Shown here in pieces: positions 1 through 64,000 of a DNA stretch of 64,000 nucleotides (its first letter is position 1; the number at the start of each line of letters is the position of its first letter). The DNA lies in the NCBI RefSeq assembly GCF_056746865.1, contig NZ_JBWKMP010000002.1; one strand, given 5' to 3'. Position numbers and translations under genes: made by a program. The notes beneath the pieces are model-generated. The model did not search any database and had not been told where the DNA came from. It was given only the letters and a program-made list of their open reading frames with translations. This stretch comes from a plasmid.

Positions 1-18
1 TATCTCATCAATAGTTCG

Positions 19-627
19 ATGGGCTACGTAACAGGCGGTCTAAAAGGTTTTGGGATCATGAGCCTCGGCTCTTTGTACAGTTCTTCTGACGCCGAATACA
101 TCCAGGTCAATCAATACCTAGTGTTCGTCCCCAATCCAAAAAAATTGCCTTACAATGATGAAAGTTTGGTACGTGAAGGAGCTAAGTATGTTTTTGAGCA
201 TACAAAAGCAACTCAGGCCTCATTTGGATACAACCCTGAAAAACAGAAAGCAGCTCTGGCCACATGTAAAATTGATATGGCAGTCGTCAATAAATGGAGT
301 ACCTGTGATCTGCCCTCTAAGCCTGATGCTGATGTTTTCCCTACAGATTCAATGTACAGCTTTCAGGCGATTCGCCCCGCAACAGGAACCGAAATTCCTC
401 AGCTAAACCTTCCCGCTGGTGATTACGCTGTAATTCGTTATGTGTTCATCCCATTTAAAGGAAACGAAACAAGCGCTGATTTTTCGGGTATCATTTTCCG
501 TTCTGATAGCCCAAATACAACAACTCCAGGGGGTGTTGCAGCCTCCATCAACGGAAAAGATTATTACCTCTTTACCGGTGAATACGGTAAAAAAGGCTTC
601 CCAGAAAAAACATTGAAAGCCAAGTAA
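19..627 (+). CDS. Hypothetical protein, possibly 5'-truncated by the window edge
   Basis: 202-aa ORF; the reading frame is open from position 1, so the true start may lie upstream. No recognisable motif. Followed by a hairpin terminator. Confidence 0.45.
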   Translation: MGYVTGGLKGFGIMSLGSLYSSSDAEYIQVNQYLVFVPNPKKLPYNDESLVREGAKYVFEHTKATQASFGYNPEKQKAALATCKIDMAVVNKWSTCDLPSKPDADVFPTDSMYSFQAIRPATGTEIPQLNLPAGDYAVIRYVFIPFKGNETSADFSGIIFRSDSPNTTTPGGVAASINGKDYYLFTGEYGKKGFPEKTLKAK

Positions 628-630
628 TTA

Positions 631-657
631 AAAAAGGGGCCTAACGGCCCCTTCTTC
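631..657. terminator. Bidirectional rho-independent terminator between convergent genes
   Basis: GC stem GGGGCC / GGCCCC with a 4-nt loop, flanked by an A-run on one side and a T-rich tract on the other; sits between the stops of the 19..627 (+) and 656..3844 (-) ORFs. Confidence 0.7.
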
Positions 658-3600
658 AATATTTCGGCAACTGCTTGCCCGTAACCGGATCCAGCGTAGT
701 TGAACCTACCTCACATATGGCCGGTCGAGGTAAATAGCTACAATCTACATTTTCCTCTTTTATAGCCTGAGCATTTTCTTGTCTGGCCTTTATCATATTT
801 TCTTCACCGCCCATTGCTTCCTTGGTACGTTCTGATGGAAGTTGATAGTTCTCATTCTGGAATGGTAAGTTTTCCACAATTGATTCTTCGGAGAATTTTG
901 AATATTGATCAGGAACTTCTCCTACCTGAACTGCATCATTAATCCACTCCGTCAGATCAATTTTATCGAAATCCAGTTGCTGTATTTGCTTTATTGATAG
1001 CCCCACGCAATTAGAGGCGACAGGGTCTATTCCTAATTGCGGATAAGCTTGTTGCATAATAACGCGTGACAACATGGAATTATAACAGCACATGTCTGTT
1101 GCTTTTTTAACGCATTTCTTTGTGAAACCAACATTCAGATATTTGACGCATCGTTCCGTATCTAATGTAAAACAGGATTTTTGATTCTTATGAATAGAAG
1201 CTTCCATCTCTTTCTGGTCGCATGCTACCAACATTTCTAAAAGCATTTTAGTGACCTGATAGGCTGTATAAATCCAACCGATCACGTTTAATGCAAGCAT
1301 AAAGTTTTGAACCGCAGCCGAGAAGACAACCTCTCCTCCGGTAGTAGCAACGTTCTTAAAGACAAAGTCTCGAACTGTATCTGGTAGCAATTCGTAGGCT
1401 TTCTTCATTGCCATCTGCTTAAGCTGACCTATACCGAAGCTGGACATTGTTTCCTGTGCCAACTGGCCAGCACCTCCTGCCCCTCCAGAAGTTGCGGAAG
1501 ACCCAACTGCCCTGCTTAGATTACCAGCGACGTTTTCATATACGCTCGTTAAGGAGCTCGTGACATTGTTCCACATTTGCCCTACTGTTTTACCAGCTGA
1601 TGCAGTCCACTCACCGACCGCATTGGACATAGAAGCCCATGTACCTGTATCACCGCCGGTCCATTTTATTAGCTGAGCATTAACTCTGGTCCAGTTAGTG
1701 TTTCTGATCATAGATCCGGCAAGCATGATACCTTCAAGTGCTCCTGCGGTTCCCTGCGGTGCTTCGCAGCAGTCCGTCTTTGCCAGGCCATTTACAAAGC
1801 CTACTGAACGACCACACCATTCAGGTTTTCCTTCAAAGACAGAACAGGAATTGGCATCGTTAGGGTCTTCGCATTTGGCTTCGCCCTGCATGTACTGAAC
1901 CATGTTTGAATAAGCCGCAACTTTTCCAAAATCGTTGTTCTCTTCCTTTGGCCCAGTTTCGCATGTTCCTCCAGAACATGGGATCATGCCAACACAGGCA
2001 TTTGTAGAAGATTCAACCTCACGAACTACATCCTTACCTCTGTCACAGGTGTATTTCTGTTCATACATGTAGCAGCTGTTAGTGCCCTCATCGAACCAAC
2101 CCTCTGCACATGTTTGTTTATCGAGTACACATGCTGCATCATTTTTATAAGAACTACATGCATCAGGCATACTCTTAATTTCTTCGTAGTTGTAACAGAG
2201 GTCCTTTCCATTAGCGTCTTTCATAATTTTCCCACTGGCGTCATAAGAGCAAATCTTGTCTTTAGCCAATGGATCACAAAAATAGCCTTCAAGGTTAGTC
2301 TTCCAGGTAAGAAAGCCTTTATCGCCTTCATACAGCGGCTTTGCCATAGAAAGCACGCTTTCCGGAAGCCGCTTCGTGCCAACATCCATATCTTTAAACC
2401 GATCGAAACGGCAGAATGTATTTGGTGTTTGTACAGCATCGTAACAACCAGCTGGTTCCTGGACGTGCTTATCTTCGAGCTTCATATTTTCAAACGTCAG
2501 CTCAACCTCAAAGTACCCTTCACCTCCCCCACCAACCCAGACTCTGGATGCCATTGTCACTTCACGATCAGGTTCTTCATAAACTGATTTTCTGACCTTT
2601 TCAGTTACATCGTATACTTTGTCGAGTTTCCACGATTTTTTTAACTCCCAAGATCCCTTTGGAGCCGGATAGTCACTTTCTCGATATGCACCATCTATGT
2701 GAGCAAAAATCTGCGTGCCATCAAGTGTTACCCGCATGTGGTCATCCCACTCCGCGTTAACAATCTTTGCTGAGGCCAATTTTGCATCCGGATGGAATTT
2801 TAATGTCAGTTCGTTATCAAATACCCCGTCACTCCAGTAGTTGTCATCACGGCGACCAAACCATATACGCACACAATTATCGCCGCACATCGACATGTCT
2901 CCGTTTCCGCCTGAAATGTATACAGGAACAGAGAAGTCACGAGTTATCGTGCAGCTGCTGAAGTTATCTTGCTTAGGCGAGTTACAGTAGAACTCTTTGT
3001 AATCAGGATAGTGTGTGGTTATTGTTTTTTTGGAGGTCTCAACATTACAGTTCTGAAGCCAGTTTCCAGTACCAGCAACAGCATTGGTTATCTCATTTCT
3101 CCCCGCAGTAAACATGGGATCGTTAGGCTTTACAGACGATGCCGGGTTGTCCTTGTTAGCATTTACGAGGGTGCGGTAGGCAACGCCATCATAACTTTGA
3201 GCATCAAATAACTGGCTTTTCCGATTCTTTATATCGTTAACAAAGCCATCCTCATCCCCATAACGATCTGCGGCGTTGAACTTTATATCGCTGTGCTTTT
3301 GCTCTGAGCTGAAAATCTCTCCCGTATTTGTTTTGGTTCCAGGAGTAGTATTGGGATTACTGCTTATACCAATGTTGCCATTAGCATCACGAGAGAGCAG
3401 CTTTGCCCCTTCCTTGGTGTAGTTTGAATTGATTGTCCCTCCAGACATACTCGGCAGTTGTACGGCGCTACCAATAGACTTTCCATCGGATGCGGCATTT
3501 TTCATGACACTTTCATTAGAGTTCCCTGCCCCATACTTCCCGAGATTAAGATTAGCGGATTCGGCTTTACCCACGTATTTCTCGGTGATCTTCCCACTGA

Positions 3601-3844
3601 CATTCTCGCCTGAATCCGCGTTCTTGTATTTCTCCACAATGTCCTGAGCACTGGTGGTTGCATTGCGATTTGCGTTAGGATTTGCAAGGTTAAAATTATT
3701 TTCGAGCTGGTCAAATATAGCGTCAGCAGCGTAAACACGTGGTGTCATTACCATGTTTATGAGTGTGACATAAAAAGCCCAACTCATAGTATTGGCAACC
3801 ATTGATGCAATAATCGCTGAGGTGATTGTTTTTCTAAGTTTCAC
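656..3844 (-). CDS. traN: TraN-like mating-pair stabilisation outer-membrane protein (large IncHI-type TrhN-like form)
   Basis: 1062-aa ORF with an N-terminal hydrophobic signal-like segment and a strongly cysteine-rich C-terminal half (many C-x(n)-C pairs), the hallmark of TraN. Lies immediately downstream of TraU/TraW/TraF-like genes in one minus-strand operon. Confidence 0.7.
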   Translation of the reverse strand: MKLRKTITSAIIASMVANTMSWAFYVTLINMVMTPRVYAADAIFDQLENNFNLANPNANRNATTSAQDIVEKYKNADSGENVSGKITEKYVGKAESANLNLGKYGAGNSNESVMKNAASDGKSIGSAVQLPSMSGGTINSNYTKEGAKLLSRDANGNIGISSNPNTTPGTKTNTGEIFSSEQKHSDIKFNAADRYGDEDGFVNDIKNRKSQLFDAQSYDGVAYRTLVNANKDNPASSVKPNDPMFTAGRNEITNAVAGTGNWLQNCNVETSKKTITTHYPDYKEFYCNSPKQDNFSSCTITRDFSVPVYISGGNGDMSMCGDNCVRIWFGRRDDNYWSDGVFDNELTLKFHPDAKLASAKIVNAEWDDHMRVTLDGTQIFAHIDGAYRESDYPAPKGSWELKKSWKLDKVYDVTEKVRKSVYEEPDREVTMASRVWVGGGGEGYFEVELTFENMKLEDKHVQEPAGCYDAVQTPNTFCRFDRFKDMDVGTKRLPESVLSMAKPLYEGDKGFLTWKTNLEGYFCDPLAKDKICSYDASGKIMKDANGKDLCYNYEEIKSMPDACSSYKNDAACVLDKQTCAEGWFDEGTNSCYMYEQKYTCDRGKDVVREVESSTNACVGMIPCSGGTCETGPKEENNDFGKVAAYSNMVQYMQGEAKCEDPNDANSCSVFEGKPEWCGRSVGFVNGLAKTDCCEAPQGTAGALEGIMLAGSMIRNTNWTRVNAQLIKWTGGDTGTWASMSNAVGEWTASAGKTVGQMWNNVTSSLTSVYENVAGNLSRAVGSSATSGGAGGAGQLAQETMSSFGIGQLKQMAMKKAYELLPDTVRDFVFKNVATTGGEVVFSAAVQNFMLALNVIGWIYTAYQVTKMLLEMLVACDQKEMEASIHKNQKSCFTLDTERCVKYLNVGFTKKCVKKATDMCCYNSMLSRVIMQQAYPQLGIDPVASNCVGLSIKQIQQLDFDKIDLTEWINDAVQVGEVPDQYSKFSEESIVENLPFQNENYQLPSERTKEAMGGEENMIKARQENAQAIKEENVDCSYLPRPAICEVGSTTLDPVTGKQLPKY

Positions 3845-3862
3845 TTATTTTCTCCTTAGAAA

Positions 3863-5023
3863 TCAAACGCCTGGAACGTAGCGAACACAACAGTCATTGT
3901 AACGCCACAACATATAGACATAATTATCGTTGCCTATTTTTTTGCGCCCACCTTTAAGGGTTGACCAGTCGTGTACCGAATCACCAAGACGATGACAGCA
4001 ATCCGGTCCCTTCGCCTCAGGAGTAGGGAAAAGCATTGAAAGCCGATACTGGGAACGTGGTGTAAAGTATTCCCACGTTTTCTCACACATTGCGTCTGCT
4101 CCCATCGTTCGCATCAGCATGCCTTGGCGATGTAGTTTTGTCAGAAGACGCTGGGTAATCAGTGAACTCGTCCTTACAGCGTCATCATTTGCGTAAATGT
4201 GGCCGGTTAATGGGTAAAGGTTGCCATCGCATCCGGCACAAAAGTATGCAGCGAGATTATCCTTTCCTGCTGTTACTGCTACACAGTCAGCAGCGCACAC
4301 CATTGAGGCAATTGGGTTTGCAAAAACTACTGCCTCGGGATTCAGGACGAGTGTAAGCAGATCACTTTCCCACATAGGGTCCACTTCGCTTATATAGGTC
4401 AGGCTGGCATCTATATAGGGTTCAGCAGTGCACTCGCCAATAATCAGTAATTTGAGCATTGTCATGATTGGGAACTCCCAAAGATGAACATCGTAAAATC
4501 CGGCTTCAGTTGCTGTCATTGGCTGATTAGTGTTGCTTTTACCAATATCAAACTGCGATTTTTGAAGCATCGTGCCTTCAAGAAAGGGGCTGCACCAGGG
4601 GCTCTTTACAACTTCTACAATCTTCACCGGCTGAAAGAAGCTCAATTGCCAACCTATTTCCGGTACGCCGTTCTGATCTGTGCAGTAGCAACCCGGACGT
4701 GAAGGTGCAGCGCCTTCTGGAGCAGCCCCTATGCCCATTATCCTCATGGGAAAAATGCAGCTCCAACAGATATTCTTAATCAAGCCCTGCCACACTCCAG
4801 CTGACTGACACATAGCCCCAGGGACTCCAGCATCTGCTGCCATAGCCATACCAGGTATAGAAAGCGAAAGCATAACTGCTACAATGAACTCTAAAAGTAA
4901 CTTTTTGAATTTTTTCACCATCATGCTCACTTGGATGTAATAAATGTTGCAACACTTTCGATATAGTCGACGGCTTTGGTAAAATAACTTCTCATCTGGT
5001 CCGGATAATTTAGCGTCAGCCAT
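3863..5023 (-). CDS. traU: TraU-like conjugal pilus assembly protein; true start probably the internal Met near 4924
   Basis: The ORF track gives 386 aa, but a typical signal peptide (MMVKKFKKLLLEFIVAVMLSLSIPGMAMA) begins 33 residues in. Multiple conserved Cys (ICWSCIFP...), periplasmic character, and position between the TraW-like and TraN-like genes. Confidence 0.65.
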   Translation of the reverse strand: MADAKLSGPDEKLFYQSRRLYRKCCNIYYIQVSMMVKKFKKLLLEFIVAVMLSLSIPGMAMAADAGVPGAMCQSAGVWQGLIKNICWSCIFPMRIMGIGAAPEGAAPSRPGCYCTDQNGVPEIGWQLSFFQPVKIVEVVKSPWCSPFLEGTMLQKSQFDIGKSNTNQPMTATEAGFYDVHLWEFPIMTMLKLLIIGECTAEPYIDASLTYISEVDPMWESDLLTLVLNPEAVVFANPIASMVCAADCVAVTAGKDNLAAYFCAGCDGNLYPLTGHIYANDDAVRTSSLITQRLLTKLHRQGMLMRTMGADAMCEKTWEYFTPRSQYRLSMLFPTPEAKGPDCCHRLGDSVHDWSTLKGGRKKIGNDNYVYMLWRYNDCCVRYVPGV

Positions 5024-5062
5024 GTTGCAAAGAGAGCGCCTATAATAAATCCGAGTTTCATA

Positions 5063-6586
5063 TTATTTTTCCTCTGAAAGATTTGGGGCTCCGATTCCAC
5101 GGACTTCTGCCTCGCTAAACAGGGTGATCCGGAATTTATCTTGGTCAGTAGTTATAAGCGCAGGTGTATTTTTAATCTGAAAGCGTGAGATAATCTGTTC
5201 GTTTACTTTAAACACCTTACCGTTAAATTTTTCACGTAAATCATTTAGGTGATCCCATCCATTATCTTTTTGGATACGGGTAAACATTGGCATTACTTTT
5301 CCACTACCCAGACGTTGTCGATACTGCTGCTCAGCCCATACCAGCTGGCCCGGATTGAGTGGATCGAAAATTATCATCGTCAGGTTTTGAGGAAATCTCG
5401 AAAGTGGATTAATCAACTCACCGGCGGAAGCTATTACACGGCCCTGCTTATCTTTTACGTCCTGAGTGACCCTCACTGTAGGGTCAATTAAAAATTCTTT
5501 GTGTTCCTGGGCAGGAGGGAGATCGACCATCCATTGATTTTTCCAGGTGTCCGCAACGGCCCTTTTTTTTGCACCTTCCCAGTCATATTTTTGTGCGCGT
5601 TCTTCCAGTTCTTTAATGATGCTCTTTTCTTCAACGGGATAAATCGTACCAGCAACAGGAAAAATGTCCTGATCGGGTTTTTTAGCAAGTTCTCGCTGAA
5701 AAAACTCAACGTTGAAGGACCCTACCATTTTTGCAAAACGAGCTTGCTCCCGAGAAATAATTGTCGGTACTTGAGTTACTTGATACTGACTGAAGCTATC
5801 AGGATCAATTGTAATCAAAGGAGATTCAAATTTTCCTTTGACAATCATTTGGTTTATTGCTGCCTGTGTCTCTGGTAGCCGAGTAGTTCCTTTCTTTAGA
5901 CCATTGAAAACTACACGAGCTTTATGCTCTGAGGCCGTACGTAAAAGGTCTTCCAGTACATAATCCGGTAAGCTAAATGAAGCAAAGATCGTTATACCAT
6001 TTTCAGTTGATAGTGCTTCTTCACGTGTGCTATCCATTTTTCTTTCGAAGTCAGCAGCTGTGATGCCCGAGGAACCAAACAATTTTTCGATATTTTTAGA
6101 TTGTCCTCGCATGACTTCCGGCTTATTTTCCACAGCTTTCAGAGCCGCTTCATTAAGGCTGGCGTTTTCCTGAATTTCATCACGTCTTCTAATTATATCG
6201 TTGACAGCATCAGAGTTATTACTTTGGGCCCTTATAGCCTGGGTATGGTCTATAACTGCTTGAACACTATCCGCATTCATACCGGGCACGTAACCACGGT
6301 TTGTTTGCCTGCTCAGGTCCTGGTTTTTTTTGAGTGCTTCAGCTTGCGCAATGTACTTCTGCACATCTGGTGAATTTAGCGTAGCATCAAGGCTAAGAGC
6401 CCCATCTGGCTGCTGTGCACCTTTAGCCTGAGCGCCAAGCCCTTTTGCTTGCTGAGCGATTAGGTCAGCATCATGTTGATACTCAGTGCTTGCATTTGTA
6501 TTACTTAAAACTGCACATAACGCAAGTCCAGGAAGTATTGGTAAATATTTTTTATTTACATTAAAAGATCGCATATGTTTTCCCAA
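5063..6586 (-). CDS. traW: TraW/TrbC-like fusion protein (pilus assembly)
   Basis: 507-aa ORF with an N-terminal signal peptide; the size fits the TraW-TrbC fusion found in IncHI-type transfer regions. Sits between the TraF-peptidase-like and TraU-like genes. Assignment rests mainly on synteny and size. Confidence 0.5.
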   Translation of the reverse strand: MGKHMRSFNVNKKYLPILPGLALCAVLSNTNASTEYQHDADLIAQQAKGLGAQAKGAQQPDGALSLDATLNSPDVQKYIAQAEALKKNQDLSRQTNRGYVPGMNADSVQAVIDHTQAIRAQSNNSDAVNDIIRRRDEIQENASLNEAALKAVENKPEVMRGQSKNIEKLFGSSGITAADFERKMDSTREEALSTENGITIFASFSLPDYVLEDLLRTASEHKARVVFNGLKKGTTRLPETQAAINQMIVKGKFESPLITIDPDSFSQYQVTQVPTIISREQARFAKMVGSFNVEFFQRELAKKPDQDIFPVAGTIYPVEEKSIIKELEERAQKYDWEGAKKRAVADTWKNQWMVDLPPAQEHKEFLIDPTVRVTQDVKDKQGRVIASAGELINPLSRFPQNLTMIIFDPLNPGQLVWAEQQYRQRLGSGKVMPMFTRIQKDNGWDHLNDLREKFNGKVFKVNEQIISRFQIKNTPALITTDQDKFRITLFSEAEVRGIGAPNLSEEK

Positions 6587-7073
6587 TTACTGAATTCAGC
6601 TTTACTGTTCCCCAAAAACGGGAATCCCATGAGTGATCGGTTTGCCCAATTAGGAAAACTTCGCCTTCAGGAATTATCAATTCTTTTTCAATCAAAATGG
6701 ACGGAATACTGTATTTCTTTGAAATACGACGTGCATTAGCTTCAAAAAATTTGTCCCCGTTATAAACCCCATCCATTGTTACTTTGAGTTTGTCACCGCC
6801 CACACCGGCAACAATTTTTATGACTCGTTCATTTTCTGGGATAAAACGAACCGATTTCGGCATGTTGAAAGCTATGAGTTCACCAGTTTTAATAGTTTTA
6901 TCCGAATGATCAATCATATAAAAATCAGCAGGCAGGCACCCATTCAATAAACCGTATCCAAATGTATAACGGGTGAAAAAGACACACATAACGAGAATCA
7001 GCAATAAAATATTAATGGGGACATACCAATCCAGTATAAGCAGCCCTCTCTTTTTAGGTATGTAGTCGCTCAT
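6561..7073 (-). CDS. traF: Conjugative signal peptidase, S26 family (TraF/TrhP-like)
   Basis: 170-aa ORF with an N-terminal transmembrane segment and an SWDSRFWG motif matching the conserved S26 signal-peptidase box (xDSRYxG); overlaps the downstream traW-like start. Confidence 0.7.
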   Translation of the reverse strand: MSDYIPKKRGLLILDWYVPINILLLILVMCVFFTRYTFGYGLLNGCLPADFYMIDHSDKTIKTGELIAFNMPKSVRFIPENERVIKIVAGVGGDKLKVTMDGVYNGDKFFEANARRISKKYSIPSILIEKELIIPEGEVFLIGQTDHSWDSRFWGTVKLNSVIGKTYAIF

Positions 7074-7304
7074 ATTTTTCTCACTAGCACTGAAGAATAT
7101 TTTTACTAAGTAGATACACCTCTATCCAAGTAACTATTATCCATGTTTTTCAACGCTCGGAAGTCTGCAAACTAACCTAATATTAACCTATAAGGATGTT
7201 AATTTCTCAGCATGTAGACGCAGCCTTGTTAGCGGCCATGAAAGATACCTTTGTAGCAAAGTTACTTTCCGGTATTAATTTTTCAAAGGTCCAATTGTTG
7301 GGCA

Positions 7305-7340
7305 TAAAAAAGCCGGGACAAAATGTCCCGGCTTTATATT
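7305..7340. terminator. Bidirectional rho-independent terminator
   Basis: Hairpin GCCGGGAC-(loop)-GTCCCGGC flanked by an A-run upstream and a T-run downstream; immediately 3' of the 1434-aa minus-strand gene. Confidence 0.7.
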
Positions 7341-7350
7341 TAAAAATTTA

Positions 7351-10300
7351 TTACTCACTGCTTGGTATTGATACAGTGTTTTCAGACTTACTTGCCTCTT
7401 CAGCCGGTCCGAAAACTGTCACGTGCTGCGTTGCAAAGTCTCCACTATCATCATAAGCAATTACTTTTATGTCCTGCTTACCACGGTTAAGGTTTTTAGA
7501 AAGTGTAGCCGTACTACCGAAAACGTTCCTTAATTCGCCGTTGATGAACCATTCATATCTAACCATTTTTCCATCAGTATCATCACATTTATTGGTAAAG
7601 CTCCAGCTTAGGTTGGTTTCCGTGTAGCTCAATGTACAATTAGGCACTGCGTTTTTAACGACATCAAACTCAACAGATGCTGAACCTCTCTGTCCAAGTT
7701 TACTAACAACATCAATTGTGATCTCGTATTTCTTTTCTTTTAAACCCGAAATCAGTTGAGCCCAATAATTTTTGCCGCTGGGTATTACCTCACCGTTCAC
7801 CTTGTATGTGACCGTATCTATCGAGTCCGCCGAATGAGATAGCTTGATGTTTGACCTTAAGGTTACATCGAGTGGAGCTCTCATATATTTGTTAGAGAAC
7901 TTGGGTGTCATCTCAACGTTCATTGGCGTTTGTTCATCGACAACAAAGGTATTTTCGATACGCTGTTCATTGTTGCGGTTATCTTTGAAAACAACCATCA
8001 ATGTATATTTGCCAGGATTTTCAATTGTAAATTCTTTGGTGTCACCTTCATCTTTAGTGATTACCAGATTCTCTTTGTCGTAAATCCATTCTCGGGAATA
8101 AGTAACACCAGGATAGTCTCCATCCTTAATACCGCTCAACGCAACGCGTAGGGTGGTCGGTGCCATGTCGTATTTAAGTTTGGAGCTTATTTTCATTTCG
8201 GGGAATTTATAAACCCACGATTTGACAGAAACTCTACGGGTAGAAACCGTATTCTCCTTATTGTCCGCTAACCATGCACTGTATTCAAAAGCAGCATATC
8301 CCTGTTTATCCAACATTTGCTCAGTAAGGGTAACAGACAGTGTAGAGCCTTTAAATGTCTGGCCATCCGGTGTTTTCCATTCTTCAACTACGTTATTACC
8401 ATTCTGGTACTTACTGTTAGGGTTCGTGAACTTACCTTCCAAAGTAACTTTTTGACCAACCTCTACCTTAGAAACCCCCGTTACCGAGACAGAAAGGCGC
8501 TTGGGTTTTGCGGCTGCCAACCGAGCAGACGTTTCCTTCCATGAAGACTCCTCTGCCAGTTCATCGAAATCAAGGTAACGCATCCGGGCATAAATCGTAG
8601 ACGGTAGGGTATCAGCTGAAGCCACAGTGTAAGTTGTATCTCCCTGCACCCAGTTGACTTTATCCTCTGACCAGAGAACCTCAGCGGTGCCTGCTGGTAT
8701 AGGCTCATCGTTATCAAGCAGGGTTACAGGTACATCTGAGCCCTGAAGAATGTCTGTCACATCTATACTGAGCTTAGGCTGCTTGTAGGTAACTACCGTT
8801 AAGGCATCTGTGTAGGAAACCTTAGATGTGAATTTATTGGTCATTTTTGCCCTATAAAGCCACTTTCCTACTTCTGTCTTTTTGATACTTACACTTCTCT
8901 TTCCGGTCATGTCGGAAAGCATATTCCAGGTTTGACCATTATCAGAGGACTGCTGCCATTCGGTGGGGGCAAGTGCGTCAGAGTTAGCAGTACTGGCAGA
9001 TTTGAAGCTTACCAGAGTACTAAGTGGGATCCTTCCGATAATAAGGCTTTTCGACAGGTTACCCTCCAGTTCCTCACCTTTATAGATTCGAATGCCTACA
9101 GCACTGGTCTCACGTTTCATTTCAAAATCAGAGAATGGCGATCTGACCTTAGCCACACCAACCAGACGCATATTACCCAGATCCATATTTTCAATTTTAA
9201 TCTTGGTTTCGACAATGCCCGCATCATTGACCGGCAATGCTTCAGTCAGCGCAGTTCTTTCGTATGTAGTTTTATAACGGCCTGTTTCTGGATCTTTGCC
9301 GTATACACTTTTTTGCGAGTATATCGTGACGTCCCATTCTCCCATTGTTTTACGGTCAAATGCACTTTTACGTGTGGAGTTGTTATAACGCCCCACTGTT
9401 ACCTTTAAGGGCACTTCAAGAGATGTGGCTGTTTTTCTGTCATCCACTTCCATCGATGCTCGAATATTGAAATCAGGCACCGTATATACGTTGAGTGTGT
9501 CTGTAGTTCTTAATTCTGGATCCTTTGAGTATTCTACAGCTATGTCAAAGACGTTCTTTGTCCACAATGGTGCAGCAGCAACCTTAACCCTTTGTACAAA
9601 GGTCGTTGCATCGTTGTTTGAGGAACGATTTTTAAATGACGTTTTGACAGCCTCAGAGCCGTTTTGAGAGACGATCATCGTAACGTCAGCTGGTACCACC
9701 TTCGCTAATATTCGAGCGGCCTCCCCCCCGGTCGTATAAGCCAGAGCAGTGTTCGGATTGATGCCAGCTATGACTTTATTCTTTTTGTAAGAGATGATCG
9801 GGTTGTATGGTAATTGTGTGGTCAGAGTACGGCGATTCCTTGCGGATACCGCTTTAGAGCCCTTCCCGTTAATCATATAGACTTGATAGTCGAGCAGATT
9901 CTCACCTGTTTTATTAAAGAATCCAGTTAGACCCGGGGTACGTCCTTTAAAATAGAACTCCAACCCATCAGGGACATTGTTCCACTGAGGGTAGCATGCT
10001 GTAACATCTGATTTTTCCCCATACCAGGCGAGGTAAGCATTCGCATTTTCCTCTGTGGTAAACAGAGTGCATTTATCACCAGCTGTTTGACTAAGCAGGT
10101 CCGTATACTGACGTACACGCGAGTAAAGAGTTACGTTTTTTTCCAGATTCTTGAGAGTGAATCCAGTAGGTTGATAAGTGAAAACGGTACTGAAATTAAC
10201 GTTTTTTCCATAAAGGTTTTCAGCCACCACAGTAATCTCGTGATCCGAATTAACTGCTAAATCGTCTCCAACCGGCAGGTAGTAAATACCTCTATAATTT

Positions 10301-19409: not shown

Positions 19410-20659
19410 GCGTTAACTCCTTGCTTAGCTGAAAAACTTTTTATTTCATTTATAAATTGTTGATATACCTGTAATACAGATTCTTCTGCGACATCAAGTT
19501 GCTTTGCGGAACAAAGTTCCTCTGATTTTTTGATATCAAGCACTGTACGCCCTTTGGAAGCAGCTGCCTTAAATGCTTCAGAATTTTTTATGTTAGCGGA
19601 CATCAAAAGGTCCTGAACAGTTCTGATTAATTTATCCAAAACTATTCTTTCATATGGACTTTTGTCATCAACATTGACAGCAAGAACTTTGAACCATTTT
19701 AAATTATCGCCCTTACTTGGTGATTGTTTAAACCTTTCACTTATTGTAAGCATGAAGTCTGTAGTAGAGGCGTAATCATATTCACGTGGTGACACTGCGA
19801 CAAGAATCCCATCGGCCGCTTCGTCAGCAGCCCAGATCAAAGGTGAATCTTCAGGTGGAGTGTCTATAATAATCAAATCATAGTTCTGCTTCAGTACCGG
19901 TAAGATAACTTCCTTGAAACGTAGTAACAAAGACGTTCGTTCTTCTCTAGAACATTGCCAGTATTTATCTTTAAAACGAGCATCTGTCGGAAATGCCGTT
20001 ATCACGTCCAAGTTTGGCAGATGCGTTGAAAAAGGCATATTAGTGATGATTTCTTCTTCAGAGAATCCTGAATCTAAATATTTTTTATACTCAGAATTTT
20101 CTTCATAAATTCCAAGGATTGCATCAATTGCTGTAAGGAAGACATCATCTTCTGAGACACTTTGAATCATGCTGCTTCCAATCGAACCTTGTGGGTCCCA
20201 TTCGATCATTAATACACGTGCATTCAGTTGTAGATCTAAAGCAGCTGCTACTGCTAAAGCTACAGATGTAGTGCTTTTCCCTGTACCGCCTTTATGATTC
20301 TGAGTAACAATAGCTCTGCTAAAGTAATGATCGCGGTACTTGGGATAACCCAGGGCATCCATTATTTTTTGAACATCCCAGCGGGTGTAAAGATGATTTT
20401 TGTTTTGATAAATAGGTGCACCAACAACTTCTTTTTCTTCTAAGTCCGAAAGTATTTTATTGAACGTTACTCGTGACTTCCCAAAAAAATCAGAGAGATT
20501 TTTTTTATTTAAACAGTGGTTGTAGATCAGTCTATCAACACCATCAACACTATCATCAGAAACAGATACTCTTGATGAAGCCATCAGAGATTCCTTAAGA
20601 GAAATCTGCTCGCTTTTCATGCGCTGACCAACGAGGGCGATCTTTTCAAGTAAATTCAT
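19406..20659 (-). CDS. parA: Walker-type partition ATPase ParA/SopA family with N-terminal extension
   Basis: 417-aa ORF with the deviant Walker A motif KGGTGKSTTS, preceded by a roughly 100-aa N-terminal region as in type Ia ParA proteins; overlaps the downstream parB-like start. Confidence 0.8.
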   Translation of the reverse strand: MNLLEKIALVGQRMKSEQISLKESLMASSRVSVSDDSVDGVDRLIYNHCLNKKNLSDFFGKSRVTFNKILSDLEEKEVVGAPIYQNKNHLYTRWDVQKIMDALGYPKYRDHYFSRAIVTQNHKGGTGKSTTSVALAVAAALDLQLNARVLMIEWDPQGSIGSSMIQSVSEDDVFLTAIDAILGIYEENSEYKKYLDSGFSEEEIITNMPFSTHLPNLDVITAFPTDARFKDKYWQCSREERTSLLLRFKEVILPVLKQNYDLIIIDTPPEDSPLIWAADEAADGILVAVSPREYDYASTTDFMLTISERFKQSPSKGDNLKWFKVLAVNVDDKSPYERIVLDKLIRTVQDLLMSANIKNSEAFKAAASKGRTVLDIKKSEELCSAKQLDVAEESVLQVYQQFINEIKSFSAKQGVNA

Positions 20660-21089
20660 GGTTATGACCTTTTTGCACTGAAAACCGACTTTTACGCATA
20701 TATGTAAACTTTACGCATAATGCGTCCATTTCATTGTTATACGTACAATTCTATCCTTTGTTTCAATCCTAAGCTAATGTTTGTTTACTTTTTTATGATT
20801 TTTTGTGAGCTTAACTTGCAGATGAGAGCTCAGACTCTCTAGTCCTTAATGCTCATTCTTTTTAAACCACGATTCTTGTCGACTTCTCTACGCTTTGACG
20901 TTATGAGCTCCATTAATGAATCTTAGCCTACCCTATTTCTTGCTTAAGAATTTAATTCTTCTCTCACCGGTGTGCTGATTTAAGTTTTCCTAACTGTGAA
21001 TCGTTGTCGTCAGTCCAGTCTAAAGATATGAGGTGTCATTTTCTTTGAGTAGGCCCACTACGAATTATGGGAGCAAAGTTAGCGACCTA

Positions 21090-24055
21090 GCCCAGAACTG
21101 AAACCCAACTTCAGGAGGCAACCCCAGTGTGGCGATTGGAGTTAATCTGCCAGCGGCTGACAGTGTCCTGGCTCCTTTCTCCGTGGCCCACCACGCCCTG
21201 ATTAAAATCCCCTGCCCGGTATTGTATGGAGCGAAAAAAGCCCGTGCATTTGTGTCGGCAGACCGGCATGAAGGAATATGACGTTAATCTGTATCAGCAG
21301 GCACTTTTCGCATGATGGGAGCAAGTGATAGCAACCCCGCCCAGAACGGAAGGCCAGCATCAGGACAAAACCCAAGTTTGGCGATTAAGGGGGTTAAATT
21401 TGCAAGCGGATGACAGTGCCCCAGCTGCTGCTCAGTCACACCACGCCCTGAGTAAATCTCTCGCCAGGTCTTGTTATGACCGAAAATAGCCCAAGCACTG
21501 GTGTCGGCAGACCGGCATACAGGAATATGACGTTAATCTGTATCAGCAGATACATTTCGCATTATGGGAGCAAGAGATAGCAACCCAGCCCAGAACTGAA
21601 GGCCAGCATGAGGACAGAACACCAGTTTGGCGATTAAGGGAGTTAAATATGCAAGCTGCTGATAGTGCCCCAGCTCCTGCTCAGTAACACCACGCCCTGA
21701 TAAAATCTCCTGCCCGGTAATGTAATGACCGAAAAAAGGCCGTGCACTGGTGTCGGCAGACCGGCACGCAGGAAAATGACGTTAATCTGTATTAACAGAC
21801 ACATTTCGCATTAGGGGAGCAAGTGATAGCCACCCAGCCCAGAACTGAAGGCCAGCATCAGGACAGTACCCCAGTTTGGCGATTAAGGGGGTTAAATCCG
21901 CCAGTGGCTGTAAGTGCCCGAGCGGTGTATAAGAAATATTTCCCGAAGGACAATCTTTCGCTCGTACGATGAATAAAGTGTTCAACCCGGGAGCGGGGAT
22001 CACTTACCTGCTTAGCCTAAATCTTACGTCATTCTTAAACGGAGTTTAAGCTTAATGGTCCTTAGAAAGTTAAAAGGACTACCCATAATGACGTCTTGAG
22101 ATGGCGAATAAAGGGTTTTAATCTGCCAGCGGCTCAACAGTGCCCCAGCTTCTGCTCAGTCACACCACGCCTGATTAAATCTCCCGCCAGGTCTTATTAT
22201 GACCGAAAATAGTCCCCGTGCACTAGAGTCGTAAGACCGGCATACAGGAATGAAGCTTAAATCTTTATCAGGTTGCAAGGTTCGCATCATGGGAGCAAGG
22301 GCCTTGAACTGTAGGTTAACATCAGAAAATCCCAGATTGGCGATTAAGGGGGTTAAATCTGACAGCGACTGAAAGTGCCTTCAGATGCTGCTCAGGTATA
22401 TTACAACCTGAAAAAATCAAGCGTCTGTTCATGCGAATATCGAAAAAAGCTATGCACCAGTTTCGGCAGACCGGCATGGAGTAATGAGACGTTAATCTGT
22501 ATCAGCTGGCGCATTTCGTATCATGGGAGCAAGTGTTAGCAACCCTGCCCAGGACGGAAGGACACTATCAGGACTGATCCCAGTTTGGAGATTAAGGGGG
22601 TTAAATCTGCCAGTGGCTGACAGAGCCTTCTGAGTCAGACATACTATGAACGATAAAATCACCCGTCCGTCCTTGTGATTATCGGAAAAAGCCATGCCCA
22701 GTCGGCAGATCGGTATGCAGTAATGTGACTTTAATCTGTATCAGCAGGCGCAATGGGAGCAAGTGTTAGCAACCGAGCCCAGGACGGAAGGACACTATCA
22801 GGACTGAACCCCAGTGTGGCGATTAAGGGGGTTAAATCTGCAAGCGGATAACAGTGCCCCAGCTGCTGCTCAGTCACACCACGCCCTGATTAAATCTCTC
22901 GCCAGGTCTTGTTAGGACCGAAAATAGCCCGAGCACTGGTGTCGGCAGACCGGCATACAGGAATACGACGTTAATTTGTATCAGCAGGTACATTTCGCAT
23001 TATGGGAGCAAGTGATAGCAACCCAGCTCAGAACTGAAGGCCTGCATGAGGACAGAACACCAGTTTGGCGATTAAGGGGGTTAAATCTGACAGCGGCTGA
23101 CAGTGCCTTCAGATGCTGCTCAGGCATACTACTCTCCCTGATATAATCTCCCATATGTTCTTGAGATTCGCCCATGCACCGGTGTCGGCAGACCGGTATG
23201 CAGTAATGTGATTTTAATCTGTATCAGCAGGCACATTTCGTATCATGGGAGTAAGTGTTAGCAAACCGAACCCCGCCCAGCACGGAAGGTCAATATCAGA
23301 CCAGAATCCCAGTTTGGCGATTAAGGGGGTTAAATCTGCAAGCTGCTGACAGTGCCCCAGCTTCTGCTCAGTCACACCACGCCCTGATAAAATCTCCTGC
23401 CCGGTAATGTGATGACCGAAAAAAGCCCGTGCACTGGTGTTGGCAGACCGGCACGCAGGAATATGACGTTAATCTGTATCAGCAGTTACATTTCGCATTA
23501 TGGGAGGAAGTGATAGCCACCCAGCCCAGAACTGAAGGCCAGCATCAGGACAGTACCCCAGTTTGGCGATTAAGGGGGTTAAATCCGGCAGCGGCAGTAA
23601 GTGCCCGTGCTGTGTTAAAGGAATATTTCCCTAAGGACAATCTTCCGATCGGCCTTTTGTATAAAGTGGTCACCCCGGGAGCGGGGATCACTTTACCTGC
23701 TTAGCCTAAATCTTACGTCAATCACTATCCGGAATTTTAGCTTAATGGTCCTGAGCAAGTTAAAAGGGGTACCCCTAATGACGTCCCCAGATGGCGATAA
23801 AGGAGTTAATTCCGCCTTCGGCTTACAGTGCCGCAGCTGCTGCTAAGGAACACCACGCCCTGATTAAATCTCCCGCCTGGCCTTGTGATGACCAAAAATT
23901 GTCCGTGCACTGGCGTCGTAAGACCGGCATACAGGAATGAGGCGTTAATCTTTATTAGGTGGAAGGATTCGCATCATGGGAGCAAGGGCCCTAGAACTGT
24001 AGGCTAACATTAGAAAATCACAGATTGGCGATAAAGGGGGTTAAATAAGTTAAAA
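21090..24055. repeat. Tandem array of ~240-bp direct repeats (about 12 units) with a higher-order ~1.7-kb periodicity, upstream of parA
   Basis: Recurring blocks such as CCAGTTTGGCGATTAAGGGGGTTAAATCTGC and GTGTCGGCAGACCGGCATACAGGAAT...GACGTTAATCTGTATCAGCAG reappear at about 240-250 bp spacing. Two divergent units containing TTAGCCTAAATCTTACGTCA...AGCTTAATGGTCC recur about 1.69 kb apart. Confidence 0.85.
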
Positions 24056-24417
24056 GTCTTCGGTGAGCAAATTGGATAAATTTTCATAAACCAAAGCGTT
24101 AATATTAAACTTTTAGAAGAATGATTAAAGGATATTAAGTTTTGTATGCAATATGACACCAGTGATCTGTTTTCACTAATAATGCCGCGCTCCTTTGATT
24201 ACCTTTGGTAAACAAAAATGTAATTTACGTGAATTTCATCTTATAAAGTCAGTATTGATGTTATAAATTTTGTTTACTTAATGCGTACACAACCTAAATG
24301 CGATTTGTAATTATGTCACTGTTTTTAAGCCATATTAATTATAAAACCAAAATTTGCAGCACAGTGATGAACTCATTAAGTCATAACCTCATTTGTTTAC
24401 TTAAGGCATACAATAAA

Positions 24418-24452
24418 AAACCAGATTCTTATGAGACATCTGGTTTAATTGT
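24418..24452 (-). terminator. Rho-independent terminator downstream of traC
   Basis: Hairpin CCAGAT-(loop)-ATCTGG; on the minus strand it is followed by a T-run, just 3' of the traC stop. Confidence 0.6.
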
Positions 24453-24473
24453 TTTTGCTTGAAGATATTTACT

Positions 24474-27146
24474 CTACGCGGCCAAACCCGCTGCTACTTC
24501 TTGAGCATAGAGAATTTCTATTGCCTCGCCATAGCTACAATTCTCGCGGCTTTGAATTTCCCATAATTTACTCCTGTCAGCACTATCCGTAGTAAAACAA
24601 AGCTCCATTTTCCGGTCTACGTATAACCGACAGATCTCGTAAGTTTCGAACCTGACTAACATCTCTGAAAACACCTTTTTGACTGTACGAATATTTTTCA
24701 TTCGTTCATATTCTGCATCTGAAGTAGAAAAATATTTATTAGCCTTCATTGCTTCAATGCTTTCTTTTTCTTGTTTCATGATTATCTTCCAAGGCGAGTT
24801 AGCAGTCAGGGCCCGGCCAACAGAAGAAGTAAAATAATCTTCAAACGACTGTGTGATACAGATGCCAGCGCAGTTTGTTTTCCTGAACCTACGCCATGCC
24901 GCTTCGAGGAAGGAAGAGAAGAATTGGTTTGATTGATTTCCGGCACCTGATGAATTATCAGGACGAATGTACTCCCAAGCTTCATCTAGGATGAACAAGC
25001 GACGACGCCCATCTTTTTTGATGAACATTGCATGCTGAGCAGCCTGAATGATAGACATTAAAACAACTGTCTGAAGGTGGGGGGTGCCTTTTAGCTCCTC
25101 CAGTTCCAAAACAATAAATCTGCTGTCTATTGGAGGCAACGTATCGGTAAACCGGTGCCCATAAATTCCACCTTCGCACCATGCTCCGAGTTGCTCCCCA
25201 ATATCCTTTATACGTTTGTCTTCATGCTTCTTGCAACGCAGAGCAAAGCCGGTTATTGAACCGGTCCGACCTGATTTTCTGGATTCCTGGTACTCTTCTG
25301 CAATAAGCTGAAGCATCACTGATTGTTGATAATCATCGATAAGGCCTTTCTCTGAAGCCATAATTTTTAGCTGATTCAGAACCATTATGGTCTGAGCAAC
25401 TTTGTCTTTTTCTGCATCGTTTGAAGTTGATTCACCGGTAAATTCAGGTGCTTCGTTAAATACATCGTCGTTAACAGTGATGTCAGTTAGGAAGGCAAAG
25501 GGATTTAGGGTGAAGTCAGGGGTTTTACCGAAATCAATAAATTGACTGTTTGTATATTGTTCCGCAATCCCCTGGTAAGAACGCCCCACGTCCACTACAA
25601 AAACTTGAGCACCATCAGGATCATCATCTGGGTATTCGTTTTCTAAAAAATGCTTAAATGTTGAGCGATAATGAACGAGGTTATTAGATCGCGGTCCAGC
25701 TCCAAGATAGTTATTGATTAGATATGCTGTCCAGAATGACTTGCCTGCACCTGACGTTGCACCAATAACCATGTTATAGCTTGCAGAAGTCTTGAAAATA
25801 TCAAGTCCCATGAGTTGACCTTCACGAGAAACTAAACTCAGTACTGGTCTATCTGTATTACCTTTCCAGGGCCCAAAGATCGGCGTCATATGAGCCGCTC
25901 CGGTGTTGCTCACTACTTCGGATCGGTCAAGGTCGAAAATTGTCTTTGGGTCATTGCACATTGGCAGACATGACATAAATGACGGGAAAACGATAAAGGA
26001 ATCATCTGCTACTTTGACCCGGCTTTCGAGGTAAAAGGATTTGAGATCGTTAGCTGCTGTCTGCACAGAATTGGCATTACTACCCATAACAGTGAAAGTA
26101 AGATACCCTCTTAAAAGCTTTGCGCCATCCTCAAGCTCGCGAGTTACGGCCATGTAGTCATTATCCATATCCCGCAGGCGAGGGCAGAATGTGACAACTG
26201 AAGGTATACTTGCCTGTTTATTAGTGATTGCTTTGTAGCGGACGTTTTCTTTTGACAACTTGAGCGGATCGGCAAACTGAACAGTCTGAGTGATCATAAA
26301 TGGGCTGAAAATTGTCTTACGTCCATGCATCCAGTTAACTACTAACTCATACATACAACCGAAATTGACGTATTCAGGAAACTTTACAACGGAAAGTTGT
26401 TTGAAGTAACGATGCTCAGATTCGTCGTCACTTTGTGTGACTGATGAGAAATGATTTTCTGTGACTGTATACTTACGGCCGGGAACGTTAACTTGTTCAT
26501 TAAGCCTTTTCATAGTGTTAACGTCTATAAAACCTTCAGCCCACCGAGAGTTCTTTCCGGGGTTTACGACCTTATCTATACAATAGAGCCAGTTTTCTGC
26601 ATCGACCTTAAACGGATGCAGTCCAATCGTAATTAACTTACTTACAAGTTCAGAGTAAAGTGAATCGATACGCGAATGTTCCAGCTCGGTAGGAAGGGCA
26701 GACTGTAAAGGAATCGATAGCGAGATCCATACCTGAAAATCCCTCAACATAAGGTTATCATGATCAGGTTTTAAAGGCTTATGCATACTTCTGTCGTAGT
26801 AGTCCAACTGATAACCATTAAGCAGATCTGCTTTAAGCTTATCGTTCCCAGTCATACGCCCACCTCGCACAGCTGACCAAGCACTAAGCTGTAAAGTCAA
26901 GTCTGGCAATGCAGTCAGAGATATTTGACAGACAGTATCTGTAGGAAAATCCATTTTGAACATTTCAGCAAGAACATCTTGCTGATTATCAAAAACTCCA
27001 GGTGATGGATTACAGATAAACATAAACCCTAATCTGTTGCCATCAATCAAAAAATAGTGAGTCCCTGCTAATTGATCGTAAACAGGGATAAACCCACCTA
27101 ATTGATGGCGATTTAAACCGCTATTGTAATTATTGATAGCTTCCAT
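24474..27146 (-). CDS. traC: Conjugative type IV secretion ATPase, TraC/VirB4 family
   Basis: 890-aa ORF with Walker A (GATSGAGKS) and a downstream Walker B-like hydrophobic stretch ending in DEAW; size and position (after the TraV-like gene) are typical. Confidence 0.85.
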   Translation of the reverse strand: MEAINNYNSGLNRHQLGGFIPVYDQLAGTHYFLIDGNRLGFMFICNPSPGVFDNQQDVLAEMFKMDFPTDTVCQISLTALPDLTLQLSAWSAVRGGRMTGNDKLKADLLNGYQLDYYDRSMHKPLKPDHDNLMLRDFQVWISLSIPLQSALPTELEHSRIDSLYSELVSKLITIGLHPFKVDAENWLYCIDKVVNPGKNSRWAEGFIDVNTMKRLNEQVNVPGRKYTVTENHFSSVTQSDDESEHRYFKQLSVVKFPEYVNFGCMYELVVNWMHGRKTIFSPFMITQTVQFADPLKLSKENVRYKAITNKQASIPSVVTFCPRLRDMDNDYMAVTRELEDGAKLLRGYLTFTVMGSNANSVQTAANDLKSFYLESRVKVADDSFIVFPSFMSCLPMCNDPKTIFDLDRSEVVSNTGAAHMTPIFGPWKGNTDRPVLSLVSREGQLMGLDIFKTSASYNMVIGATSGAGKSFWTAYLINNYLGAGPRSNNLVHYRSTFKHFLENEYPDDDPDGAQVFVVDVGRSYQGIAEQYTNSQFIDFGKTPDFTLNPFAFLTDITVNDDVFNEAPEFTGESTSNDAEKDKVAQTIMVLNQLKIMASEKGLIDDYQQSVMLQLIAEEYQESRKSGRTGSITGFALRCKKHEDKRIKDIGEQLGAWCEGGIYGHRFTDTLPPIDSRFIVLELEELKGTPHLQTVVLMSIIQAAQHAMFIKKDGRRRLFILDEAWEYIRPDNSSGAGNQSNQFFSSFLEAAWRRFRKTNCAGICITQSFEDYFTSSVGRALTANSPWKIIMKQEKESIEAMKANKYFSTSDAEYERMKNIRTVKKVFSEMLVRFETYEICRLYVDRKMELCFTTDSADRSKLWEIQSRENCSYGEAIEILYAQEVAAGLAA

Positions 27147-27154
27147 ATTTGACC

Positions 27155-28105
27155 TTACAGTTGTCTAACAATGCCGTTCGAAGAGACAGCTTTAGTTGCT
27201 TTTTGTTGCTGCTGCATATTTTCCCGGGCCGCATCCTGTACTTCTAAAGGAACTATGCGAGCTGGGTTTGAGGTCGAATTCTTGCCAGCAATCCATGTTT
27301 GCGGTTTTACGTTGACATAAACGTAGCCGGGAAGATTAAGCGCATCGTTATCATCGGTATAAGGTGCAAAAGTAATTCTCATTACTTTCCCCTGTTGCAG
27401 AACAGCAAGTGGTTCAGGAGCCACTACAGCTTGTTTATAACCTTGCGAACGGTATTGCTGGATCTGCCCAGTGTTGAGAGTAGGGTTAACGGGCTGGCCA
27501 TTGTAAAGAGAGTACATATCCTTGCCAGGGCTGATATCAGAATTAGGTGCAACGTAGCGTGGTGCATTTCCAGCAGAAACCGGATAGCTTGTTTGTTTAA
27601 CGACTTCCGCAGCCGGATGAACGAAAGGGTTACCAGCTGAAGAGGCAGTGCTATAACTGCTAGTCATCCTTACGTTTGAATTAACCGGTACACCAGAAAT
27701 AGGCCGTGGTCCAATGGATGAAGTAGGGGCACCCATTTTTAAAGTTTTATCGTACATGACAGGTAACTGACCAACTGGCTTAATTTCGGTTTTTGAATAA
27801 GCCACAGGCTGATTTTTAAGGGTTGTAGACTGTGGATATTTGACTTCCCCTGGAGGGCTAATTTCAGTTGGATAACGGCTGTCATTGACAGCCGATTTCT
27901 CCTTTCCCGATTCCGACTCTTCCCCCGCAAGTGCAGACAGATCATCTCGATTATTAGTTAACTCCATAACTTCGCGAGGACCTTTACAGATAACGCCCTT
28001 TTCAATGCCTGGACATTCGGATTCGGAACTCCCGATGGAGCACCCCGTAAGATATGAGGATGTACCTACAACCAGAGCACTGAGTACCAATCTTTTGATG
28101 TTCAT
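27155..28105 (-). CDS. traV: TraV-like outer-membrane lipoprotein (extended form)
   Basis: 316-aa ORF with a lipobox (YLTGCS) and a second Cys shortly after (ESECPG) as in TraV; Pro/Ser/Thr/Gln-rich linker; located between the TraB-like and TraC genes. Confidence 0.6.
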   Translation of the reverse strand: MNIKRLVLSALVVGTSSYLTGCSIGSSESECPGIEKGVICKGPREVMELTNNRDDLSALAGEESESGKEKSAVNDSRYPTEISPPGEVKYPQSTTLKNQPVAYSKTEIKPVGQLPVMYDKTLKMGAPTSSIGPRPISGVPVNSNVRMTSSYSTASSAGNPFVHPAAEVVKQTSYPVSAGNAPRYVAPNSDISPGKDMYSLYNGQPVNPTLNTGQIQQYRSQGYKQAVVAPEPLAVLQQGKVMRITFAPYTDDNDALNLPGYVYVNVKPQTWIAGKNSTSNPARIVPLEVQDAARENMQQQQKATKAVSSNGIVRQL

Positions 28106-28114
28106 AAACTAGCC

Positions 28115-28999
28115 TTAATTTGTCTCAAATGGATTTTTTAAGAGAGGTTCAACGCTTTGGTTCAACCAGTAGTCGAAATCTTTTGGAATGCCATTACCAG
28201 CCAAACCATCCTGTCTGACAACTGAAGGTACACCCTGCAATTTATAAATTCCTGCGAGCATCAATGACGCTACCAAAGGTTCCGCCGGACATTCTTCTGC
28301 TTCTTTTTGAGAGAGCAATCTTTTTTCAATGTCGGATTTGCTTCCCATTAGCCAACGAAGAATATCGAGGTTGTTTATTTTTCCTTTTTCTTTACTACAC
28401 CAGAGCCTTCTAAGCTCTTCTTTTGGCTCACCGGGTGAGGGAACTAAAACAATATCTATCCGATACTTGTCCCGATCTGCATAAAATTTCTTAACAAGTT
28501 CCATGCAACCGTCACAATCAAGTGTTAAGAAAATGGCTGCTTGTCTCTTAAGCTTTGAATTTCCCAGATGAATGGACGCTACAGTTTCCAGAGGGAAGGG
28601 GGCCTCATCAAGACTAATAAAATAGGAATTTCTGATTTCTTCTACAGTCAGAACAGGTTTACGTTTAATTACATCAACAAGGCTTCCCCCAGTAAGGGAG
28701 TATCGGCCATCGGTCGTTACTGCCATTAGCTGCGAACGCTCGTCCTGAAAGAGGTATAGCCCACCAGAAGGAATGTATATGGCATCCTTAGGTTTATATC
28801 CTTTCATTTTTGATAACGCACCCGAGATCTGACTGGGTGAAACGCCGCCTTCCTTTGCCTTTGCCATTAACGCAGCAGCATCACTATTAGTTAGGACCTG
28901 CTCTGAAGCATAAGTGACCGTATTCGCCATAATGGCGAAAGCCGCCATTAAAGGGAAAAGTAACTTTTTCACTATTGGGTGCCCTCTACTTCTTTGCAT
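28115..28999 (-). CDS. Periplasmic thioredoxin-fold protein (DsbC/TrbB-like disulfide isomerase); start placed at the internal Met
   Basis: The ORF track extends to 29098, but a signal peptide (MQRSRGHPIVKKLLFPLMAAFAIMANTVTYA) begins at the internal Met, which also removes the overlap with the upstream gene. A C-x-x-C motif (CDGC) is present in the C-terminal half. Confidence 0.5.
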   Translation of the reverse strand: MQRSRGHPIVKKLLFPLMAAFAIMANTVTYASEQVLTNSDAAALMAKAKEGGVSPSQISGALSKMKGYKPKDAIYIPSGGLYLFQDERSQLMAVTTDGRYSLTGGSLVDVIKRKPVLTVEEIRNSYFISLDEAPFPLETVASIHLGNSKLKRQAAIFLTLDCDGCMELVKKFYADRDKYRIDIVLVPSPGEPKEELRRLWCSKEKGKINNLDILRWLMGSKSDIEKRLLSQKEAEECPAEPLVASLMLAGIYKLQGVPSVVRQDGLAGNGIPKDFDYWLNQSVEPLLKNPFETN

Positions 29000-29468
29000 T
29001 ATAAGAACTTGATTGTACCGCTTCAGAGCTATCTTCAAGTTCCATATAAGTGACGATTTCAACACTATCCGGTACAGTAACGGCAAGCGTTGCATCAATA
29101 ATTAAATAGCCACGGTCACGGTAGATCTTCATTAATGTTCTGAAATATTCTTCGAATTGAGTTCTATCATTGTCAGCAGTACGGCCTCCGTGATGCTTGA
29201 AAAATTCCTTACGTAATTCAGGCATGTCAAGCACTGCAATCTTGTACGAAGGCTGTGATTGTTTATTGAAGTAATCGTAAACATTCATAAAGCCTTTATA
29301 ACCATAAATAATGACCAAAACGGCAAAGGCGAAGAAAAATAAATACTTCAATATTTTTTCAATATCAATTTCGAAGGTAATTTTTTTTGTTGTCCTTTCT
29401 CGCACCATTTTTTTAGTGATTTCAGGTCCAGCTGATTCAGTCGATTCTTTTTTTTCTAAACTATCCAT
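28986..29468 (-). CDS. Small membrane protein of unknown function
   Basis: 160-aa ORF with one clear hydrophobic segment (YLFFFAFAVLVIIYGY); lies within the tra operon. Confidence 0.4.
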   Translation of the reverse strand: MDSLEKKESTESAGPEITKKMVRERTTKKITFEIDIEKILKYLFFFAFAVLVIIYGYKGFMNVYDYFNKQSQPSYKIAVLDMPELRKEFFKHHGGRTADNDRTQFEEYFRTLMKIYRDRGYLIIDATLAVTVPDSVEIVTYMELEDSSEAVQSSSYNAKK

Positions 29469-29475
29469 TTAAACC

Positions 29476-30843
29476 TCAGCGACTGGTCAGATTCGTTGGA
29501 ATTGTAGTTCCGGTCTGAACGACAAATGTAATAGCTCGGCCAGGGCTAATTTCTACGATTGGCCACTGTTGTTCTGCAATTGCGGTGTAGTAATCGACGA
29601 GTCGATTAAGGCCACCTTGAGCTGCACCAGCCCCGGCTAATGCCCCAAGTGCACCAAAATTAGGGGACTGATACTGAGCCTGTGAATTAGGGTCGATGTT
29701 AAGTGAAGATACCTTACTGGGGCTTAAGCTACCGGCAAGTGAAGAAAGTCCACCGGCAAATGCAGCTCCTGCAATTGCGTTACCATTTCGGCTGATAAGC
29801 GTGCCTCGGATCCCATTTTTTCCGTCATTTTCACTTACAGCATATGCTTCCAGTTTTACGTCAAAAGCTTTCCCTTTTGAATTAACACAAGAGATAGAAG
29901 TGGCACGTATGTAAGCACGCTGTGACGCCAAATCACCAACAGCTGAACCCAGAAGGTTACAGTCACGCAAATCCATGGTGAAATTATTGGGCATGATGAC
30001 ATCTTTTTTAATACGCATTGTTACTGGCATTGGTTCTGATTTGGAAGAAAGGCTTGTAGGCGCTTCAAGCCCGGTAATCAGAACACCAGTGATAATAGAT
30101 GTTGCCGGAAGAAACATTTCATCTTTTCGGGCAGCATGCCGCGCTTTGCTATCAACTGGCGCAGTACCATCACCTCGTACAGTCCGAGTAGGCGCTTTAT
30201 CTCCTGCAATGACCTCTCTGCCTTCCTTGATTCTGTTTTCAGACACGGGCATAACCTGAATGACACCATCGGTACCATTAGTCTTAATGGAACTTTGTGT
30301 GATTGTTCTCATCGGGCTATTACGCGTAGGTGTGATAGACGCGTAATTAGGGTTTACGCCATTAATCGGCGCATTAGCATTAAGCTGATAAGGAGCTGCC
30401 GGTGCCTGCTCATTAATCGTTTTACGCGAACTACCAGCATCCAAGTTACGATTGCCGTTTCGATTAGTCTGCATATCATTAATTTGCTGAGACAGTTGCT
30501 GAAGTTGAGAAGTTAAACTTGCAACTTGGGCTTTAGTTTCCTGTTGGGCTTTTTCTGCTTTTTCGCGGTCCTCTTTCGCCGCATTTTGATCAAGTCGGTT
30601 TTGCTTAACCATTTCCTTATATACTTTCTGGCTTTCTTCATTACTCAATTTGTTCATTTGCGAATCATCTAACAACAAATTGGTCTGCATGTCTTTTTTC
30701 TGTGTTTTCTTTTCTTTCTTAACTGGTGTGGAAAAAATAGACTGGCTAATAATATAAACAATCACTACCAGCAGAGCGCCAATAACAGAAAGTCTGACGG
30801 TCTTATTTTCCCAGGCCTTTTTAATGTCCATGATTAGCTCCAC
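29476..30843 (-). CDS. traB: TraB/VirB10-like mating-pair-formation protein
   Basis: 455-aa ORF with an N-terminal transmembrane segment, a coiled-coil/charged region (Gln/Lys/Glu-rich), and a Gly/Ala-rich C-terminal domain; size and position typical of TraB. Confidence 0.55.
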   Translation of the reverse strand: MELIMDIKKAWENKTVRLSVIGALLVVIVYIISQSIFSTPVKKEKKTQKKDMQTNLLLDDSQMNKLSNEESQKVYKEMVKQNRLDQNAAKEDREKAEKAQQETKAQVASLTSQLQQLSQQINDMQTNRNGNRNLDAGSSRKTINEQAPAAPYQLNANAPINGVNPNYASITPTRNSPMRTITQSSIKTNGTDGVIQVMPVSENRIKEGREVIAGDKAPTRTVRGDGTAPVDSKARHAARKDEMFLPATSIITGVLITGLEAPTSLSSKSEPMPVTMRIKKDVIMPNNFTMDLRDCNLLGSAVGDLASQRAYIRATSISCVNSKGKAFDVKLEAYAVSENDGKNGIRGTLISRNGNAIAGAAFAGGLSSLAGSLSPSKVSSLNIDPNSQAQYQSPNFGALGALAGAGAAQGGLNRLVDYYTAIAEQQWPIVEISPGRAITFVVQTGTTIPTNLTSR

Positions 30844-31282
30844 TTGTAGGTTTCTGGAATCGTTTAATTTTTAGATTTCGTTCGCTGTCAGACATCTGAG
30901 GAACGATATAGGGATCACCTGCTCTGGCCCAGTTTTCACGAACAGATGGATGATTCATTTCAGCTTTATCTATCTGGCTCGTTCTAGATATTTCATGTTT
31001 GTAATTAGGTTCCAAAACGTTACTTTTGTGATAGTCAAAAGCATTCTCCTCATTAATATTGTCCTCTCCTACAAATTTATCAATAAGAGTTGGATCGTTC
31101 ATTATTACTGTCTGAACGGGAAAAGCGTTACTGCCATCTTCGATACTAATGGGTGCGTCCGGAACGATTAATACACTCCTTTTTGGTATATATTCTGACC
31201 TGTAGTAAAAGCTGGTTAAAGCAAATACGACAAAACCAATCACGGTGGCCCCAAGCAGAGCAGGCAAAGTAACTTTTCCCAT
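30821..31282 (-). CDS. Small membrane protein
   Basis: 153-aa ORF with an N-terminal transmembrane segment (LLGATVIGFVVFALTSFYY). Confidence 0.4.
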   Translation of the reverse strand: MGKVTLPALLGATVIGFVVFALTSFYYRSEYIPKRSVLIVPDAPISIEDGSNAFPVQTVIMNDPTLIDKFVGEDNINEENAFDYHKSNVLEPNYKHEISRTSQIDKAEMNHPSVRENWARAGDPYIVPQMSDSERNLKIKRFQKPTSGANHGH

Positions 31283-31283
31283 A

Positions 31284-31769
31284 TTATTTTCTGATTAGAC
31301 TTGGTCTGGTTGTAACCCGGGCCTCGCGTTCCTTGAACAATTTATCCCGGACTATGTAAAGCTCTGTTTCTTCTCCCGGTTGCAGGTATGCTTTATCAAA
31401 TAAAGCACTTGCAATAACGCCTTCTGCCATACACTGCTGATCAGCAACGATTTGACCGTATGGTTTATCGTTTTTCACAAGAATTACATCAATAAGTTCA
31501 CGTGAGCCAACCAGTCTCTGACCGAGCTTTGCATACATATTAAAGTTACATGGGGACTGCTCTGACGCAGGAATACGAGAAAGTCGGTCCTGTTGTAAAC
31601 TGAATCCTGAAGGGACCTCACCAAGAGCCACAGGAGTCAATAAATCAATGATTCTTTGTTTATGATCGTCTTGTTTTGGATCCGATGGAGCCAGTTCTTC
31701 TGACTGGGAGCGGGCCAACATTTCCTCATAGTTTTGCTTATCCAATGAGGTTTCACGTTTGGCTTGCAT
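31284..31769 (-). CDS. Hypothetical protein within the tra operon
   Basis: 161-aa ORF, tightly packed between neighbouring tra genes; no motif. Confidence 0.4.
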   Translation of the reverse strand: MQAKRETSLDKQNYEEMLARSQSEELAPSDPKQDDHKQRIIDLLTPVALGEVPSGFSLQQDRLSRIPASEQSPCNFNMYAKLGQRLVGSRELIDVILVKNDKPYGQIVADQQCMAEGVIASALFDKAYLQPGEETELYIVRDKLFKEREARVTTRPSLIRK

Positions 31770-32559
31770 AGATGGGCTTAAAGATGTCAGTAACTGAAAT
31801 CATCGCACCGGGAACATCAAGCGGTACCAGGGTCAGGTTATAGGTCGATTCAGGTACCTGATCTTCCGACAACATAATCCCGATTGGTTTATCGGTATTA
31901 GTTGAAATAAAGACATCGCCACCATTAACAAATATGCTTGCCTCTTCAGCAGGGGTAGAAGTGCTGACAGAAGCATTCTTGAAGCTGGTCGATATTCTGT
32001 TTTGAAGTCCTCGTGAAACTGGCAGTACCACATTCCCACCAGGCGGCACATTTACACGCTGAACTTCTTTATATCGGTTACGAGCTTCGACATAAAGTTC
32101 ATCGGCTTTTGACGTGGCGGTCGCATTGGTTGCATTCTGCTGGGAAGAGGTACCTGTTGGTCTCCCATAGCTATCAATTGCACCAGAGCGGGTCTGTGCG
32201 TCAAATCCGGGGAGACTAGGATTATTTGATAATGCTCCAGTAATAGCGCTTACCGCAGGCGAAGCATTGCTGGCTGGGGAAAGTTGCACGGTAGGGAGAT
32301 CAGTTGTAGGTTTTTGTCCCTGCGCATTACCGGCTTCACTAAGGTTTGTTTGTGCACCTGACTGTTCAGAACCAGCTTGACCCGGAATAATGGCTTTTGC
32401 AGCTCCATTCTGAAATCCGTCAGCACCAACTGGCATTACAACCGGGTTATTAATTGTTGCTGGCAATTGGTATTCTTCAGCGATTACGCAGTTCGAAGTC
32501 GTGAGCATGATCAATGCGGTAATTGCGTTGAACCCTAAGCCCTTTTTTTTAATCATCAC
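31753..32559 (-). CDS. Exported protein, possibly TraK/VirB9-like
   Basis: 268-aa ORF with a signal peptide (LGFNAITALIMLTTSNCVIA); position between the TraE-like and TraB-like genes matches F-type order (traA-L-E-K-B-V-C). Assignment by synteny. Confidence 0.45.
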   Translation of the reverse strand: MMIKKKGLGFNAITALIMLTTSNCVIAEEYQLPATINNPVVMPVGADGFQNGAAKAIIPGQAGSEQSGAQTNLSEAGNAQGQKPTTDLPTVQLSPASNASPAVSAITGALSNNPSLPGFDAQTRSGAIDSYGRPTGTSSQQNATNATATSKADELYVEARNRYKEVQRVNVPPGGNVVLPVSRGLQNRISTSFKNASVSTSTPAEEASIFVNGGDVFISTNTDKPIGIMLSEDQVPESTYNLTLVPLDVPGAMISVTDIFKPIYASQT

Positions 32560-33344
32560 TTGTTACCTGTAGACGGTGGCGGATTATCCAGCGTTGCCAG
32601 TTGCTCTTTGCCGTTTATCGTAATTTTTTTAATATTCGGTGTTCCGGAATATTGATTTACATATGCAATTCTTGGGCGACCATTTTTCATCCCGAGAACC
32701 CATTCATAAGTCCATTTCGATGATTCAGTTTTGTCCGGAACATTTACAAGTCGAGTCGTTTTGGTACCCCAGACATAGACCATGTCATTTTTTGGATCAA
32801 AGTAAATATCATTAGGCTTAAAGGTCTGCTCAACACCACGAGCCTGCATGATATTTATCTGCTCCTGTAAAGACTCACTCGTTTTAGCCTGTAGTTCAGG
32901 TGAAAGGGCATCGAGGACATAGGCCGTCACAAAGGAAATATTAGTTGGATTAATATTCCCTAAAAGGGTACTAAAAAAGAGAGCCCATTGTGTTTTATAA
33001 GATTCCGATGCTTTGTTACCAACAACCGTGATCTCTTCATTCATGTTTGGAGGGGTAACAATCGTCACTGGGTCAGTGAAAAAAAGAATCTTTGCAACCA
33101 ATAACCCAATGACGGCTATTGAAACAGTATTAATGCGGATAAGTTTTGTATCACGATTAATCAGGGCGCTGTATGTAATTCCAGCACCTGACGCTTCAGC
33201 TTGTGGGCTAAATCGTTTTTTAATGTCCAAAAAACGTCCCTTAGCACTTTCATCTTTCTTTACGTATGACTGTTCAAGATCACCGTTTTCATCCTTTTTA
33301 GATTTTTTGAAAAAAGGGATGTTAATGCCACTTAGCATTTTCAT
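32556..33344 (-). CDS. Bitopic inner-membrane protein, possibly TraE/VirB8-like
   Basis: 262-aa ORF with a single transmembrane segment (TVSIAVIGLLVAKILFF); position consistent with TraE. Assignment by synteny. Confidence 0.45.
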   Translation of the reverse strand: MKMLSGINIPFFKKSKKDENGDLEQSYVKKDESAKGRFLDIKKRFSPQAEASGAGITYSALINRDTKLIRINTVSIAVIGLLVAKILFFTDPVTIVTPPNMNEEITVVGNKASESYKTQWALFFSTLLGNINPTNISFVTAYVLDALSPELQAKTSESLQEQINIMQARGVEQTFKPNDIYFDPKNDMVYVWGTKTTRLVNVPDKTESSKWTYEWVLGMKNGRPRIAYVNQYSGTPNIKKITINGKEQLATLDNPPPSTGNK

Positions 33345-33355
33345 TCATAGCTCCA

Positions 33356-33706
33356 TCAAGAATACAAATCTCTGATAAATGGATCGTTGAAATAACGGCT
33401 ACTAAAAACTGCTTTACCTGGCAAAAAACCGAGCCACCAGAGTCTGTGTTTTAGCAATCCTCTTATTCCTGACTCAGCTGCTTTGTTATACGCAATCCAA
33501 TATACAACCGCTACTACAACAGAAAACCCGAAGCATTCGAAGATATTCCCAAATGCAACCAGAATGAATGCAAGCCCTATTTTTTTTGCATCCCAAAACA
33601 AAATCAGTAGAGGCATGTTGATCCTGAAAGGGAATCTATAGGTATGCTGAGGAACGTCGTTCTGCTTACTCATTAAAAATCCAGAGAGGGGGATGAACCC
33701 CCTCAT
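33356..33706 (-). CDS. Small membrane protein, possibly TraL-like
   Basis: 116-aa hydrophobic ORF immediately downstream of the pilin-like gene, as in F-type order. Confidence 0.45.
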   Translation of the reverse strand: MRGFIPLSGFLMSKQNDVPQHTYRFPFRINMPLLILFWDAKKIGLAFILVAFGNIFECFGFSVVVAVVYWIAYNKAAESGIRGLLKHRLWWLGFLPGKAVFSSRYFNDPFIRDLYS

Positions 33707-33723
33707 GCATGATTAACAATAAA

Positions 33724-34104
33724 TTACAGCGGTACGCCAGCATCCATAAAGGTGCTGATAATTTTCTCGCCGTTGGCCATTACCAGCATCATGAATAATG
33801 AAACCAGTGCCAGGCCCGGGTTAGACTTAAGGACAGAGAAATATACGCTTGAGATCAACATCGCGGCTGCCAGAATTTTGCCCGGAGCTCCAGTCATACT
33901 TTCACTCATGTATGACCAAATATCTCCCAGTGCCCCATCATCTGAACCCGCATATGCCAGACCGCAAAAAAGCACGGTCAGCAGAACAAACAAAATCACT
34001 TTTGCGCTTTTTGTTTTAAAAAGTGCAGCCGTGTTAGATTTCTTTTCACTAAGGCCAATATTTAAAGAAAGTTCCATAATTACTCCGTGTAGATTTGAGT
34101 TCAC
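33724..34104 (-). CDS. traA: F-type pilin precursor (TraA-like)
   Basis: 126-aa ORF with a long leader followed by two hydrophobic segments; first gene of the mating-pair-formation operon. Confidence 0.55.
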   Translation of the reverse strand: MNSNLHGVIMELSLNIGLSEKKSNTAALFKTKSAKVILFVLLTVLFCGLAYAGSDDGALGDIWSYMSESMTGAPGKILAAAMLISSVYFSVLKSNPGLALVSLFMMLVMANGEKIISTFMDAGVPL

Positions 34105-34499
34105 GTAAACGCGAATGAATAATACTTTTTTATTCCGATCCTTCCGTTCGCATAAACCCCCTTTTTTTAACGTTTAGCGATTGGTGAATTTTTAAGCAAA
34201 GGGGCCTAAAGCATAATCTTTGAAAAGTACCAGTGAACGCTTAGTAAAAGTTTGAAAGAGGGGAGGGGGTAAGATTACGTTAAGCTCAATCCTGAAGCTG
34301 ATGAGACTCCTCAAGCATAAAAGTCACTTTTGATGGTTTGAAAAGCTCTAACTAGATATCGGGCAGGTAACTAAGCTTCATATCTAATCTTTTTTGTTCC
34401 CTTAATATCTATCTCTTGATTCTGAGAAGGCCGCATATCACTGTGCTCCCTGGTTCGGCAACTATCAGTTGGAGAAACTACATACAATCCTCGGCCGGT

Positions 34500-35100
34500 G
34501 CGTCATTCATCTAAATGCCTTTTACACCTCTGGGCGTGAGTGGGACTTTGTCTTGTCCATATGAACATCATTCATTCGAATGCTTTTGGCCAATGCTATT
34601 TAAGCAAATGCTTTCTGGCTGAGTCCTTTTGCGAATGAGTCTTTGATATAACTGCATGAATTTTGGGTTGTTTGGTGTACTAACAAAACAAAGGCATTTC
34701 TTTGAATGCCATTGGAGTTGTGATGCTTCTGATATTTTTTTGATCTCATATCAAACACATAGTCCTTCTGATGCCCAATGTCATAGATGTCTTGGACCAT
34801 TCTCGCTCTTAACAAAGCTGTACTGTGTGTCATTCGACCTAATGCCATTCACCAAAATGCCTTTTTATACCACTGCATAGCTATGCTCGGGATACAGTGG
34901 CAAACAAAAGCATTTCAATGAATGATTTTTTGGGATACCGACATCAAAAGCATTTGTATGAATGTAAGAGGCGTAATCCACAAAAGGCATTCACGTGAAT
35001 AGAGTGCGCACGAAACCATCTTGCTCCACGGCATTTAATGAATGGGCTAGCATGTACGCTTGAGCCAGAAAGGCATACAGATGAATAGTCAGGAGTTCGT
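34500..35100. repeat. Iteron cluster (about 10 copies of an ~18-bp AAAGGCATTT-N3-TGAATG-like motif) adjacent to a rep gene
   Basis: Repeated motifs such as CAAAGGCATTTCTTTGAATG, CAAAAGCATTTCAATGAATG, CAAAAGCATTTGTATGAATG, CAAAAGGCATTCACGTGAATAG, CGGCATTTAATGAATGGG and AAAGGCATACAGATGAATAG occur at irregular 40-60 bp spacing in both orientations. Confidence 0.75.
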
Positions 35101-35225
35101 TTGAAAAGTTACTTTTTTGCACATTAAGCCGAGATGTAAGACCAGTAGTAAAAGAAGCACTAAGCATAGCACTGATAAATAACTTATTTTTCAGCATGTT
35201 ATAACCAGTGCATACCTGGTAGCTT

Positions 35226-36101
35226 TCAACCTTGTTTGGCGAGGGCCAGCTTAGGGCTTCTTTTGAAGATCTGAAATTGTATGTCGCGACCTTTCTTAAC
35301 TTCTTGATAATCGAGATATCCGATAGATTCAAGTTCCCGCATTGCTTTACGAATTATCTGGTTTTGCGTACGAATAGGGGTTGTAAGAAGCAACCTTTCC
35401 CTCAACCGTTTCATATTAACGAACAACGTACCAGCTGGCATTGCTTCAAAATAAATATAGAGAGATTGCGCAGCTTCTTTTTTAGCCAAAATGTATAGAA
35501 CCTGAAGGCTTAACAATGTCTTATGGTCGTAACGATACAGTTCCCACATAGAAGGATCCCCAACCAACTCAACAGTATCGCTTTTTGGATCAATCATAGC
35601 CTTCTGCACCAGATGCGTTACTGTGAACCGACCACTCCGAGAGTCTGAGAAGGCAAGCACTACCGATGCAAGGTTCATTAATGACTCTTTAAAGCGCGCA
35701 CGAGTTCGTTTGTTGATGTTTGTTGAACTGATACCACACATCTTCGCAAACTCGTTAAAAGTCAGGGTAATCTTCTCGGAAGTAAAACCATATTTACTGA
35801 AAGCCATGATGATCCCGAGCCAGCACTTAAAGTCGGTAGACATAGATAGTTTGACACCAGTTATCTTGATGTCGTCATAACCCTCCGATCTTGCAATTTC
35901 CATACACGAAAGCTCATCAGAGGCATCAACTTCAAAGTTTCGGTCGCGGTTTTCTTTTGTGCCGACAGGGGTAAATACACTCAATCTCAACAGGGCCACG
36001 GGCTGAACCGACTTGGACGAGTTAGGCGTCAGTTGATAAGTCTTACCTGATTCATTACTGGTTACGTCAAAAGGATGGATTAACTCGTTGTTTTTAATCA
36101 T
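35226..36101 (-). CDS. Iteron-type replication initiator (Rep_3/RepE-like family)
   Basis: 291-aa ORF flanked on both sides by iterons; the size and iteron context fit a theta-replication initiator, and it has a frameshifted paralog at 49297..50383. Confidence 0.7.
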   Translation of the reverse strand: MIKNNELIHPFDVTSNESGKTYQLTPNSSKSVQPVALLRLSVFTPVGTKENRDRNFEVDASDELSCMEIARSEGYDDIKITGVKLSMSTDFKCWLGIIMAFSKYGFTSEKITLTFNEFAKMCGISSTNINKRTRARFKESLMNLASVVLAFSDSRSGRFTVTHLVQKAMIDPKSDTVELVGDPSMWELYRYDHKTLLSLQVLYILAKKEAAQSLYIYFEAMPAGTLFVNMKRLRERLLLTTPIRTQNQIIRKAMRELESIGYLDYQEVKKGRDIQFQIFKRSPKLALAKQG

Positions 36102-36159
36102 TAACTTAACTCGTCGGTGATAAGATTTTCATTTGGCAAACTGTTTATAACATATTCTT

Positions 36160-36265
36160 GCAAATGCTTTTTACGCATTAACCTAAATGCCATAAGCATT
36201 CCAGTAAATGCCTTCCTTATTCATTCAAATGCTTTTCGCATGCATCCGAATGCCGGATCCTTTCA
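36160..36265. repeat. Second small iteron group upstream of the rep gene (likely operator/autoregulation site)
   Basis: GCAAATGCTTTTTACGCAT, TAAATGCCATAAGCATTCC, GTAAATGCC and CATTCAAATGCTTTTCGCATGCATCCGAATGCC resemble the 34.5-35.1 kb motif. Confidence 0.6.
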
Positions 36266-36577
36266 TAAAGTCACTATAATCAATGAGTTAAAGATGCCGT
36301 GATCTTTACTTGAACTCTATTGATCTTTAGTGATCTAAAGAATTGATCTATCCTGTTGAAAACAATGATAAGTCCATATAAAACAAGGAATAGCGCTCCT
36401 TTAACAATATCTACAGATCGCAAACGGAAATGAACGAGGGTCTACTATCATTGTTTTATTCAAGACAGTTTTTATTTTAATTTTATTAAGCAAATTTTTT
36501 GAGTTTACCTTTTAGATGTATCAGCCCTATTTGGCAAATTTGAGGTTCATGTATCATGTAGTAAACAGGAGGAAGAT

Positions 36578-37633
36578 ATGAACAACAGCAAACATACAGT
36601 CATTGAAGTGGATACTAATCTAGTTGAAATTGAAAAGGGATTTAATCCCCGAGAGGCGGTAATCGGAGATTTGTGTTACGAACAAGAACCTGTCAAGTCG
36701 ATGATTGTGTCAATCAAACAAGCCTTTAAGGAAGGAAGGCAGGTTGATATGATCAAGGTCGTAAAAAGAAAAGGTAAATATTTAGTTCGTCAAGGTCATA
36801 CTCGTTTTCATGGCTTAAAATTAGCAATTTCTGAAGGTGCTAATATTCCAAAATTATCTGTTATCCTAATCGATTATAAAAACGAAATTGAAGAATACCT
36901 TGAGAACCTCGATGGTAACAGAAGCAATGGGCTAAATCCGGTTGGGCAAGCTCATGCATTAGCTCATGCTGTTAGTCTCGGGTATTCGGTTGAAGAACTA
37001 GCAATGCGATATCAACGATCAACTACCGCAATTCGTAATATGCTAAAAATCCTTGATATGCCATTAGAGCTTCAACGTTTGATTAGCCTAAATCTAATCA
37101 AAAAAACGCTCGCCATTGAAATAATGTTAAAATATTCCAACGATCACAAAATGGTTTTAAAACATATAGAAGGTTTCTTACCTGGCGTTAAGAATATTGA
37201 GACTACAACGAGCAAAATTGTAGGCATACCTGAACACAATGCAGCTGGAGCAGGACCAGACACCTTAAATAAAGGCGGACCAGAAAAGAAAAATTCGGCA
37301 GTCACTCGTAAGACTTTGGGTATTAAGCGCCTCTCGCATAAGAAAACAGAACGGCTAAAATCTGAATTTCTTGAGCTTGTGGAAAGTACACATACGGAAT
37401 CTATAACGAATACTCAAACAGAACTAAAATTTGGTAGAGATAGTGCACACTTGTTCAAAAATGTTAATAGTAATAATGTAATATTTTCCAATGATGGTGT
37501 TCAAATAATCTTGAATGATGAAAAGCTAAATATTTTATTGTCTTTACTTAACGACGAAAATACAGCAATCATTGTTTCTAAACCAAAATTAGAAGAGCTT
37601 CTGGAAATTCGAGATCTCCTTAAGGAATATTAA
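36578..37633 (+). CDS. ParB/sulfiredoxin-like N-terminal-domain protein (KorB/ParB-like DNA-binding protein or nuclease)
   Basis: 351-aa ORF with GFNPRE and VRQGHTRFHGLKLA motifs (resembling the ParB-domain GxxR box) and a downstream TAIRNMLKI helix-turn-helix-like segment; paralog of 40844..42007. Confidence 0.5.
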   Translation: MNNSKHTVIEVDTNLVEIEKGFNPREAVIGDLCYEQEPVKSMIVSIKQAFKEGRQVDMIKVVKRKGKYLVRQGHTRFHGLKLAISEGANIPKLSVILIDYKNEIEEYLENLDGNRSNGLNPVGQAHALAHAVSLGYSVEELAMRYQRSTTAIRNMLKILDMPLELQRLISLNLIKKTLAIEIMLKYSNDHKMVLKHIEGFLPGVKNIETTTSKIVGIPEHNAAGAGPDTLNKGGPEKKNSAVTRKTLGIKRLSHKKTERLKSEFLELVESTHTESITNTQTELKFGRDSAHLFKNVNSNNVIFSNDGVQIILNDEKLNILLSLLNDENTAIIVSKPKLEELLEIRDLLKEY

Positions 37634-37650
37634 AAACGAGGATTAGTTGA

Positions 37651-37851
37651 GTGATTAAACCTATAAAGCTGACTCTTATCGATAATTATAGTGATTTGCT
37701 TCTAACTCATGAAGTCCTTAAACGCAACATGGAAGAGTTAGAACACGGTAAACGTTTTGATCAATTTCCTGAAGGGCATGACCACTATGAAAAAACTGTG
37801 AAAGAAGCTGTAGCAATCGTAGAGGCACGTTTGGAGGTGTTTCGAAAATGA
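37651..37851 (+). CDS. Small hypothetical protein
   Basis: 66-aa ORF, stop overlapping the next gene start; no motif. Confidence 0.3.
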   Translation: MIKPIKLTLIDNYSDLLLTHEVLKRNMEELEHGKRFDQFPEGHDHYEKTVKEAVAIVEARLEVFRK

Positions 37852-38564
37852 AATCTCTTTTCTTTACTCTTGATGGTCATATGGTACCAGCCTCAGTGAA
37901 TGTATCACTTAACGGAGATGGAAATTATTATGCACCTATCGAAAGAGAATGTAACGAATGTGCGGGCACAGGCCACAAAGGGGCTGATTTATGTGAAAAG
38001 TGTCATGGGGTACAAACAGTTGGACCCATTATTGAAAAATTAGTGGCACTAGAGCCAATTACCTTTCTCGATAACATTCCGGAACTGCGTGTTAACCCAA
38101 CACTCGAAGCATGGAAATCCAGAAACCACGTCCTTATTGAGAAAGCAAAAAAGGCTAACACTAAGTTTTCTAATAGTATATTGGCGCAATTAGACAATAA
38201 CCGTTTCTTGACAGAACGCCAGCTGGATTGTTTCTTTACAACTTTTGATGTGATGTTGTCTGAAACTCCGGAAAATGAACAAGAAATTTTAAAACATAGC
38301 TACAATATCGGCCAGGTCATAAGCATTGAACTAACATTTACTGAAGTCAGGGCCGCGTACGCAAAAAGTAAAGGGAGTTATTTTTTTACATTTACTGGTA
38401 AAGTTAGAAATGACGGGATCGCTTTAACGGCCGATAAACAGGATCACATTTTATTGGGTGAACGTTATCATTTGACTGGAAAAGTCAGAAAATTCTATGA
38501 ATTTGATTCGAAAAATTATGCTGCAATAACAGTTTTTAAGTTAAATAAACTCCAAGACAGTTAA
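37848..38564 (+). CDS. Zinc-finger-like protein of unknown function
   Basis: 238-aa ORF with a DnaJ-type zinc-knuckle-like cluster CNECAGTGHKGADLCEKCHG. Confidence 0.45.
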   Translation: MKSLFFTLDGHMVPASVNVSLNGDGNYYAPIERECNECAGTGHKGADLCEKCHGVQTVGPIIEKLVALEPITFLDNIPELRVNPTLEAWKSRNHVLIEKAKKANTKFSNSILAQLDNNRFLTERQLDCFFTTFDVMLSETPENEQEILKHSYNIGQVISIELTFTEVRAAYAKSKGSYFFTFTGKVRNDGIALTADKQDHILLGERYHLTGKVRKFYEFDSKNYAAITVFKLNKLQDS

Positions 38565-38795
38565 ATGTTTTTGCTGCTTAAATATAGAGCCAAGACTTTA
38601 ACTGTCGTTAGGACTCACTCACGTAATATTGTTGCTTACGCAATGGGTTTTATCCCTCATAAAGATCTGCGAGTATAAATCTTTTACATTTAAATTCCCC
38701 TCTATCAGAACCTTTTCTATTGTAAAAAAATGATAATCTTATTAATTATAATTTTAATTTTTTGTATACCAATACCATACAGTTAAGGCTAAAAG

Positions 38796-39653
38796 GTGAT
38801 GATGGAGATGGACTTTAAAATGCACAATGATCTGGGTCTCGGTTTCATTTGTAAAAATGCAAGAACATCGTCAAAGCCAACGTTAAGAAAAGTTACTTTT
38901 CCGGTAAGCGCATATGAAACGTCTAAGCTTTCTTTAACCGGTTTTCAATGCCCCACAGCCTGCCGTTTTCCTTTTTTTGTGCTATGCATGATAATCCATA
39001 ACCATCTTTCGTCTGCATGCCCTATCACCCAAAATGAATGTTCAAATCATATCTCGCAATTTTCTATCGACATTAAAGTACAAGATTGGCTTAGCCGTTC
39101 AAGAGTAGCGTTTATTGATTTCCATAATCTTAGAAATACAGATAAAACCACTTTAATAACAGTGAACCATCTTGAAGCTTTACTTACTGTTATGTCGACT
39201 ACTCTTGTCGCTTATGTTCCATATTCAAAAAAGAGACTAAACTTTAGCTTTCTAAACTCATTCACTTTGTCTAAAACTTCTCAAAGTTACACATTAACTT
39301 TCCCGGTAGTTCTCAGTCCGCTTTTAGATGCTCTTGGCGACTTCATTCAGGAATGCATAACCGAAAAATTGTTAAAACGACGAAATTCGAATTTCATGGT
39401 TTACGAGTATCTTAAACGTTCAGGCCAGAGCTCTCATAAAGTGGAGGACATTAATAACGACTTACAGCTTAAAAGTCTAAATATAAGACTTATGAGCGTC
39501 CTTACTGGCCTTTCTCAGCAAGGACTCATTTCATTTATTTGCGAAGGAAAGAGGGGCGACCGGAGAATAGAAGAGCTTCAGTTTATACCTTATGTTCAAC
39601 GAACTTACCCTGAGGTATTAACTTTTGAGGAATGGATTAGCCTAGTTGATTAG
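38796..39653 (+). CDS. Hypothetical protein
   Basis: 285-aa ORF; no recognisable motif. Confidence 0.35.
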   Translation: MMMEMDFKMHNDLGLGFICKNARTSSKPTLRKVTFPVSAYETSKLSLTGFQCPTACRFPFFVLCMIIHNHLSSACPITQNECSNHISQFSIDIKVQDWLSRSRVAFIDFHNLRNTDKTTLITVNHLEALLTVMSTTLVAYVPYSKKRLNFSFLNSFTLSKTSQSYTLTFPVVLSPLLDALGDFIQECITEKLLKRRNSNFMVYEYLKRSGQSSHKVEDINNDLQLKSLNIRLMSVLTGLSQQGLISFICEGKRGDRRIEELQFIPYVQRTYPEVLTFEEWISLVD

Positions 39654-39661
39654 AATTTACT

Positions 39662-40495
39662 CTATTTCAGCACGGCCAGTATTTCTGTTTCCGTTTTCCG
39701 TGTATTCGGCTTACTTCCTACGGATCGGTAAGCGCTGAGTCTGTGTATGACGAATCCACGCTCTTCATAGAGGCCCAAAGTGAATGATGTCAGGCTATTT
39801 GATATCGCAACAGCAGCGCCTTTTCTGTGAGCGTCAACGAGCATATTTGCTAACAGCACGTGGTCGCTTTGGCTGAACGGTTTACCATCGTAACTGACAA
39901 AACTAGTTTTGCTTGTTTTGTCATATGGCGGATCACAGTAAATCTGATCTCCTTCACCGGTTGCGGCCAGAGTCTCCTCAAAACCAGCGGTGATCAGTTC
40001 AATACCTGAAAGACGAAATGAAAGGTAGTCTATTTTATTGAGGTCAAGCTTCAGTTCTGTATGTTTCCCCCACGGCACTGAATAGATTCTTTCTGAGTTA
40101 TAGCGGCACATACCGTTATAGCCCAGGCGATTCAGGGAGTAAAACAAAGCCGCTCTTTGAAGCGATTGACCAGAAATACAGGTTTTGTTGAAACGGTCCC
40201 TCATCTCATAGTAGTCCTTTTCGACAAAGGTTTTATCCGCCAAGTTTTGGACCTGATTTATAAAGTTAGTTTTCTGTCTTTGAATAGTCCTGTATAGGTT
40301 GATCAAGTCTGGATTGCTATCTGCAAGCAATGCATTTTGTGCAAACATGTTCAGAAAAACGGCACCACCGCCTATAAAGGGTTCTACCCACCGGCAACTA
40401 TGATCGTGTGGGTAGTGATGGCTGATGAAAGGCATCAGTTTCGTTTTTCCACCAGCCCATTTGATTATCGGCATGTGTCTGAGATGTCGAGTCAA
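39662..40495 (-). CDS. dam: Orphan DNA adenine methyltransferase, Dam family
   Basis: 277-aa ORF with the N-terminal KWAGGK and FIGGGAVF SAM-binding motifs and the catalytic DPPY motif (IYCDPPYDKT); no adjacent restriction endonuclease candidate. Confidence 0.8.
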   Translation of the reverse strand: MTRHLRHMPIIKWAGGKTKLMPFISHHYPHDHSCRWVEPFIGGGAVFLNMFAQNALLADSNPDLINLYRTIQRQKTNFINQVQNLADKTFVEKDYYEMRDRFNKTCISGQSLQRAALFYSLNRLGYNGMCRYNSERIYSVPWGKHTELKLDLNKIDYLSFRLSGIELITAGFEETLAATGEGDQIYCDPPYDKTSKTSFVSYDGKPFSQSDHVLLANMLVDAHRKGAAVAISNSLTSFTLGLYEERGFVIHRLSAYRSVGSKPNTRKTETEILAVLK

Positions 40496-40843
40496 AGTGT
40501 CTATACCTGAGAGAGAAATTTAGGTGCTGGTATCGTACCTAACCACGGGCTTTAACTAATAACTTAGGGAGCAAAAAAAAGTTGTTTAAGACGCACAGTT
40601 TTGACTTTCAGCATTTCGGATTTATAAGATTTTTCCTCACTTATACCTGAACTTTATGTTTTGGATTTATGTATTTGTTTATGAAGCGATTTTTATGCCA
40701 TCACAAGTAATGGGGAGCCACCTTTTTTTGTAAAAAATCAGAATAGGCTCAAAAAGTACCTTTTTTGCGAAAAATTATGAATTTTTTTTTCGGTAGTATC
40801 CCCGCTACGCAGAAAGTAAGCAGAAAAATGTAACGGAGCCCCT

Positions 40844-42007
40844 ATGAGTGTTTTACTGACAGAACCTACACAGCAAGCTAATGACAAGGTCTTTAAAACG
40901 GCCCATGTTGCCTTTTCAGTAGTTACTGGCACAGGCCGTTACGTCACTGGGCTTAAAGAGTTCCGTGATGCAAACCCTGAACTTTGTACTGAAGTAAGTG
41001 ACCAGAAAGCATGGGCTATCCACCCTTCAGTAATTCAGGTCACGCCAGGCTTCAACTCCCGCGAAATGGGAATGGGTGACGATTACTATAAGCTCCCTGA
41101 GGTTGAAGAACACATCTACAACATCAAGAATGCCTACATTCGAGGTGACTATGTAGACCCTATCCGAGTACGTGTCATTGATGGGGTACCTTTTGTTCGC
41201 CAGGGGCACTGCCGTTTAAAAGCCGCAATGATGGCATGTGATGAAGATCATGACATCACAATCCTTTGCGTTGAGATTAAAGAAGATGAAATTGGCTGTG
41301 AGCTCGCGACCATTGATGGTAACCGTGGTCTTGCGCTTTCTCCTGTTGCGCTTGGCGAGTCCTATCGTCGCCTACATTCTCTTGCTGGCTGGTCACTCGA
41401 ACGAATTGCTCAACGTGAAAATAAAAGCCCGACGACCATCAGTTCTCTTATCCGCCTGACAACCTGTTCTGTTGTTATCAAGAAATGGATTCATGCTGAC
41501 GCTATTTCGTATGTTAACGTGCTTTCACTGATCGATGAGCTCGGCGAAACAGAAGCAATTTCACGTATCAAGAAGATGATCGCAGAACTTGAGCAGGCCG
41601 ATGCGAATGGCATCACGGTGAAAAAAACCCAACATGGTCAGGTACGAGTCAGACCTTCAGACTTCAAGCCAGCACGGATTCCGCCGGTTATTGCCACAAA
41701 AGCCGTAGAAGGCGTCAAACTCATCACCACCAGCTTATTACAGAAACTGGGGGATATTGAATTGCCGGAGCTGACAGATTCAAGTGCTGACGAAGAAATC
41801 AACATTACGTTGAACCGCAGTACTCTGGAGATGTTGAGAAATCTTTCAAAAGAGATCACAGAATCAGAGAACAAGCAGCTTCGCCGTGCGGAGAATCGTC
41901 AGGCAAAACTTAATGGTGAGAAGCCAAAATACCCACGTAAAAAAAATGCTAAGAAGGCAGGGGAAGAGACCGATCAGGATACTGACCCACAGCCGGACGC
42001 AGAATAA
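40844..42007 (+). CDS. ParB/sulfiredoxin-like N-terminal-domain protein, paralog of 36578..37633, with a charged C-terminal tail
   Basis: 387-aa ORF with GFNSRE and VRQGHCRLKAA motifs and a PTTISSLIRLT segment colinear with the paralog; Lys/Glu/Asp-rich C-terminus. Confidence 0.5.
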   Translation: MSVLLTEPTQQANDKVFKTAHVAFSVVTGTGRYVTGLKEFRDANPELCTEVSDQKAWAIHPSVIQVTPGFNSREMGMGDDYYKLPEVEEHIYNIKNAYIRGDYVDPIRVRVIDGVPFVRQGHCRLKAAMMACDEDHDITILCVEIKEDEIGCELATIDGNRGLALSPVALGESYRRLHSLAGWSLERIAQRENKSPTTISSLIRLTTCSVVIKKWIHADAISYVNVLSLIDELGETEAISRIKKMIAELEQADANGITVKKTQHGQVRVRPSDFKPARIPPVIATKAVEGVKLITTSLLQKLGDIELPELTDSSADEEINITLNRSTLEMLRNLSKEITESENKQLRRAENRQAKLNGEKPKYPRKKNAKKAGEETDQDTDPQPDAE

Positions 42008-42095
42008 TTTACTTTTGGCAAAGTGCTGGTTTTGTCAGAGTCATTAAGGATTCAGGCTTTTTGCCCGCCTTTTTTAAACCTCCATGTATCGTTCT

Positions 42096-42124
42096 TGCCC
42101 CGTTTATGCGGGGCTTTTTTTTTG
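42096..42124 (+). terminator. Rho-independent terminator
   Basis: Hairpin GCCCCG-(loop)-GCGGGGC followed by a run of about 10 T, downstream of the 40844..42007 gene. Confidence 0.7.
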
Positions 42125-42254
42125 CTTCTTTCTATGAGTTGACATCTTTAAGTTTTATTCAGAGACATAAAAAACTTTTTCGTGTCACTGAACCTATTAG
42201 GTTACTGAGCGACGTTGCTATCCTGGTAAAAGTTTTTTCTAAAGGACCGGTAAA

Positions 42255-43346
42255 ATGTCATCTCTTGATTCTGAAGCTAAACCCGATAATGCAGGTCACA
42301 GCGTACTGGCTTTAACAACCTCTCATAGCCTGGTGGTTAGCTCTCCTGAAACATTTCTTCCAGATATGCGCAAAGAGCTCGGCATTATCGCGGATCTTGT
42401 TGAGTCCTATAATGATGAACTCTGCTTGTTGAAACTCATGGCTGTCCAGTTCAAAACCCACAATCACCAGAAACTTTATTCTTATCTCTCAGGCTACAAC
42501 CACAGCATCTCAGAAGCGGATGCTTTGTTCGCAGAAAACGCTCTGAGATCAGAATACTGGAAATGCGTTATGGCACTCACTGATGTTTTGCCTATCATGT
42601 CGGATGCCAAACGTAACGAATGGGATAAGCAGTTTACGGCCGACCGTTATATTATGCCGCCTCAGGTGATCCCTGATTTCACAGCTGACGCTGTAGTGGG
42701 CACAGTCGTTGCTTTGCTTAATGACCGCAATCAATTTATTAAAGAAAGGGTTTACGACGTCTTCCAGTCTCTGAGCCGCAGTCACAAGACAAACAAAGCT
42801 TTTGGGTTCTCCACCCGCATGATCACTACCGGAGTTTGCGAGCCGTCTAAATACCCCTGGCAGAAATTAAGGGTGGATTTTAAAGAGTCTGGCATTTCAC
42901 CGCTGAGCGAGCTCCGCGTTATATGCGCATTCTTCCGTGGCGAACAGGTGAAGGCGATCCATAACACCAAATCATTGGTTGAGGCGTTGGTCGAACATGA
43001 GGGGTTCAGAAAATGGATCTGCATCGATGGCAACAGTATTCGTTTCAGGGTTTACAAAAATGGATCAATGCATATTGACGTCCACCCTGATATCGCCGAG
43101 CGGCTTAACAATATTTTATCAGCTATCGTACCGCTGGCATTACCTGCCGACCGTATGGCTCATAGCAAGAAATCTTTGGAGGCATTCCCTGTACTTAAGC
43201 AGTGCATCGACTTTGATACCCGGATGCAGCTTTCTGAACTGATGTTTAAAAATGACGGGGACAATAAATGGAGTTGCTGGACATCTTTAGGGTCTCTAGC
43301 CAACGCAAATCTTCGAGTGTTGCCGCTGACACCCTTCGGTTCTTAG
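42255..43346 (+). CDS. Hypothetical protein; first gene of a duplicated two-gene module (paralog of 57097..57861)
   Basis: 363-aa ORF; N-terminal region shows similarity by eye to 57097..57861 (SPETFLPDMRKELGIIADLVE versus SPEKHRMFMADLGRVVAE). Followed by a methyltransferase-like gene, as in the other copy. Confidence 0.45.
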   Translation: MSSLDSEAKPDNAGHSVLALTTSHSLVVSSPETFLPDMRKELGIIADLVESYNDELCLLKLMAVQFKTHNHQKLYSYLSGYNHSISEADALFAENALRSEYWKCVMALTDVLPIMSDAKRNEWDKQFTADRYIMPPQVIPDFTADAVVGTVVALLNDRNQFIKERVYDVFQSLSRSHKTNKAFGFSTRMITTGVCEPSKYPWQKLRVDFKESGISPLSELRVICAFFRGEQVKAIHNTKSLVEALVEHEGFRKWICIDGNSIRFRVYKNGSMHIDVHPDIAERLNNILSAIVPLALPADRMAHSKKSLEAFPVLKQCIDFDTRMQLSELMFKNDGDNKWSCWTSLGSLANANLRVLPLTPFGS

Positions 43347-43946
43347 GGGCAACAGTAACAAAATACGATGTGACATTTTCCTATGATCCGTGTGAGGTTA
43401 TTCGTTACATCGGCCAGATAGGGGAGATGCCTGATATTGTATCGCATCAGTTTTACCCTTCATCTTGCCGAATCAGCGAATATGATATCTTCCCTGCTTG
43501 GTGCAGGGGAAGGGGATACCCTCCTGGAGCCTAATATTGGCCATGCGGATTTGCTTAAATCATTCCCTGCCGGTGTGATCGTTACTGGCATCGAGCTTGA
43601 TACTTTGAATTGCCTTATCTCCCGGGCTAAGGGATACGATACGACAGAAGCTGACTTCCTCACATGGTCTAAGTCTAATCAACAGAAGAAGTTTGATTAT
43701 GTCGTGATGAACCCACCTTTTGCCGATAACCGGGCCAGGCTGCATCTCCAGGCAGCTGCATCTCATCTCGCAGCCGGGGGATCTCTAGCAGCCGTTCTTC
43801 CATTATCTCTTCAGGGGCTCGATAACCTTTTGGGGGAAGAATTCCGGACGGAATGGATGGACGTTTTTGAGAACGAGTTTGAAAACACGACCGTTTCGGT
43901 TCGCATCCTGTACGCCGAACGTATTCAACAAGAGGAAGTCCTATGA
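43268..43946 (+). pseudogene. Small NPPF-motif SAM-dependent methyltransferase, apparently frameshifted (paralog of 56255..57079)
   Basis: Two overlapping frames (43268..43534 and 43437..43946) together align with the intact paralog: ...QFYP in the first frame, then LLGAGEGDTLLEP (motif I-like) and DYVVMNPPFADN (motif IV) in the second. The frame switch lies near 43455-43470. Confidence 0.5.
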
Positions 43947-44167
43947 GCAACCAACCCACCAGCCTGCCAGAAGAAGATATTGAGTTTGTTATGGATACCT
44001 TTCAGAGGAGCATGGGTAAATCCAAGCCTGTCAGGGATACTCAACTAGAGGGTGAGAAACCGCAAAGTAAAGAGTCCGCAAACTCAACTGAAAACCCCGG
44101 TTATGAAGAATTCTATTAATTACGCTCATGATATCCTGGTGCAGTTATTTAGAATGATATTTGAGGG

Positions 44168-44629
44168 ATGGGGGACATTGTGATTAAAAGGCGTAACATT
44201 CGACGATCAGTTTATGGATTGCTTATTGTTCTTATCGCCGGAAATGTGTGGTTAGGCCTTAGAGCTGATAAAATTCATAAAGTGCGTTATCAGGATTTCT
44301 GGTCACCGGCAACTGTGATTAAAGTAACTGTAATGCCTTCAACGAATGAAACCCAGCTCAGTGGTAAAATCCCTAAATCGGTAAGAGTTTCAAACAATTA
44401 TGTTGAGTACTCGTTACCGGGCACACTCTCGGCCAAGACCATTTACCGAAGCGTGTTAGAAGATGAGATGCTCACTTTGCTTAATGCTGGAGGTCAACTT
44501 GAAGTTAAATACACTCTGGACAAGCAGACAAATCGAACTAAGGTATGCACTAAGTGCTTACGGGTGATTAAAGATATTAACCATCAATATTCAGCCACTG
44601 AGGTAAAGCATGGGCAGTCCAAAATTTGA
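44168..44629 (+). CDS. Membrane-anchored hypothetical protein
   Basis: 153-aa ORF with an N-terminal transmembrane segment (VYGLLIVLIAGNVWLGL). Confidence 0.4.
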   Translation: MGDIVIKRRNIRRSVYGLLIVLIAGNVWLGLRADKIHKVRYQDFWSPATVIKVTVMPSTNETQLSGKIPKSVRVSNNYVEYSLPGTLSAKTIYRSVLEDEMLTLLNAGGQLEVKYTLDKQTNRTKVCTKCLRVIKDINHQYSATEVKHGQSKI

Positions 44630-44891
44630 AATTGCTGAGCAAATTAAAATGTGGATCGTTGTTTATCTAGTTTGCTTTTTAGCACTTTACTGTGTGTTAA
44701 GCGCTCTACATGCGCTTTATGATCCGCTAAATTTACCAGCCCTGACGTGGCCTATCAGCTGGTTCCTGGTGCCTGAAATGACAAGTTTTGGCAGTGCATT
44801 ATTAGCTTTTGTCCTAACGCCAGGCCTTTGCTCTATAATTGCTGTTTTATTCGGTAAGTCTATCTTTAAAAAAGCTAAAACAAAAATATAG
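44610..44891 (+). CDS. Small integral membrane protein
   Basis: 93-aa ORF with two hydrophobic segments; overlaps the upstream stop. Confidence 0.4.
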   Translation: MGSPKFEIAEQIKMWIVVYLVCFLALYCVLSALHALYDPLNLPALTWPISWFLVPEMTSFGSALLAFVLTPGLCSIIAVLFGKSIFKKAKTKI

Positions 44892-44904
44892 AGTTAATTA
44901 GATT

Positions 44905-44950
44905 GGTGGCTCAGGTTTATAAAACCTCTCACTAGTGAGGTTTATTTTTT
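44905..44950 (+). terminator. Rho-independent terminator
   Basis: Hairpin AAACCTCTCACTAGTGAGGTTT followed by a T-run, just after the 44610..44891 ORF. Confidence 0.65.
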
Positions 44951-45341
44951 ATTTTTGGCTGAGATTAACAGCGTTTTCCATAAATGTATCAATAACAACC
45001 GTAAGAGACTGGCTGGTACCATGGCTATACTCAGGCCAGGGTAAAAAAGGATATGAAGAATACGCCATCAACATGATACTGGTTGGGCAACGCCAGTCCG
45101 TTGGAACACCTTTACTGTAATGGACAATCATAGCCGGGCGACTACAATCAATATCTCCAGCGTTTTTATCGAGTACGAAAGTAGCCAGAACGCCGGTGTC
45201 CTTCTGGGATACGAAAACAAGGCTGTCAGTAAAAATAAAGGCCATTAAGGAAGAGGCCAGGAAAGCGCCAGTAAATAAGGACTTCTTCTCTTTCCAAACG
45301 CGTCGAGCATATAACCCCATTAGCGCTACCGCTGAAACCAT
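44949..45341 (-). CDS. Small membrane protein
   Basis: 130-aa hydrophobic ORF. Confidence 0.35.
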   Translation of the reverse strand: MVSAVALMGLYARRVWKEKKSLFTGAFLASSLMAFIFTDSLVFVSQKDTGVLATFVLDKNAGDIDCSRPAMIVHYSKGVPTDWRCPTSIMLMAYSSYPFLPWPEYSHGTSQSLTVVIDTFMENAVNLSQK

Positions 45342-45732
45342 TCCGTACCACTGATAACATTGGGTTTCCTCAACCTAGAAGTGATGGTTTCCCTGTTATT
45401 TTACATAAATTTGACTCAACAGATGCTTTTAAAATCTCGCTTCCTTGAATTTACAAACATATCAGCACAATTGGCAAACATAAAGGAGCAGCGTCTATCA
45501 AAAGTTACTTTTATGATTGGTTGAATACTCATTTTGAAGGCTAAAATCCAAAAAAGTGGATACAAAAAGTTACTTTTGCGTCATCCAGATGCACTGCCGC
45601 CATTTTGCATTCTGTACGTTGGTTGCTTTCTCACTTGATGTCTCTTTTAACAGGCAAATTATCACTTTATCCGACCGGACCTTGTAGGCTGAATCCGTAG
45701 AATAAGGCTATAACCTATTCCCGGAGCATCAT

Positions 45733-48189
45733 ATGCGTAAAACTCTAATTGGCTGCATGGTTGCAACTGCCCTTGCTACTGTATCTTCGGCACATGCTCA
45801 GGTATTTAGCTACTCATTTACAGATACCAATAAGGCTGTTCGGAATATCAAACCTGCAACACAAACATATCTTAATCCCGCTGGTGTTTTGACTCTGAAC
45901 TTGATATCGGGTCTTGATCGGTACGAGCGAGTGACGGTCACACGAGACAGCGATAAAAAGGTTATGTATTCCTCCGTCTCGACCAAAACGAGCGTTGCAG
46001 ATCGTATCGTTGCTGCCGATGGAACAGAATACTATGGAAAGGATATGGTTCTACCGGCGCTCGGAGAAGGGACCTTTACTGTAGTCAATGAAACTCTGGA
46101 TATTCGCCAGACTGTAGTGAGCACATCTACTTATCATTTCATCGTTGATACAACTCCTCCACGCTATAAGAGTATTTATCCGAGTCAAAACGCAGGTTAC
46201 GACATGGTACTTTCTGGGCCACTTTGGGAGTTGGGCCGAGGCGGTAGTGGCCAGTTTTCTATATTTGCAGACGGTATTGAGGATGCTAGTGGAATTGACA
46301 AGATCCGTCTTGTCATTAAACGAAGTAATGGTTCTGTGGTCTCCGACAATAACCTGAGTTATGACACAGCCAATAAACGTGCGTTCTATCCGTGGATTAA
46401 AGATATGAACACCCAGGCTGGCATGCCCTCAAGTGATCTTGATGAAGAATTCACCTTCAATTTCATCGTTACGGACCTGGCAGGAAATACGCTTAACATT
46501 CCTCCCCAGCGGTTTTTATATGACGATCAAATGGGAGAATTTACGCCATTTGCAGTTCATGACTCACGTGTAAGCACCAGTGTTGTACCCGGCATTTCTT
46601 CGGGATACGTCCCGTTTAAACGAGGCCTTACAGTGCTGGAAAACCCCTACAAGTTGGTTATACGTATCCCAAGAACTAACTGGAAGCCATATCGAAATGG
46701 TGGCATGAGCATTACCAATAACTATGGCGGAGTACAGGTCCTTTCCGAAGATGCCACCTATGTCTACGTGGAAGTTAAGCTGCCACAGGGTGCCTTAGAT
46801 GGAAACTACTATAGACCTGTGAATACATATCAATGGTCTGGAGGAGATCTTGGTCAGTATGCCAGCTGGCTCAACTGGGATCCTGCCTCTGTAAAGAGTC
46901 CGGCTTGGGGAAGTTCACCCATAGAACGACAAAAGGCTGATGGAACATGGTTCAACAGCGTAAACTGGAACCTGTTCAAGGCATCTGATATGCCTATAAA
47001 ACTTACTAATATCCGATTCAATGTACAGGCCAGGCCATATGATCAAAAAATCACTGGCGGAGCAACATGCAGTATTCCAGCTGGCTCAACAACCTGTACC
47101 GTCTCTTTGCCCCAGGATATTATAAATGGCACTACCGGTTATCTTCATAGTGGCTATGAAGTAAGGTCAACCACCGAAGCAACCTTCTTTGCCCCTATAT
47201 GGGAGAATATAGCCTGGCATACACTGGGTCCCTCCGTCACTGGATTTGATTACAATGAAACCACCAACATTCTCCAGGTTTACGTGAATCAACCTGGAGA
47301 TGGTTCATATTTCGACCATGTTTATGTAAATCGAGTTTGGTTGTCAGATAAAAACCGTAACAACGCAGAAATAAGCGTAACCGGCAAACAAACAGGTAGA
47401 AATATGGCGTCTGGGAACTACACGTATGAGTTCAACATGAAAGAGGTACCAGAAGGCAGTTATAACGTGGTGATTAATGCCCAAGATACATTCAACAATA
47501 CCGGTAACCTCCCTTATCAAACAGTTGTCGTTGATAATACAGCACCATCTGTAAGTATTAGCTACGAAGGAAAACCGATCAGCAAAAACGTAACAGTATA
47601 TGGGCTGGAGAACGTCCGTATACAGCTCACCGATGCTCTAACTAAACCATCCTTAAGCCGTATGACTCTTCGCGGTGGCCCTGTTTCTGATGCGGTGGAA
47701 TTGTCTTGGGTGAATCTGGGAAACAACCTGTATGCACCTAATTATCCCAAGATCTTTCCGTCTCTTAATGAAGGCGAAACATACACTCTCACAGTTCAGG
47801 CCAAAGATGAGATGAACAACGTTAAAGAAAGCTCAGTCGAATTTAACTACCTTCCAAACAATCTCGTCAGGCTAGAGAATCTGAAAACCTTAGCTGTCAA
47901 TGCTTCTCTCAAAACATCTGACAATACTGCTCTGGCTGTTCTGTATGCCAGCCAGCTGCGTAAAAAGGATGGTTCAATCGCTACAGGGCTTCAGGACGCA
48001 GTGCTTACTGTCCGTAAGGACGCTGCATTCGGCGTGACTGTAAATGGCGTTTCTGCGATGCCAGGTGAAAGCAAAGAGCTTCAACTGGATTTGGGGCTCG
48101 GGGACAGCCGTAGCTTTCCTATTTTCCCTGCTGTATCCGGCCTTACTGGCAGATCTGAGTTCATGATTAACATTGAAGAATTAAAATAA
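45733..48189 (+). CDS. Secreted ~810-aa beta-rich protein, paralog A (possible bacterial Ig-like domain surface protein)
   Basis: 818-aa ORF with a signal peptide (MRKTLIGCMVATALATVSSAHA); colinear with 52381..54801 and 58395..60812 at both ends (N-terminal ISGLDRY block and C-terminal LTVRKDAAFGVTVNGV...SEFMINIEELK block). Confidence 0.8.
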   Translation: MRKTLIGCMVATALATVSSAHAQVFSYSFTDTNKAVRNIKPATQTYLNPAGVLTLNLISGLDRYERVTVTRDSDKKVMYSSVSTKTSVADRIVAADGTEYYGKDMVLPALGEGTFTVVNETLDIRQTVVSTSTYHFIVDTTPPRYKSIYPSQNAGYDMVLSGPLWELGRGGSGQFSIFADGIEDASGIDKIRLVIKRSNGSVVSDNNLSYDTANKRAFYPWIKDMNTQAGMPSSDLDEEFTFNFIVTDLAGNTLNIPPQRFLYDDQMGEFTPFAVHDSRVSTSVVPGISSGYVPFKRGLTVLENPYKLVIRIPRTNWKPYRNGGMSITNNYGGVQVLSEDATYVYVEVKLPQGALDGNYYRPVNTYQWSGGDLGQYASWLNWDPASVKSPAWGSSPIERQKADGTWFNSVNWNLFKASDMPIKLTNIRFNVQARPYDQKITGGATCSIPAGSTTCTVSLPQDIINGTTGYLHSGYEVRSTTEATFFAPIWENIAWHTLGPSVTGFDYNETTNILQVYVNQPGDGSYFDHVYVNRVWLSDKNRNNAEISVTGKQTGRNMASGNYTYEFNMKEVPEGSYNVVINAQDTFNNTGNLPYQTVVVDNTAPSVSISYEGKPISKNVTVYGLENVRIQLTDALTKPSLSRMTLRGGPVSDAVELSWVNLGNNLYAPNYPKIFPSLNEGETYTLTVQAKDEMNNVKESSVEFNYLPNNLVRLENLKTLAVNASLKTSDNTALAVLYASQLRKKDGSIATGLQDAVLTVRKDAAFGVTVNGVSAMPGESKELQLDLGLGDSRSFPIFPAVSGLTGRSEFMINIEELK

Positions 48190-48479
48190 AGCAGGGCTGT
48201 TTTGCTGAAGCACAACGGCCGCCTTCTGATGCGCCGTAGCCCATGTTGTTGCAAATCAGTCCGACGTTCATTGCGTAAGTAACGCTTACTGCGGACCATG
48301 GTAGTGATTAGACTCACTACCATGGTCATTTCACCACATATCTTCTCTGCATTGCTCTTGTTGGGCAGACTAGTAACTCGTCACTAAATTGCAGCTTTTG
48401 TCTTGCTAAGTCGCTGGTATAACTGCACTACGAAATCGTCAAAAGATTTTATCCCTCATGTAGATCCAATAAATGATCC

Positions 48480-49100
48480 CAAAGGTGCCAGAGAGTACAA
48501 AGAAGATCCCGGTACGCTGTAGGCCGCATGGTTACTGGGCTGGAGCATTGTCACTGACAACAGTAGCGACATAAGTGACAACGGGAGTGACTTAAAAGAC
48601 AATGGTAGAGACTATTTCGACGTTGGTAATGATTTTAAGTGACAATGGTAGTGAGGTTAGACTTAAACTTCCACTGTGAGGTAAGGTGACTCGCATTATT
48701 TAAATAAATCATTACTTTCAATTACTTGCGACACGAGTCTGCATGTATGCTTCTATTTCTCAAAAATTTATCCACCGAAAATGCCTGTGGCTGTGATTTA
48801 GCTTTGACGACAGTTTTTATCAGGGAGGCAAGTTGAGACCTGTATAAGAACTAAGCATTTATTTATCCCCATTTTCCACAAGGTAGTTCCAATAATTAGT
48901 ACCTTAGTGTTCCTGATAGATCAAAAGAGATCCCCGCTGCCTCCAGGCCAGACGGCACAAGGCCTGAGACGTGATCAGTGACAACAGTAGTGATTATTTT
49001 GACATTAGTAGTGATTATTATAACGTTGGTAATGAGTTTTTTGACATCAGTAGTGATCAGAGCGACAATAGTAGTGACTTTTCATTAGATCTTTTTAACT
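48480..49100. repeat. Degenerate iteron-like repeats (GACAAYRGTAGTGA core) upstream of the second rep gene
   Basis: Motifs such as CTGACAACAGTAGCGACATAAGTGACAACGGGAGTGAC, AAGTGACAATGGTAGTGAGG, GTGACAACAGTAGTGATTATTTTGACATTAGTAGTGATTATTATAACGTTGGTAATGAG and GCGACAATAGTAGTGACT share a core with the array downstream of the gene. Confidence 0.7.
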
Positions 49101-49296
49101 TGATCTGATCCGTTGTTGATAAGAGTTGCAGGTCATTGTATGCAAAGAGTTTTTGCCAAGTTTTAATGAGTGGAGTCGTTTTTTTAGGTAGAACTTATGC
49201 ACAGATATGGATCATCACAATGATCCATCCAGTGACATAGAGTTCGCTGGGGCTTACTATTCACCAATCTGTTTACACATTCAGTGATAACTTATT

Positions 49297-50383
49297 ATGA
49301 CTAAAGAGAAAGATACTGAGCAGCAGGACCTGGTCACCAGGGCTTTCTCTGTTAGAGAGAAAGAATCAGGTAAAGACATCATTTTGCGTCCTAACAGCAA
49401 CCGTACGGTGCAGTCTATTGCTTTGATGCGGCTCGGGCTGTTCGTCCCATCACCAAAGAGTGTGGGGCGTCAAAATCGGGAATATAAAACGGTTGGCTTT
49501 GACGCAACGAAAGAGTTACAGACGCTCTCTTTAATGGAGAGCGAGGGGTTCACCAATATTTCAATTGTCGGTGAGCGTCTTAATATGTCAGTAGATTTTA
49601 AGACGTGGATGGGCATCATTCGAACCTATGCCAATCATCCGATTAACAATGACACGATAAGCTTAAAATTCACTGAATTCCTCAAGCTATGTACGCCTGA
49701 AAATTATCGCTCATCTACAGCGTCCAGAAAACGTATAGACGCCTCCTTACGCAGGTTAGCATCCGTTACCTTGTCGTTCACCAGTAATAACTCGTCCAGT
49801 CTATACAACGCATCTGGTACAGTCTGCCCTGTTAGACCCGGAATCAGATCAGGTTGTCCTTCAGGTTGATCCTAAGATTTTCGAGCTCTATCAATACGAT
49901 CATAAGGTTTTGATGCAGCTGAAGGCAATTAAGGAGTTGGCCAAGAAGGAAAGCGCCCAGGCTCTCTATACGTTCATAGAGTCATTACCGCCAAATCCTA
50001 TACCGATATCCCTTACTCGGCTGAAAAATCGTCTGAACCTCAAAACACGAGCAAATAGTCAGAATGCTACCGTGAGAAAGGCTCTTGAAGAGTTGGCATC
50101 GATAGGATACCTCAAGTACACCGAAATTAAGAAAGACGGAAAAGTATACTTCCAGATTCATAAGCGGGATCCCGATCTGAATTTGAACAATACTCAGCCT
50201 CCTTTAGAAGTGGTTGAAGATGAAGAAGAGAACTCAGGGTCTTCTGTTTTAGAAGGTGAGTTATGCCCACCAGCTGACCCGATTGACGGCGATGATGTTC
50301 TTACCGTCCATGATTTAACCGCTGAAGAACTGCGCTATATTCGTAGTCTTCGAAGCCAGAAAAAGAACAGCAACGCCAGCTAA
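49297..50383 (+). pseudogene. Second Rep_3-type replication initiator, split by an apparent frameshift
   Basis: ORFs 49297..49869 and 49910..50383 are colinear with the N- and C-terminal halves of the 35226..36101 Rep (VQSIALMRLGLFVPSP versus VQPVALLRLSVFTPVG; C-terminal [26 protein letters not shown] versus ELESIGYLDYQEVKKGRDIQFQIFKR). The frame changes near 49800. Confidence 0.6.
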
Positions 50384-50459
50384 AGTTAACCCGGCGGTTT
50401 AGGCTCCGGGTGCTAAATTACTTCTTCGATTTTCGTTAGTCCCAGCCCGCTCTTTCACG

Positions 50460-64000: not shown

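Follow-up and report, generated by a model that had tools for sequence, protein, structure and literature searches.

Gene content and operon organization

The region examined here, 656–34104 of a plasmid stretch of 64,000 nucleotides (the window), carries genes for mating-pair formation together with two partition systems, exclusion genes and a long non-coding tandem array (Table 1). Both ends are exact ORF boundaries, 656 being the stop of trhN and 34104 the longest start of the trhA ORF. Gene order was established from the ORF list, the RefSeq annotation of near-identical plasmids and a tblastn search with every R27 Tra2 protein, and family scans back the assignments of TraN, TraU, the TrbC+TraW fusion, signal-peptidase/TraF, TraC, TraV, TraB/TrbI, TraE and TraL, as well as HtdO, ParM, ParA, ParB and the DsbP/DsbC-like HtdT. 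Read along the minus strand, from high to low coordinates, the order is trhA-L-E-K-htdO-trhB-(160 aa)-htdT-trhV-trhC, 3.8 kb of non-coding DNA, and parA-parB; there follow four Z-operon genes on the plus strand, then parM and a parR-like gene, htdA-htdF-htdK, rsp, trhF/P, trhW, trhU and trhN. The traA-L-E-K ... V-C succession described in an earlier note on this DNA was thus recovered, but a single unassigned gene, and not two, separates K from B, and parA/parB and parM/parR, although both present, are not adjacent as had been implied, since the plus-strand genes lie between them.

Table 1. Features of the region in order of coordinate
Feature	Position	Strand	Evidence or description
trhN, long TraN-type mating-pair stabilisation protein, 1062 aa	656–3844	-	NCBIfam PRK14877 (IncHI-specific), 2531 bits (cut-off 1267); 87% identical to R27 TrhN
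trhU (TraU)	3863–4918	-	NCBIfam TraU E 4.6e-61; 96% identical to R27 TrhU
trhW, TrbC+TraW fusion	5063–6574	-	TrbC domain aa 199–282, TraW domain aa 311–488; 80% identical to R27 TrhW
trhF (trhP in R27 papers), signal-peptidase-I / RP4 TraF-like peptidase	6561–7073	-	NCBIfam sigpep_I 52.7 bits (cut-off 47); TraF_Ti E 5e-9
rsp, large exported Ig-like protein	7351–11655	-	83% identical to R27 RSP; weak Pfam Big_3_3 match
htdK homologue	11775–12329	-	52% identical to same-position R27 protein
htdF homologue, hydrophobic N-terminal signal or anchor sequence	12338–12763	-	51% identical to R27 protein
htdA, transfer repressor, interrupted by extra A at 13117	12753–13206	-	82% identical to R27 HtdA, two frames
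parR-like adaptor of Par2	13610–14248	-	42% identical to R27 gene downstream of parM
parM, actin-like segregation ATPase of Par2	14260–15297	-	Pfam StbA_N E 1e-66; ParM C-terminal E 2e-60
Z operon, four genes	15661–18343	+	33–79% identical to R27 R0015–R0018 over aligned segments, with frame changes
Metallophosphoesterase (trhZ position)	15661–16608	+	Pfam Metallophos match
R0016-like secreted protein	16605–17442	+	Signal sequence; frameshift at 17118
R0017-like lipoprotein	17435–17956	+	Lipobox LLTGC
R0018-like secreted protein	17953–18343	+	Signal sequence; frameshift at 18218
parB of Par1, P1-ParB family	18405–19409	-	Pfam PF08775; PDB 1ZX4 (P1 ParB) E 3.6e-16
parA of Par1, 417-aa Walker-type ATPase	19406–20659	-	Pfam AAA_31 E 2e-20; 89% identical to R27 ParA
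Candidate ParA operator	20691–20725		TATGCGTAAA twice and palindrome ACGCATTATGCGT, 30–65 bp upstream of parA start
Non-coding tandem array, candidate Par1 centromere	21064–24046	+	About 10 units of 249 bp
trhC, TraC/VirB4 ATPase	24474–27146	-	NCBIfam TraC-F-type E 1.6e-128
trhV, TraV lipoprotein	27155–28105	-	NCBIfam and Pfam TraV matches
htdT, DsbC/DsbP-like periplasmic disulfide isomerase, CDGC motif	28115–28867	-	PDB DsbP 4ML1 E 9.8e-13; DsbC 1EEJ E 0.12
Conserved 160-aa bitopic membrane protein	28986–29468	-	54% identical to R27 protein in same slot
trhB (TraB / VirB10-like)	29476–30831	-	NCBIfam TraB E 6e-34; Pfam TrbI E 6e-23
htdO, small N-terminally anchored protein	30821–31282	-	NCBIfam NF041317 HtdO, 213 bits (cut-off 150); 41% identical to R27 HtdO
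trhK, TraK secretin-like core component	31284–32556	-	R27 TrhK aligns in two frames
trhE (TraE)	32556–33344	-	NCBIfam and Pfam TraE matches
trhL (TraL)	33356–33673	-	Pfam TraL E 1.5e-7
trhA, H-pilin precursor	33724–34077	-	65% identical to R27 TrhA

Published work describes the operon structure of such regions and what rsp, htdA, the Z operon and cyclic TrhA do (PMC7366339, PMC6764697, PMC11722321), and by this guide the genes fall into three transfer operons: AC (trhA to trhC), AN (htdA to trhN) and the plus-strand Z. The AC operon provides the H-pilin, an envelope-spanning core of F type (TrhL/E/K/B/V) and the VirB4-type ATPase TrhC, and it further encodes HtdT, a DsbC-like isomerase, and two small membrane proteins specific to IncH, namely HtdO and the 160-aa protein. 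TrhA has a cleavage site between AYA and G and a mature part of 74 aa that begins with Gly1 and has the five residues AGVPL as a tail after Asp69, features that agree with the published cyclic pilin (PMC11722321, PMC12667790). The 160-aa protein is predicted to have a transmembrane segment at about aa 40–58 and a periplasmic alpha/beta domain; among 1.84 billion proteins it matches just 17 cluster representatives, a homologue (24% identical) occupies the same traB-to-htdT slot in L008, and its AF2 model (pLDDT 69.8) gave no significant match in a fold search of the PDB. The AN operon, to which htdK has been assigned (PMC7366339), encodes HtdA (repressor), HtdF/K, RSP (exported, Ig-like), a peptidase that processes pilin, and TrhW/U/N, which are pilus-assembly and mating-pair proteins. 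RSP is needed for IncHI conjugation in liquid medium (PMC6764697), and TrhF is presumed, from PMC11722321, to be the pilin cyclase.

Embedded between the transfer operons are Par1 (parA-parB; type Ia, P1-ParB family) and Par2 (parM and the parR-like gene; type II). The product of the parR-like gene found no match in the NCBIfam and Pfam scans. At the parA promoter, two copies of TATGCGTAAA and a palindrome make up a candidate ParA operator, and R27 has a counterpart palindrome, TATGCGTAAACTTTACGCAT, in the same place. The plus-strand Z operon would be an entry-exclusion unit, as the R27 Z operon, also on the plus strand, has been described as coding for entry exclusion (PMC7366339), and the embedded exclusion candidate of the earlier note fits this literature.

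Plasmid type and the interrupted genes

That the genes are F-like mating-pair-formation genes in an IncHI-type Tra2 layout, as previously proposed, is borne out, and the IncHI subgroup can be narrowed to IncHI2. More than 1000 plasmids typed IncHI2A/MOBH/MPF_F match 656–34104 at 99.8–99.9% identity (counting those with a coverage of 80% or more for each half). Positions 1–34970 of the window are 99.76% identical to pXH990_1 (NZ_CP019356), which has the same typing, and the region is 97.1–97.6% identical to R478 (NC_005211). All 28 Tra2 proteins of the IncHI1 plasmid R27 (NC_002305), from trhN to trhA, find collinear matches at 41–96% aa identity, so the search for a better match outside IncHI, or for a lack of similarity to Trh proteins, came out in favour of the proposal. 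The window also includes, a short way downstream of the region, repHI2 and a RepHI1A-like gene; Tra1 (relaxase, coupling protein, oriT) is absent from it. It is concluded, with a probability of about 95%, that 656–34104 is the Tra2 region of a presumably conjugative plasmid of the IncHI2 (R478) type. An origin in another H-type element (IncHI1, IncHI3/pNDM-MAR-like, IncA/C or an SXT/R391 ICE) was considered, since F/H-type Mpf genes and DsbC-like genes are common to all of these and R27 has the same gene order, but it is extremely improbable and was rejected: nucleotide identity is near-complete to IncHI2A plasmids whereas R27 proteins diverge far more, the pNDM-MAR-like ParB is 48% identical and encoded outside tra, and repHI2 sits in the window. 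The Tra2 block of IncHI2 plasmids, with its pilus and mating genes and two embedded partition systems, is well known and belongs to a type of antibiotic-resistance plasmid, so this is an ordinary stretch except for several frameshifts, which are probably artefacts, and a repeat array that had not been annotated.

Single-base indels interrupt htdA, two Z-operon genes, trhK and, twice, parB, where one base inserted at 18649 and one lost at 19022 leave three separate ORFs; further private indels lie elsewhere in the window, in repHI2 and a DUF4942 gene. In trhK, an extra C at 31788 yields ORFs 31753–32559 and 31284–31769, and TraK_C matches the C-terminal piece. Of three small membrane ORFs put forward earlier as lineage-specific transfer components, HtdO and the 160-aa protein are indeed conserved members of an IncH-type operon, but 31284–31769 is rejected as a separate gene, being the C-terminal 40% of the secretin TrhK, severed by a frameshift private to this sequence. 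The extra C was not found in 1121 PLSDB plasmids or 275 E. coli records, and its deletion gives a TrhK identical to WP_000592090.1. Likewise, the 18649 insertion occurs in none of 1126 PLSDB plasmids, and reverting both parB indels restores a ParB with 0 differences; the extra A at 13117 is absent from pXH990_1 and R478, and its removal gives a 150-aa HtdA with 1 difference.

The frameshifts in htdA, the two Z-operon genes, parB, trhK and repHI2 most probably stem from base-calling errors in the source record and not from biology. They do exist in the sequence as given, and it could be speculated that they mark a decaying IncHI2 derivative (indels at 13117, 17118, 18218, 18649, 19022, 31788 and 49797) that has lost conjugation (trhK), Par1 (parB), HtdA repression and RepHI2; conjugation is costly, and IncHI2 plasmids under passage come to express their transfer genes less or to carry large deletions (PMC9599605). 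Such decay is nevertheless unlikely, as the indels are all private among about 1400 related records, indel events outside the array are at least as frequent as substitutions, and two -1/+1 pairs regain the frame (19022/18649 after 373 nt, 43301/43485 after 184 nt). Moreover, replication, partition and transfer genes would all have been struck at once in a sequence whose remainder is about 99.98% identical to its relatives.

The tandem array between parA and trhC

The 3.8 kb non-coding gap upstream of parA (20660–24473) went unmentioned in the earlier note. Within it, TRF detects a 249 bp repeat in 10.4 copies (21064–23606), and the array region, which runs to a last outlying motif copy at 24027–24046, has no ORF of 80 aa or more apart from one of 91 aa. 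Each unit carries the 20-mer GGCGATTAAGGGGGTTAAAT (10–11 copies, single orientation). A search of the 64 kb gave 10 matches where 0.01 would be expected; they share a single strand, and none falls outside the array region. In parA sense the 20-mer reads ATTTAAC-N8-TCGCCA, its heptamer being one mismatch from box A of P1 (ATTTCAC) and its hexamer box B exactly. In pXH990_1 and R478, a 249-bp array with 11 motif copies likewise separates parA from trhC, while R27 has the identical 20-mer 23 times in a repeat unit of 52–54 bp. A variant array (66-bp units, 21–29 copies) lies upstream of parA in other plasmids that encode a 48%-identical ParB outside any tra region, and shares with the 20-mer the core AACCCCnTTnnTCGC.

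The 20-mer array most probably serves Par1 as its centromere, each 20-mer providing a putative ParB-binding site for partition. This proposal comes from sequence comparison, and other roles for the 249-bp array are possible, if less probable: replication-control iterons, a landing pad for H-NS or another regulator, an element insulating the AC operon from parAB, or a selfish satellite-like sequence. The 249-bp units do contain a second conserved block (GTCGGCAGACCGGCA...GTTAATCTGTATCAGCA...ATGGGAGCAAG), and the position upstream of parA, in many copies, is unlike that of the single P1 parS downstream of parB. Against these roles, the array accompanies parAB, and not tra or rep, in plasmids where parAB lies elsewhere; the exact 20-mer is kept between IncHI1 and IncHI2 despite differing unit length and flanks; and motif and ParB diverge together. 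Its GC content (0.44–0.49) is higher than that of its neighbours, unlike H-NS targets, and a separate 81-bp array adjoining repHI2 is the likelier iteron set.

Relationship to known transfer and partition systems

The closest relatives, R478 and pXH990_1 (IncHI2), agree with this copy in gene content, order and orientation, at 97% identity for R478 and 99.8–99.9% for pXH990_1 and many others, but lack the single-base indels seen here in htdA, two Z genes, parB and trhK. This copy further differs from them by in-frame deletions of 3 nt and 6 nt in trhC, at about 24640 and 25127, and by differences clustered where the array borders the parA side (20845–21231). R27 (IncHI1), with its AC, Z and AN operons and Par1/Par2, is syntenic gene for gene over the whole span from trhN to trhA, likewise repeats the 20-mer in the interval from parA to trhC, and has a palindrome resembling the one here at its parA promoter, but its proteins are 41–96% identical and its array has 23 motifs in 52–54 bp units in place of 10–11 in units of 249 bp.

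Homologues of the F-plasmid proteins TraA, L, E, K, B, V, C, W/TrbC, U and N occur in the same relative order, and PLSDB types the relatives of this plasmid as MPF_F. Unlike in F, the genes are split into operons with partition and exclusion genes between them, the pilin is cyclised and paired with a peptidase of RP4 TraF type (PMC11722321), TraN is about 50% longer, homologues of TraF/H/G are not in the Tra2 region, and there are additional IncH-specific genes (htdO, the 160-aa gene, htdT and rsp). With the type Ia ParABS system of P1, whose parS consists of box A, box B and an IHF site, Par1 shares a ParB homologous over the DNA-binding and dimer domains, a ParA of the long form, and a motif with the exact box B hexamer and a near-match to the box A heptamer. 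P1, however, has one composite site downstream of parB, whereas here the motif lies upstream of parA in 10–27 direct copies, and no copy occurs within 130 bp downstream of parB. In its layout, the candidate centromere is nearer to the tandem sopC of F than to P1 parS.

Replicon identity and transfer genes

From its gene order, the stretch between window positions 656 and 34104 had been read as an IncHI-type Tra2 region, and the present comparisons confirm the observation and support that reading, the biology itself being already known. In a megablast search of 72,556 plasmids, more than 1000 records matched at up to 99.9% identity with each half covered to at least 80%; they are plasmids of Escherichia, Salmonella, Enterobacter and Klebsiella, most of them predicted to be conjugative. 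The best matches are plasmids typed IncHI2A, with 99.76–99.9% identity to the Tra2 region. One of these, pXH990_1 (typed IncHI2A, MOBH and MPF_F), is collinear and 99.76% identical across window 1-34970, and the IncHI2 reference R478 shows 97.1–97.6% nucleotide identity to Tra2. Gene order is also the same in the IncHI1 reference R27, all 28 of whose proteins from trhN to trhA match collinearly by tblastn, at 41–96% amino-acid identity. The succession of AC operon, Par1 (parA-parB), Z operon, Par2 (parM and a parR-like gene) and AN operon is collinear between the window ORFs and the annotations of R478, R27 and pXH990_1, so the R27/R478 layout given in the earlier note holds. Judged by sequence, the IncHI-type label can be sharpened to IncHI2, because of the plasmid identities and the presence of repHI2 in the same window; identity as IncHI1, IncHI3 or an ICE was rejected on sequence identity. 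The replicon is thereby identified as a type that is a major carrier of resistance to multiple drugs, colistin (mcr) and heavy metals, and the Tra2 identification accounts for nearly all genes across the window's first 34 kb. Conjugation of IncHI plasmids is thermosensitive, with an optimum of 22–30 °C (PMC13104618, PMC7366339). The additions made here are the IncHI2 subgroup, the demotion of a TrhK fragment, a set of apparent sequence errors, and an unannotated centromere candidate.

An ORF map of window 1-36000 shows a near-unbroken run of minus-strand genes across 656-34104, both ends of which are exact ORF boundaries. Four plus-strand ORFs (15661-18343) and a 3.8-kb stretch lacking substantial ORFs (20660-24473) interrupt it. 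Neither an Rfam match nor a tRNA was found anywhere in the window. About 215 bp of plasmid pDR162-CEF-A (its positions 13855-14070, overlapping small hypothetical genes) are absent at window 45354.

Homologues of the MPF_F set TraA, L, E, K, B, V, C, W, U, N and TrbC are all present by NCBIfam, Pfam and comparison with R27. NCBIfam matches were found for TraU, a TrbC+TraW fusion, a signal-peptidase-I/TraF peptidase, TraC, TraV, TraB and TraE, and for TraN with an IncHI-specific model (2531 bits), to which Pfam adds ParM, Metallophos, ParA, the P1-type ParB C-terminal domain, TraL, TrbI, TraV, and a weak Ig-like match in a 1434-aa protein. TrhK is 72–88% identical to R27 TrhK, with a TraK_C match below threshold (24.7–26.4 bits vs GA 28.5), and TrhA has no family match and is 65% identical to R27 TrhA. 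HtdT carries a CDGC motif and resembles DsbP, a plasmid-borne DsbC-like isomerase (4ML1, E 9.8e-13); its match to DsbC itself is weak. IncHI homologues of TraF, TraH and TraG sit in Tra1, which falls outside the 64-kb window and is also the expected place of the MOBH relaxase TraI, the coupling protein and oriT; near-identical plasmids are typed MOBH. The F and H operons are listed within Tra1 (PMC7366339).

Cleavage of TrhA at the predicted site (AYA|G) would leave 74 residues, with Gly1 and Asp69 among them and a tail of five residues. The same architecture has been published for the cyclic H-pilin, and an RP4 TraF-like peptidase is credited with its cyclisation (PMC11722321, PMC12667790). 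In R27, Tra2 forms three operons: AC, spanning trhA to trhC; AN, consisting of htdA, htdF, htdK, R0009/rsp, trhP, trhW, trhU and trhN; and Z, which encodes entry exclusion (PMC7366339). RSP is an exported Ig-like protein needed for conjugation in liquid medium (PMC6764697). These accounts cover the large secreted protein, the htd-like genes and the exclusion candidate of the earlier note, as RSP, the AN-operon htd genes and the Z operon, respectively (PMC6764697, PMC7366339). The htdK homologue (11775-12329) has a Pfam match to the Whirly ssDNA-binding fold at 22.3 bits, just under the gathering score of 23. The product of the first Z-operon gene (15661-16608) is, by its Pfam match (Metallophos, E 4e-5), a calcineurin-like metallophosphoesterase, an odd partner for exclusion proteins.

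Small ORFs of the AC operon and private indels

Three small ORFs of the AC operon had been left unassigned as candidates for lineage-specific transfer components, a proposal that stands for two of them. For the third, 31284-31769, tblastn placed R27 TrhK residues 1-248 at 32556-31774 and residues 240-410, in another frame, at 31799-31287, and the ORF bears the TraK C-terminal domain (Pfam; sub-threshold TraK_C). The trhK break is one extra C relative to both pXH990_1 and R478, and without it the frame encodes 423 aa and matches the common allele WP_000592090.1 exactly. The ORF is a frameshift fragment of TrhK and not a gene. ORF 30821-31282 is HtdO (NCBIfam, 213 bits vs a cut-off of 150). The product of ORF 28986-29468 has 160 aa, a single transmembrane helix and a domain in the periplasm; NCBIfam and Pfam gave no match for it, and its R27 counterpart is 54% identical. 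A word-based homologue search returned close relatives only, and among 1.84 billion representatives an exhaustive HMMER search found just 17 relatives, all of about 150–180 aa. A 24%-identical homologue holds the same slot in a distant H-type transfer locus, ordered TraL-TraE-TraK-HtdO-TraB-[160-aa homologue]-HtdT-like-TraV-TraC. The 160-aa protein is thus a conserved member of the IncH-type operon. Its AF2 model is of moderate confidence (pLDDT 69.8), and Foldseek found nothing significant in the PDB; the best match was Skp, at E 0.1 and a TM of about 0.3, and a chaperone reading was not adopted. Of the three ORFs that could have passed for new genes, one is an artefactual fragment and two are conserved, IncH-specific components.

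The extra base in trhK is one of several private indels. Against pXH990_1, the window shows 29 mismatches and 34 gap openings, most of them within the repeat region, and at all indel positions listed for Tra2 the sequence of R478 agrees with that of pXH990_1.

Replication genes and private indels of the window
Feature	Position	Observation
RepHI1A-like gene	35229-36101	downstream of Tra2, same window
repHI2	49297-50383	downstream of Tra2, same window; split by a private 2-nt deletion at 49797 into ORFs 49297-49869 and 49910-50383; a plasmid that is otherwise about 99.98% identical lacks the deletion
htdA	13117	single-base indel
R0016-like gene	17118	single-base indel
R0018-like gene	18218	single-base indel
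parB	18649 and 19022	single-base indels
trhK	31788	single-base indel
trhC		in-frame deletions of 3 nt and 6 nt, at about 24640 and 25127
DUF4942-domain gene	43301/43485	-1/+1 pair, 184 nt apart, plus a substitution at 43298; gene broken
T-run	63578	one base missing

With 61-base probes, no copy of the trhK insertion was found in 1121 plasmids or in 275 E. coli RefSeq records, and the parB insertion was likewise missing from 1126 plasmids. Once the indels are reverted, ParB and the R0016-like protein show zero differences and HtdA one. Rather than being real changes in a genuinely decayed plasmid, which is the alternative, the private indels are most likely base-calling errors of the source record, because substitutions do not outnumber indel events, some of these events form compensating pairs, genes of replication, partition and transfer are all struck together, and the remaining background is about 99.98% identical to relatives. 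The -1/+1 pair in the DUF4942-domain gene has the same pattern as the parB pair and suggests local base-calling errors. Such apparent errors would mislead automated annotation, leaving parB in three pieces and trhK and repHI2 in two each, and the practical value of this second look lies in quality control.

Partition genes and the repeat array

Two partition systems are embedded in Tra2. In Par2, ParM is actin-like with a clear match (Pfam, E 1e-66), and the 212-aa gene downstream of parM has no family match and is 42% identical to the R27 gene at the same position; no parC-like iterated repeats were seen upstream of parM in 15290-15665. Par1, named R0020 (parA) and R0019 (parB) in R27 (PMC7366339), has the type Ia ParABS layout of a long ParA followed by a ParB with an HTH and a C-terminal dimer domain, parB being frameshifted twice here. 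ParA is a Walker-type long form of 417 aa with an AAA_31 match, and ParB matches PF08775 and the PDB entries 1ZX4 and 2NTZ.

Between parA and trhC, Tandem Repeats Finder detected 10.4 copies of a 249-bp unit (21064-23606). The 249-bp unit is also present in R478, in two blocks, and at the same place R27 has a 52-bp unit repeated 21.6 times and a 54-bp unit repeated 5.6 times. Despite these differing periods, the IncHI2 and IncHI1 arrays have the exact 20-mer GGCGATTAAGGGGGTTAAAT in common. With up to three mismatches allowed, it matches 10 times in the window (0.01 expected), on one strand, always between 21380 and 24046 and nowhere else in the 64 kb, and 23 times in R27 in the same relative orientation. 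Read in the sense of parA, it is ATTTAAC-CCCCTTAA-TCGCCA. The array has a higher GC content than its neighbours, and a promoter and terminator scan of the region found sites no more numerous than in shuffled sequence. Within 21131-23564, each 249-bp unit also bears a second conserved block, GTCGGCAGACCGGCA...GACGTTAATCTGTATCAGCA...ATTTCGCAT.ATGGGAGCAAG, which has no counterpart in the R27 52-bp units. At the parA-proximal edge of the array (20845-21231), some 45 differences from pXH990_1, both mismatches and indels, are densely clustered, which could reflect gene conversion between units or poor sequence quality in the repeat.

The association of array and parAB extends to pNDM-MAR-like plasmids, where a ParB that is 48% identical is encoded by parAB genes lying between Ig-like genes, outside any tra region, with a 66-bp array of 21–29 units upstream of parA and 2–3 units downstream of parB. 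In a unit alignment of the three lineages (IncHI2, IncHI1 and pNDM-MAR-like), the core AACCCCnTTnnTCGC is invariant and the flanks change; the candidate motif is conserved and co-varies with ParB across these lineages. The distant H-type locus has no tandem array. Right at the start of parA, IncHI1 and IncHI2 share a palindromic motif, TATGCGTAAA, which differs from the 20-mer and is a plausible candidate for a ParA operator.

Other repeats lie around repHI2. An 81-bp tandem array of 9.2 copies (50872-51612) just downstream of the gene and 21-bp repeats upstream (48556-48613 and 48979-49057) share the element GACAACGGTAGTGA and are probably RepHI2 iterons. By the pDR162-CEF-A annotation, repHI2 is flanked by three genes whose Ig-like products are about 800 aa long (~45.7-61 kb). 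The homologous parAB and repeat array of the pNDM-MAR-like plasmids sit between similar genes, which hints at a maintenance module shared beyond Tra2.

From 20-mer conservation, P1-like boxes, ParB homology and the association of arrays with parAB, we infer that the array is probably the Par1 centromere, the candidate being 10–11 copies of the 20-mer, with a box A-like and a box B motif, upstream of parA. It offers a cheap and testable candidate for this site in IncHI plasmids. Literature text searches, with the primary R27 and R478 papers outside their scope, returned no earlier account of an IncHI centromere or of the repeats. More tentatively, with a probability of roughly one in three, the arrays could form a perhaps undescribed family of multi-copy 'super-centromeres' for a P1-ParB-type protein, acting as the determinant of the partition incompatibility that separates IncHI subgroups. 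Its members would be the arrays of 249 bp x 10 (IncHI2), 52–54 bp x 23 (IncHI1) and 66 bp x 20–29 (pNDM-MAR-like), the units of which carry a box A-like and box B motif that has AACCCCnTTnnTCGC as its core and flanks co-varying with ParB.

No P1-like parS was found in the 130 bp downstream of parB, where there is a hairpin only. IncHI ParB is a homologue of P1 ParB: tblastn puts their identity at 28%, and the match to a chain of the P1 ParB-DNA structure has E 3.6e-16. Where annotated P1 parS has ATTTCAC or ATTTCAA as box A and TCGCCA as box B, the IncHI 20-mer has ATTTAAC and TCGCCA.

Follow-up and report, generated by a model that had tools for sequence, protein, structure and literature searches.

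A tandem array of 249-bp units upstream of parA as a probable iterated P1-type parS of an IncHI2 plasmid

Introduction

The sopC centromere of the F plasmid is composed of 12 repeats of 43 bp in tandem, with a SopB site in every repeat, and occupies ~0.5 kb downstream of sopB. The SopB site consists of a 16-bp inverted repeat and has no B-box element. The parS of P1 is one composite site of ~80 bp, in which an IHF site lies between two clusters of boxes, and is located downstream of parB. Read in the direction of parAB, the annotated P1 parS contains ATTTCAA-G-GTGAAAT-CGCCA, in which the A2, A3 and B2 boxes follow each other. A2-A3-B2 is the minimal ParB-binding "parS small" of P1, and species are discriminated by the B boxes of parS (PMC10999674).

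The window, which is the whole 64-kb stretch of plasmid DNA that was analysed, represents the Tra2/partition region of an IncHI2 plasmid. Besides mcr-9, other colistin, carbapenem and heavy-metal resistance genes are carried by IncHI2 plasmids. These R478-like plasmids of 200–370 kb are major carriers of mcr-9 (PMC7229202). A tandem array fills an otherwise unannotated gap between parA and trhC/traC, and an earlier note had proposed, as its first option, a centromere for the adjacent parA and parB. The comparative evidence backed this option, with a box that was conserved and co-varied with ParB across lineages. Judged from its sequence, the array is probably an iterated P1-type parS and the centromere of Par1 (ParA/ParB, type Ia) of the IncHI2 plasmid. 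It is a long-period variant of a kind of array already known rather than a novel type of system. Full-text literature searches returned no earlier description of these repeats; the R27 partition and the R27/R478 sequence papers may contain one.

Results

Organization of the array

The array was non-coding and was composed of ~12 units of ~249 bp, with a duplicated super-unit of 1.69 kb (Table 1). Tandem Repeats Finder (TRF) reported a single array at 21064–23606 with a period of 249 bp, 10.4 copies, 68% matches and a score of 1786, and the ungapped repeat families continued to 24046. Each unit contained one 21-bp box and a spacer of ~229 bp. The array began 400 bp from parA, and its 13 boxes were arranged head-to-tail, one per unit, in the same orientation. 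Two divergent units recurred at a distance of 1688–1690 bp in the repeat families, and the unit alignment placed their spacer in another IncHI2 lineage also. When the segment 21582–22358 was compared with itself without gaps, the identity was 65% at an offset of 1687 bp and 23–40% at the other offsets tried. Both the ~12 direct repeats of ~240 bp and the duplicated ~1.7-kb super-unit that the earlier note had described were thus confirmed.

The box, TGGCGATTAAGGGGGTTAAAT, reads ATTTAAC-CCCC-TTAATCGCCA in the direction of parAB, that is, ATTTAAC-CCCC-TTAAT-CGCCA. The right arm was one base short of a perfect inverted repeat (TTAAT vs GTTAAAT). The box was the best conserved block of the unit, with a column identity of 0.96 and a pairwise identity of 92%, compared with 76% for the remainder. 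The most conserved block, GGCGATTAAGGGGGTTAAAT, was found in 13 copies in the array, three of them degenerate, with a start-to-start spacing of 225–249 bp; 10 copies had at most one mismatch, against 0.01 expected by chance. The two other conserved blocks quoted in the earlier note were real as well, with 10 and 8 copies against 0.15 and 0.04 expected, and all three were confined to the array. No copy of the box was found elsewhere in the 64-kb window, including the promoters, rep, parM and the region downstream of parB. The probable site for ParB lies within the conserved block GCGATTAAGGGGGTTAAATCTGC.

Table 1. Features of the array and the adjacent partition genes (positions in the window)
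Feature	Position	Strand	Remarks
parB	18405–19409	-	P1-type ParB; two 1-bp indels near 18649 and 19022
parA	19406–20659	-	417-aa type Ia partition ATPase with N-terminal extension; ORF
parA promoter/operator region (putative)	20694–20802	-	palindrome ACGCATAATGCGT (20713–20725); direct repeats TTTACGCAT (20691–20699, 20710–20718)
Tandem array	21064–24046		~12 units of 225–255 bp (modal 249) and a terminal box; TRF, repeat families, unit alignments
Box 1	21131–21149	-	degenerate here, GGCGATTGGAGTTAATCTG; intact GGCGATTAAGGGGGTTAAATCTG in the common IncHI2 variant (compared with pTB-nb4)
Box 2	21380–21399	-	+ strand GGCGATTAAGGGGGTTAAAT; - strand (parAB direction) ATTTAACCCCCTTAATCGCC(A); 0 mismatches
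Box 3	21629–21648	-	1 mismatch
Box 4	21878–21897	-	0 mismatches
Divergent ("odd") spacer, copy 1	21898–22102		replaces the usual spacer; 82–97% identity to the copy 1688–1690 bp downstream
Box 5	22103–22122	-	degenerate, GGCGAATAAAGGGTTTTAAT; unit alignment
Box 6	22339–22358	-	0 mismatches
Box 7	22587–22606	-	GGAGATTAAGGGGGTTAAAT; 1 mismatch
Box 8	22818–22837	-	0 mismatches
Box 9	23067–23086	-	0 mismatches
Box 10	23316–23335	-	0 mismatches
Box 11	23565–23584	-	0 mismatches
Divergent ("odd") spacer, copy 2	23585–23792		repeat families; unit alignment
Box 12	23793–23811	-	degenerate, GGCGATAAAGGAGTTAATT; unit alignment
Box 13 (terminal)	24027–24046	-	closes the array; GGCGATAAAGGGGGTTAAAT; 1 mismatch

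The parA and parB genes

ParA was 25% identical to P1 ParA from residue 62 on (E 3e-17) and matched the NCBIfam ParA and RepA partition models below their cut-offs. The counterpart of parA in pTB-nb4 is annotated as "ParA family protein". ParB was related to P1 ParB through both the HTH DNA-binding domain and the C-terminal dimer domain, which reads the B box. Residues 150–330 were aligned to the P1 ParB(142–333)–DNA structures 1ZX4 and 2NTZ (E 4e-16), residues 207–330 matched Pfam PF08775 (E 9e-11), and a tblastn comparison with P1 parB gave 28% identity over 84% of the query (E 4e-22). The parB of the window had been described as fragmented. The reading frame was indeed split, but only by the two 1-bp indels, and the gene was otherwise 100% identical to the intact 334-aa parB of pTB-nb4. 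Comparable 1-bp indels were present in neighbouring backbone genes of this sequence, and a sequence error or a very recent change is more likely than decay of the system. The palindrome upstream of parA was conserved in R27, and the region that holds it is a putative ParA autorepression site, as judged from the ParA operator annotated in P1.

Conservation in IncHI2 and IncHI1 plasmids

A search with the array against plasmid sequences, as the earlier note had suggested, returned 1128 matching records, 632 of which covered at least 80% of the query. In the database records examined, the array block was unannotated or was given spurious small ORFs. Other IncHI2 lineages contained 11–13 boxes, likewise spaced by ~249 bp. 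One IncHI2 plasmid retained only two boxes, beside an IS91; therefore, a plasmid can do without a large array, at least when it also has ParMR, the second system.

When the parA–trhC intergenic region of IncHI2 (3.8 kb) was compared with that of R27 (IncHI1, 3.1 kb) by blastn, 198 of the 199 matches overlapped a box. The remaining match was the parA promoter/operator (74% over 110 bp), the sole alignable intergenic stretch besides the boxes. The ParB proteins of R27 and IncHI2 were 71% identical. At least 23 copies of the box with two or fewer mismatches were found in R27, 52–54 bp apart and in constant orientation, spread over 2.2 kb.

Box design in the wider ParB family

Boxes of the same design were located beside parAB across the family, and their orientation with respect to parAB never varied. 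The repeats were 54 bp × 11.5 in an IncHI1A plasmid of K. grimontii (CATTTAACCCCCTTAATCGCCAG), 66 bp × 23 in pKP059 (AAAACAACCCCGTTGTTCGCAGTC; ParB 49% identical) and 38 bp × 3.6 in a Serratia symbiotica plasmid (TAAACACCCCCTGTTTGCCC). In pK92-qnrS, 41 units of 67 bp were located upstream of parA (2.8 kb, with a higher-order period of 334 bp), and 14 further 67-bp units downstream of parB (1.0 kb). A Providencia plasmid contained single boxes, AAAACAACCCCCTTGTTCGCCAA, 118 bp upstream of parA and downstream of parB. In Xenorhabdus eapokensis, two boxes 81 bp apart were found directly downstream of parB, which is the classical parS position. The survey of the family was shallow, and a scan of genome contigs added only eight loci to it. 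The size and hierarchy of the IncHI2 array had been regarded as atypical, but within this ParB family, which includes R27 and pK92-qnrS, they are not. Its unusual feature is the 249-bp unit, with one site per 249 bp, compared with 38–67 bp in the relatives.

The arms of the box remained inverted repeats while their sequence changed (TTTAA/TTAA, AACAA/TTGTT and AAACA/TGTTT), and the recognition helix of ParB changed in step with them (SHVSV[AS]KR, S[TIV]ES[VI]RKR and GVTSINKR; SQAKVTRA in P1). Lineages with the hexamer TCGCCA had GRKxRxEFNR in the C-terminal domain, and lineages with TCGCAG had GQKVSFEFKR. This co-variation between box and ParB was observed in four or five independent lineages only.

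The spacer

Within the spacer, which was specific to IncHI2, three blocks of 20 nt, GCACTGGTGTCGGCAGACCG, GACGTTAATCTGTATCAGCA and TTTCGCATTATGGGAGCAAG, had column identities of 0.90–0.93, compared with 0.5–0.8 for the other parts. In the 64-kb window, these blocks were confined to the array. The spacer sequence CGTTAATCTG resembled the outer arm and flank of the box (GGTTAAATCTG), and TCGCATTATGGGA resembled the parA operator palindrome ACGCATAATGCGT. Blastn in distant mode gave no matches to the array beyond the 1128 IncHI2-type records. When the spacer was aligned with its own box region, the score was 15 vs 13.4, and no internal periodicity of the spacer was found. The 249-bp unit was also considered as about five decayed 52-bp R27 units; this was rejected, with a local alignment score of 12 against a shuffle mean of 14.7.

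The simplest reading of the spacer is that a 249-bp segment with one site was amplified and homogenised by unequal recombination. The three conserved blocks, which are nearly as conserved as the box, are not accounted for by a simple "passenger DNA" view. As an addition to the parS assignment, the array may be a composite element, in which the boxes would be ParB sites and the IncHI2-specific 229-bp spacer would itself be functional. In one version, the spacer blocks would bind a second factor, or would be auxiliary ParB half-sites or ParA sites. In another, the geometry or extent of ParB loading, and of silencing at the parA and tra promoters on either side, would depend on the 249-bp spacing. 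The conservation of the three blocks and their restriction to the array favour a functional spacer, as do its resemblances to the box and the operator and the 249-bp period preserved in every IncHI2 lineage examined. However, both resemblances are short, and the 9-mer that is shared has an estimated probability of ~0.1 of arising by chance. IncHI1 and remoter relatives function with 17–46 bp of unrelated spacer, and the divergent units, which are without all three blocks, have been retained in two lineages. Furthermore, uneven conservation is possible without selection, since units within an array have a recent common origin and recombine with each other. A functional spacer is regarded as rather improbable. 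In evolutionary terms, a sopC-like array of short period, composed of minimal P1-type parS sites, might have been rebuilt in IncHI2 as a long-period composite centromere with the spacer as a second functional module, which is a tentative and on balance unlikely proposal. Such a module would offer additional contacts to ParB or ParA, or would be recognised by another factor of the plasmid or the host, and the ~250-bp spacing would tune the number of ParB clamps that load and the reach of partition or silencing over the par and transfer promoters.

Other readings of the array

The array might consist of tandem structured non-coding RNA or small RNA genes, an option raised in the earlier note. 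The array was the most G+C-rich stretch of the region (~0.50 vs 0.31–0.44 in the flanks). This G+C content, the non-coding character, a steady A>T skew along the + strand and short hairpin-like patterns visible by eye in the unit alignment would suit such genes. However, no Rfam family was matched at the gathering score or at E ≤ 1. RNAalifold on 16 units from two lineages (262 columns) gave a weak consensus of −11.0 (+ strand) and −7.7 (- strand) kcal/mol, with covariation terms of −0.6 and −0.3, and the z-scores of single-unit folding were 0.10 and 0.75. Neither promoter-like sites (4 vs 6.4 expected) nor terminator-like sites (4 vs 4.3 expected) were in excess, and between IncHI2 and R27 the 21-bp box alone was conserved. 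RNA genes are thus very unlikely. For an H-NS-nucleating element, a further option of the earlier note, the G+C-rich array contrasts with the A+T-rich DNA that is preferred by H-NS.

When protein-binding repeats form tandem arrays on plasmids, they are often iterons; moreover, several replicons are present on IncHI plasmids, and a RepB-family initiator gene is located in the window (35226–36101). An iteron-type array for replication or copy control (handcuffing), or for incompatibility, would be bound by Rep and not by ParB. No box was found near the RepB-family gene or anywhere else outside the array, and the iteron-like repeats of the window (21 bp, 48556–49057; 81 bp, 50872–51612) were unrelated to it in sequence. 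In non-IncHI plasmids of Providencia, Xenorhabdus and Serratia, the box accompanied parAB and not rep, and its sequence tracked the residues of ParB. There is accordingly very little likelihood that the array is of the iteron type.

The least credible reading is a decayed coding repeat (e.g. of a protein with ~83-aa repeats) or an assembly artefact: 249 is 3 × 83, one frame of the majority-rule consensus unit is free of stops and tandem repeats are prone to assembly collapse or expansion, but one open frame of six is expected by chance in about 1 of 10 cases (estimate), the real units had 1–5 stops in that frame and lengths (230/231, 236 and 248 bp) that break it, variability was not concentrated at third codon positions, and the same array structure recurred in the 1128 independent records and in the lineages with 11–13 boxes. 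All six frames across the array contained 43–65 stops per ~994 codons and none was open, which bore out the view that the ORFs predicted inside it are artefacts, whereas the suspicion of an assembly artefact was not borne out.

Discussion

Proposed mechanism and significance

As a P1-type parS array, each unit would supply one 21-bp ParB site, composed of two inverted A-box-like arms and an overlapping B-box hexamer, TCGCCA. If ParB acts like its homologue in P1, the inverted arms would be read by the HTH domains of a ParB dimer and the hexamer by the C-terminal dimer domain. The ~10–13 sites over 3 kb may nucleate one large ParB–DNA partition complex, formed as ParB spreads or slides in the manner of other ParB proteins. 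This complex would be moved and positioned on the nucleoid by ParA, which would also act as a repressor of parAB through the palindromic operator that separates parA from the array. ParB binding, spreading, the role of ParA and the function of the operator are all presumptive.

The assignment would provide annotators with a defined feature and a 21-bp motif. Within one ParB family, a natural series of 1, 2, 4, 12, 23 and 41+14 sites, or 13 in IncHI2, with spacings of 38–249 bp, is available, and it is useful for asking how the ParB partition complexes of very large plasmids depend on the number and spacing of sites. Since identical boxes are present in IncHI1 and IncHI2, partition-based cross-incompatibility between these groups is predicted, together with a compact target for plasmid curing. 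The A-box/B-box recognition code of P1par would also be extended to new specificities, with candidate specificity residues.

Comparison with known partition systems

When the IncHI2 locus was compared with P1, the site shared the A box, the inverted A box and the overlapping B box, their order and orientation to parAB, and an identical hexamer, TCGCCA. ParA and ParB are homologous, and a palindromic operator precedes parA in both. Unlike the single composite site of P1, ~13 minimal sites are arranged in tandem upstream of parA, with none downstream of parB. The arm is ATTTAAC in IncHI2 and ATTTCAC/A in P1, and the arms are separated by C4–5 in IncHI2 and by 1 bp in P1. An IHF consensus (WATCARNNNNTTR) per unit was absent: counting consensus matches only, the array had one and the whole window 12, where 8.3 were expected.

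The array resembles F sopC as a head-to-tail centromere array by the par operon with one ParB-type site per unit, which is a candidate site in IncHI2. The 43-bp unit and ~0.5-kb array of sopC contrast with 249 bp and 3 kb in IncHI2, where the box accounts for 21 bp of the unit, which is not the few-tens-of-bp unit of sopC-like centromeres. The relatives of the IncHI2 array do have short units, of 38, 52–54 and 66–67 bp.

Par1 of R27 is the orthologous locus with the same gene order, and its 21-bp box and parA operator are identical or near-identical to those of IncHI2. Its units, however, are 52–54 bp long, its boxes lie in two blocks parted by ~0.8 kb of other DNA, and the box alone is common to the units of both plasmids. 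The large MOBH/MPF_F Klebsiella plasmids pKP059 and pK92-qnrS share the box design, with changed arms and hexamer, and very large arrays (up to 2.8 + 1.0 kb) with higher-order periods of 324–334 bp. They differ from IncHI2 in the short period of 66–67 bp, in arrays on both sides of parAB, and in a box of another specificity variant, AACAACCCC[CG]TTGTTCGCAG.

Organization of the repeat array

The array between parA and trhC of the IncHI2 plasmid is best explained, from sequence comparison, as the putative ParB-binding centromere of the adjoining parA/parB system (Par1). Tandem Repeats Finder returned a single array with a period of 249 bp, 10.4 copies, and 68% matches, the end of which was pushed outward by ungapped repeat families, and anchoring on the conserved motifs gave 11 units of 230–255 bp. 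Two units spanned 476 bp each, with ~205 bp of divergent sequence in place of the normal spacer. The divergent segments recurred at a distance of 1688–1690 bp, and self-identity was 65% at an offset of 1687, versus 23–40% at the other offsets tried. The duplicated 1.7-kb super-unit proposed in the earlier note was therefore correct, and the three blocks quoted there were all found, one per unit, and were absent from the rest of the 64 kb. The G+C content was ~50% in the array and 31–44% in the flanks. The spacer between trhC and the array was A+T-rich (0.4 kb), and an imperfect inverted repeat just downstream of the trhC stop, with 27-nt arms (70% complementary), was a candidate minus-strand terminator of the trh operon.

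Coordinates of features in the window and in the comparison loci
Feature	Record	Position	Strand
Second partition system	window	13610-15297	minus
parM	window	14260-15297	minus
212-aa ORF	window	13610-14248	minus
Single-base indels in parB	window	~18649; ~19022	
Other single-base indels	window	13117; 17118; 18220; 31788	
In-frame trhC deletions (3 bp; 6 bp)	window	24643; 25127	
Palindrome ACGCATAATGCGT and direct repeats TTTACGCAT	window	20691-20725	
Same region	R27 (L002)	25381-25426	
parA promoter/operator match	window	20694-20802	
Same match	R27 (L002)	25376-25485	
Array, Tandem Repeats Finder	window	21064-23606	
Array end, ungapped repeat families	window	24046	
Segment compared for self-identity	window	21582-22358	
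Candidate trh terminator (inverted repeat near trhC)	window	24400-24464	minus
21-bp repeats	window	48556-48613; 48979-49057	
ORFs flanked by the 21-bp repeats	window	49297-49869; 49910-50383	
81-bp array	window	50872-51612	
Unrelated DNA splitting the array	R27 (L002)	26745-27540	
ORF-like stretch	R27 (L002)	~27100-27330	minus
Two boxes and adjoining IS91-family transposase gene	p17Sal018 (L013)	2629-2897; 3109-4506	
53-aa ORF	L009	924-1085	
53-aa ORF	L010	1971-2132	
53-aa ORF	L012	2156-2317	
Three 21-bp repeats	L021	5343-5406	

The box shared with R27 and distant relatives

The best-conserved block of the units was a 21-bp box, with a column identity of 0.96 and a pairwise identity of 92%, versus 76% for the rest. 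The parA-proximal box was degenerate in the window and intact in the common IncHI2 variant. The IncHI1 plasmid R27 had the same gene order and a parA–trhC gap of 3.1 kb, in which two repeats occurred, one of 52 bp (~22 copies) and one of 54 bp (~6 copies). Their core, TGGCGATTAAGGGGGTTAAAT, was the block present once per 249-bp unit of the window. When the two intergenic regions were compared in full by sensitive blastn, 198 of the 199 matches overlapped a box; the sole exception was the parA promoter/operator (74% identity). Outside the box, the IncHI2 unit neither resembled the R27 unit nor was internally periodic. R27 contained 23 boxes (≤2 mismatches) in a single orientation, and the R27-type box was found in 284 records, mostly IncHI1-type, at 4 to 27 places per record. 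The R27 array was split by ~0.8 kb of unrelated DNA with no IncHI2 counterpart, including boxes in degenerate form and a short stretch resembling an ORF.

ParB relatives with 45–74% identity came both from tblastn with intact IncHI2 ParB as the query and from a single scan across representative genomes. Every such relative had a box of the same design adjoining parAB, and the box always faced the same way with respect to the operon, while the arrangements differed; it is therefore the box, and not the array or spacer, that accompanies parAB. Very large, hierarchical arrays, regarded as atypical in the earlier note, were common in the IncHI-related branch, for example in pK92-qnrS. In both pKP059 and pK92-qnrS, arrays flanked parAB on both sides, and the module lay amid several genes for ~800-aa Ig-like-domain proteins, not in a Tra2-like operon. 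A contig of a metagenome-assembled genome labelled Phycisphaeraceae (L021) encoded a ParB 35% identical to that of IncHI2, and three 21-bp repeats (CGGTAAATCTGTCACGAAATAG) lay upstream of the ParB match at a distance of ~1.6 kb; contamination or plasmid transfer may account for the planctomycete label.

Boxes adjoining parAB in relatives of IncHI2 ParB
Replicon	Arrangement	Box
K. grimontii IncHI1A plasmid	54 bp x 11.5	CATTTAACCCCCTTAATCGCCAG
K. pneumoniae pKP059 (L004)	66 bp x 23; short arrays on both sides too	AAAACAACCCCGTTGTTCGCAGTC
K. michiganensis pK92-qnrS (L005)	67 bp x 41 upstream (2.8 kb, higher-order period 334), x 14 downstream of parB	AAAACAACCCCCTTGTTCGCAGTC
K. grimontii contig	67-bp arrays, both sides	as in pK92-qnrS
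Serratia symbiotica plasmid	38 bp x 3.6	GGTAAACACCCCCTGTTTGCCCAAC
Providencia plasmid (MPF_T)	one box 118 bp upstream of parA, another downstream of parB	AAAACAACCCCCTTGTTCGCCAA
Xenorhabdus eapokensis	pair of boxes directly after parB, 81 bp apart	AAAACAACCCCCTTGTTCGCCAAAC

The 5-nt arms of the box differed between lineages and remained inverted repeats (TTTAA/TTAA, AACAA/TTGTT, and AAACA/TGTTT), as expected if a dimer reads a site with dyad symmetry. Among the aligned ParB proteins, the residues corresponding to the P1 helix-turn-helix (SQAKVTRA in P1) varied in step with the arms: SHVSV[AS]KR with TTAA, S[TIV]ES[VI]RKR with ACAA/TTGT, and GVTSINKR with AAACA/TGTTT. In the C-terminal domain, GRKxRxEFNR occurred with the hexamer TCGCCA, and GQKVSFEFKR with TCGCAG. 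This co-variation is suggestive, comprising four or five lineages only, and is not statistical.

Alternative functions of the array

Three spacer blocks, with column identities of 0.90–0.93, were confined to the array. The spacer sequence CGTTAATCTG was similar to the outer arm and flank of the box, and TCGCATTATGGGA, in each unit, was a partial look-alike of the parA operator palindrome. Because these resemblances are short and could be due to chance, and concerted evolution can produce uneven conservation among units, a functional spacer is a minority possibility and rather unlikely. The palindrome itself, with its direct repeats just upstream of parA, was conserved in IncHI2 and IncHI1 and is probably the ParA autorepression operator.

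An array of iterons would fit the presence in the window of a RepB-family gene (88% identity with its R27 counterpart); however, this gene and the separate 21-bp and 81-bp repeats (48.5–51.6 kb) shared no sequence with the parS-like box, and no box lay near either. The 81-bp array contained 9.2 units, all of which carried the inverted motif TCACTACCGTTGTCA / TGACAACGGTAGTGA, and its higher-order periods were 162 and 243 bp. The related 21-bp repeats flanked two ORFs with no NCBIfam match. Together these features resemble an iteron replicon that has a copy-control array.

As a coding repeat, the consensus unit had one open frame, and 249 equals 3 × 83, but real units had 1–5 stops in that frame, variability did not peak at third codon positions, and all six frames were closed across the array. 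The internal ORFs were artefacts, as had been suspected, and the 53-aa 'hypothetical protein' (e.g. WP_001371949.1) annotated within the array at three loci is probably another, since the array had no coding signal. A structured RNA, or the small RNAs suggested in the earlier note, was disfavoured by the lack of an Rfam match, consensus folding energies of -11.0 and -7.7 kcal/mol (16 units, two lineages; 262 columns), almost no covariation, single-unit z-scores of 0.10 and 0.75, and no excess of promoter- or terminator-like sites.

Distribution and integrity of the partition region

Megablast of positions 20700-24400 against PLSDB matched 1128 plasmid records, among them 379 from Escherichia, 343 from Salmonella, and 270 from Enterobacter; 972 of the 1128 were predicted to be conjugative, and 632 covered ≥80% of the query. 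In pTB-nb4, a representative record (IncHI2A / MOBH / MPF_F), the array was an unannotated gap within the Tra2 transfer region; the gene on one side was annotated "ParA family protein", the one on the other "TraC family protein" (trhC), and a ParM system was close by. Other IncHI2 lineages had 11–13 boxes at a spacing of ~249 bp, as in the window; their arrays were only ~82% identical, yet the flanking TraC protein had the same accession. Since it was found across IncHI2 records and lineages, the array is a stable, lineage-wide feature and not the assembly artefact considered in the earlier note. It is also a target or boundary for insertion sequences: in p17Sal018, just two boxes were left, adjacent to a transposase gene of the IS91 family, and the array of NZ_OU015329.1 contained an IS3-family element.

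The parB gene, described as fragmented, was indeed split in the window, and it differed from the intact 334-aa gene of pTB-nb4 by two single-base indels only. Four further such indels (six in all) were spread through the neighbouring backbone, trhC had two in-frame deletions, and the flanks were otherwise identical but for a handful of base substitutions. This pattern suggests errors in sequencing or assembly, or mutations that arose very recently, and not so much a selective decay of partition. The second partition system, 4 kb from parB, consisted of parM and a downstream ORF; the region upstream of parM had small inverted repeats and nothing similar to the array motifs.

Comparison with the P1 and sopC centromeres

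The annotated P1 parS comprises B1 (TCGCCA), A1 (ATTTCAC), an IHF site, A2 (ATTTCAA), A3 (GTGAAAT), B2 (TCGCCA), and A4. In P1, A2-A3-B2 ("parS small") is enough for ParB binding, and the B boxes are species discriminators (PMC10999674). In the direction of parAB, the IncHI box was ATTTAAC-CCCC-TTAAT/CGCCA and the P1 site ATTTCAA-G-GTGAAAT/CGCCA, with the same element order, B-hexamer overlap, B-hexamer sequence, and orientation to the operon. The crystallised DNA-binding fragment of P1 ParB (1ZX4, 2NTZ) aligned with residues 150–330 of IncHI2 ParB (E 4e-16), which matched Pfam PF08775, and the ParA proteins were 25% identical, including the sequence N-terminal to the Walker box.

However, P1 has a single IHF-containing site downstream of parB, whereas the IncHI2 array is iterated upstream of parA and the IHF consensus did not recur across its units. 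The iterated sites resemble sopC, but the short unit of sopC is not shared. The array was therefore assigned to neither prototype. Parts of this account may already have been described for R27 or R478 in the primary papers of 2003–2004. In the IncHI2 Par1 centromere, sopC-like iteration would be combined with a repeated site that is a minimal parS of the P1 type.

Follow-up and report, generated by a model that had tools for sequence, protein, structure and literature searches.

The replicon at 34.5–36.4 kb of the window (the whole 64-kb stretch of plasmid DNA that was analysed) is built around repHIA, a gene on the minus strand that is flanked on both sides by repeats of a 19-bp iteron with the consensus AAARGCATTTNNNTGAATG. 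Upstream of the gene lie a compact iteron cluster, a group of GATC (Dam) sites and DnaA-box-like 9-mers, and downstream of it a longer iteron array extends towards the pilin gene trhA:

33724..34077, minus strand: trhA, H-pilus pilin precursor of 117 aa, which opens the Tra2 AC operon and adjoins the replicon without belonging to it
34078..34503, minus strand: spacer between replicon and trhA, defined by alignment with R27 and pMB3888B
34504..35087, no single strand: downstream iteron array, from motif search and weight matrix; its ten iterons, five in each orientation, are at 34504, 34569, 34597, 34690, 34831, 34846, 34906, 34946, 34983 and 35069
35027–35044: variant iteron with a 2-nt spacer, part of the downstream array
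35226..36101, minus strand: repHIA, intact open reading frame of 291 aa for an initiator that binds iterons; WH1 and WH2 domains are predicted (Pfam, homology, AlphaFold2)
36142..36150, minus strand: DnaA-box-like 9-mer TTATAAACA, one mismatch, separating the start codon of rep from the nearest iteron
36153..36257, minus strand: promoter-side iteron cluster, from motif search, weight matrix and conservation in R27 and pMB3888B
36153–36171, 36176–36194, 36197–36215 and 36218–36236, minus strand, in the sense of rep: four good iterons of this cluster, spaced 21–23 bp apart
36239–36257, minus strand, in the sense of rep: degenerate fifth iteron, conserved in IncHI1 plasmids
36301..36348, no strand: four-site GATC (Dam) cluster (36301, 36322, 36332, 36345) in an A+T-rich stretch, invariant in IncHI1
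36354..36371, minus strand: tandem DnaA-box-like 9-mers, TTATCATTG then TTTTCAACA

The initial annotation had described an intact iteron-type replicon with a 291-residue Rep, and both points hold. The open reading frame is uninterrupted, iterons occur on both of its sides, and the Rep-family profiles, a failure of which would have counted against the reading, support a replication initiator of the Rep_3 type (PF01051 + PF21205), with scores above the Pfam gathering cut-offs for Rep3_N (WH1; 30.3 bits, cut-off 22.4, E = 6e-7) and, marginally, for Rep3_C (WH2; 21.9 bits, cut-off 21.1, E = 2e-4). The protein is identical to Rep of R478 at 290 of 291 residues (99.7%), shares 86% identity with RepHI1A of R27 and about 45% with RepFIB-type RepA proteins, and aligns with RepA of P1 over residues 20–287, or 92% of its length, at 44.6% identity (E = 1e-66). 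An AlphaFold2 model of moderate confidence (pLDDT 76.7, pTM 0.73), obtained from a six-sequence alignment, predicts a fold of two winged-helix domains, as in RepE, pi and RepA. In a Foldseek comparison of this model with the PDB the top match was to domains 2–3 of RctB (E = 1.6e-8, TM 0.53), further top matches being RepE (2z9o, E = 2e-5) and a Rep WH1 domain (6h24). A sequence search of the PDB with Rep gave no match at E ≤ 1, and no NCBIfam model matched either this protein or the second Rep of the window, RepHI2. Some plasmid records give the gene the name ‘trfA’, which is without profile support; identity with TrfA of RK2 (IncP) was rejected, the Pfam TrfA profile reaching 21.0 bits, below its cut-off of 22, over a partial stretch only.

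The locus is real and ordinary: R478-like IncHI2 plasmids carry it as their RepHIA replication module, which has been characterised before. In R478 itself (NC_005211; Page et al. 2001; Gilmour et al. 2004) all iteron offsets are equal to those of the window, one base differs in one iteron, and there is essentially no difference within the replicon; the flanking genes also agree, with trhA on one side and a ParB-like open reading frame and dam on the other. Of the 1119 plasmid records that contain the 2.1-kb segment, mostly from Escherichia, Salmonella and Enterobacter, 1110 match it with an identity of 99% or more, and in more than 1,000 IncHI2 plasmids the identity is 100%; for the Rep protein, 1108 plasmid records reach 99% or more. 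Replicon typing, proposed at the outset as a check, placed the segment-bearing records examined in IncHI2A, with MOBH and MPF_F. The nearest complete record found was NZ_CP031190, and the window represents a slightly different IncHI2 lineage from that of R478.

R478-like plasmids carry two iteron replicons, RepHIA being one of the pair; in the literature it also appears as RepHI1A(R478) and repHI2A. The R478 replicon has been cloned and is reported to be autoreplicative and to express incompatibility with IncHI plasmids (Page et al. 2001), and the repHIA replicon has been proposed within a minimal IncHI2 backbone (PMC5034289).

The iteron is concentrated at this locus far beyond expectation. 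With up to three mismatches allowed, AAARGCATTTNNNTGAATG is matched 18 times across the 64 kb of the window, where 2.78 ± 1.70 matches would be expected; this number was reached in none of 100 shuffles, and 15 of the 18 fall within 34504–36236. The remaining three, at 1239, 20448 and 61712 (three mismatches each), are at chance level and were excluded from the counts. A position weight matrix derived from the iteron sites gave scores of 18–30 bits within the locus, whereas no position elsewhere in the window exceeded 12 bits; such scores are circular for the sites on which the matrix was trained, the background scores being the informative ones. With 10–11 iterons downstream of the gene and 4–5 upstream, the originally reported division into about ten on one side and a smaller cluster on the promoter side is borne out.

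It is extremely improbable that these repeats are mainly regulatory sites of the transfer operon (for TrhR/TrhY or H-NS, for example) and not Rep iterons. The array does end about 430 bp upstream of trhA, and in R27 repHIA and trhA respond oppositely to temperature, with repHIA up 2.4-fold at 37 °C and trhA up more than 14-fold at 25 °C (PMC7366339). However, copies of this 19-mer are also present upstream of rep, where iterons classically lie, the motif is absent from the other Tra regions of the window, and the conserved 130 bp closest to trhA are without an iteron.

As Rep iterons, the upstream repeats form part of a module whose layout is maintained across IncHI plasmids. They lie at −135 to −70 from the rep ATG, with number, spacing and position kept in R27 and pMB3888B, and the modules of IncHI2 and IncHI1 match position for position (DnaA box at −261, four GATC sites, 4–5 iterons and a box at about −49, the last with one mismatch and at an equal offset in R27 and pMB3888B). 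R27 (IncHI1; Newnham & Taylor 1994; repHIA = R0036) thus has an equal iteron consensus, equal offsets in the upstream module and the same place beside trhA. The non-coding origin elements of IncHI1 and IncHI2 show 78% mean column identity, with the GATC sites and iteron cores invariant. A density of four GATC sites per 60 nt is found at just two places in the window, upstream of repHIA and upstream of repHI2; an extra GATC, at 36256, falls within the degenerate fifth iteron. The tandem boxes are near-consensus in R27 (TTATCCACG and TTTTCCACA at this position), whereas those of IncHI2 are degenerate: TTATCATTG is poor, with three mismatches to TTATCCACA, and TTTTCAACA is one mismatch from TTWTNCACA. 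A scan of the minus strand with consensus promoters and terminators returned no sigma-70-like rep promoter, and a relaxed scan among the upstream iterons gave weak, non-conserved candidates only, none of them convincing; no rep promoter is claimed.

DnaA boxes, GATC sites and iterons occur in the order known from P1, with whose oriR–repA–incA region the locus is collinear: upstream of rep come tandem DnaA boxes, then phased GATC sites, then five iterons of 19 bp that recur about every 21 bp, and immediately downstream of rep follows an iteron array of mixed orientation. The annotation of P1 oriR has five Dam sites at the equivalent position, and the five incC iterons contain PrepA. The P1 DnaA boxes, TTATCCACA and TTATCCACT, are followed by GGATAGATC, which is shared with the window at the junction of DnaA box and GATC cluster. 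In incA of P1, 3 + 6 iterons stand in opposite orientations, and the window array is likewise mixed; it is irregular and about 590 bp long, compared with 285 bp in P1, and is followed by trhA where the P1 array is followed by parA. The P1 iteron GATGTGTGCTGGAGGGAAA is unrelated to AAARGCATTTNNNTGAATG, so DNA specificity and incompatibility group differ, and the locus is a relative of the P1 replicon outside its incompatibility group (IncY). Because the conserved DnaA boxes and GATC cluster are situated there, the promoter-side cluster most likely combines the roles of origin and operator, in the manner of incC in P1. Taken as a whole, the 34.5–36.4 kb segment is very probably the RepHIA replicon of the IncHI2 backbone, of the P1/RepFIB theta type, with the promoter-side module as its origin.

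The downstream array, by the same homology, is likely to govern copy number and incompatibility, as incA does in P1. Its number, spacing and orientation of iterons vary between IncHI1 and IncHI2: R27 has a larger array, of three inverted iterons and then about 15 at 43–44 bp spacing, compared with 10–11 at irregular spacing in the window, and IncHI1 plasmids have about 19–20 downstream sites of the same motif, mostly in the run spaced at 43–44 bp. Three open reading frames, 34600–34848, 34656–34880 and 34991–35332, were dismissed as spurious, being built of iteron sequence in an array without conserved register between IncHI1 and IncHI2.

An origin within this large array, with the small cluster acting as an autoregulatory operator only, is unlikely. 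Such an arrangement exists in RK2 and R6K, iteron plasmids whose origin lies apart from the rep promoter, and it would fit the location in the array of five zero-mismatch iterons, the best matches to the consensus, and of a perfect DnaA box, TTTTGCACA, beside it at 35115–35123. That box, however, is missing in R27, and the DnaA boxes and GATC cluster that are conserved in IncHI1, IncHI2 and P1 flank the small cluster. The variability of the array would be unexpected for an origin because an origin needs phased, co-oriented iterons, and the homologous P1 replicon, which has a detailed GenBank annotation, has its origin at the promoter-side cluster. Insertions of IS2 and ISVsa5 split the array in relatives with an intact rep, a weak argument since RepHI2 could sustain such plasmids. 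The initial annotation had seen a classical origin/operator arrangement in the two clusters; both clusters exist, but their roles are probably reversed, the small one being origin and operator and the large array serving copy control.

The second replicon, RepHI2, lies at 48.4–52.2 kb of the window and corresponds to RepHI2A of Page et al. and to repHI2C of later authors. Its Rep is a paralog of the RepHIA protein (43% identity, E = 1e-83). The core of its iteron, TGACAACGGTAGTGA, has 46 matches against 1.15 expected, nearly all in the repHI2 region at 48293–52214, and these repeats bear no likeness to the RepHIA iteron, in line with the original statement that the two rep paralogs have completely different iterons. 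Like RepHIA, RepHI2 is preceded by a module of this kind, in which DnaA boxes (TTATCCCCA and TTTTCCACA) and GATC sites accompany five iterons that recur every 21 bp; unlike RepHIA, it has downstream repeats in 81-bp units, of which Tandem Repeats Finder gave 9.2 copies, its upstream module is duplicated, and its gene carries, in the window, a private frameshift from a 2-bp deletion at 49.7–49.9 kb. If this frameshift is real, RepHIA would be the sole working IncHI replicon here.

In an alternative reading RepHIA is silent or vestigial: RepHI2 or some other replicon replicates the plasmid, and the iterons of RepHIA do no more than express incompatibility. IncHI plasmids are multi-replicon, and either RepHI1 replicon of R27 can take over replication (PMC4853401); in addition, pSI115-1 is maintained with an IS1 insertion in repHIA at 35420–35428. 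A silent RepHIA is nevertheless very unlikely in the window, where the frameshift falls in repHI2 and not in repHIA, and where the repHIA frame is intact and matched by the 1108 near-identical copies in other plasmid records. The conservation of the non-coding origin elements between IncHI1 and IncHI2, the autonomous replication reported for the R478 region and the transcription of repHIA in R27 (PMC7366339) likewise argue for a functional replicon. At least one natural relative, with IS1 inside the gene, does without RepHIA.

On the transfer side of the replicon, TrhA is 65% identical to its R27 counterpart, for which a structure has been published (PMC11722321), and matches the NCBIfam model TraA_gammapb with E = 1.5e-8, below the cut-off; trhL and trhE come after it (Pfam TraL and TraE). 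The replicon had been said to abut the pilin gene directly. The two are adjacent, but the wording was slightly overstated, as about 426 bp separate the iteron at 34504 from the trhA start codon at 34077. The roughly 130 bp of this spacer proximal to trhA are the conserved leader and promoter region of trhA (AC operon), and the remainder is IncHI2-specific. The order rep, iterons, trhA, trhL, trhE, trhK is common to R478, R27 and an IncHI1B plasmid, and every IncHI1 and IncHI2 plasmid examined has the replicon in this place beside trhA, in a conserved backbone order that has been published, so the arrangement is no peculiarity of the window; the adjacency is the ancestral order of the IncHI backbone.

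The downstream array is co-oriented with read-through from rep, and within it a palindromic iteron at 34690–34710 is followed by a T-run and resembles a terminator. Purely as speculation, and with little probability, the array might couple replication control to transfer, Rep-bound or handcuffed iterons insulating or modulating the AC-operon (trhA) promoter; a coupling of this kind would fit the opposite temperature responses of repHIA and trhA in R27.

In the mechanism that we propose, largely by homology with P1, the 291-residue winged-helix initiator would bind the 19-bp iterons, and the origin would consist of the tandem DnaA boxes, the Dam-methylatable, GATC-rich A+T stretch and the five iterons, which succeed one another at intervals of about two helical turns. 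Iteron-bound Rep, together with host DnaA, would open the DNA at this promoter-side module, with a probable dependence on both Dam and DnaA, and Rep on the promoter-side iterons is expected to repress the rep promoter, providing autoregulation. The 10–11 downstream iterons, which would not themselves fire, may titrate Rep and pair with the origin iterons (handcuffing); titration and handcuffing would together keep copy number low and express incompatibility. Because IncHI1 plasmids share the iteron, the RepHIA replicon is also the likely basis of the cross-incompatibility between IncHI1 and IncHI2.

Correct recognition of the locus annotates the window as IncHI2 backbone, from which plasmid biology gains nothing new. 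In Salmonella, E. coli and Enterobacter, IncHI2 plasmids are major carriers of mcr-1, mcr-9, blaCTX-M, carbapenemase genes and genes for heavy-metal resistance; repHIA serves among the markers by which these plasmids are typed. For the replicon itself, collinearity with P1 oriR–repA–incA gives a concrete and testable division between an origin and a control array.

The initial annotation had read this locus as an iteron-type replicon placed beside a pilin gene, and that reading is essentially correct: it is close to certain that the locus is the RepHIA replicon of IncHI2 plasmids, an already well-known replicon in its normal context. The 2.1-kb segment 34300–36400 is at least 99% identical in 1,110 of the 1,119 plasmid records carrying it, with top matches at 100%. 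The carriers, found mainly in Escherichia, Salmonella and Enterobacter, are mostly predicted to be conjugative; the records examined are 150–390 kb long and typed IncHI2A, MOBH and MPF_F, so that replicon typing agrees with the assignment.

Features of the RepHIA replicon and the adjoining pilin gene
33724–34077, trhA, H-pilus pilin, 117 aa, 65% identical to TrhA of R27 (the IncHI1 reference plasmid)
34504–35087, five sites per orientation, downstream array of 10 iterons, 3′ of the rep stop codon
35027–35044, shorter-spacer iteron variant within the downstream array region
35226–36101, minus strand, rep (repHIA), intact open reading frame of 291 aa
36153, 36176, 36197 and 36218, co-oriented with rep, promoter-side iterons 5′ of the start codon, spacing 21–23 bp
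36239–36257, degenerate fifth promoter-side iteron, kept in relatives
36301–36348, cluster of four GATC sites, between the DnaA-like 9-mers and the iterons
36354–36371, in the sense of rep, two tandem DnaA-box-like 9-mers, TTATCATTG and TTTTCAACA

The rep gene is whole, as annotated, and its product is recognized as an initiator by the Pfam profiles Rep3_N/WH1 (E = 6e-7) and Rep3_C/WH2 (E = 2e-4), both above the curated cut-offs. Rep shares 86% identity with R27 RepHI1A, 44.6% with phage P1 RepA (over 92% of its length, E = 1e-66) and about 45% with RepFIB-type RepA proteins. Its AlphaFold2 model (pLDDT 76.7, from a shallow alignment), for which the best PDB matches are RctB domains 2–3 and RepE, fits an initiator with two winged-helix domains. 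Rep differs by a single residue from its counterpart at coordinate 1 of R478, the reference plasmid for IncHI2, whose replicon was reportedly cloned and described as autoreplicative by Page et al. in 2001. That work is cited in passages of PMC4980987 and PMC8490738, and a passage of the latter holds that cloning experiments suggested the R478 long-iteron replicon to be functionally active. Core IncHI2 determinants include repHIA and repHI2, the gene of the second, paralogous replicon, and the repHIA replicon has been proposed as part of a minimal IncHI2 set (PMC5034289); in R27, repHIA corresponds to ORF R0036 (PMC7366339).

Iterons lie on both sides of rep, and their number, placement and significance bear out the annotation. 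Searching the whole 64-kb window for AAARGCATTTNNNTGAATG with up to three mismatches gave 18 matches against 2.8 expected, a count reached by none of 100 shuffles; 15 of the 18 fall in 34504–36236. A weight matrix built from the sites of the locus scores 18–30 bits within it and at most 12 bits in the rest of the window. Because the iteron is internally dyad-symmetric (GCATTT-N3-TGAATGC; copies at 34690–34713 and 36192–36215), certain copies score in either orientation. A T-run follows the copy at 34693–34710 on the minus strand, which scanning marked as terminator-like.

In the direction of rep, two DnaA-like 9-mers and four GATC sites are followed, after some 45 bp, by five iterons; next come a DnaA-like box at about −49, rep itself and the large array. 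The order matches that of the phage P1 plasmid replicon, for which GenBank annotates a site bound by DnaA, then five Dam sites, the incC iterons (five of 19 bp, spaced by about 21 bp, with the repA promoter within), repA and, directly 3′ of it, nine incA iterons. Both replicons carry GGATAGATC directly after the DnaA boxes, and the P1 incA iterons are of mixed orientation (three and six), as are those of the window's array (five and five). The GATC cluster is one of the two densest in the window, the other being upstream of repHI2. IncHI2 and IncHI1 do not differ in the DnaA box at −261, in any of the four GATC sites or in the iteron cores; the 9-mers of R27 read TTATCCACG and TTTTCCACA. The downstream array varies in number and spacing, from 10–11 irregular sites in IncHI2 to about 19–20 in IncHI1, mostly in a run with 43–44 bp spacing. 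Because of this P1-like order, the conserved upstream elements and the non-conserved array, the promoter-side module is, judging from homology, probably the origin and, by analogy, an autoregulatory operator, and the large array probably a copy-number and incompatibility locus, which would act by titration and handcuffing. The iteron arrangement described as 'origin/operator' thus stands, but homology points the opposite way to the roles implied for its two clusters. A Dam-family adenine methyltransferase gene (39662–40495, minus strand), kept in position in R27 and R478, lies 3.5 kb from the putative GATC-rich origin; a plasmid-encoded enzyme of this kind might provide host-independent origin methylation.

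The replicon neighbours trhA, followed by trhL, trhE and trhK; to say that it directly abuts that gene is a slight overstatement, since the trhA start codon lies about 426 bp from the last iteron. IncHI1 and IncHI2 share a conserved stretch of ~130 bp at the trhA end of this gap, which presumably contains the operon promoter or leader. Replication and transfer genes are indeed interleaved, but not as a local peculiarity: the interleaving is ancestral IncHI backbone order with no local rearrangement, because the order dam ... ParB-like ORF, rep, iterons, trhA, trhL, trhE, trhK is common to R478, R27, pSAL4596-1 and pMB3888B_1. In pEGY1-MCR-1, IS421 lies between trhA and trhL (18224–19336 in that plasmid's locus). 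The ParB-like ORF (351 aa, 36578–37633, plus strand), divergent from rep, weakly resembles ParB (Pfam HTH_ParB, E = 5e-6; TIGR00180, E = 2.6e-8, below cut-off) and is kept beside rep in R27, R478 and IncHI1B plasmids, where it is annotated as hypothetical. Elsewhere, between parA (19406–20659) and trhC (24474–27146), a non-coding array at 21064–23606 holds about 10.4 copies of a 249-bp tandem unit (68% matches); it is the window's most divergent stretch relative to relatives and could serve in partition or incompatibility.

Features of the RepHI2 replicon
48440–48655 and 48865–49080, two tandem origin-like modules 5′ of RepHI2
49297–50383, repHI2, complete protein of 362 aa in relatives
50872–51612, downstream 81-bp units, 9.2 copies

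RepHI2 is 43% identical to RepHIA, and the two paralogues have unrelated iterons, as had been noted: the RepHI2 repeat core is TGACAACGGTAGTGA (46 matches against 1.15 expected). Its repeats, which are 21-bp iterons 5′ of the gene and 81-bp units 3′ of it, match the long iterons reported for R478 in passages of PMC4980987 and PMC8490738. Each origin-like module contains one or more DnaA boxes (for example TTATCCCCA and TTTTCCACA at 48865–48882), GATC sites and five iterons at 21 bp spacing, and an additional four-GATC cluster lies at 49055–49110. Flanking RepHI2 are three large genes whose products carry Ig-like domains (45733–48189, 52381–54801 and 58395–60812); proteins of such a class are described, in a passage of PMC6764697, as necessary for IncHI conjugation.

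Relative to all relatives, repHI2 has lost 2 bp (AA) at 49797/49798, splitting the reading frame into 190 and 157 aa; the deletion occurs in none of 1,125 plasmid records and none of 274 E. coli records. Either the second replicon is truly inactivated or the deletion arose in sequencing. Against the closest complete plasmid, NZ_CP031190, the window has about 60 other small differences (substitutions and indels; 8567–25128, 31788, 43298–43485, 59983 and 63578), many being indels in non-homopolymer contexts; several of the differences break genes, namely traK (31788), parB (19022) and a DUF4942 gene (43298–43485). Zero differences fall within 31789–40957, which includes the RepHIA region. True inactivity of repHI2 is not claimed because the source sequence, by this comparison, may be error-prone.

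Replication of R27 can be taken over by either RepHI1 replicon (PMC4853401). Three relatives carry insertion sequences in or near the RepHIA replicon.

Natural insertions, in window coordinates
34820–34829, ISVsa5 in pCFSA300-1, within the downstream array
35054–35058, IS2-like element in pD90-1, within the downstream array
35420–35428, IS1 in pSI115-1, interrupting repHIA

These insertions favour neither origin model over the other, and they show that rep and the array are both dispensable in multi-replicon plasmids.

Follow-up and report, generated by a model that had tools for sequence, protein, structure and literature searches.

Two genes for ParB-like proteins lie on either side of a Dam-family methylase gene in the 64,000-nucleotide stretch of plasmid DNA analysed here (the window), which is IncHI2 plasmid backbone. 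The locus raises the question of what two ParB-like proteins do where neither has a ParA beside it, and of what the methylase between them contributes.

Gene content and location of the module

From position 36578 on, the gene order was ParB-like 1, three unknown genes, the Dam-family methylase, ParB-like 2 and a DUF4942 gene. A replication initiator gene formed the left boundary:

35226..36101, minus strand: RepHI1A-type replication initiator, RepB family (annotation in identical plasmids; R27 orthologue R0036, repHIA)
36150..36349, unstranded: RepHI1A origin elements, with iterons at about 36150-36260 and a TGATCT repeat cluster (repeat families D2, D5 and D7)
36578..37633, plus strand: ParB-like 1, 351 aa, R27 R0037 orthologue; ParB/Srx-type N domain, ParB HTH and a distinct alpha/beta C-terminal domain
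37651..37851, plus strand: 66-aa ORF, R0038 orthologue; conserved in IncHI1, without a match in family searches
37848..38564, plus strand: zinc-finger-like protein, R0039 orthologue; CxxCxGxG, DnaJ-type finger (Pfam DnaJ_CXXCXGXG, E 1.3e-3)
38820..39653, plus strand: 277-aa protein, R0040 orthologue; convergent with the Dam gene across an 8-bp gap, perfect palindrome copy at +69
39662..40474, minus strand: Dam-family N6-adenine DNA methyltransferase, R0041 orthologue (TIGR00571, alignment to E. coli Dam)
40844..42007, plus strand: ParB-like 2, 387 aa, R27 R0042 orthologue; ParB/Srx-type N domain, ParB HTH and a helical C-terminal region
42097..42114, plus strand: terminator-like hairpin GCCCCGTTTATGCGGGGC followed by a T-run, 3' of ParB-like 2
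42255..43946, plus strand: DUF4942 / N6-adenine methyltransferase gene with an NPPF motif, R0043 orthologue; reading frame broken here

The zinc-finger-like and unknown proteins that the initial annotation had placed between the paralogues were recovered; the database name of 37848..38564 is 'zinc finger-like domain-containing protein'. The hairpin and T-run suggest that ParB-like 2 is monocistronic.

The genes make up a module that is conserved in the backbone of H-type conjugative plasmids (MOBH relaxase, F-type mating-pair), among them IncHI resistance plasmids. The module corresponds to R0037-R0043 of the IncHI1 plasmid R27, and its gene order was also kept in more distant H-type plasmids (L014-L016). 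The divergent Dam/ParB-like 2 pair was preserved in distant lineages. In IncHI1B-type and Photorhabdus plasmids, ParB-like 2 was retained adjoining Tra2/Ig-like genes, with ParB-like 1 and Dam absent nearby. The module lies between the RepHI1A origin and Ig-like/Tra2 genes; from IncHI2 to R27 the 36150..36349 block has hardly changed, in contrast to the diverged DNA on either side.

Homology and fold of the two ParB-like proteins

ParB-like 1 and ParB-like 2 are ancient paralogues of an orphan ParB subfamily with differing C-terminal domains (30% identity over 174 aa, BLASTP E 4e-22). The motifs quoted in the initial annotation were found at both loci (GFNPRE and GFNSRE, VRQGHTRF and VRQGHCRL, with DGNR common to both). 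ParB-like 2 also has a conserved N-terminal extension and a basic tail; the N-terminal peptide common to its orthologues, GR..L(K/R)(E/Q)F, keeps Gly-Arg in all of them. Both proteins matched phrog_1033 'ParB-like partition protein' (E 1.9e-25 and 3.5e-28) and Pfam HTH_ParB (E 1.4e-5 and 1.7e-4 for ParB-like 1 and 2 respectively). Their TIGR00180 parB_part scores (33.9 and 32.5 bits) were under the cut-off of 58.45. The Pfam ParBc N-terminal model matched neither even at E<=10, which counts against the clamp reading preferred below. Profile searches against the PDB gave E-values of 1e-13 to 1e-9 for Spo0J, ParB and Noc. AlphaFold2 models of both proteins (pLDDT 77-80) matched ParB, Noc and KorB structures with a Foldseek probability of 1.0 (E 1e-7 to 1e-5). 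The top TM-score match of both was the KorB-KorA-DNA complex 8qa9 (TM 0.64 on target for ParB-like 1), and the AFDB structural neighbours were ParB, Srx or KorB-domain proteins throughout. The GxxR P-motif was present as GH(T/C)R, and no family member deviates at its G or R. Neither GERRxR nor ENxxR, the canonical motifs, is kept, box III being DGN(R/Q) in the profile alignment. This departure, and the absence of the E-N pair altogether from ParB-like 2, also count against the preferred reading. The earlier proposal of regulators or NTP-dependent clamps is supported by the KorB, Noc and ParB matches of the predicted folds.

The two proteins are not the partition proteins of this plasmid, because neither adjoins a ParA, as the initial annotation had indicated (parAB lies at 18405-20659 and parMR at 13610-15297), a separate real ParB is encoded, and repeats of 249 bp form a 2.5-kb array beside parA. 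GSRRR is the motif of the real ParB, and its BLAST similarity to the ParB-like proteins reached only E 0.55. The ParB-like proteins probably regulate or organise plasmid DNA instead of partitioning it.

Several known systems bear on this role. KorB of the IncP plasmid RK2, a ParB-family CTPase clamp and global repressor, is likewise plasmid-encoded with a ParB fold, N domain and HTH. It binds and hydrolyses CTP with a non-canonical P-motif, GARRYR, compared to GH(T/C)R here. The KorB operator likewise spans 13 bp, a palindrome whose central base is free; it occurs at 12 scattered sites, and some of these are far from any promoter. However, KorB is encoded beside the ParA homologue IncC and doubles as a partition ParB. 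Its profile match had an E-value of just 4e-6, compared to 1e-13 for Spo0J, and the box III E-N pair is lost in ParB-like 2. No KorB-domain match was obtained in Pfam or NCBIfam, and no KorA-like partner was identified.

BisD of ICEclc, a CTP clamp that activates transfer-competence genes, is another orphan of the ParB-like group and comes from a conjugative element of MOBH type. Its GxxR box, GNTR, is near the GHTR/GHCR of the ParB-like proteins, and it binds and hydrolyses CTP. Its bisS loading sites are intragenic palindromes with an odd central base; sites within genes are normal for ParB-like clamps. BisD differs in its size (550 aa compared to 351 and 387 aa), its separate activation domain, its BisC partner, its retained ENELR and its two 23-bp bisS sites only, compared to a 13-bp candidate site in about 50 copies per plasmid here. 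No BisC-like partner was found.

Noc of Bacillus subtilis is likewise a ParB paralogue without its own ParA, CTP-dependent and with many dispersed palindromic NBS, and its structures were among the top sequence and fold matches. However, it is chromosomal, keeps GERR and ENLQR, and tethers DNA to the membrane by an N-terminal amphipathic helix, of which none was evident in the ParB-like proteins; these scored 21 bits against the NCBIfam Noc cut-off of 315.

The closest relative outside H-type plasmids was the IncC orphan 'ParB' WP_000268394 (34% identity to ParB-like 1, residues 19-195). It also lies apart from the partition pair of its plasmid (ParA and a KorB-domain protein), and a DNA methyltransferase gene follows about 1 kb downstream, but it is a single copy of 312 aa. 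No published characterisation of it was found.

A 13-bp palindrome and its candidate binders

The palindrome AAAAGTNACTTTT was strongly enriched, with 10 perfect sites in the window. R27 has 26 perfect sites and 54 in total, compared to 0.02 expected, with none in the 10-kb bin at 130-140 kb (tcu genes) and none listed at about 74-83 kb (Tn10). At least 13 of the 20 window sites had positional orthologues in R27, and 11 of the 20 were intergenic or start-proximal (24% expected, p 0.002). None was present in the 14.5 kb examined around WP_000268394. Two sites lie in the module:

38888..38900, unstranded: perfect palindrome AAAAGTTACTTTT; R27 counterpart at 43239, same codon offset (+68/69)
40752..40764, unstranded: variant palindrome AAAAGTACCTTTT, 92 nt upstream of ParB-like 2, within a conserved block

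R27 has the identical AAAAGTACCTTTT variant at -96 of R0042 (45095), and perfect or near-perfect copies preceded the ParB-like 2 orthologue in L006, L007, L008 and L014; in L016 a good copy directly upstream was absent. The initial annotation had connected the ParB-like proteins with the motif AAAGTTACTTT; this is plausible, and the support, which is circumstantial, concerns ParB-like 2 only (upstream copy in five of six lineages examined).

In published R27 microarrays, R0042 ranked with the most strongly represented plasmid transcripts: its signal was 6132 a.u. at 25 C and 2278 at 37 C, and it reached 20561 in the htdA mutant. The authors listed it among the genes induced in all conjugation-promoting conditions. 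R0040 was 18.6-fold up in the htdA mutant, where the module was derepressed along with the transfer genes. This derepression is not specific to the module, since it affected 139 of the 181 expressed R27 genes.

We favour, at roughly even probability, the reading that these are orphan ParB proteins of the KorB, BisD and Noc kind and that ParB-like 2 may load at AAAAGTNACTTTT. They would be site-specific DNA binders with a putative nucleotide switch in the N domain: their dimers would first engage a short palindrome and from there spread or slide along plasmid DNA, and the spreading clamps would regulate or organise plasmid DNA as with KorB, BisD and Noc. ParB-like 2 would be the core member, since all lineages examined have kept it, its transcription in R27 is very high, it is induced along with conjugation and it has an upstream palindrome; AAAAGTNACTTTT would then serve as its operator or as the site where it loads. 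ParB-like 1, whose gene adjoins the RepHI1A origin, probably recognises another site. Every regulatory consequence is one that we infer.

The palindrome may instead be owned by another IncHI transfer regulator (TrhR/TrhY, HtdK, HtdF or an unrecognised protein), the ParB-like proteins binding other sites. The copy upstream of ParB-like 2 would then make that gene merely one regulon member, and ParB-like 1 might act at the adjoining RepHI1A origin. We consider this possible, with tentative support. HtdA, HtdF, HtdK, TrhR and TrhY occur in the same plasmid lineages and are alternative candidate binders, and HtdA and HtdK homologues co-occur with the palindrome in Klebsiella IncHI1B-type plasmids. 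Copies of the palindrome occur upstream of or inside the AC, AN and Z transfer operons and Ig-like genes; in the htdA mutant the R27 orthologues of these were up 8-28-fold. Moreover, the ParB-like 2 recognition helix differs among lineages (KSPTTISSLIRL, VSAVTVTNYIRL, ISEMAVRQIISL) while the palindrome is invariant, which a strict pairing of the two does not predict. However, the F-operon promoter, the standard TrhR/TrhY-HtdA reporter (R27 110222-110834), is without the palindrome, and a perfect copy lies at -87 of the R operon, which is reported not to depend on HtdA. HtdA is described as working at the protein level, and a DNA-binding domain was recognised in none of TrhR, TrhY, HtdA, HtdF and HtdK. 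The 54 dispersed R27 sites, many intragenic, also look more like clamp-loading or nucleoid-like sites than a classical activator box.

The spread of palindrome sites across the entire backbone would also suit auxiliary centromere binders, in which an orphan ParB at dispersed parS-like sites aids ParA or ParM/ParR in trans and positions or condenses a plasmid of more than 200 kb. The ParB fold and HTH, the name 'partition protein' for R0042 in the original R27 annotation and the ParB-like 2 Gly-Arg peptide, which loosely recalls ParA-stimulating peptides, point the same way. This explanation is unlikely: no ParA adjoins, parAB and parMR with their own repeat regions are already present, the TIGR00180 scores are far under the cut-off, and R27 parA and parB were not co-regulated with R0042 (fold change 1.0 compared to 3.4).

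The methylase genes

The Dam ORF, which is intact, scored 228 bits with TIGR00571 (cut-off 114.85) and aligned over its full length to the E. coli Dam structures 2g1p/4gol (E 2e-39). In common with E. coli Dam and the DpnII methylase M.DpnIIA, it keeps the AdoMet motif FxGxG (EPFIGGGAVF), DPPY and the DNA-recognition loop NRxGYNGxCRYN...VPxG. It represents a separate plasmid lineage, because it reached only 169 bits, compared to 441 at the E. coli Dam equivalog cut-off. The ORF proposed earlier (39662..40495) is present, but the database start is the ATG at 40474 (270 aa) instead of the TTG at 40495. The initial annotation had called it an orphan Dam methyltransferase; the family assignment was confirmed. 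Orphan status is plausible but provisional, since the 277-aa protein encoded convergently beside it (38820-39653) could be placed in no family (zero matches in Pfam, NCBIfam, PADLOC and PDB). The 14 homologues of this protein were all unnamed, the named sources being Salmonella, Enterobacter and Photorhabdus plasmid-size contigs. PADLOC scored the Type II and orphan methylase models about equally on Dam.

The two GATC-richest 200-bp windows of the 64 kb lie at the two replication origins; at the RepHI1A origin, GATC occurs at 36256, 36301, 36322, 36332 and 36345. GATC is the most likely target of the Dam homologue, the clusters at both origins included. The usual enterobacterial hosts are already Dam+, so a plasmid-borne Dam brings no obvious benefit, which counts against our preferred reading.

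The initial annotation framed the locus as an establishment or anti-restriction island and pointed to leading regions. In such an island methylases would shield plasmid DNA, and the ParB-like proteins would work soon after entry into the recipient, as HerB (YfjB) of F or leading-region ParB-methylase proteins do. The two adenine methylase genes, the conserved Dam/ParB-like 2 pair, the methyltransferase gene near the IncC homologue and derepression with the transfer genes in R27 are consistent with it. HerB, a precedent for ParB-like leading-region proteins, is likewise encoded on a conjugative plasmid, with a CTP-binding domain, HTH and non-partition role. However, HerB is zygotically induced, is larger, carries an additional dimerisation module and follows no simple sequence code when it binds the host chromosome. 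The R27 module (40.9-48.3 kb) lies more than 60 kb in both directions from oriT (mobI-trhR intergenic region, about 108.2-108.9 kb), so it is no leading region and cannot enter the recipient early. Family profile and PADLOC searches recognised no anti-restriction gene (no ArdA, KlcA, PsiB or Ssb-type gene) inside the module, IncHI1B-type and Photorhabdus plasmids retain ParB-like 2 without a nearby methylase, and the Dam+ hosts argue here too. The island framing is therefore rather improbable.

ParB/Srx-type enzymes (nuclease, nickase, as proposed earlier, Osa-like NTPase or kinase-like activity) instead of DNA clamps are very improbable: GH(C/T)R resembles the GxHR / GCHR of non-partition ParB/Srx members, and sulfiredoxin and free serine kinase were among the weak N-domain fold matches, but these were far weaker (E 1e-3 to 0.2) than those to ParB, Noc and KorB, the best structural neighbours are DNA clamps, and the complete ParB HTH and long C-terminal region of both paralogues are clamp architecture.

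In the window the DUF4942 gene lacks 1 nt near 43301 and has 1 nt inserted at 43485. Its intact 563-aa version in other plasmids matched phrog_6263 'DNA methyltransferase' (E 1.4e-111) and Pfam DUF4942 and MTS.

The ParB-like module in the IncHI backbone

The segment from ParB-like 1 to the DUF4942 gene (the module; R0037 to R0043 in R27, the IncHI1 reference plasmid) is a known but uncharacterised part of the plasmid backbone. A total of 660 plasmid records matched the 8.2 kb around it at 99% identity or higher, and 458 more did so at 95-99%. These records were typed IncHI2A, with a MOBH relaxase and F-type mating-pair genes, and came from Escherichia, Salmonella, Enterobacter and Klebsiella; the module is present on more than 1,000 sequenced plasmids.

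Features of the window, in order
Tra2 region, trhN to trhA, first in the order of the window
13610-15297, parMR, partition module
18405-20659, parAB, partition module
RepHI1A-type replicon: rep gene (minus strand), then origin repeats
36578-37633 (plus strand), ParB-like 1, 351 aa (module begins)
66-aa ORF
Zinc-finger-like protein
277-aa ORF of unknown function
Dam-family methylase (minus strand), database start ATG at 40474
40844-42007 (plus strand), ParB-like 2, 387 aa
DUF4942 protein (module ends)
Ig-like protein genes and RepHI2

A terminator-like hairpin lies 3' of ParB-like 2, before the DUF4942 gene. The gene order was identical in IncHI1 plasmids, including R27. The divergent Dam/ParB-like 2 pair was also kept in a metagenomic contig and in a 221-kb plasmid-like contig, one of which had the full order from ParB-like 1 through Dam and ParB-like 2 to the Ig-like gene. 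IncHI1B-type Klebsiella plasmids and a Photorhabdus plasmid carried ParB-like 2 only, between Tra2 and the Ig-like gene. This distribution indicates that the two genes are ancient paralogues, with no recent duplication, and that ParB-like 2 is the universal member. The subfamily around both proteins is large (467 clusters at 50% identity, E<1e-30).

The initial annotation had suggested that this region is an establishment or anti-restriction island, with reference to plasmid leading regions. In R27 the module lies at 40.9-48.3 kb, far from oriT (the mobI-trhR intergenic region, approximately 108.2-108.9 kb), and the proposal therefore lacks positional support. No anti-restriction gene was recognised inside the module, and PADLOC gave no match for either ParB-like protein or for the unknown ORFs of the module.

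Compared with near-identical plasmids, the window has gained or lost single bases in several genes of the backbone, which disrupts their reading frames: the DUF4942 gene (43298-43485), htdA (12753-13206), parB (18405-19409), trhK (31284-32556) and an ORF at 16605-17442. In the DUF4942 gene, one base is missing near 43301 and one is inserted at 43485, which leads to in-frame stops. The number and pattern of these indels suggest assembly or sequencing errors, not real pseudogenes.

Two orphan ParB-family proteins

Both ParB-like ORFs were found where the initial annotation had placed them, and their homology extends over the N-terminal ~175 residues (30% identity, E 4e-22). The motifs quoted for them occur in both proteins; the family alignments show little or no variation in GFN(P/S)R, in the G and R of GH(T/C)R and in the Asn of DGN. 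ParB-like 1 and ParB-like 2 matched phrog_1033, 'ParB-like partition protein' (E 1.9e-25 and 3.5e-28 respectively), and Pfam HTH_ParB (PF17762), while their scores against the NCBIfam partition-ParB model TIGR00180 (33.9 and 32.5 bits) were under the curated cut-off of 58.45. The N domain of both is divergent at the sequence level: Pfam ParBc (PF02195) had no match in either protein even when hits were listed to E<=10. For Pfam, this is the outcome that the initial annotation had named as refuting a ParB or sulfiredoxin domain; all the other evidence overrides it. The N-domain fold assignment is based on PHROGs, the sub-threshold TIGR00180 scores, the profile search against the PDB and structure prediction.

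A joint profile of both proteins matched Spo0J, ParB and Noc in the PDB at E 1e-13 to 1e-9 and KorB at 4e-6, and the profile alignment and fold matches covered both the N and the helix-turn-helix domains of Spo0J, Noc and ParB. AlphaFold2 models had a pLDDT of ~90 over the N domain, with blocks of ~85-95 over the N domain and helix-turn-helix. Structure prediction, suggested in the initial annotation as a check, bore out the ParB/Srx relationship: Foldseek matched ParB, Noc and KorB with probability 1.0 and sulfiredoxin more weakly, the best TM-scores on the target (0.60-0.64) were to the KorB-KorA-DNA complex 8qa9, and the AFDB neighbours were all ParB, Srx or KorB-domain proteins. Both proteins are thus predicted to have an N-terminal domain of the ParB/Srx alpha/beta fold (AlphaFold2 and Foldseek) followed by a ParB-type helix-turn-helix (HTH_ParB, profile and fold matches), the arrangement of the clamp family.

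The neighbours of the ParB-like genes are rep, small unknown ORFs, dam and the DUF4942 methylase gene; parA lies 16-20 kb off with its own parB, whose product (GSRRR box) showed no BLAST-level kinship to them (E 0.55). Membership of the type Ia ParABS class was rejected, with no adjacent ParA gene and TIGR00180 scores under the cut-off. We conclude with high confidence that these are orphan ParB-family DNA-binding proteins, not partition proteins. The domain architecture and the nearest structures argue for proteins of the KorB, BisD or Noc kind over a partition ParB; they probably have a nucleotide-binding N domain and work like those proteins. The R27 annotation had already noted the ParB similarity of R0042, the ParB-like 2 orthologue ('partition protein'), and some copies in current databases are named 'DNA-binding protein' or 'ParB/RepB/Spo0J family'. 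A literature search found no direct study of these proteins; for R0037, R0041, R0042, R0043 and the motif sequence described below, it returned nothing relevant beyond the R27 microarray paper (PMC7366339).

The GxxR box, singled out in the initial annotation for CTP binding, is present in a minimal form, GH(T/C)R with invariant G and R, but the canonical E and first R of GERRxR are replaced. This motif aligns opposite GERR of Spo0J and Noc, and its Arg lines up with the residue that B. subtilis ParB (R80), KorB (R117) and BisD (R95) need in order to bind CTP. CTP is bound by BisD with GNTR and by KorB with GARRYR, so variation in the P-motif is tolerated. Box III reads ENLDGNR in ParB-like 1 and ATIDGNR, with no E-N pair, in ParB-like 2. 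In the profile alignment it is DGN(R/Q), and D-G-N-R-G stands opposite E-N-L-Q-R; in the pairwise alignment EN stands opposite EN with a gap. Across the family, only the Asn of DGN is near-invariant. Given the minimal P-motif and the divergent box III, nucleotide binding appears plausible but not assured, and hydrolysis by ParB-like 2 appears doubtful from its residues.

KorB, BisD and HerB, all orphan ParB-family CTP switches, have lately been shown to act as long-range regulators on other mobile elements. Unlike KorB, the ParB-like proteins had no KorB-domain match in Pfam or NCBIfam, and the IncHI module has no ParA or KorA-like gene; neither KorB-specific domains nor a KorA/IncC partner were thus recognised. 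The IncC orphan 'ParB', of the same subfamily, lies ~1 kb upstream of a DNA methyltransferase gene, apart from the ParA/KorB-domain pair.

ParB-like 2 orthologues have a confidently modelled N-terminal extension (window 40844-41020, residues 20-60) with a conserved peptide, GR(Y/F/L)(V/I)..L(K/R)(E/Q)F..N...C, which is absent from ParB-like 1. That it serves for interaction with a partner, such as a ParA-type ATPase, is only a guess.

The 13-bp palindrome and its candidate binder

The motif picked out in the initial annotation, the 13-bp palindrome AAAAGTNACTTTT, is real, with 10 perfect and approximately 10 near-perfect copies in the window. Matches with at most one mismatch gave 42 strand-hits (2.9 expected), and it was the only multi-copy palindrome in the window. 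Across the whole of R27 there were 54 sites; 26 were perfect, where 0.02 were expected. The 10-kb bin at 130-140 kb (tcu genes) had no site, and none were listed at ~74-83 kb, where Tn10 lies. At least 13 of the 20 window sites had positional orthologues in R27, including intragenic sites at identical codon offsets, between plasmids whose proteins are only ~58-75% identical and whose intergenic DNA around the sites has diverged. Eleven of the 20 lay between genes or no more than 30 nt from a start codon (24% expected, p 0.002).

Location of the motif
Perfect copies in the window: 4893, 12333, 12527, 28956, 34319, 35104, 38888, 45500, 45565, 63479
Sites upstream of genes: trhA, htdT, trhP, trhO and an Ig-like gene
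Sites at junctions and starts: htdF/htdK junction, trhK/htdO junction, start of trhU
Upstream of ParB-like 2, window: -92
Upstream of ParB-like 2, R27: -96 (same one-base variant, conserved block)
Upstream of ParB-like 2, other compared plasmids or contigs: L006, -118; L007, immediately upstream; L008 (IncHI1B-type Klebsiella plasmid), -120; L014, -131

IncHI1B-type plasmids were likewise rich in the motif (10-13 sites per 15-21 kb), and copies occurred in the Photorhabdus plasmid and in the distant contigs; the IncC region examined had no copy. A copy preceded ParB-like 2 in five lineages, while another compared sequence, L016, had no good copy directly upstream. A simple promoter scan around ParB-like 2 returned one weak -35/-10 match (40601-40630), and promoter-like matches there were no commoner than in shuffled sequence. 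No publication describing the palindrome was found in the literature search. Like the 13-bp KorB operator, the candidate ParB-like 2 site is formally a 13-bp palindrome and, as with the bisS loading sites of BisD, which lie inside genes, the motif sites are often intragenic.

We propose that ParB-like 2 binds the palindrome and put the chance of this at somewhat below even; the protein would then act, in transfer-permissive conditions, on genes of transfer and the backbone or on how the plasmid DNA is organised. Another conserved regulator of IncHI plasmids may be the binder: in the phyletic-pattern test, HtdA and HtdK homologues also occurred in Klebsiella IncHI1B-type plasmids, and the recognition helix of ParB-like 2 varies between lineages whereas the motif does not. 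However, the F-operon promoter of R27 has no motif copy, and a perfect one lies at -87 of the HtdA-independent R operon, with another copy in the oriT region; the motif therefore does not simply track the TrhR/TrhY-HtdA circuit. A search for DNA-binding or FlhDC/BisC-like domains gave no informative match in TrhR, TrhY, HtdA, HtdF, HtdK or the 160-aa ORF of the AC operon. ParB-like 1 was ruled out as a required binder because motif-rich IncHI1B-type plasmids lack it, and canonical ParB or ParR was rejected, as neither the 249-bp array beside parA nor the region upstream of parM in R27 has a copy. The motif is too weak for an RNA hairpin or terminator (5-6 bp A/U stem, 1-3 nt loop) and occurs in both orientations relative to transcription.

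Expression of the ParB-like 2 orthologue was high in the published R27 microarrays (PMC7366339): R0042 gave 6132 units at 25 °C, 2278 at 37 °C and 20561 in the htdA (derepressed) mutant, the last among the highest plasmid signals. Few other genes were derepressed at both temperatures in that mutant, and the authors singled R0042 out as induced in all conjugation-promoting conditions (PMC7366339). At 25 °C, the htdA mutant showed a 4- to 19-fold rise for R0037 to R0041 and a rise of only 1.5-fold for R0043; 139 of the 181 expressed genes rose in the mutant, so the rise of the module is not specific (PMC7366339).

Several other repeats and rearrangements were observed. Downstream of repHI1A, R27 (L012) has three copies of a 43-bp repeat (38881, 38924 and 38967), each with the near-motif AAAAGGCACTTTT; at the corresponding place in the IncHI2 window there is just one motif copy, a perfect one (35104). 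In pD90-1 (17815-19043 of L002, approximately window 35100), an IS3-family element has inserted between trhA and rep of RepHI1A and adjoins the conserved motif copy downstream of rep; the plasmid is otherwise identical. The unannotated gap between parA and trhC (21064-23606) holds a 2.5-kb tandem array of ~249-bp units (10.4 copies, 68% matches); this array is probably where the centromere or incompatibility region of Par1 lies. In L008, 12 copies of a different palindrome, ACAACNNNGTTGT, flank parAB (15125-16583 and 19431-19565) and are probably the centromere of that plasmid; they coexist with 10 perfect copies of AAAAGTNACTTTT, indicating that the two site families are separate.

Dam, the replication origins and a possible nucleotide-switch system

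The minus-strand gene between the ParB-like genes encodes a Dam-family methylase, as first annotated: TIGR00571 scored 228.1 bits (cut-off 114.85), the alignment to E. coli Dam (E 2e-39) and DpnM structures was full-length, and EPFIGGGAVF (FxGxG), CDPPY and the recognition-loop residues were conserved. The DUF4942 protein carries an NPPF motif and is an N6-adenine methyltransferase (phrog_6263, E 1e-111; Pfam DUF4942 and MTS). No endonuclease family was detected in any neighbour of Dam, which may be an orphan methylase. A restriction partner was looked for in the convergent 277-aa ORF (8-bp gap to Dam), which co-occurs with Dam in IncHI1 and IncHI2. This ORF matched nothing in Pfam, NCBIfam, PADLOC or the PDB, and its 14 homologues are all unnamed; to judge from these searches, it is an uncharacterised protein.

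GATC sites are not enriched overall in the window (224 vs. ~239 expected). Of the 200-bp stretches across the 64 kb, the two richest in GATC, with six sites each, lie at the two origins: 36241-36440 beside the RepHI1A-type rep gene, with four TGATCT repeats nearly invariant between IncHI1 and IncHI2, and 49041-49240 just upstream of repHI2. This placement suggests Dam/SeqA-type control of both replicons. At oriC and P1 oriR, GATC methylation is tied to origin function or sequestration; by analogy, the same dependence probably holds here, and a plasmid-borne Dam beside the origin would secure GATC methylation there.

These elements can be read jointly as a KorB/BisD-like nucleotide-switch system on IncHI-type plasmids, with ParB-like 2 on the palindromes, ParB-like 1 at the RepHI1A origin and Dam servicing its GATC cluster; as a whole, we consider this reading rather unlikely. 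Abundant ParB-like 2 would load at approximately 50 dispersed, positionally conserved AAAAGTNACTTTT sites, many at gene junctions of transfer operons, and would slide or spread from them. In this way it might coordinate transfer and backbone gene expression or organise plasmid DNA for transfer. ParB-like 1, the older paralogue, would act at the adjacent RepHI1A origin, whose GATC cluster would be serviced by the plasmid's own Dam. The proposal that this is a previously undescribed KorB/BisD-like system of IncHI plasmids is held just as tentatively. Orphan ParB-like regulators are already a known kind; new, if true, would be the pairing of one with a palindrome that occurs plasmid-wide and is conserved in position.

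Among the main vehicles of multidrug resistance in Salmonella Typhi, and of mcr-1, mcr-9 and other resistance genes in Enterobacterales, are IncHI1 and IncHI2 plasmids; how their temperature-dependent conjugation is controlled is only partly understood. We know of no defined DNA sites for the TrhR/TrhY-HtdA/H-NS circuit. Binding of the plasmid-wide palindrome by the abundant, conjugation-induced R0042-type protein would provide the cis/trans layer that is missing from IncHI regulation, and would be a third, independent case of ParB clamps repurposed for gene control. If that protein is not the binder, the module would still define a set of conserved, uncharacterised backbone genes.

Two further observations concern methylase genes. 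R27 R0153, also annotated 'partition protein', is by number the neighbour of the cytosine methylase gene R0154 (139473-142567 of the R27 record L013, in the 139-143 kb region); the 307-aa ORF that is likely its product had no PHROG match. R0153 and R0154 both showed induction at 25 °C, and the region has a perfect motif copy (140892). A 'methyltransferase' gene (253 aa; 56255-57016, minus strand) is located among the Ig-like protein genes, bringing the methyltransferase genes in the window to at least three.
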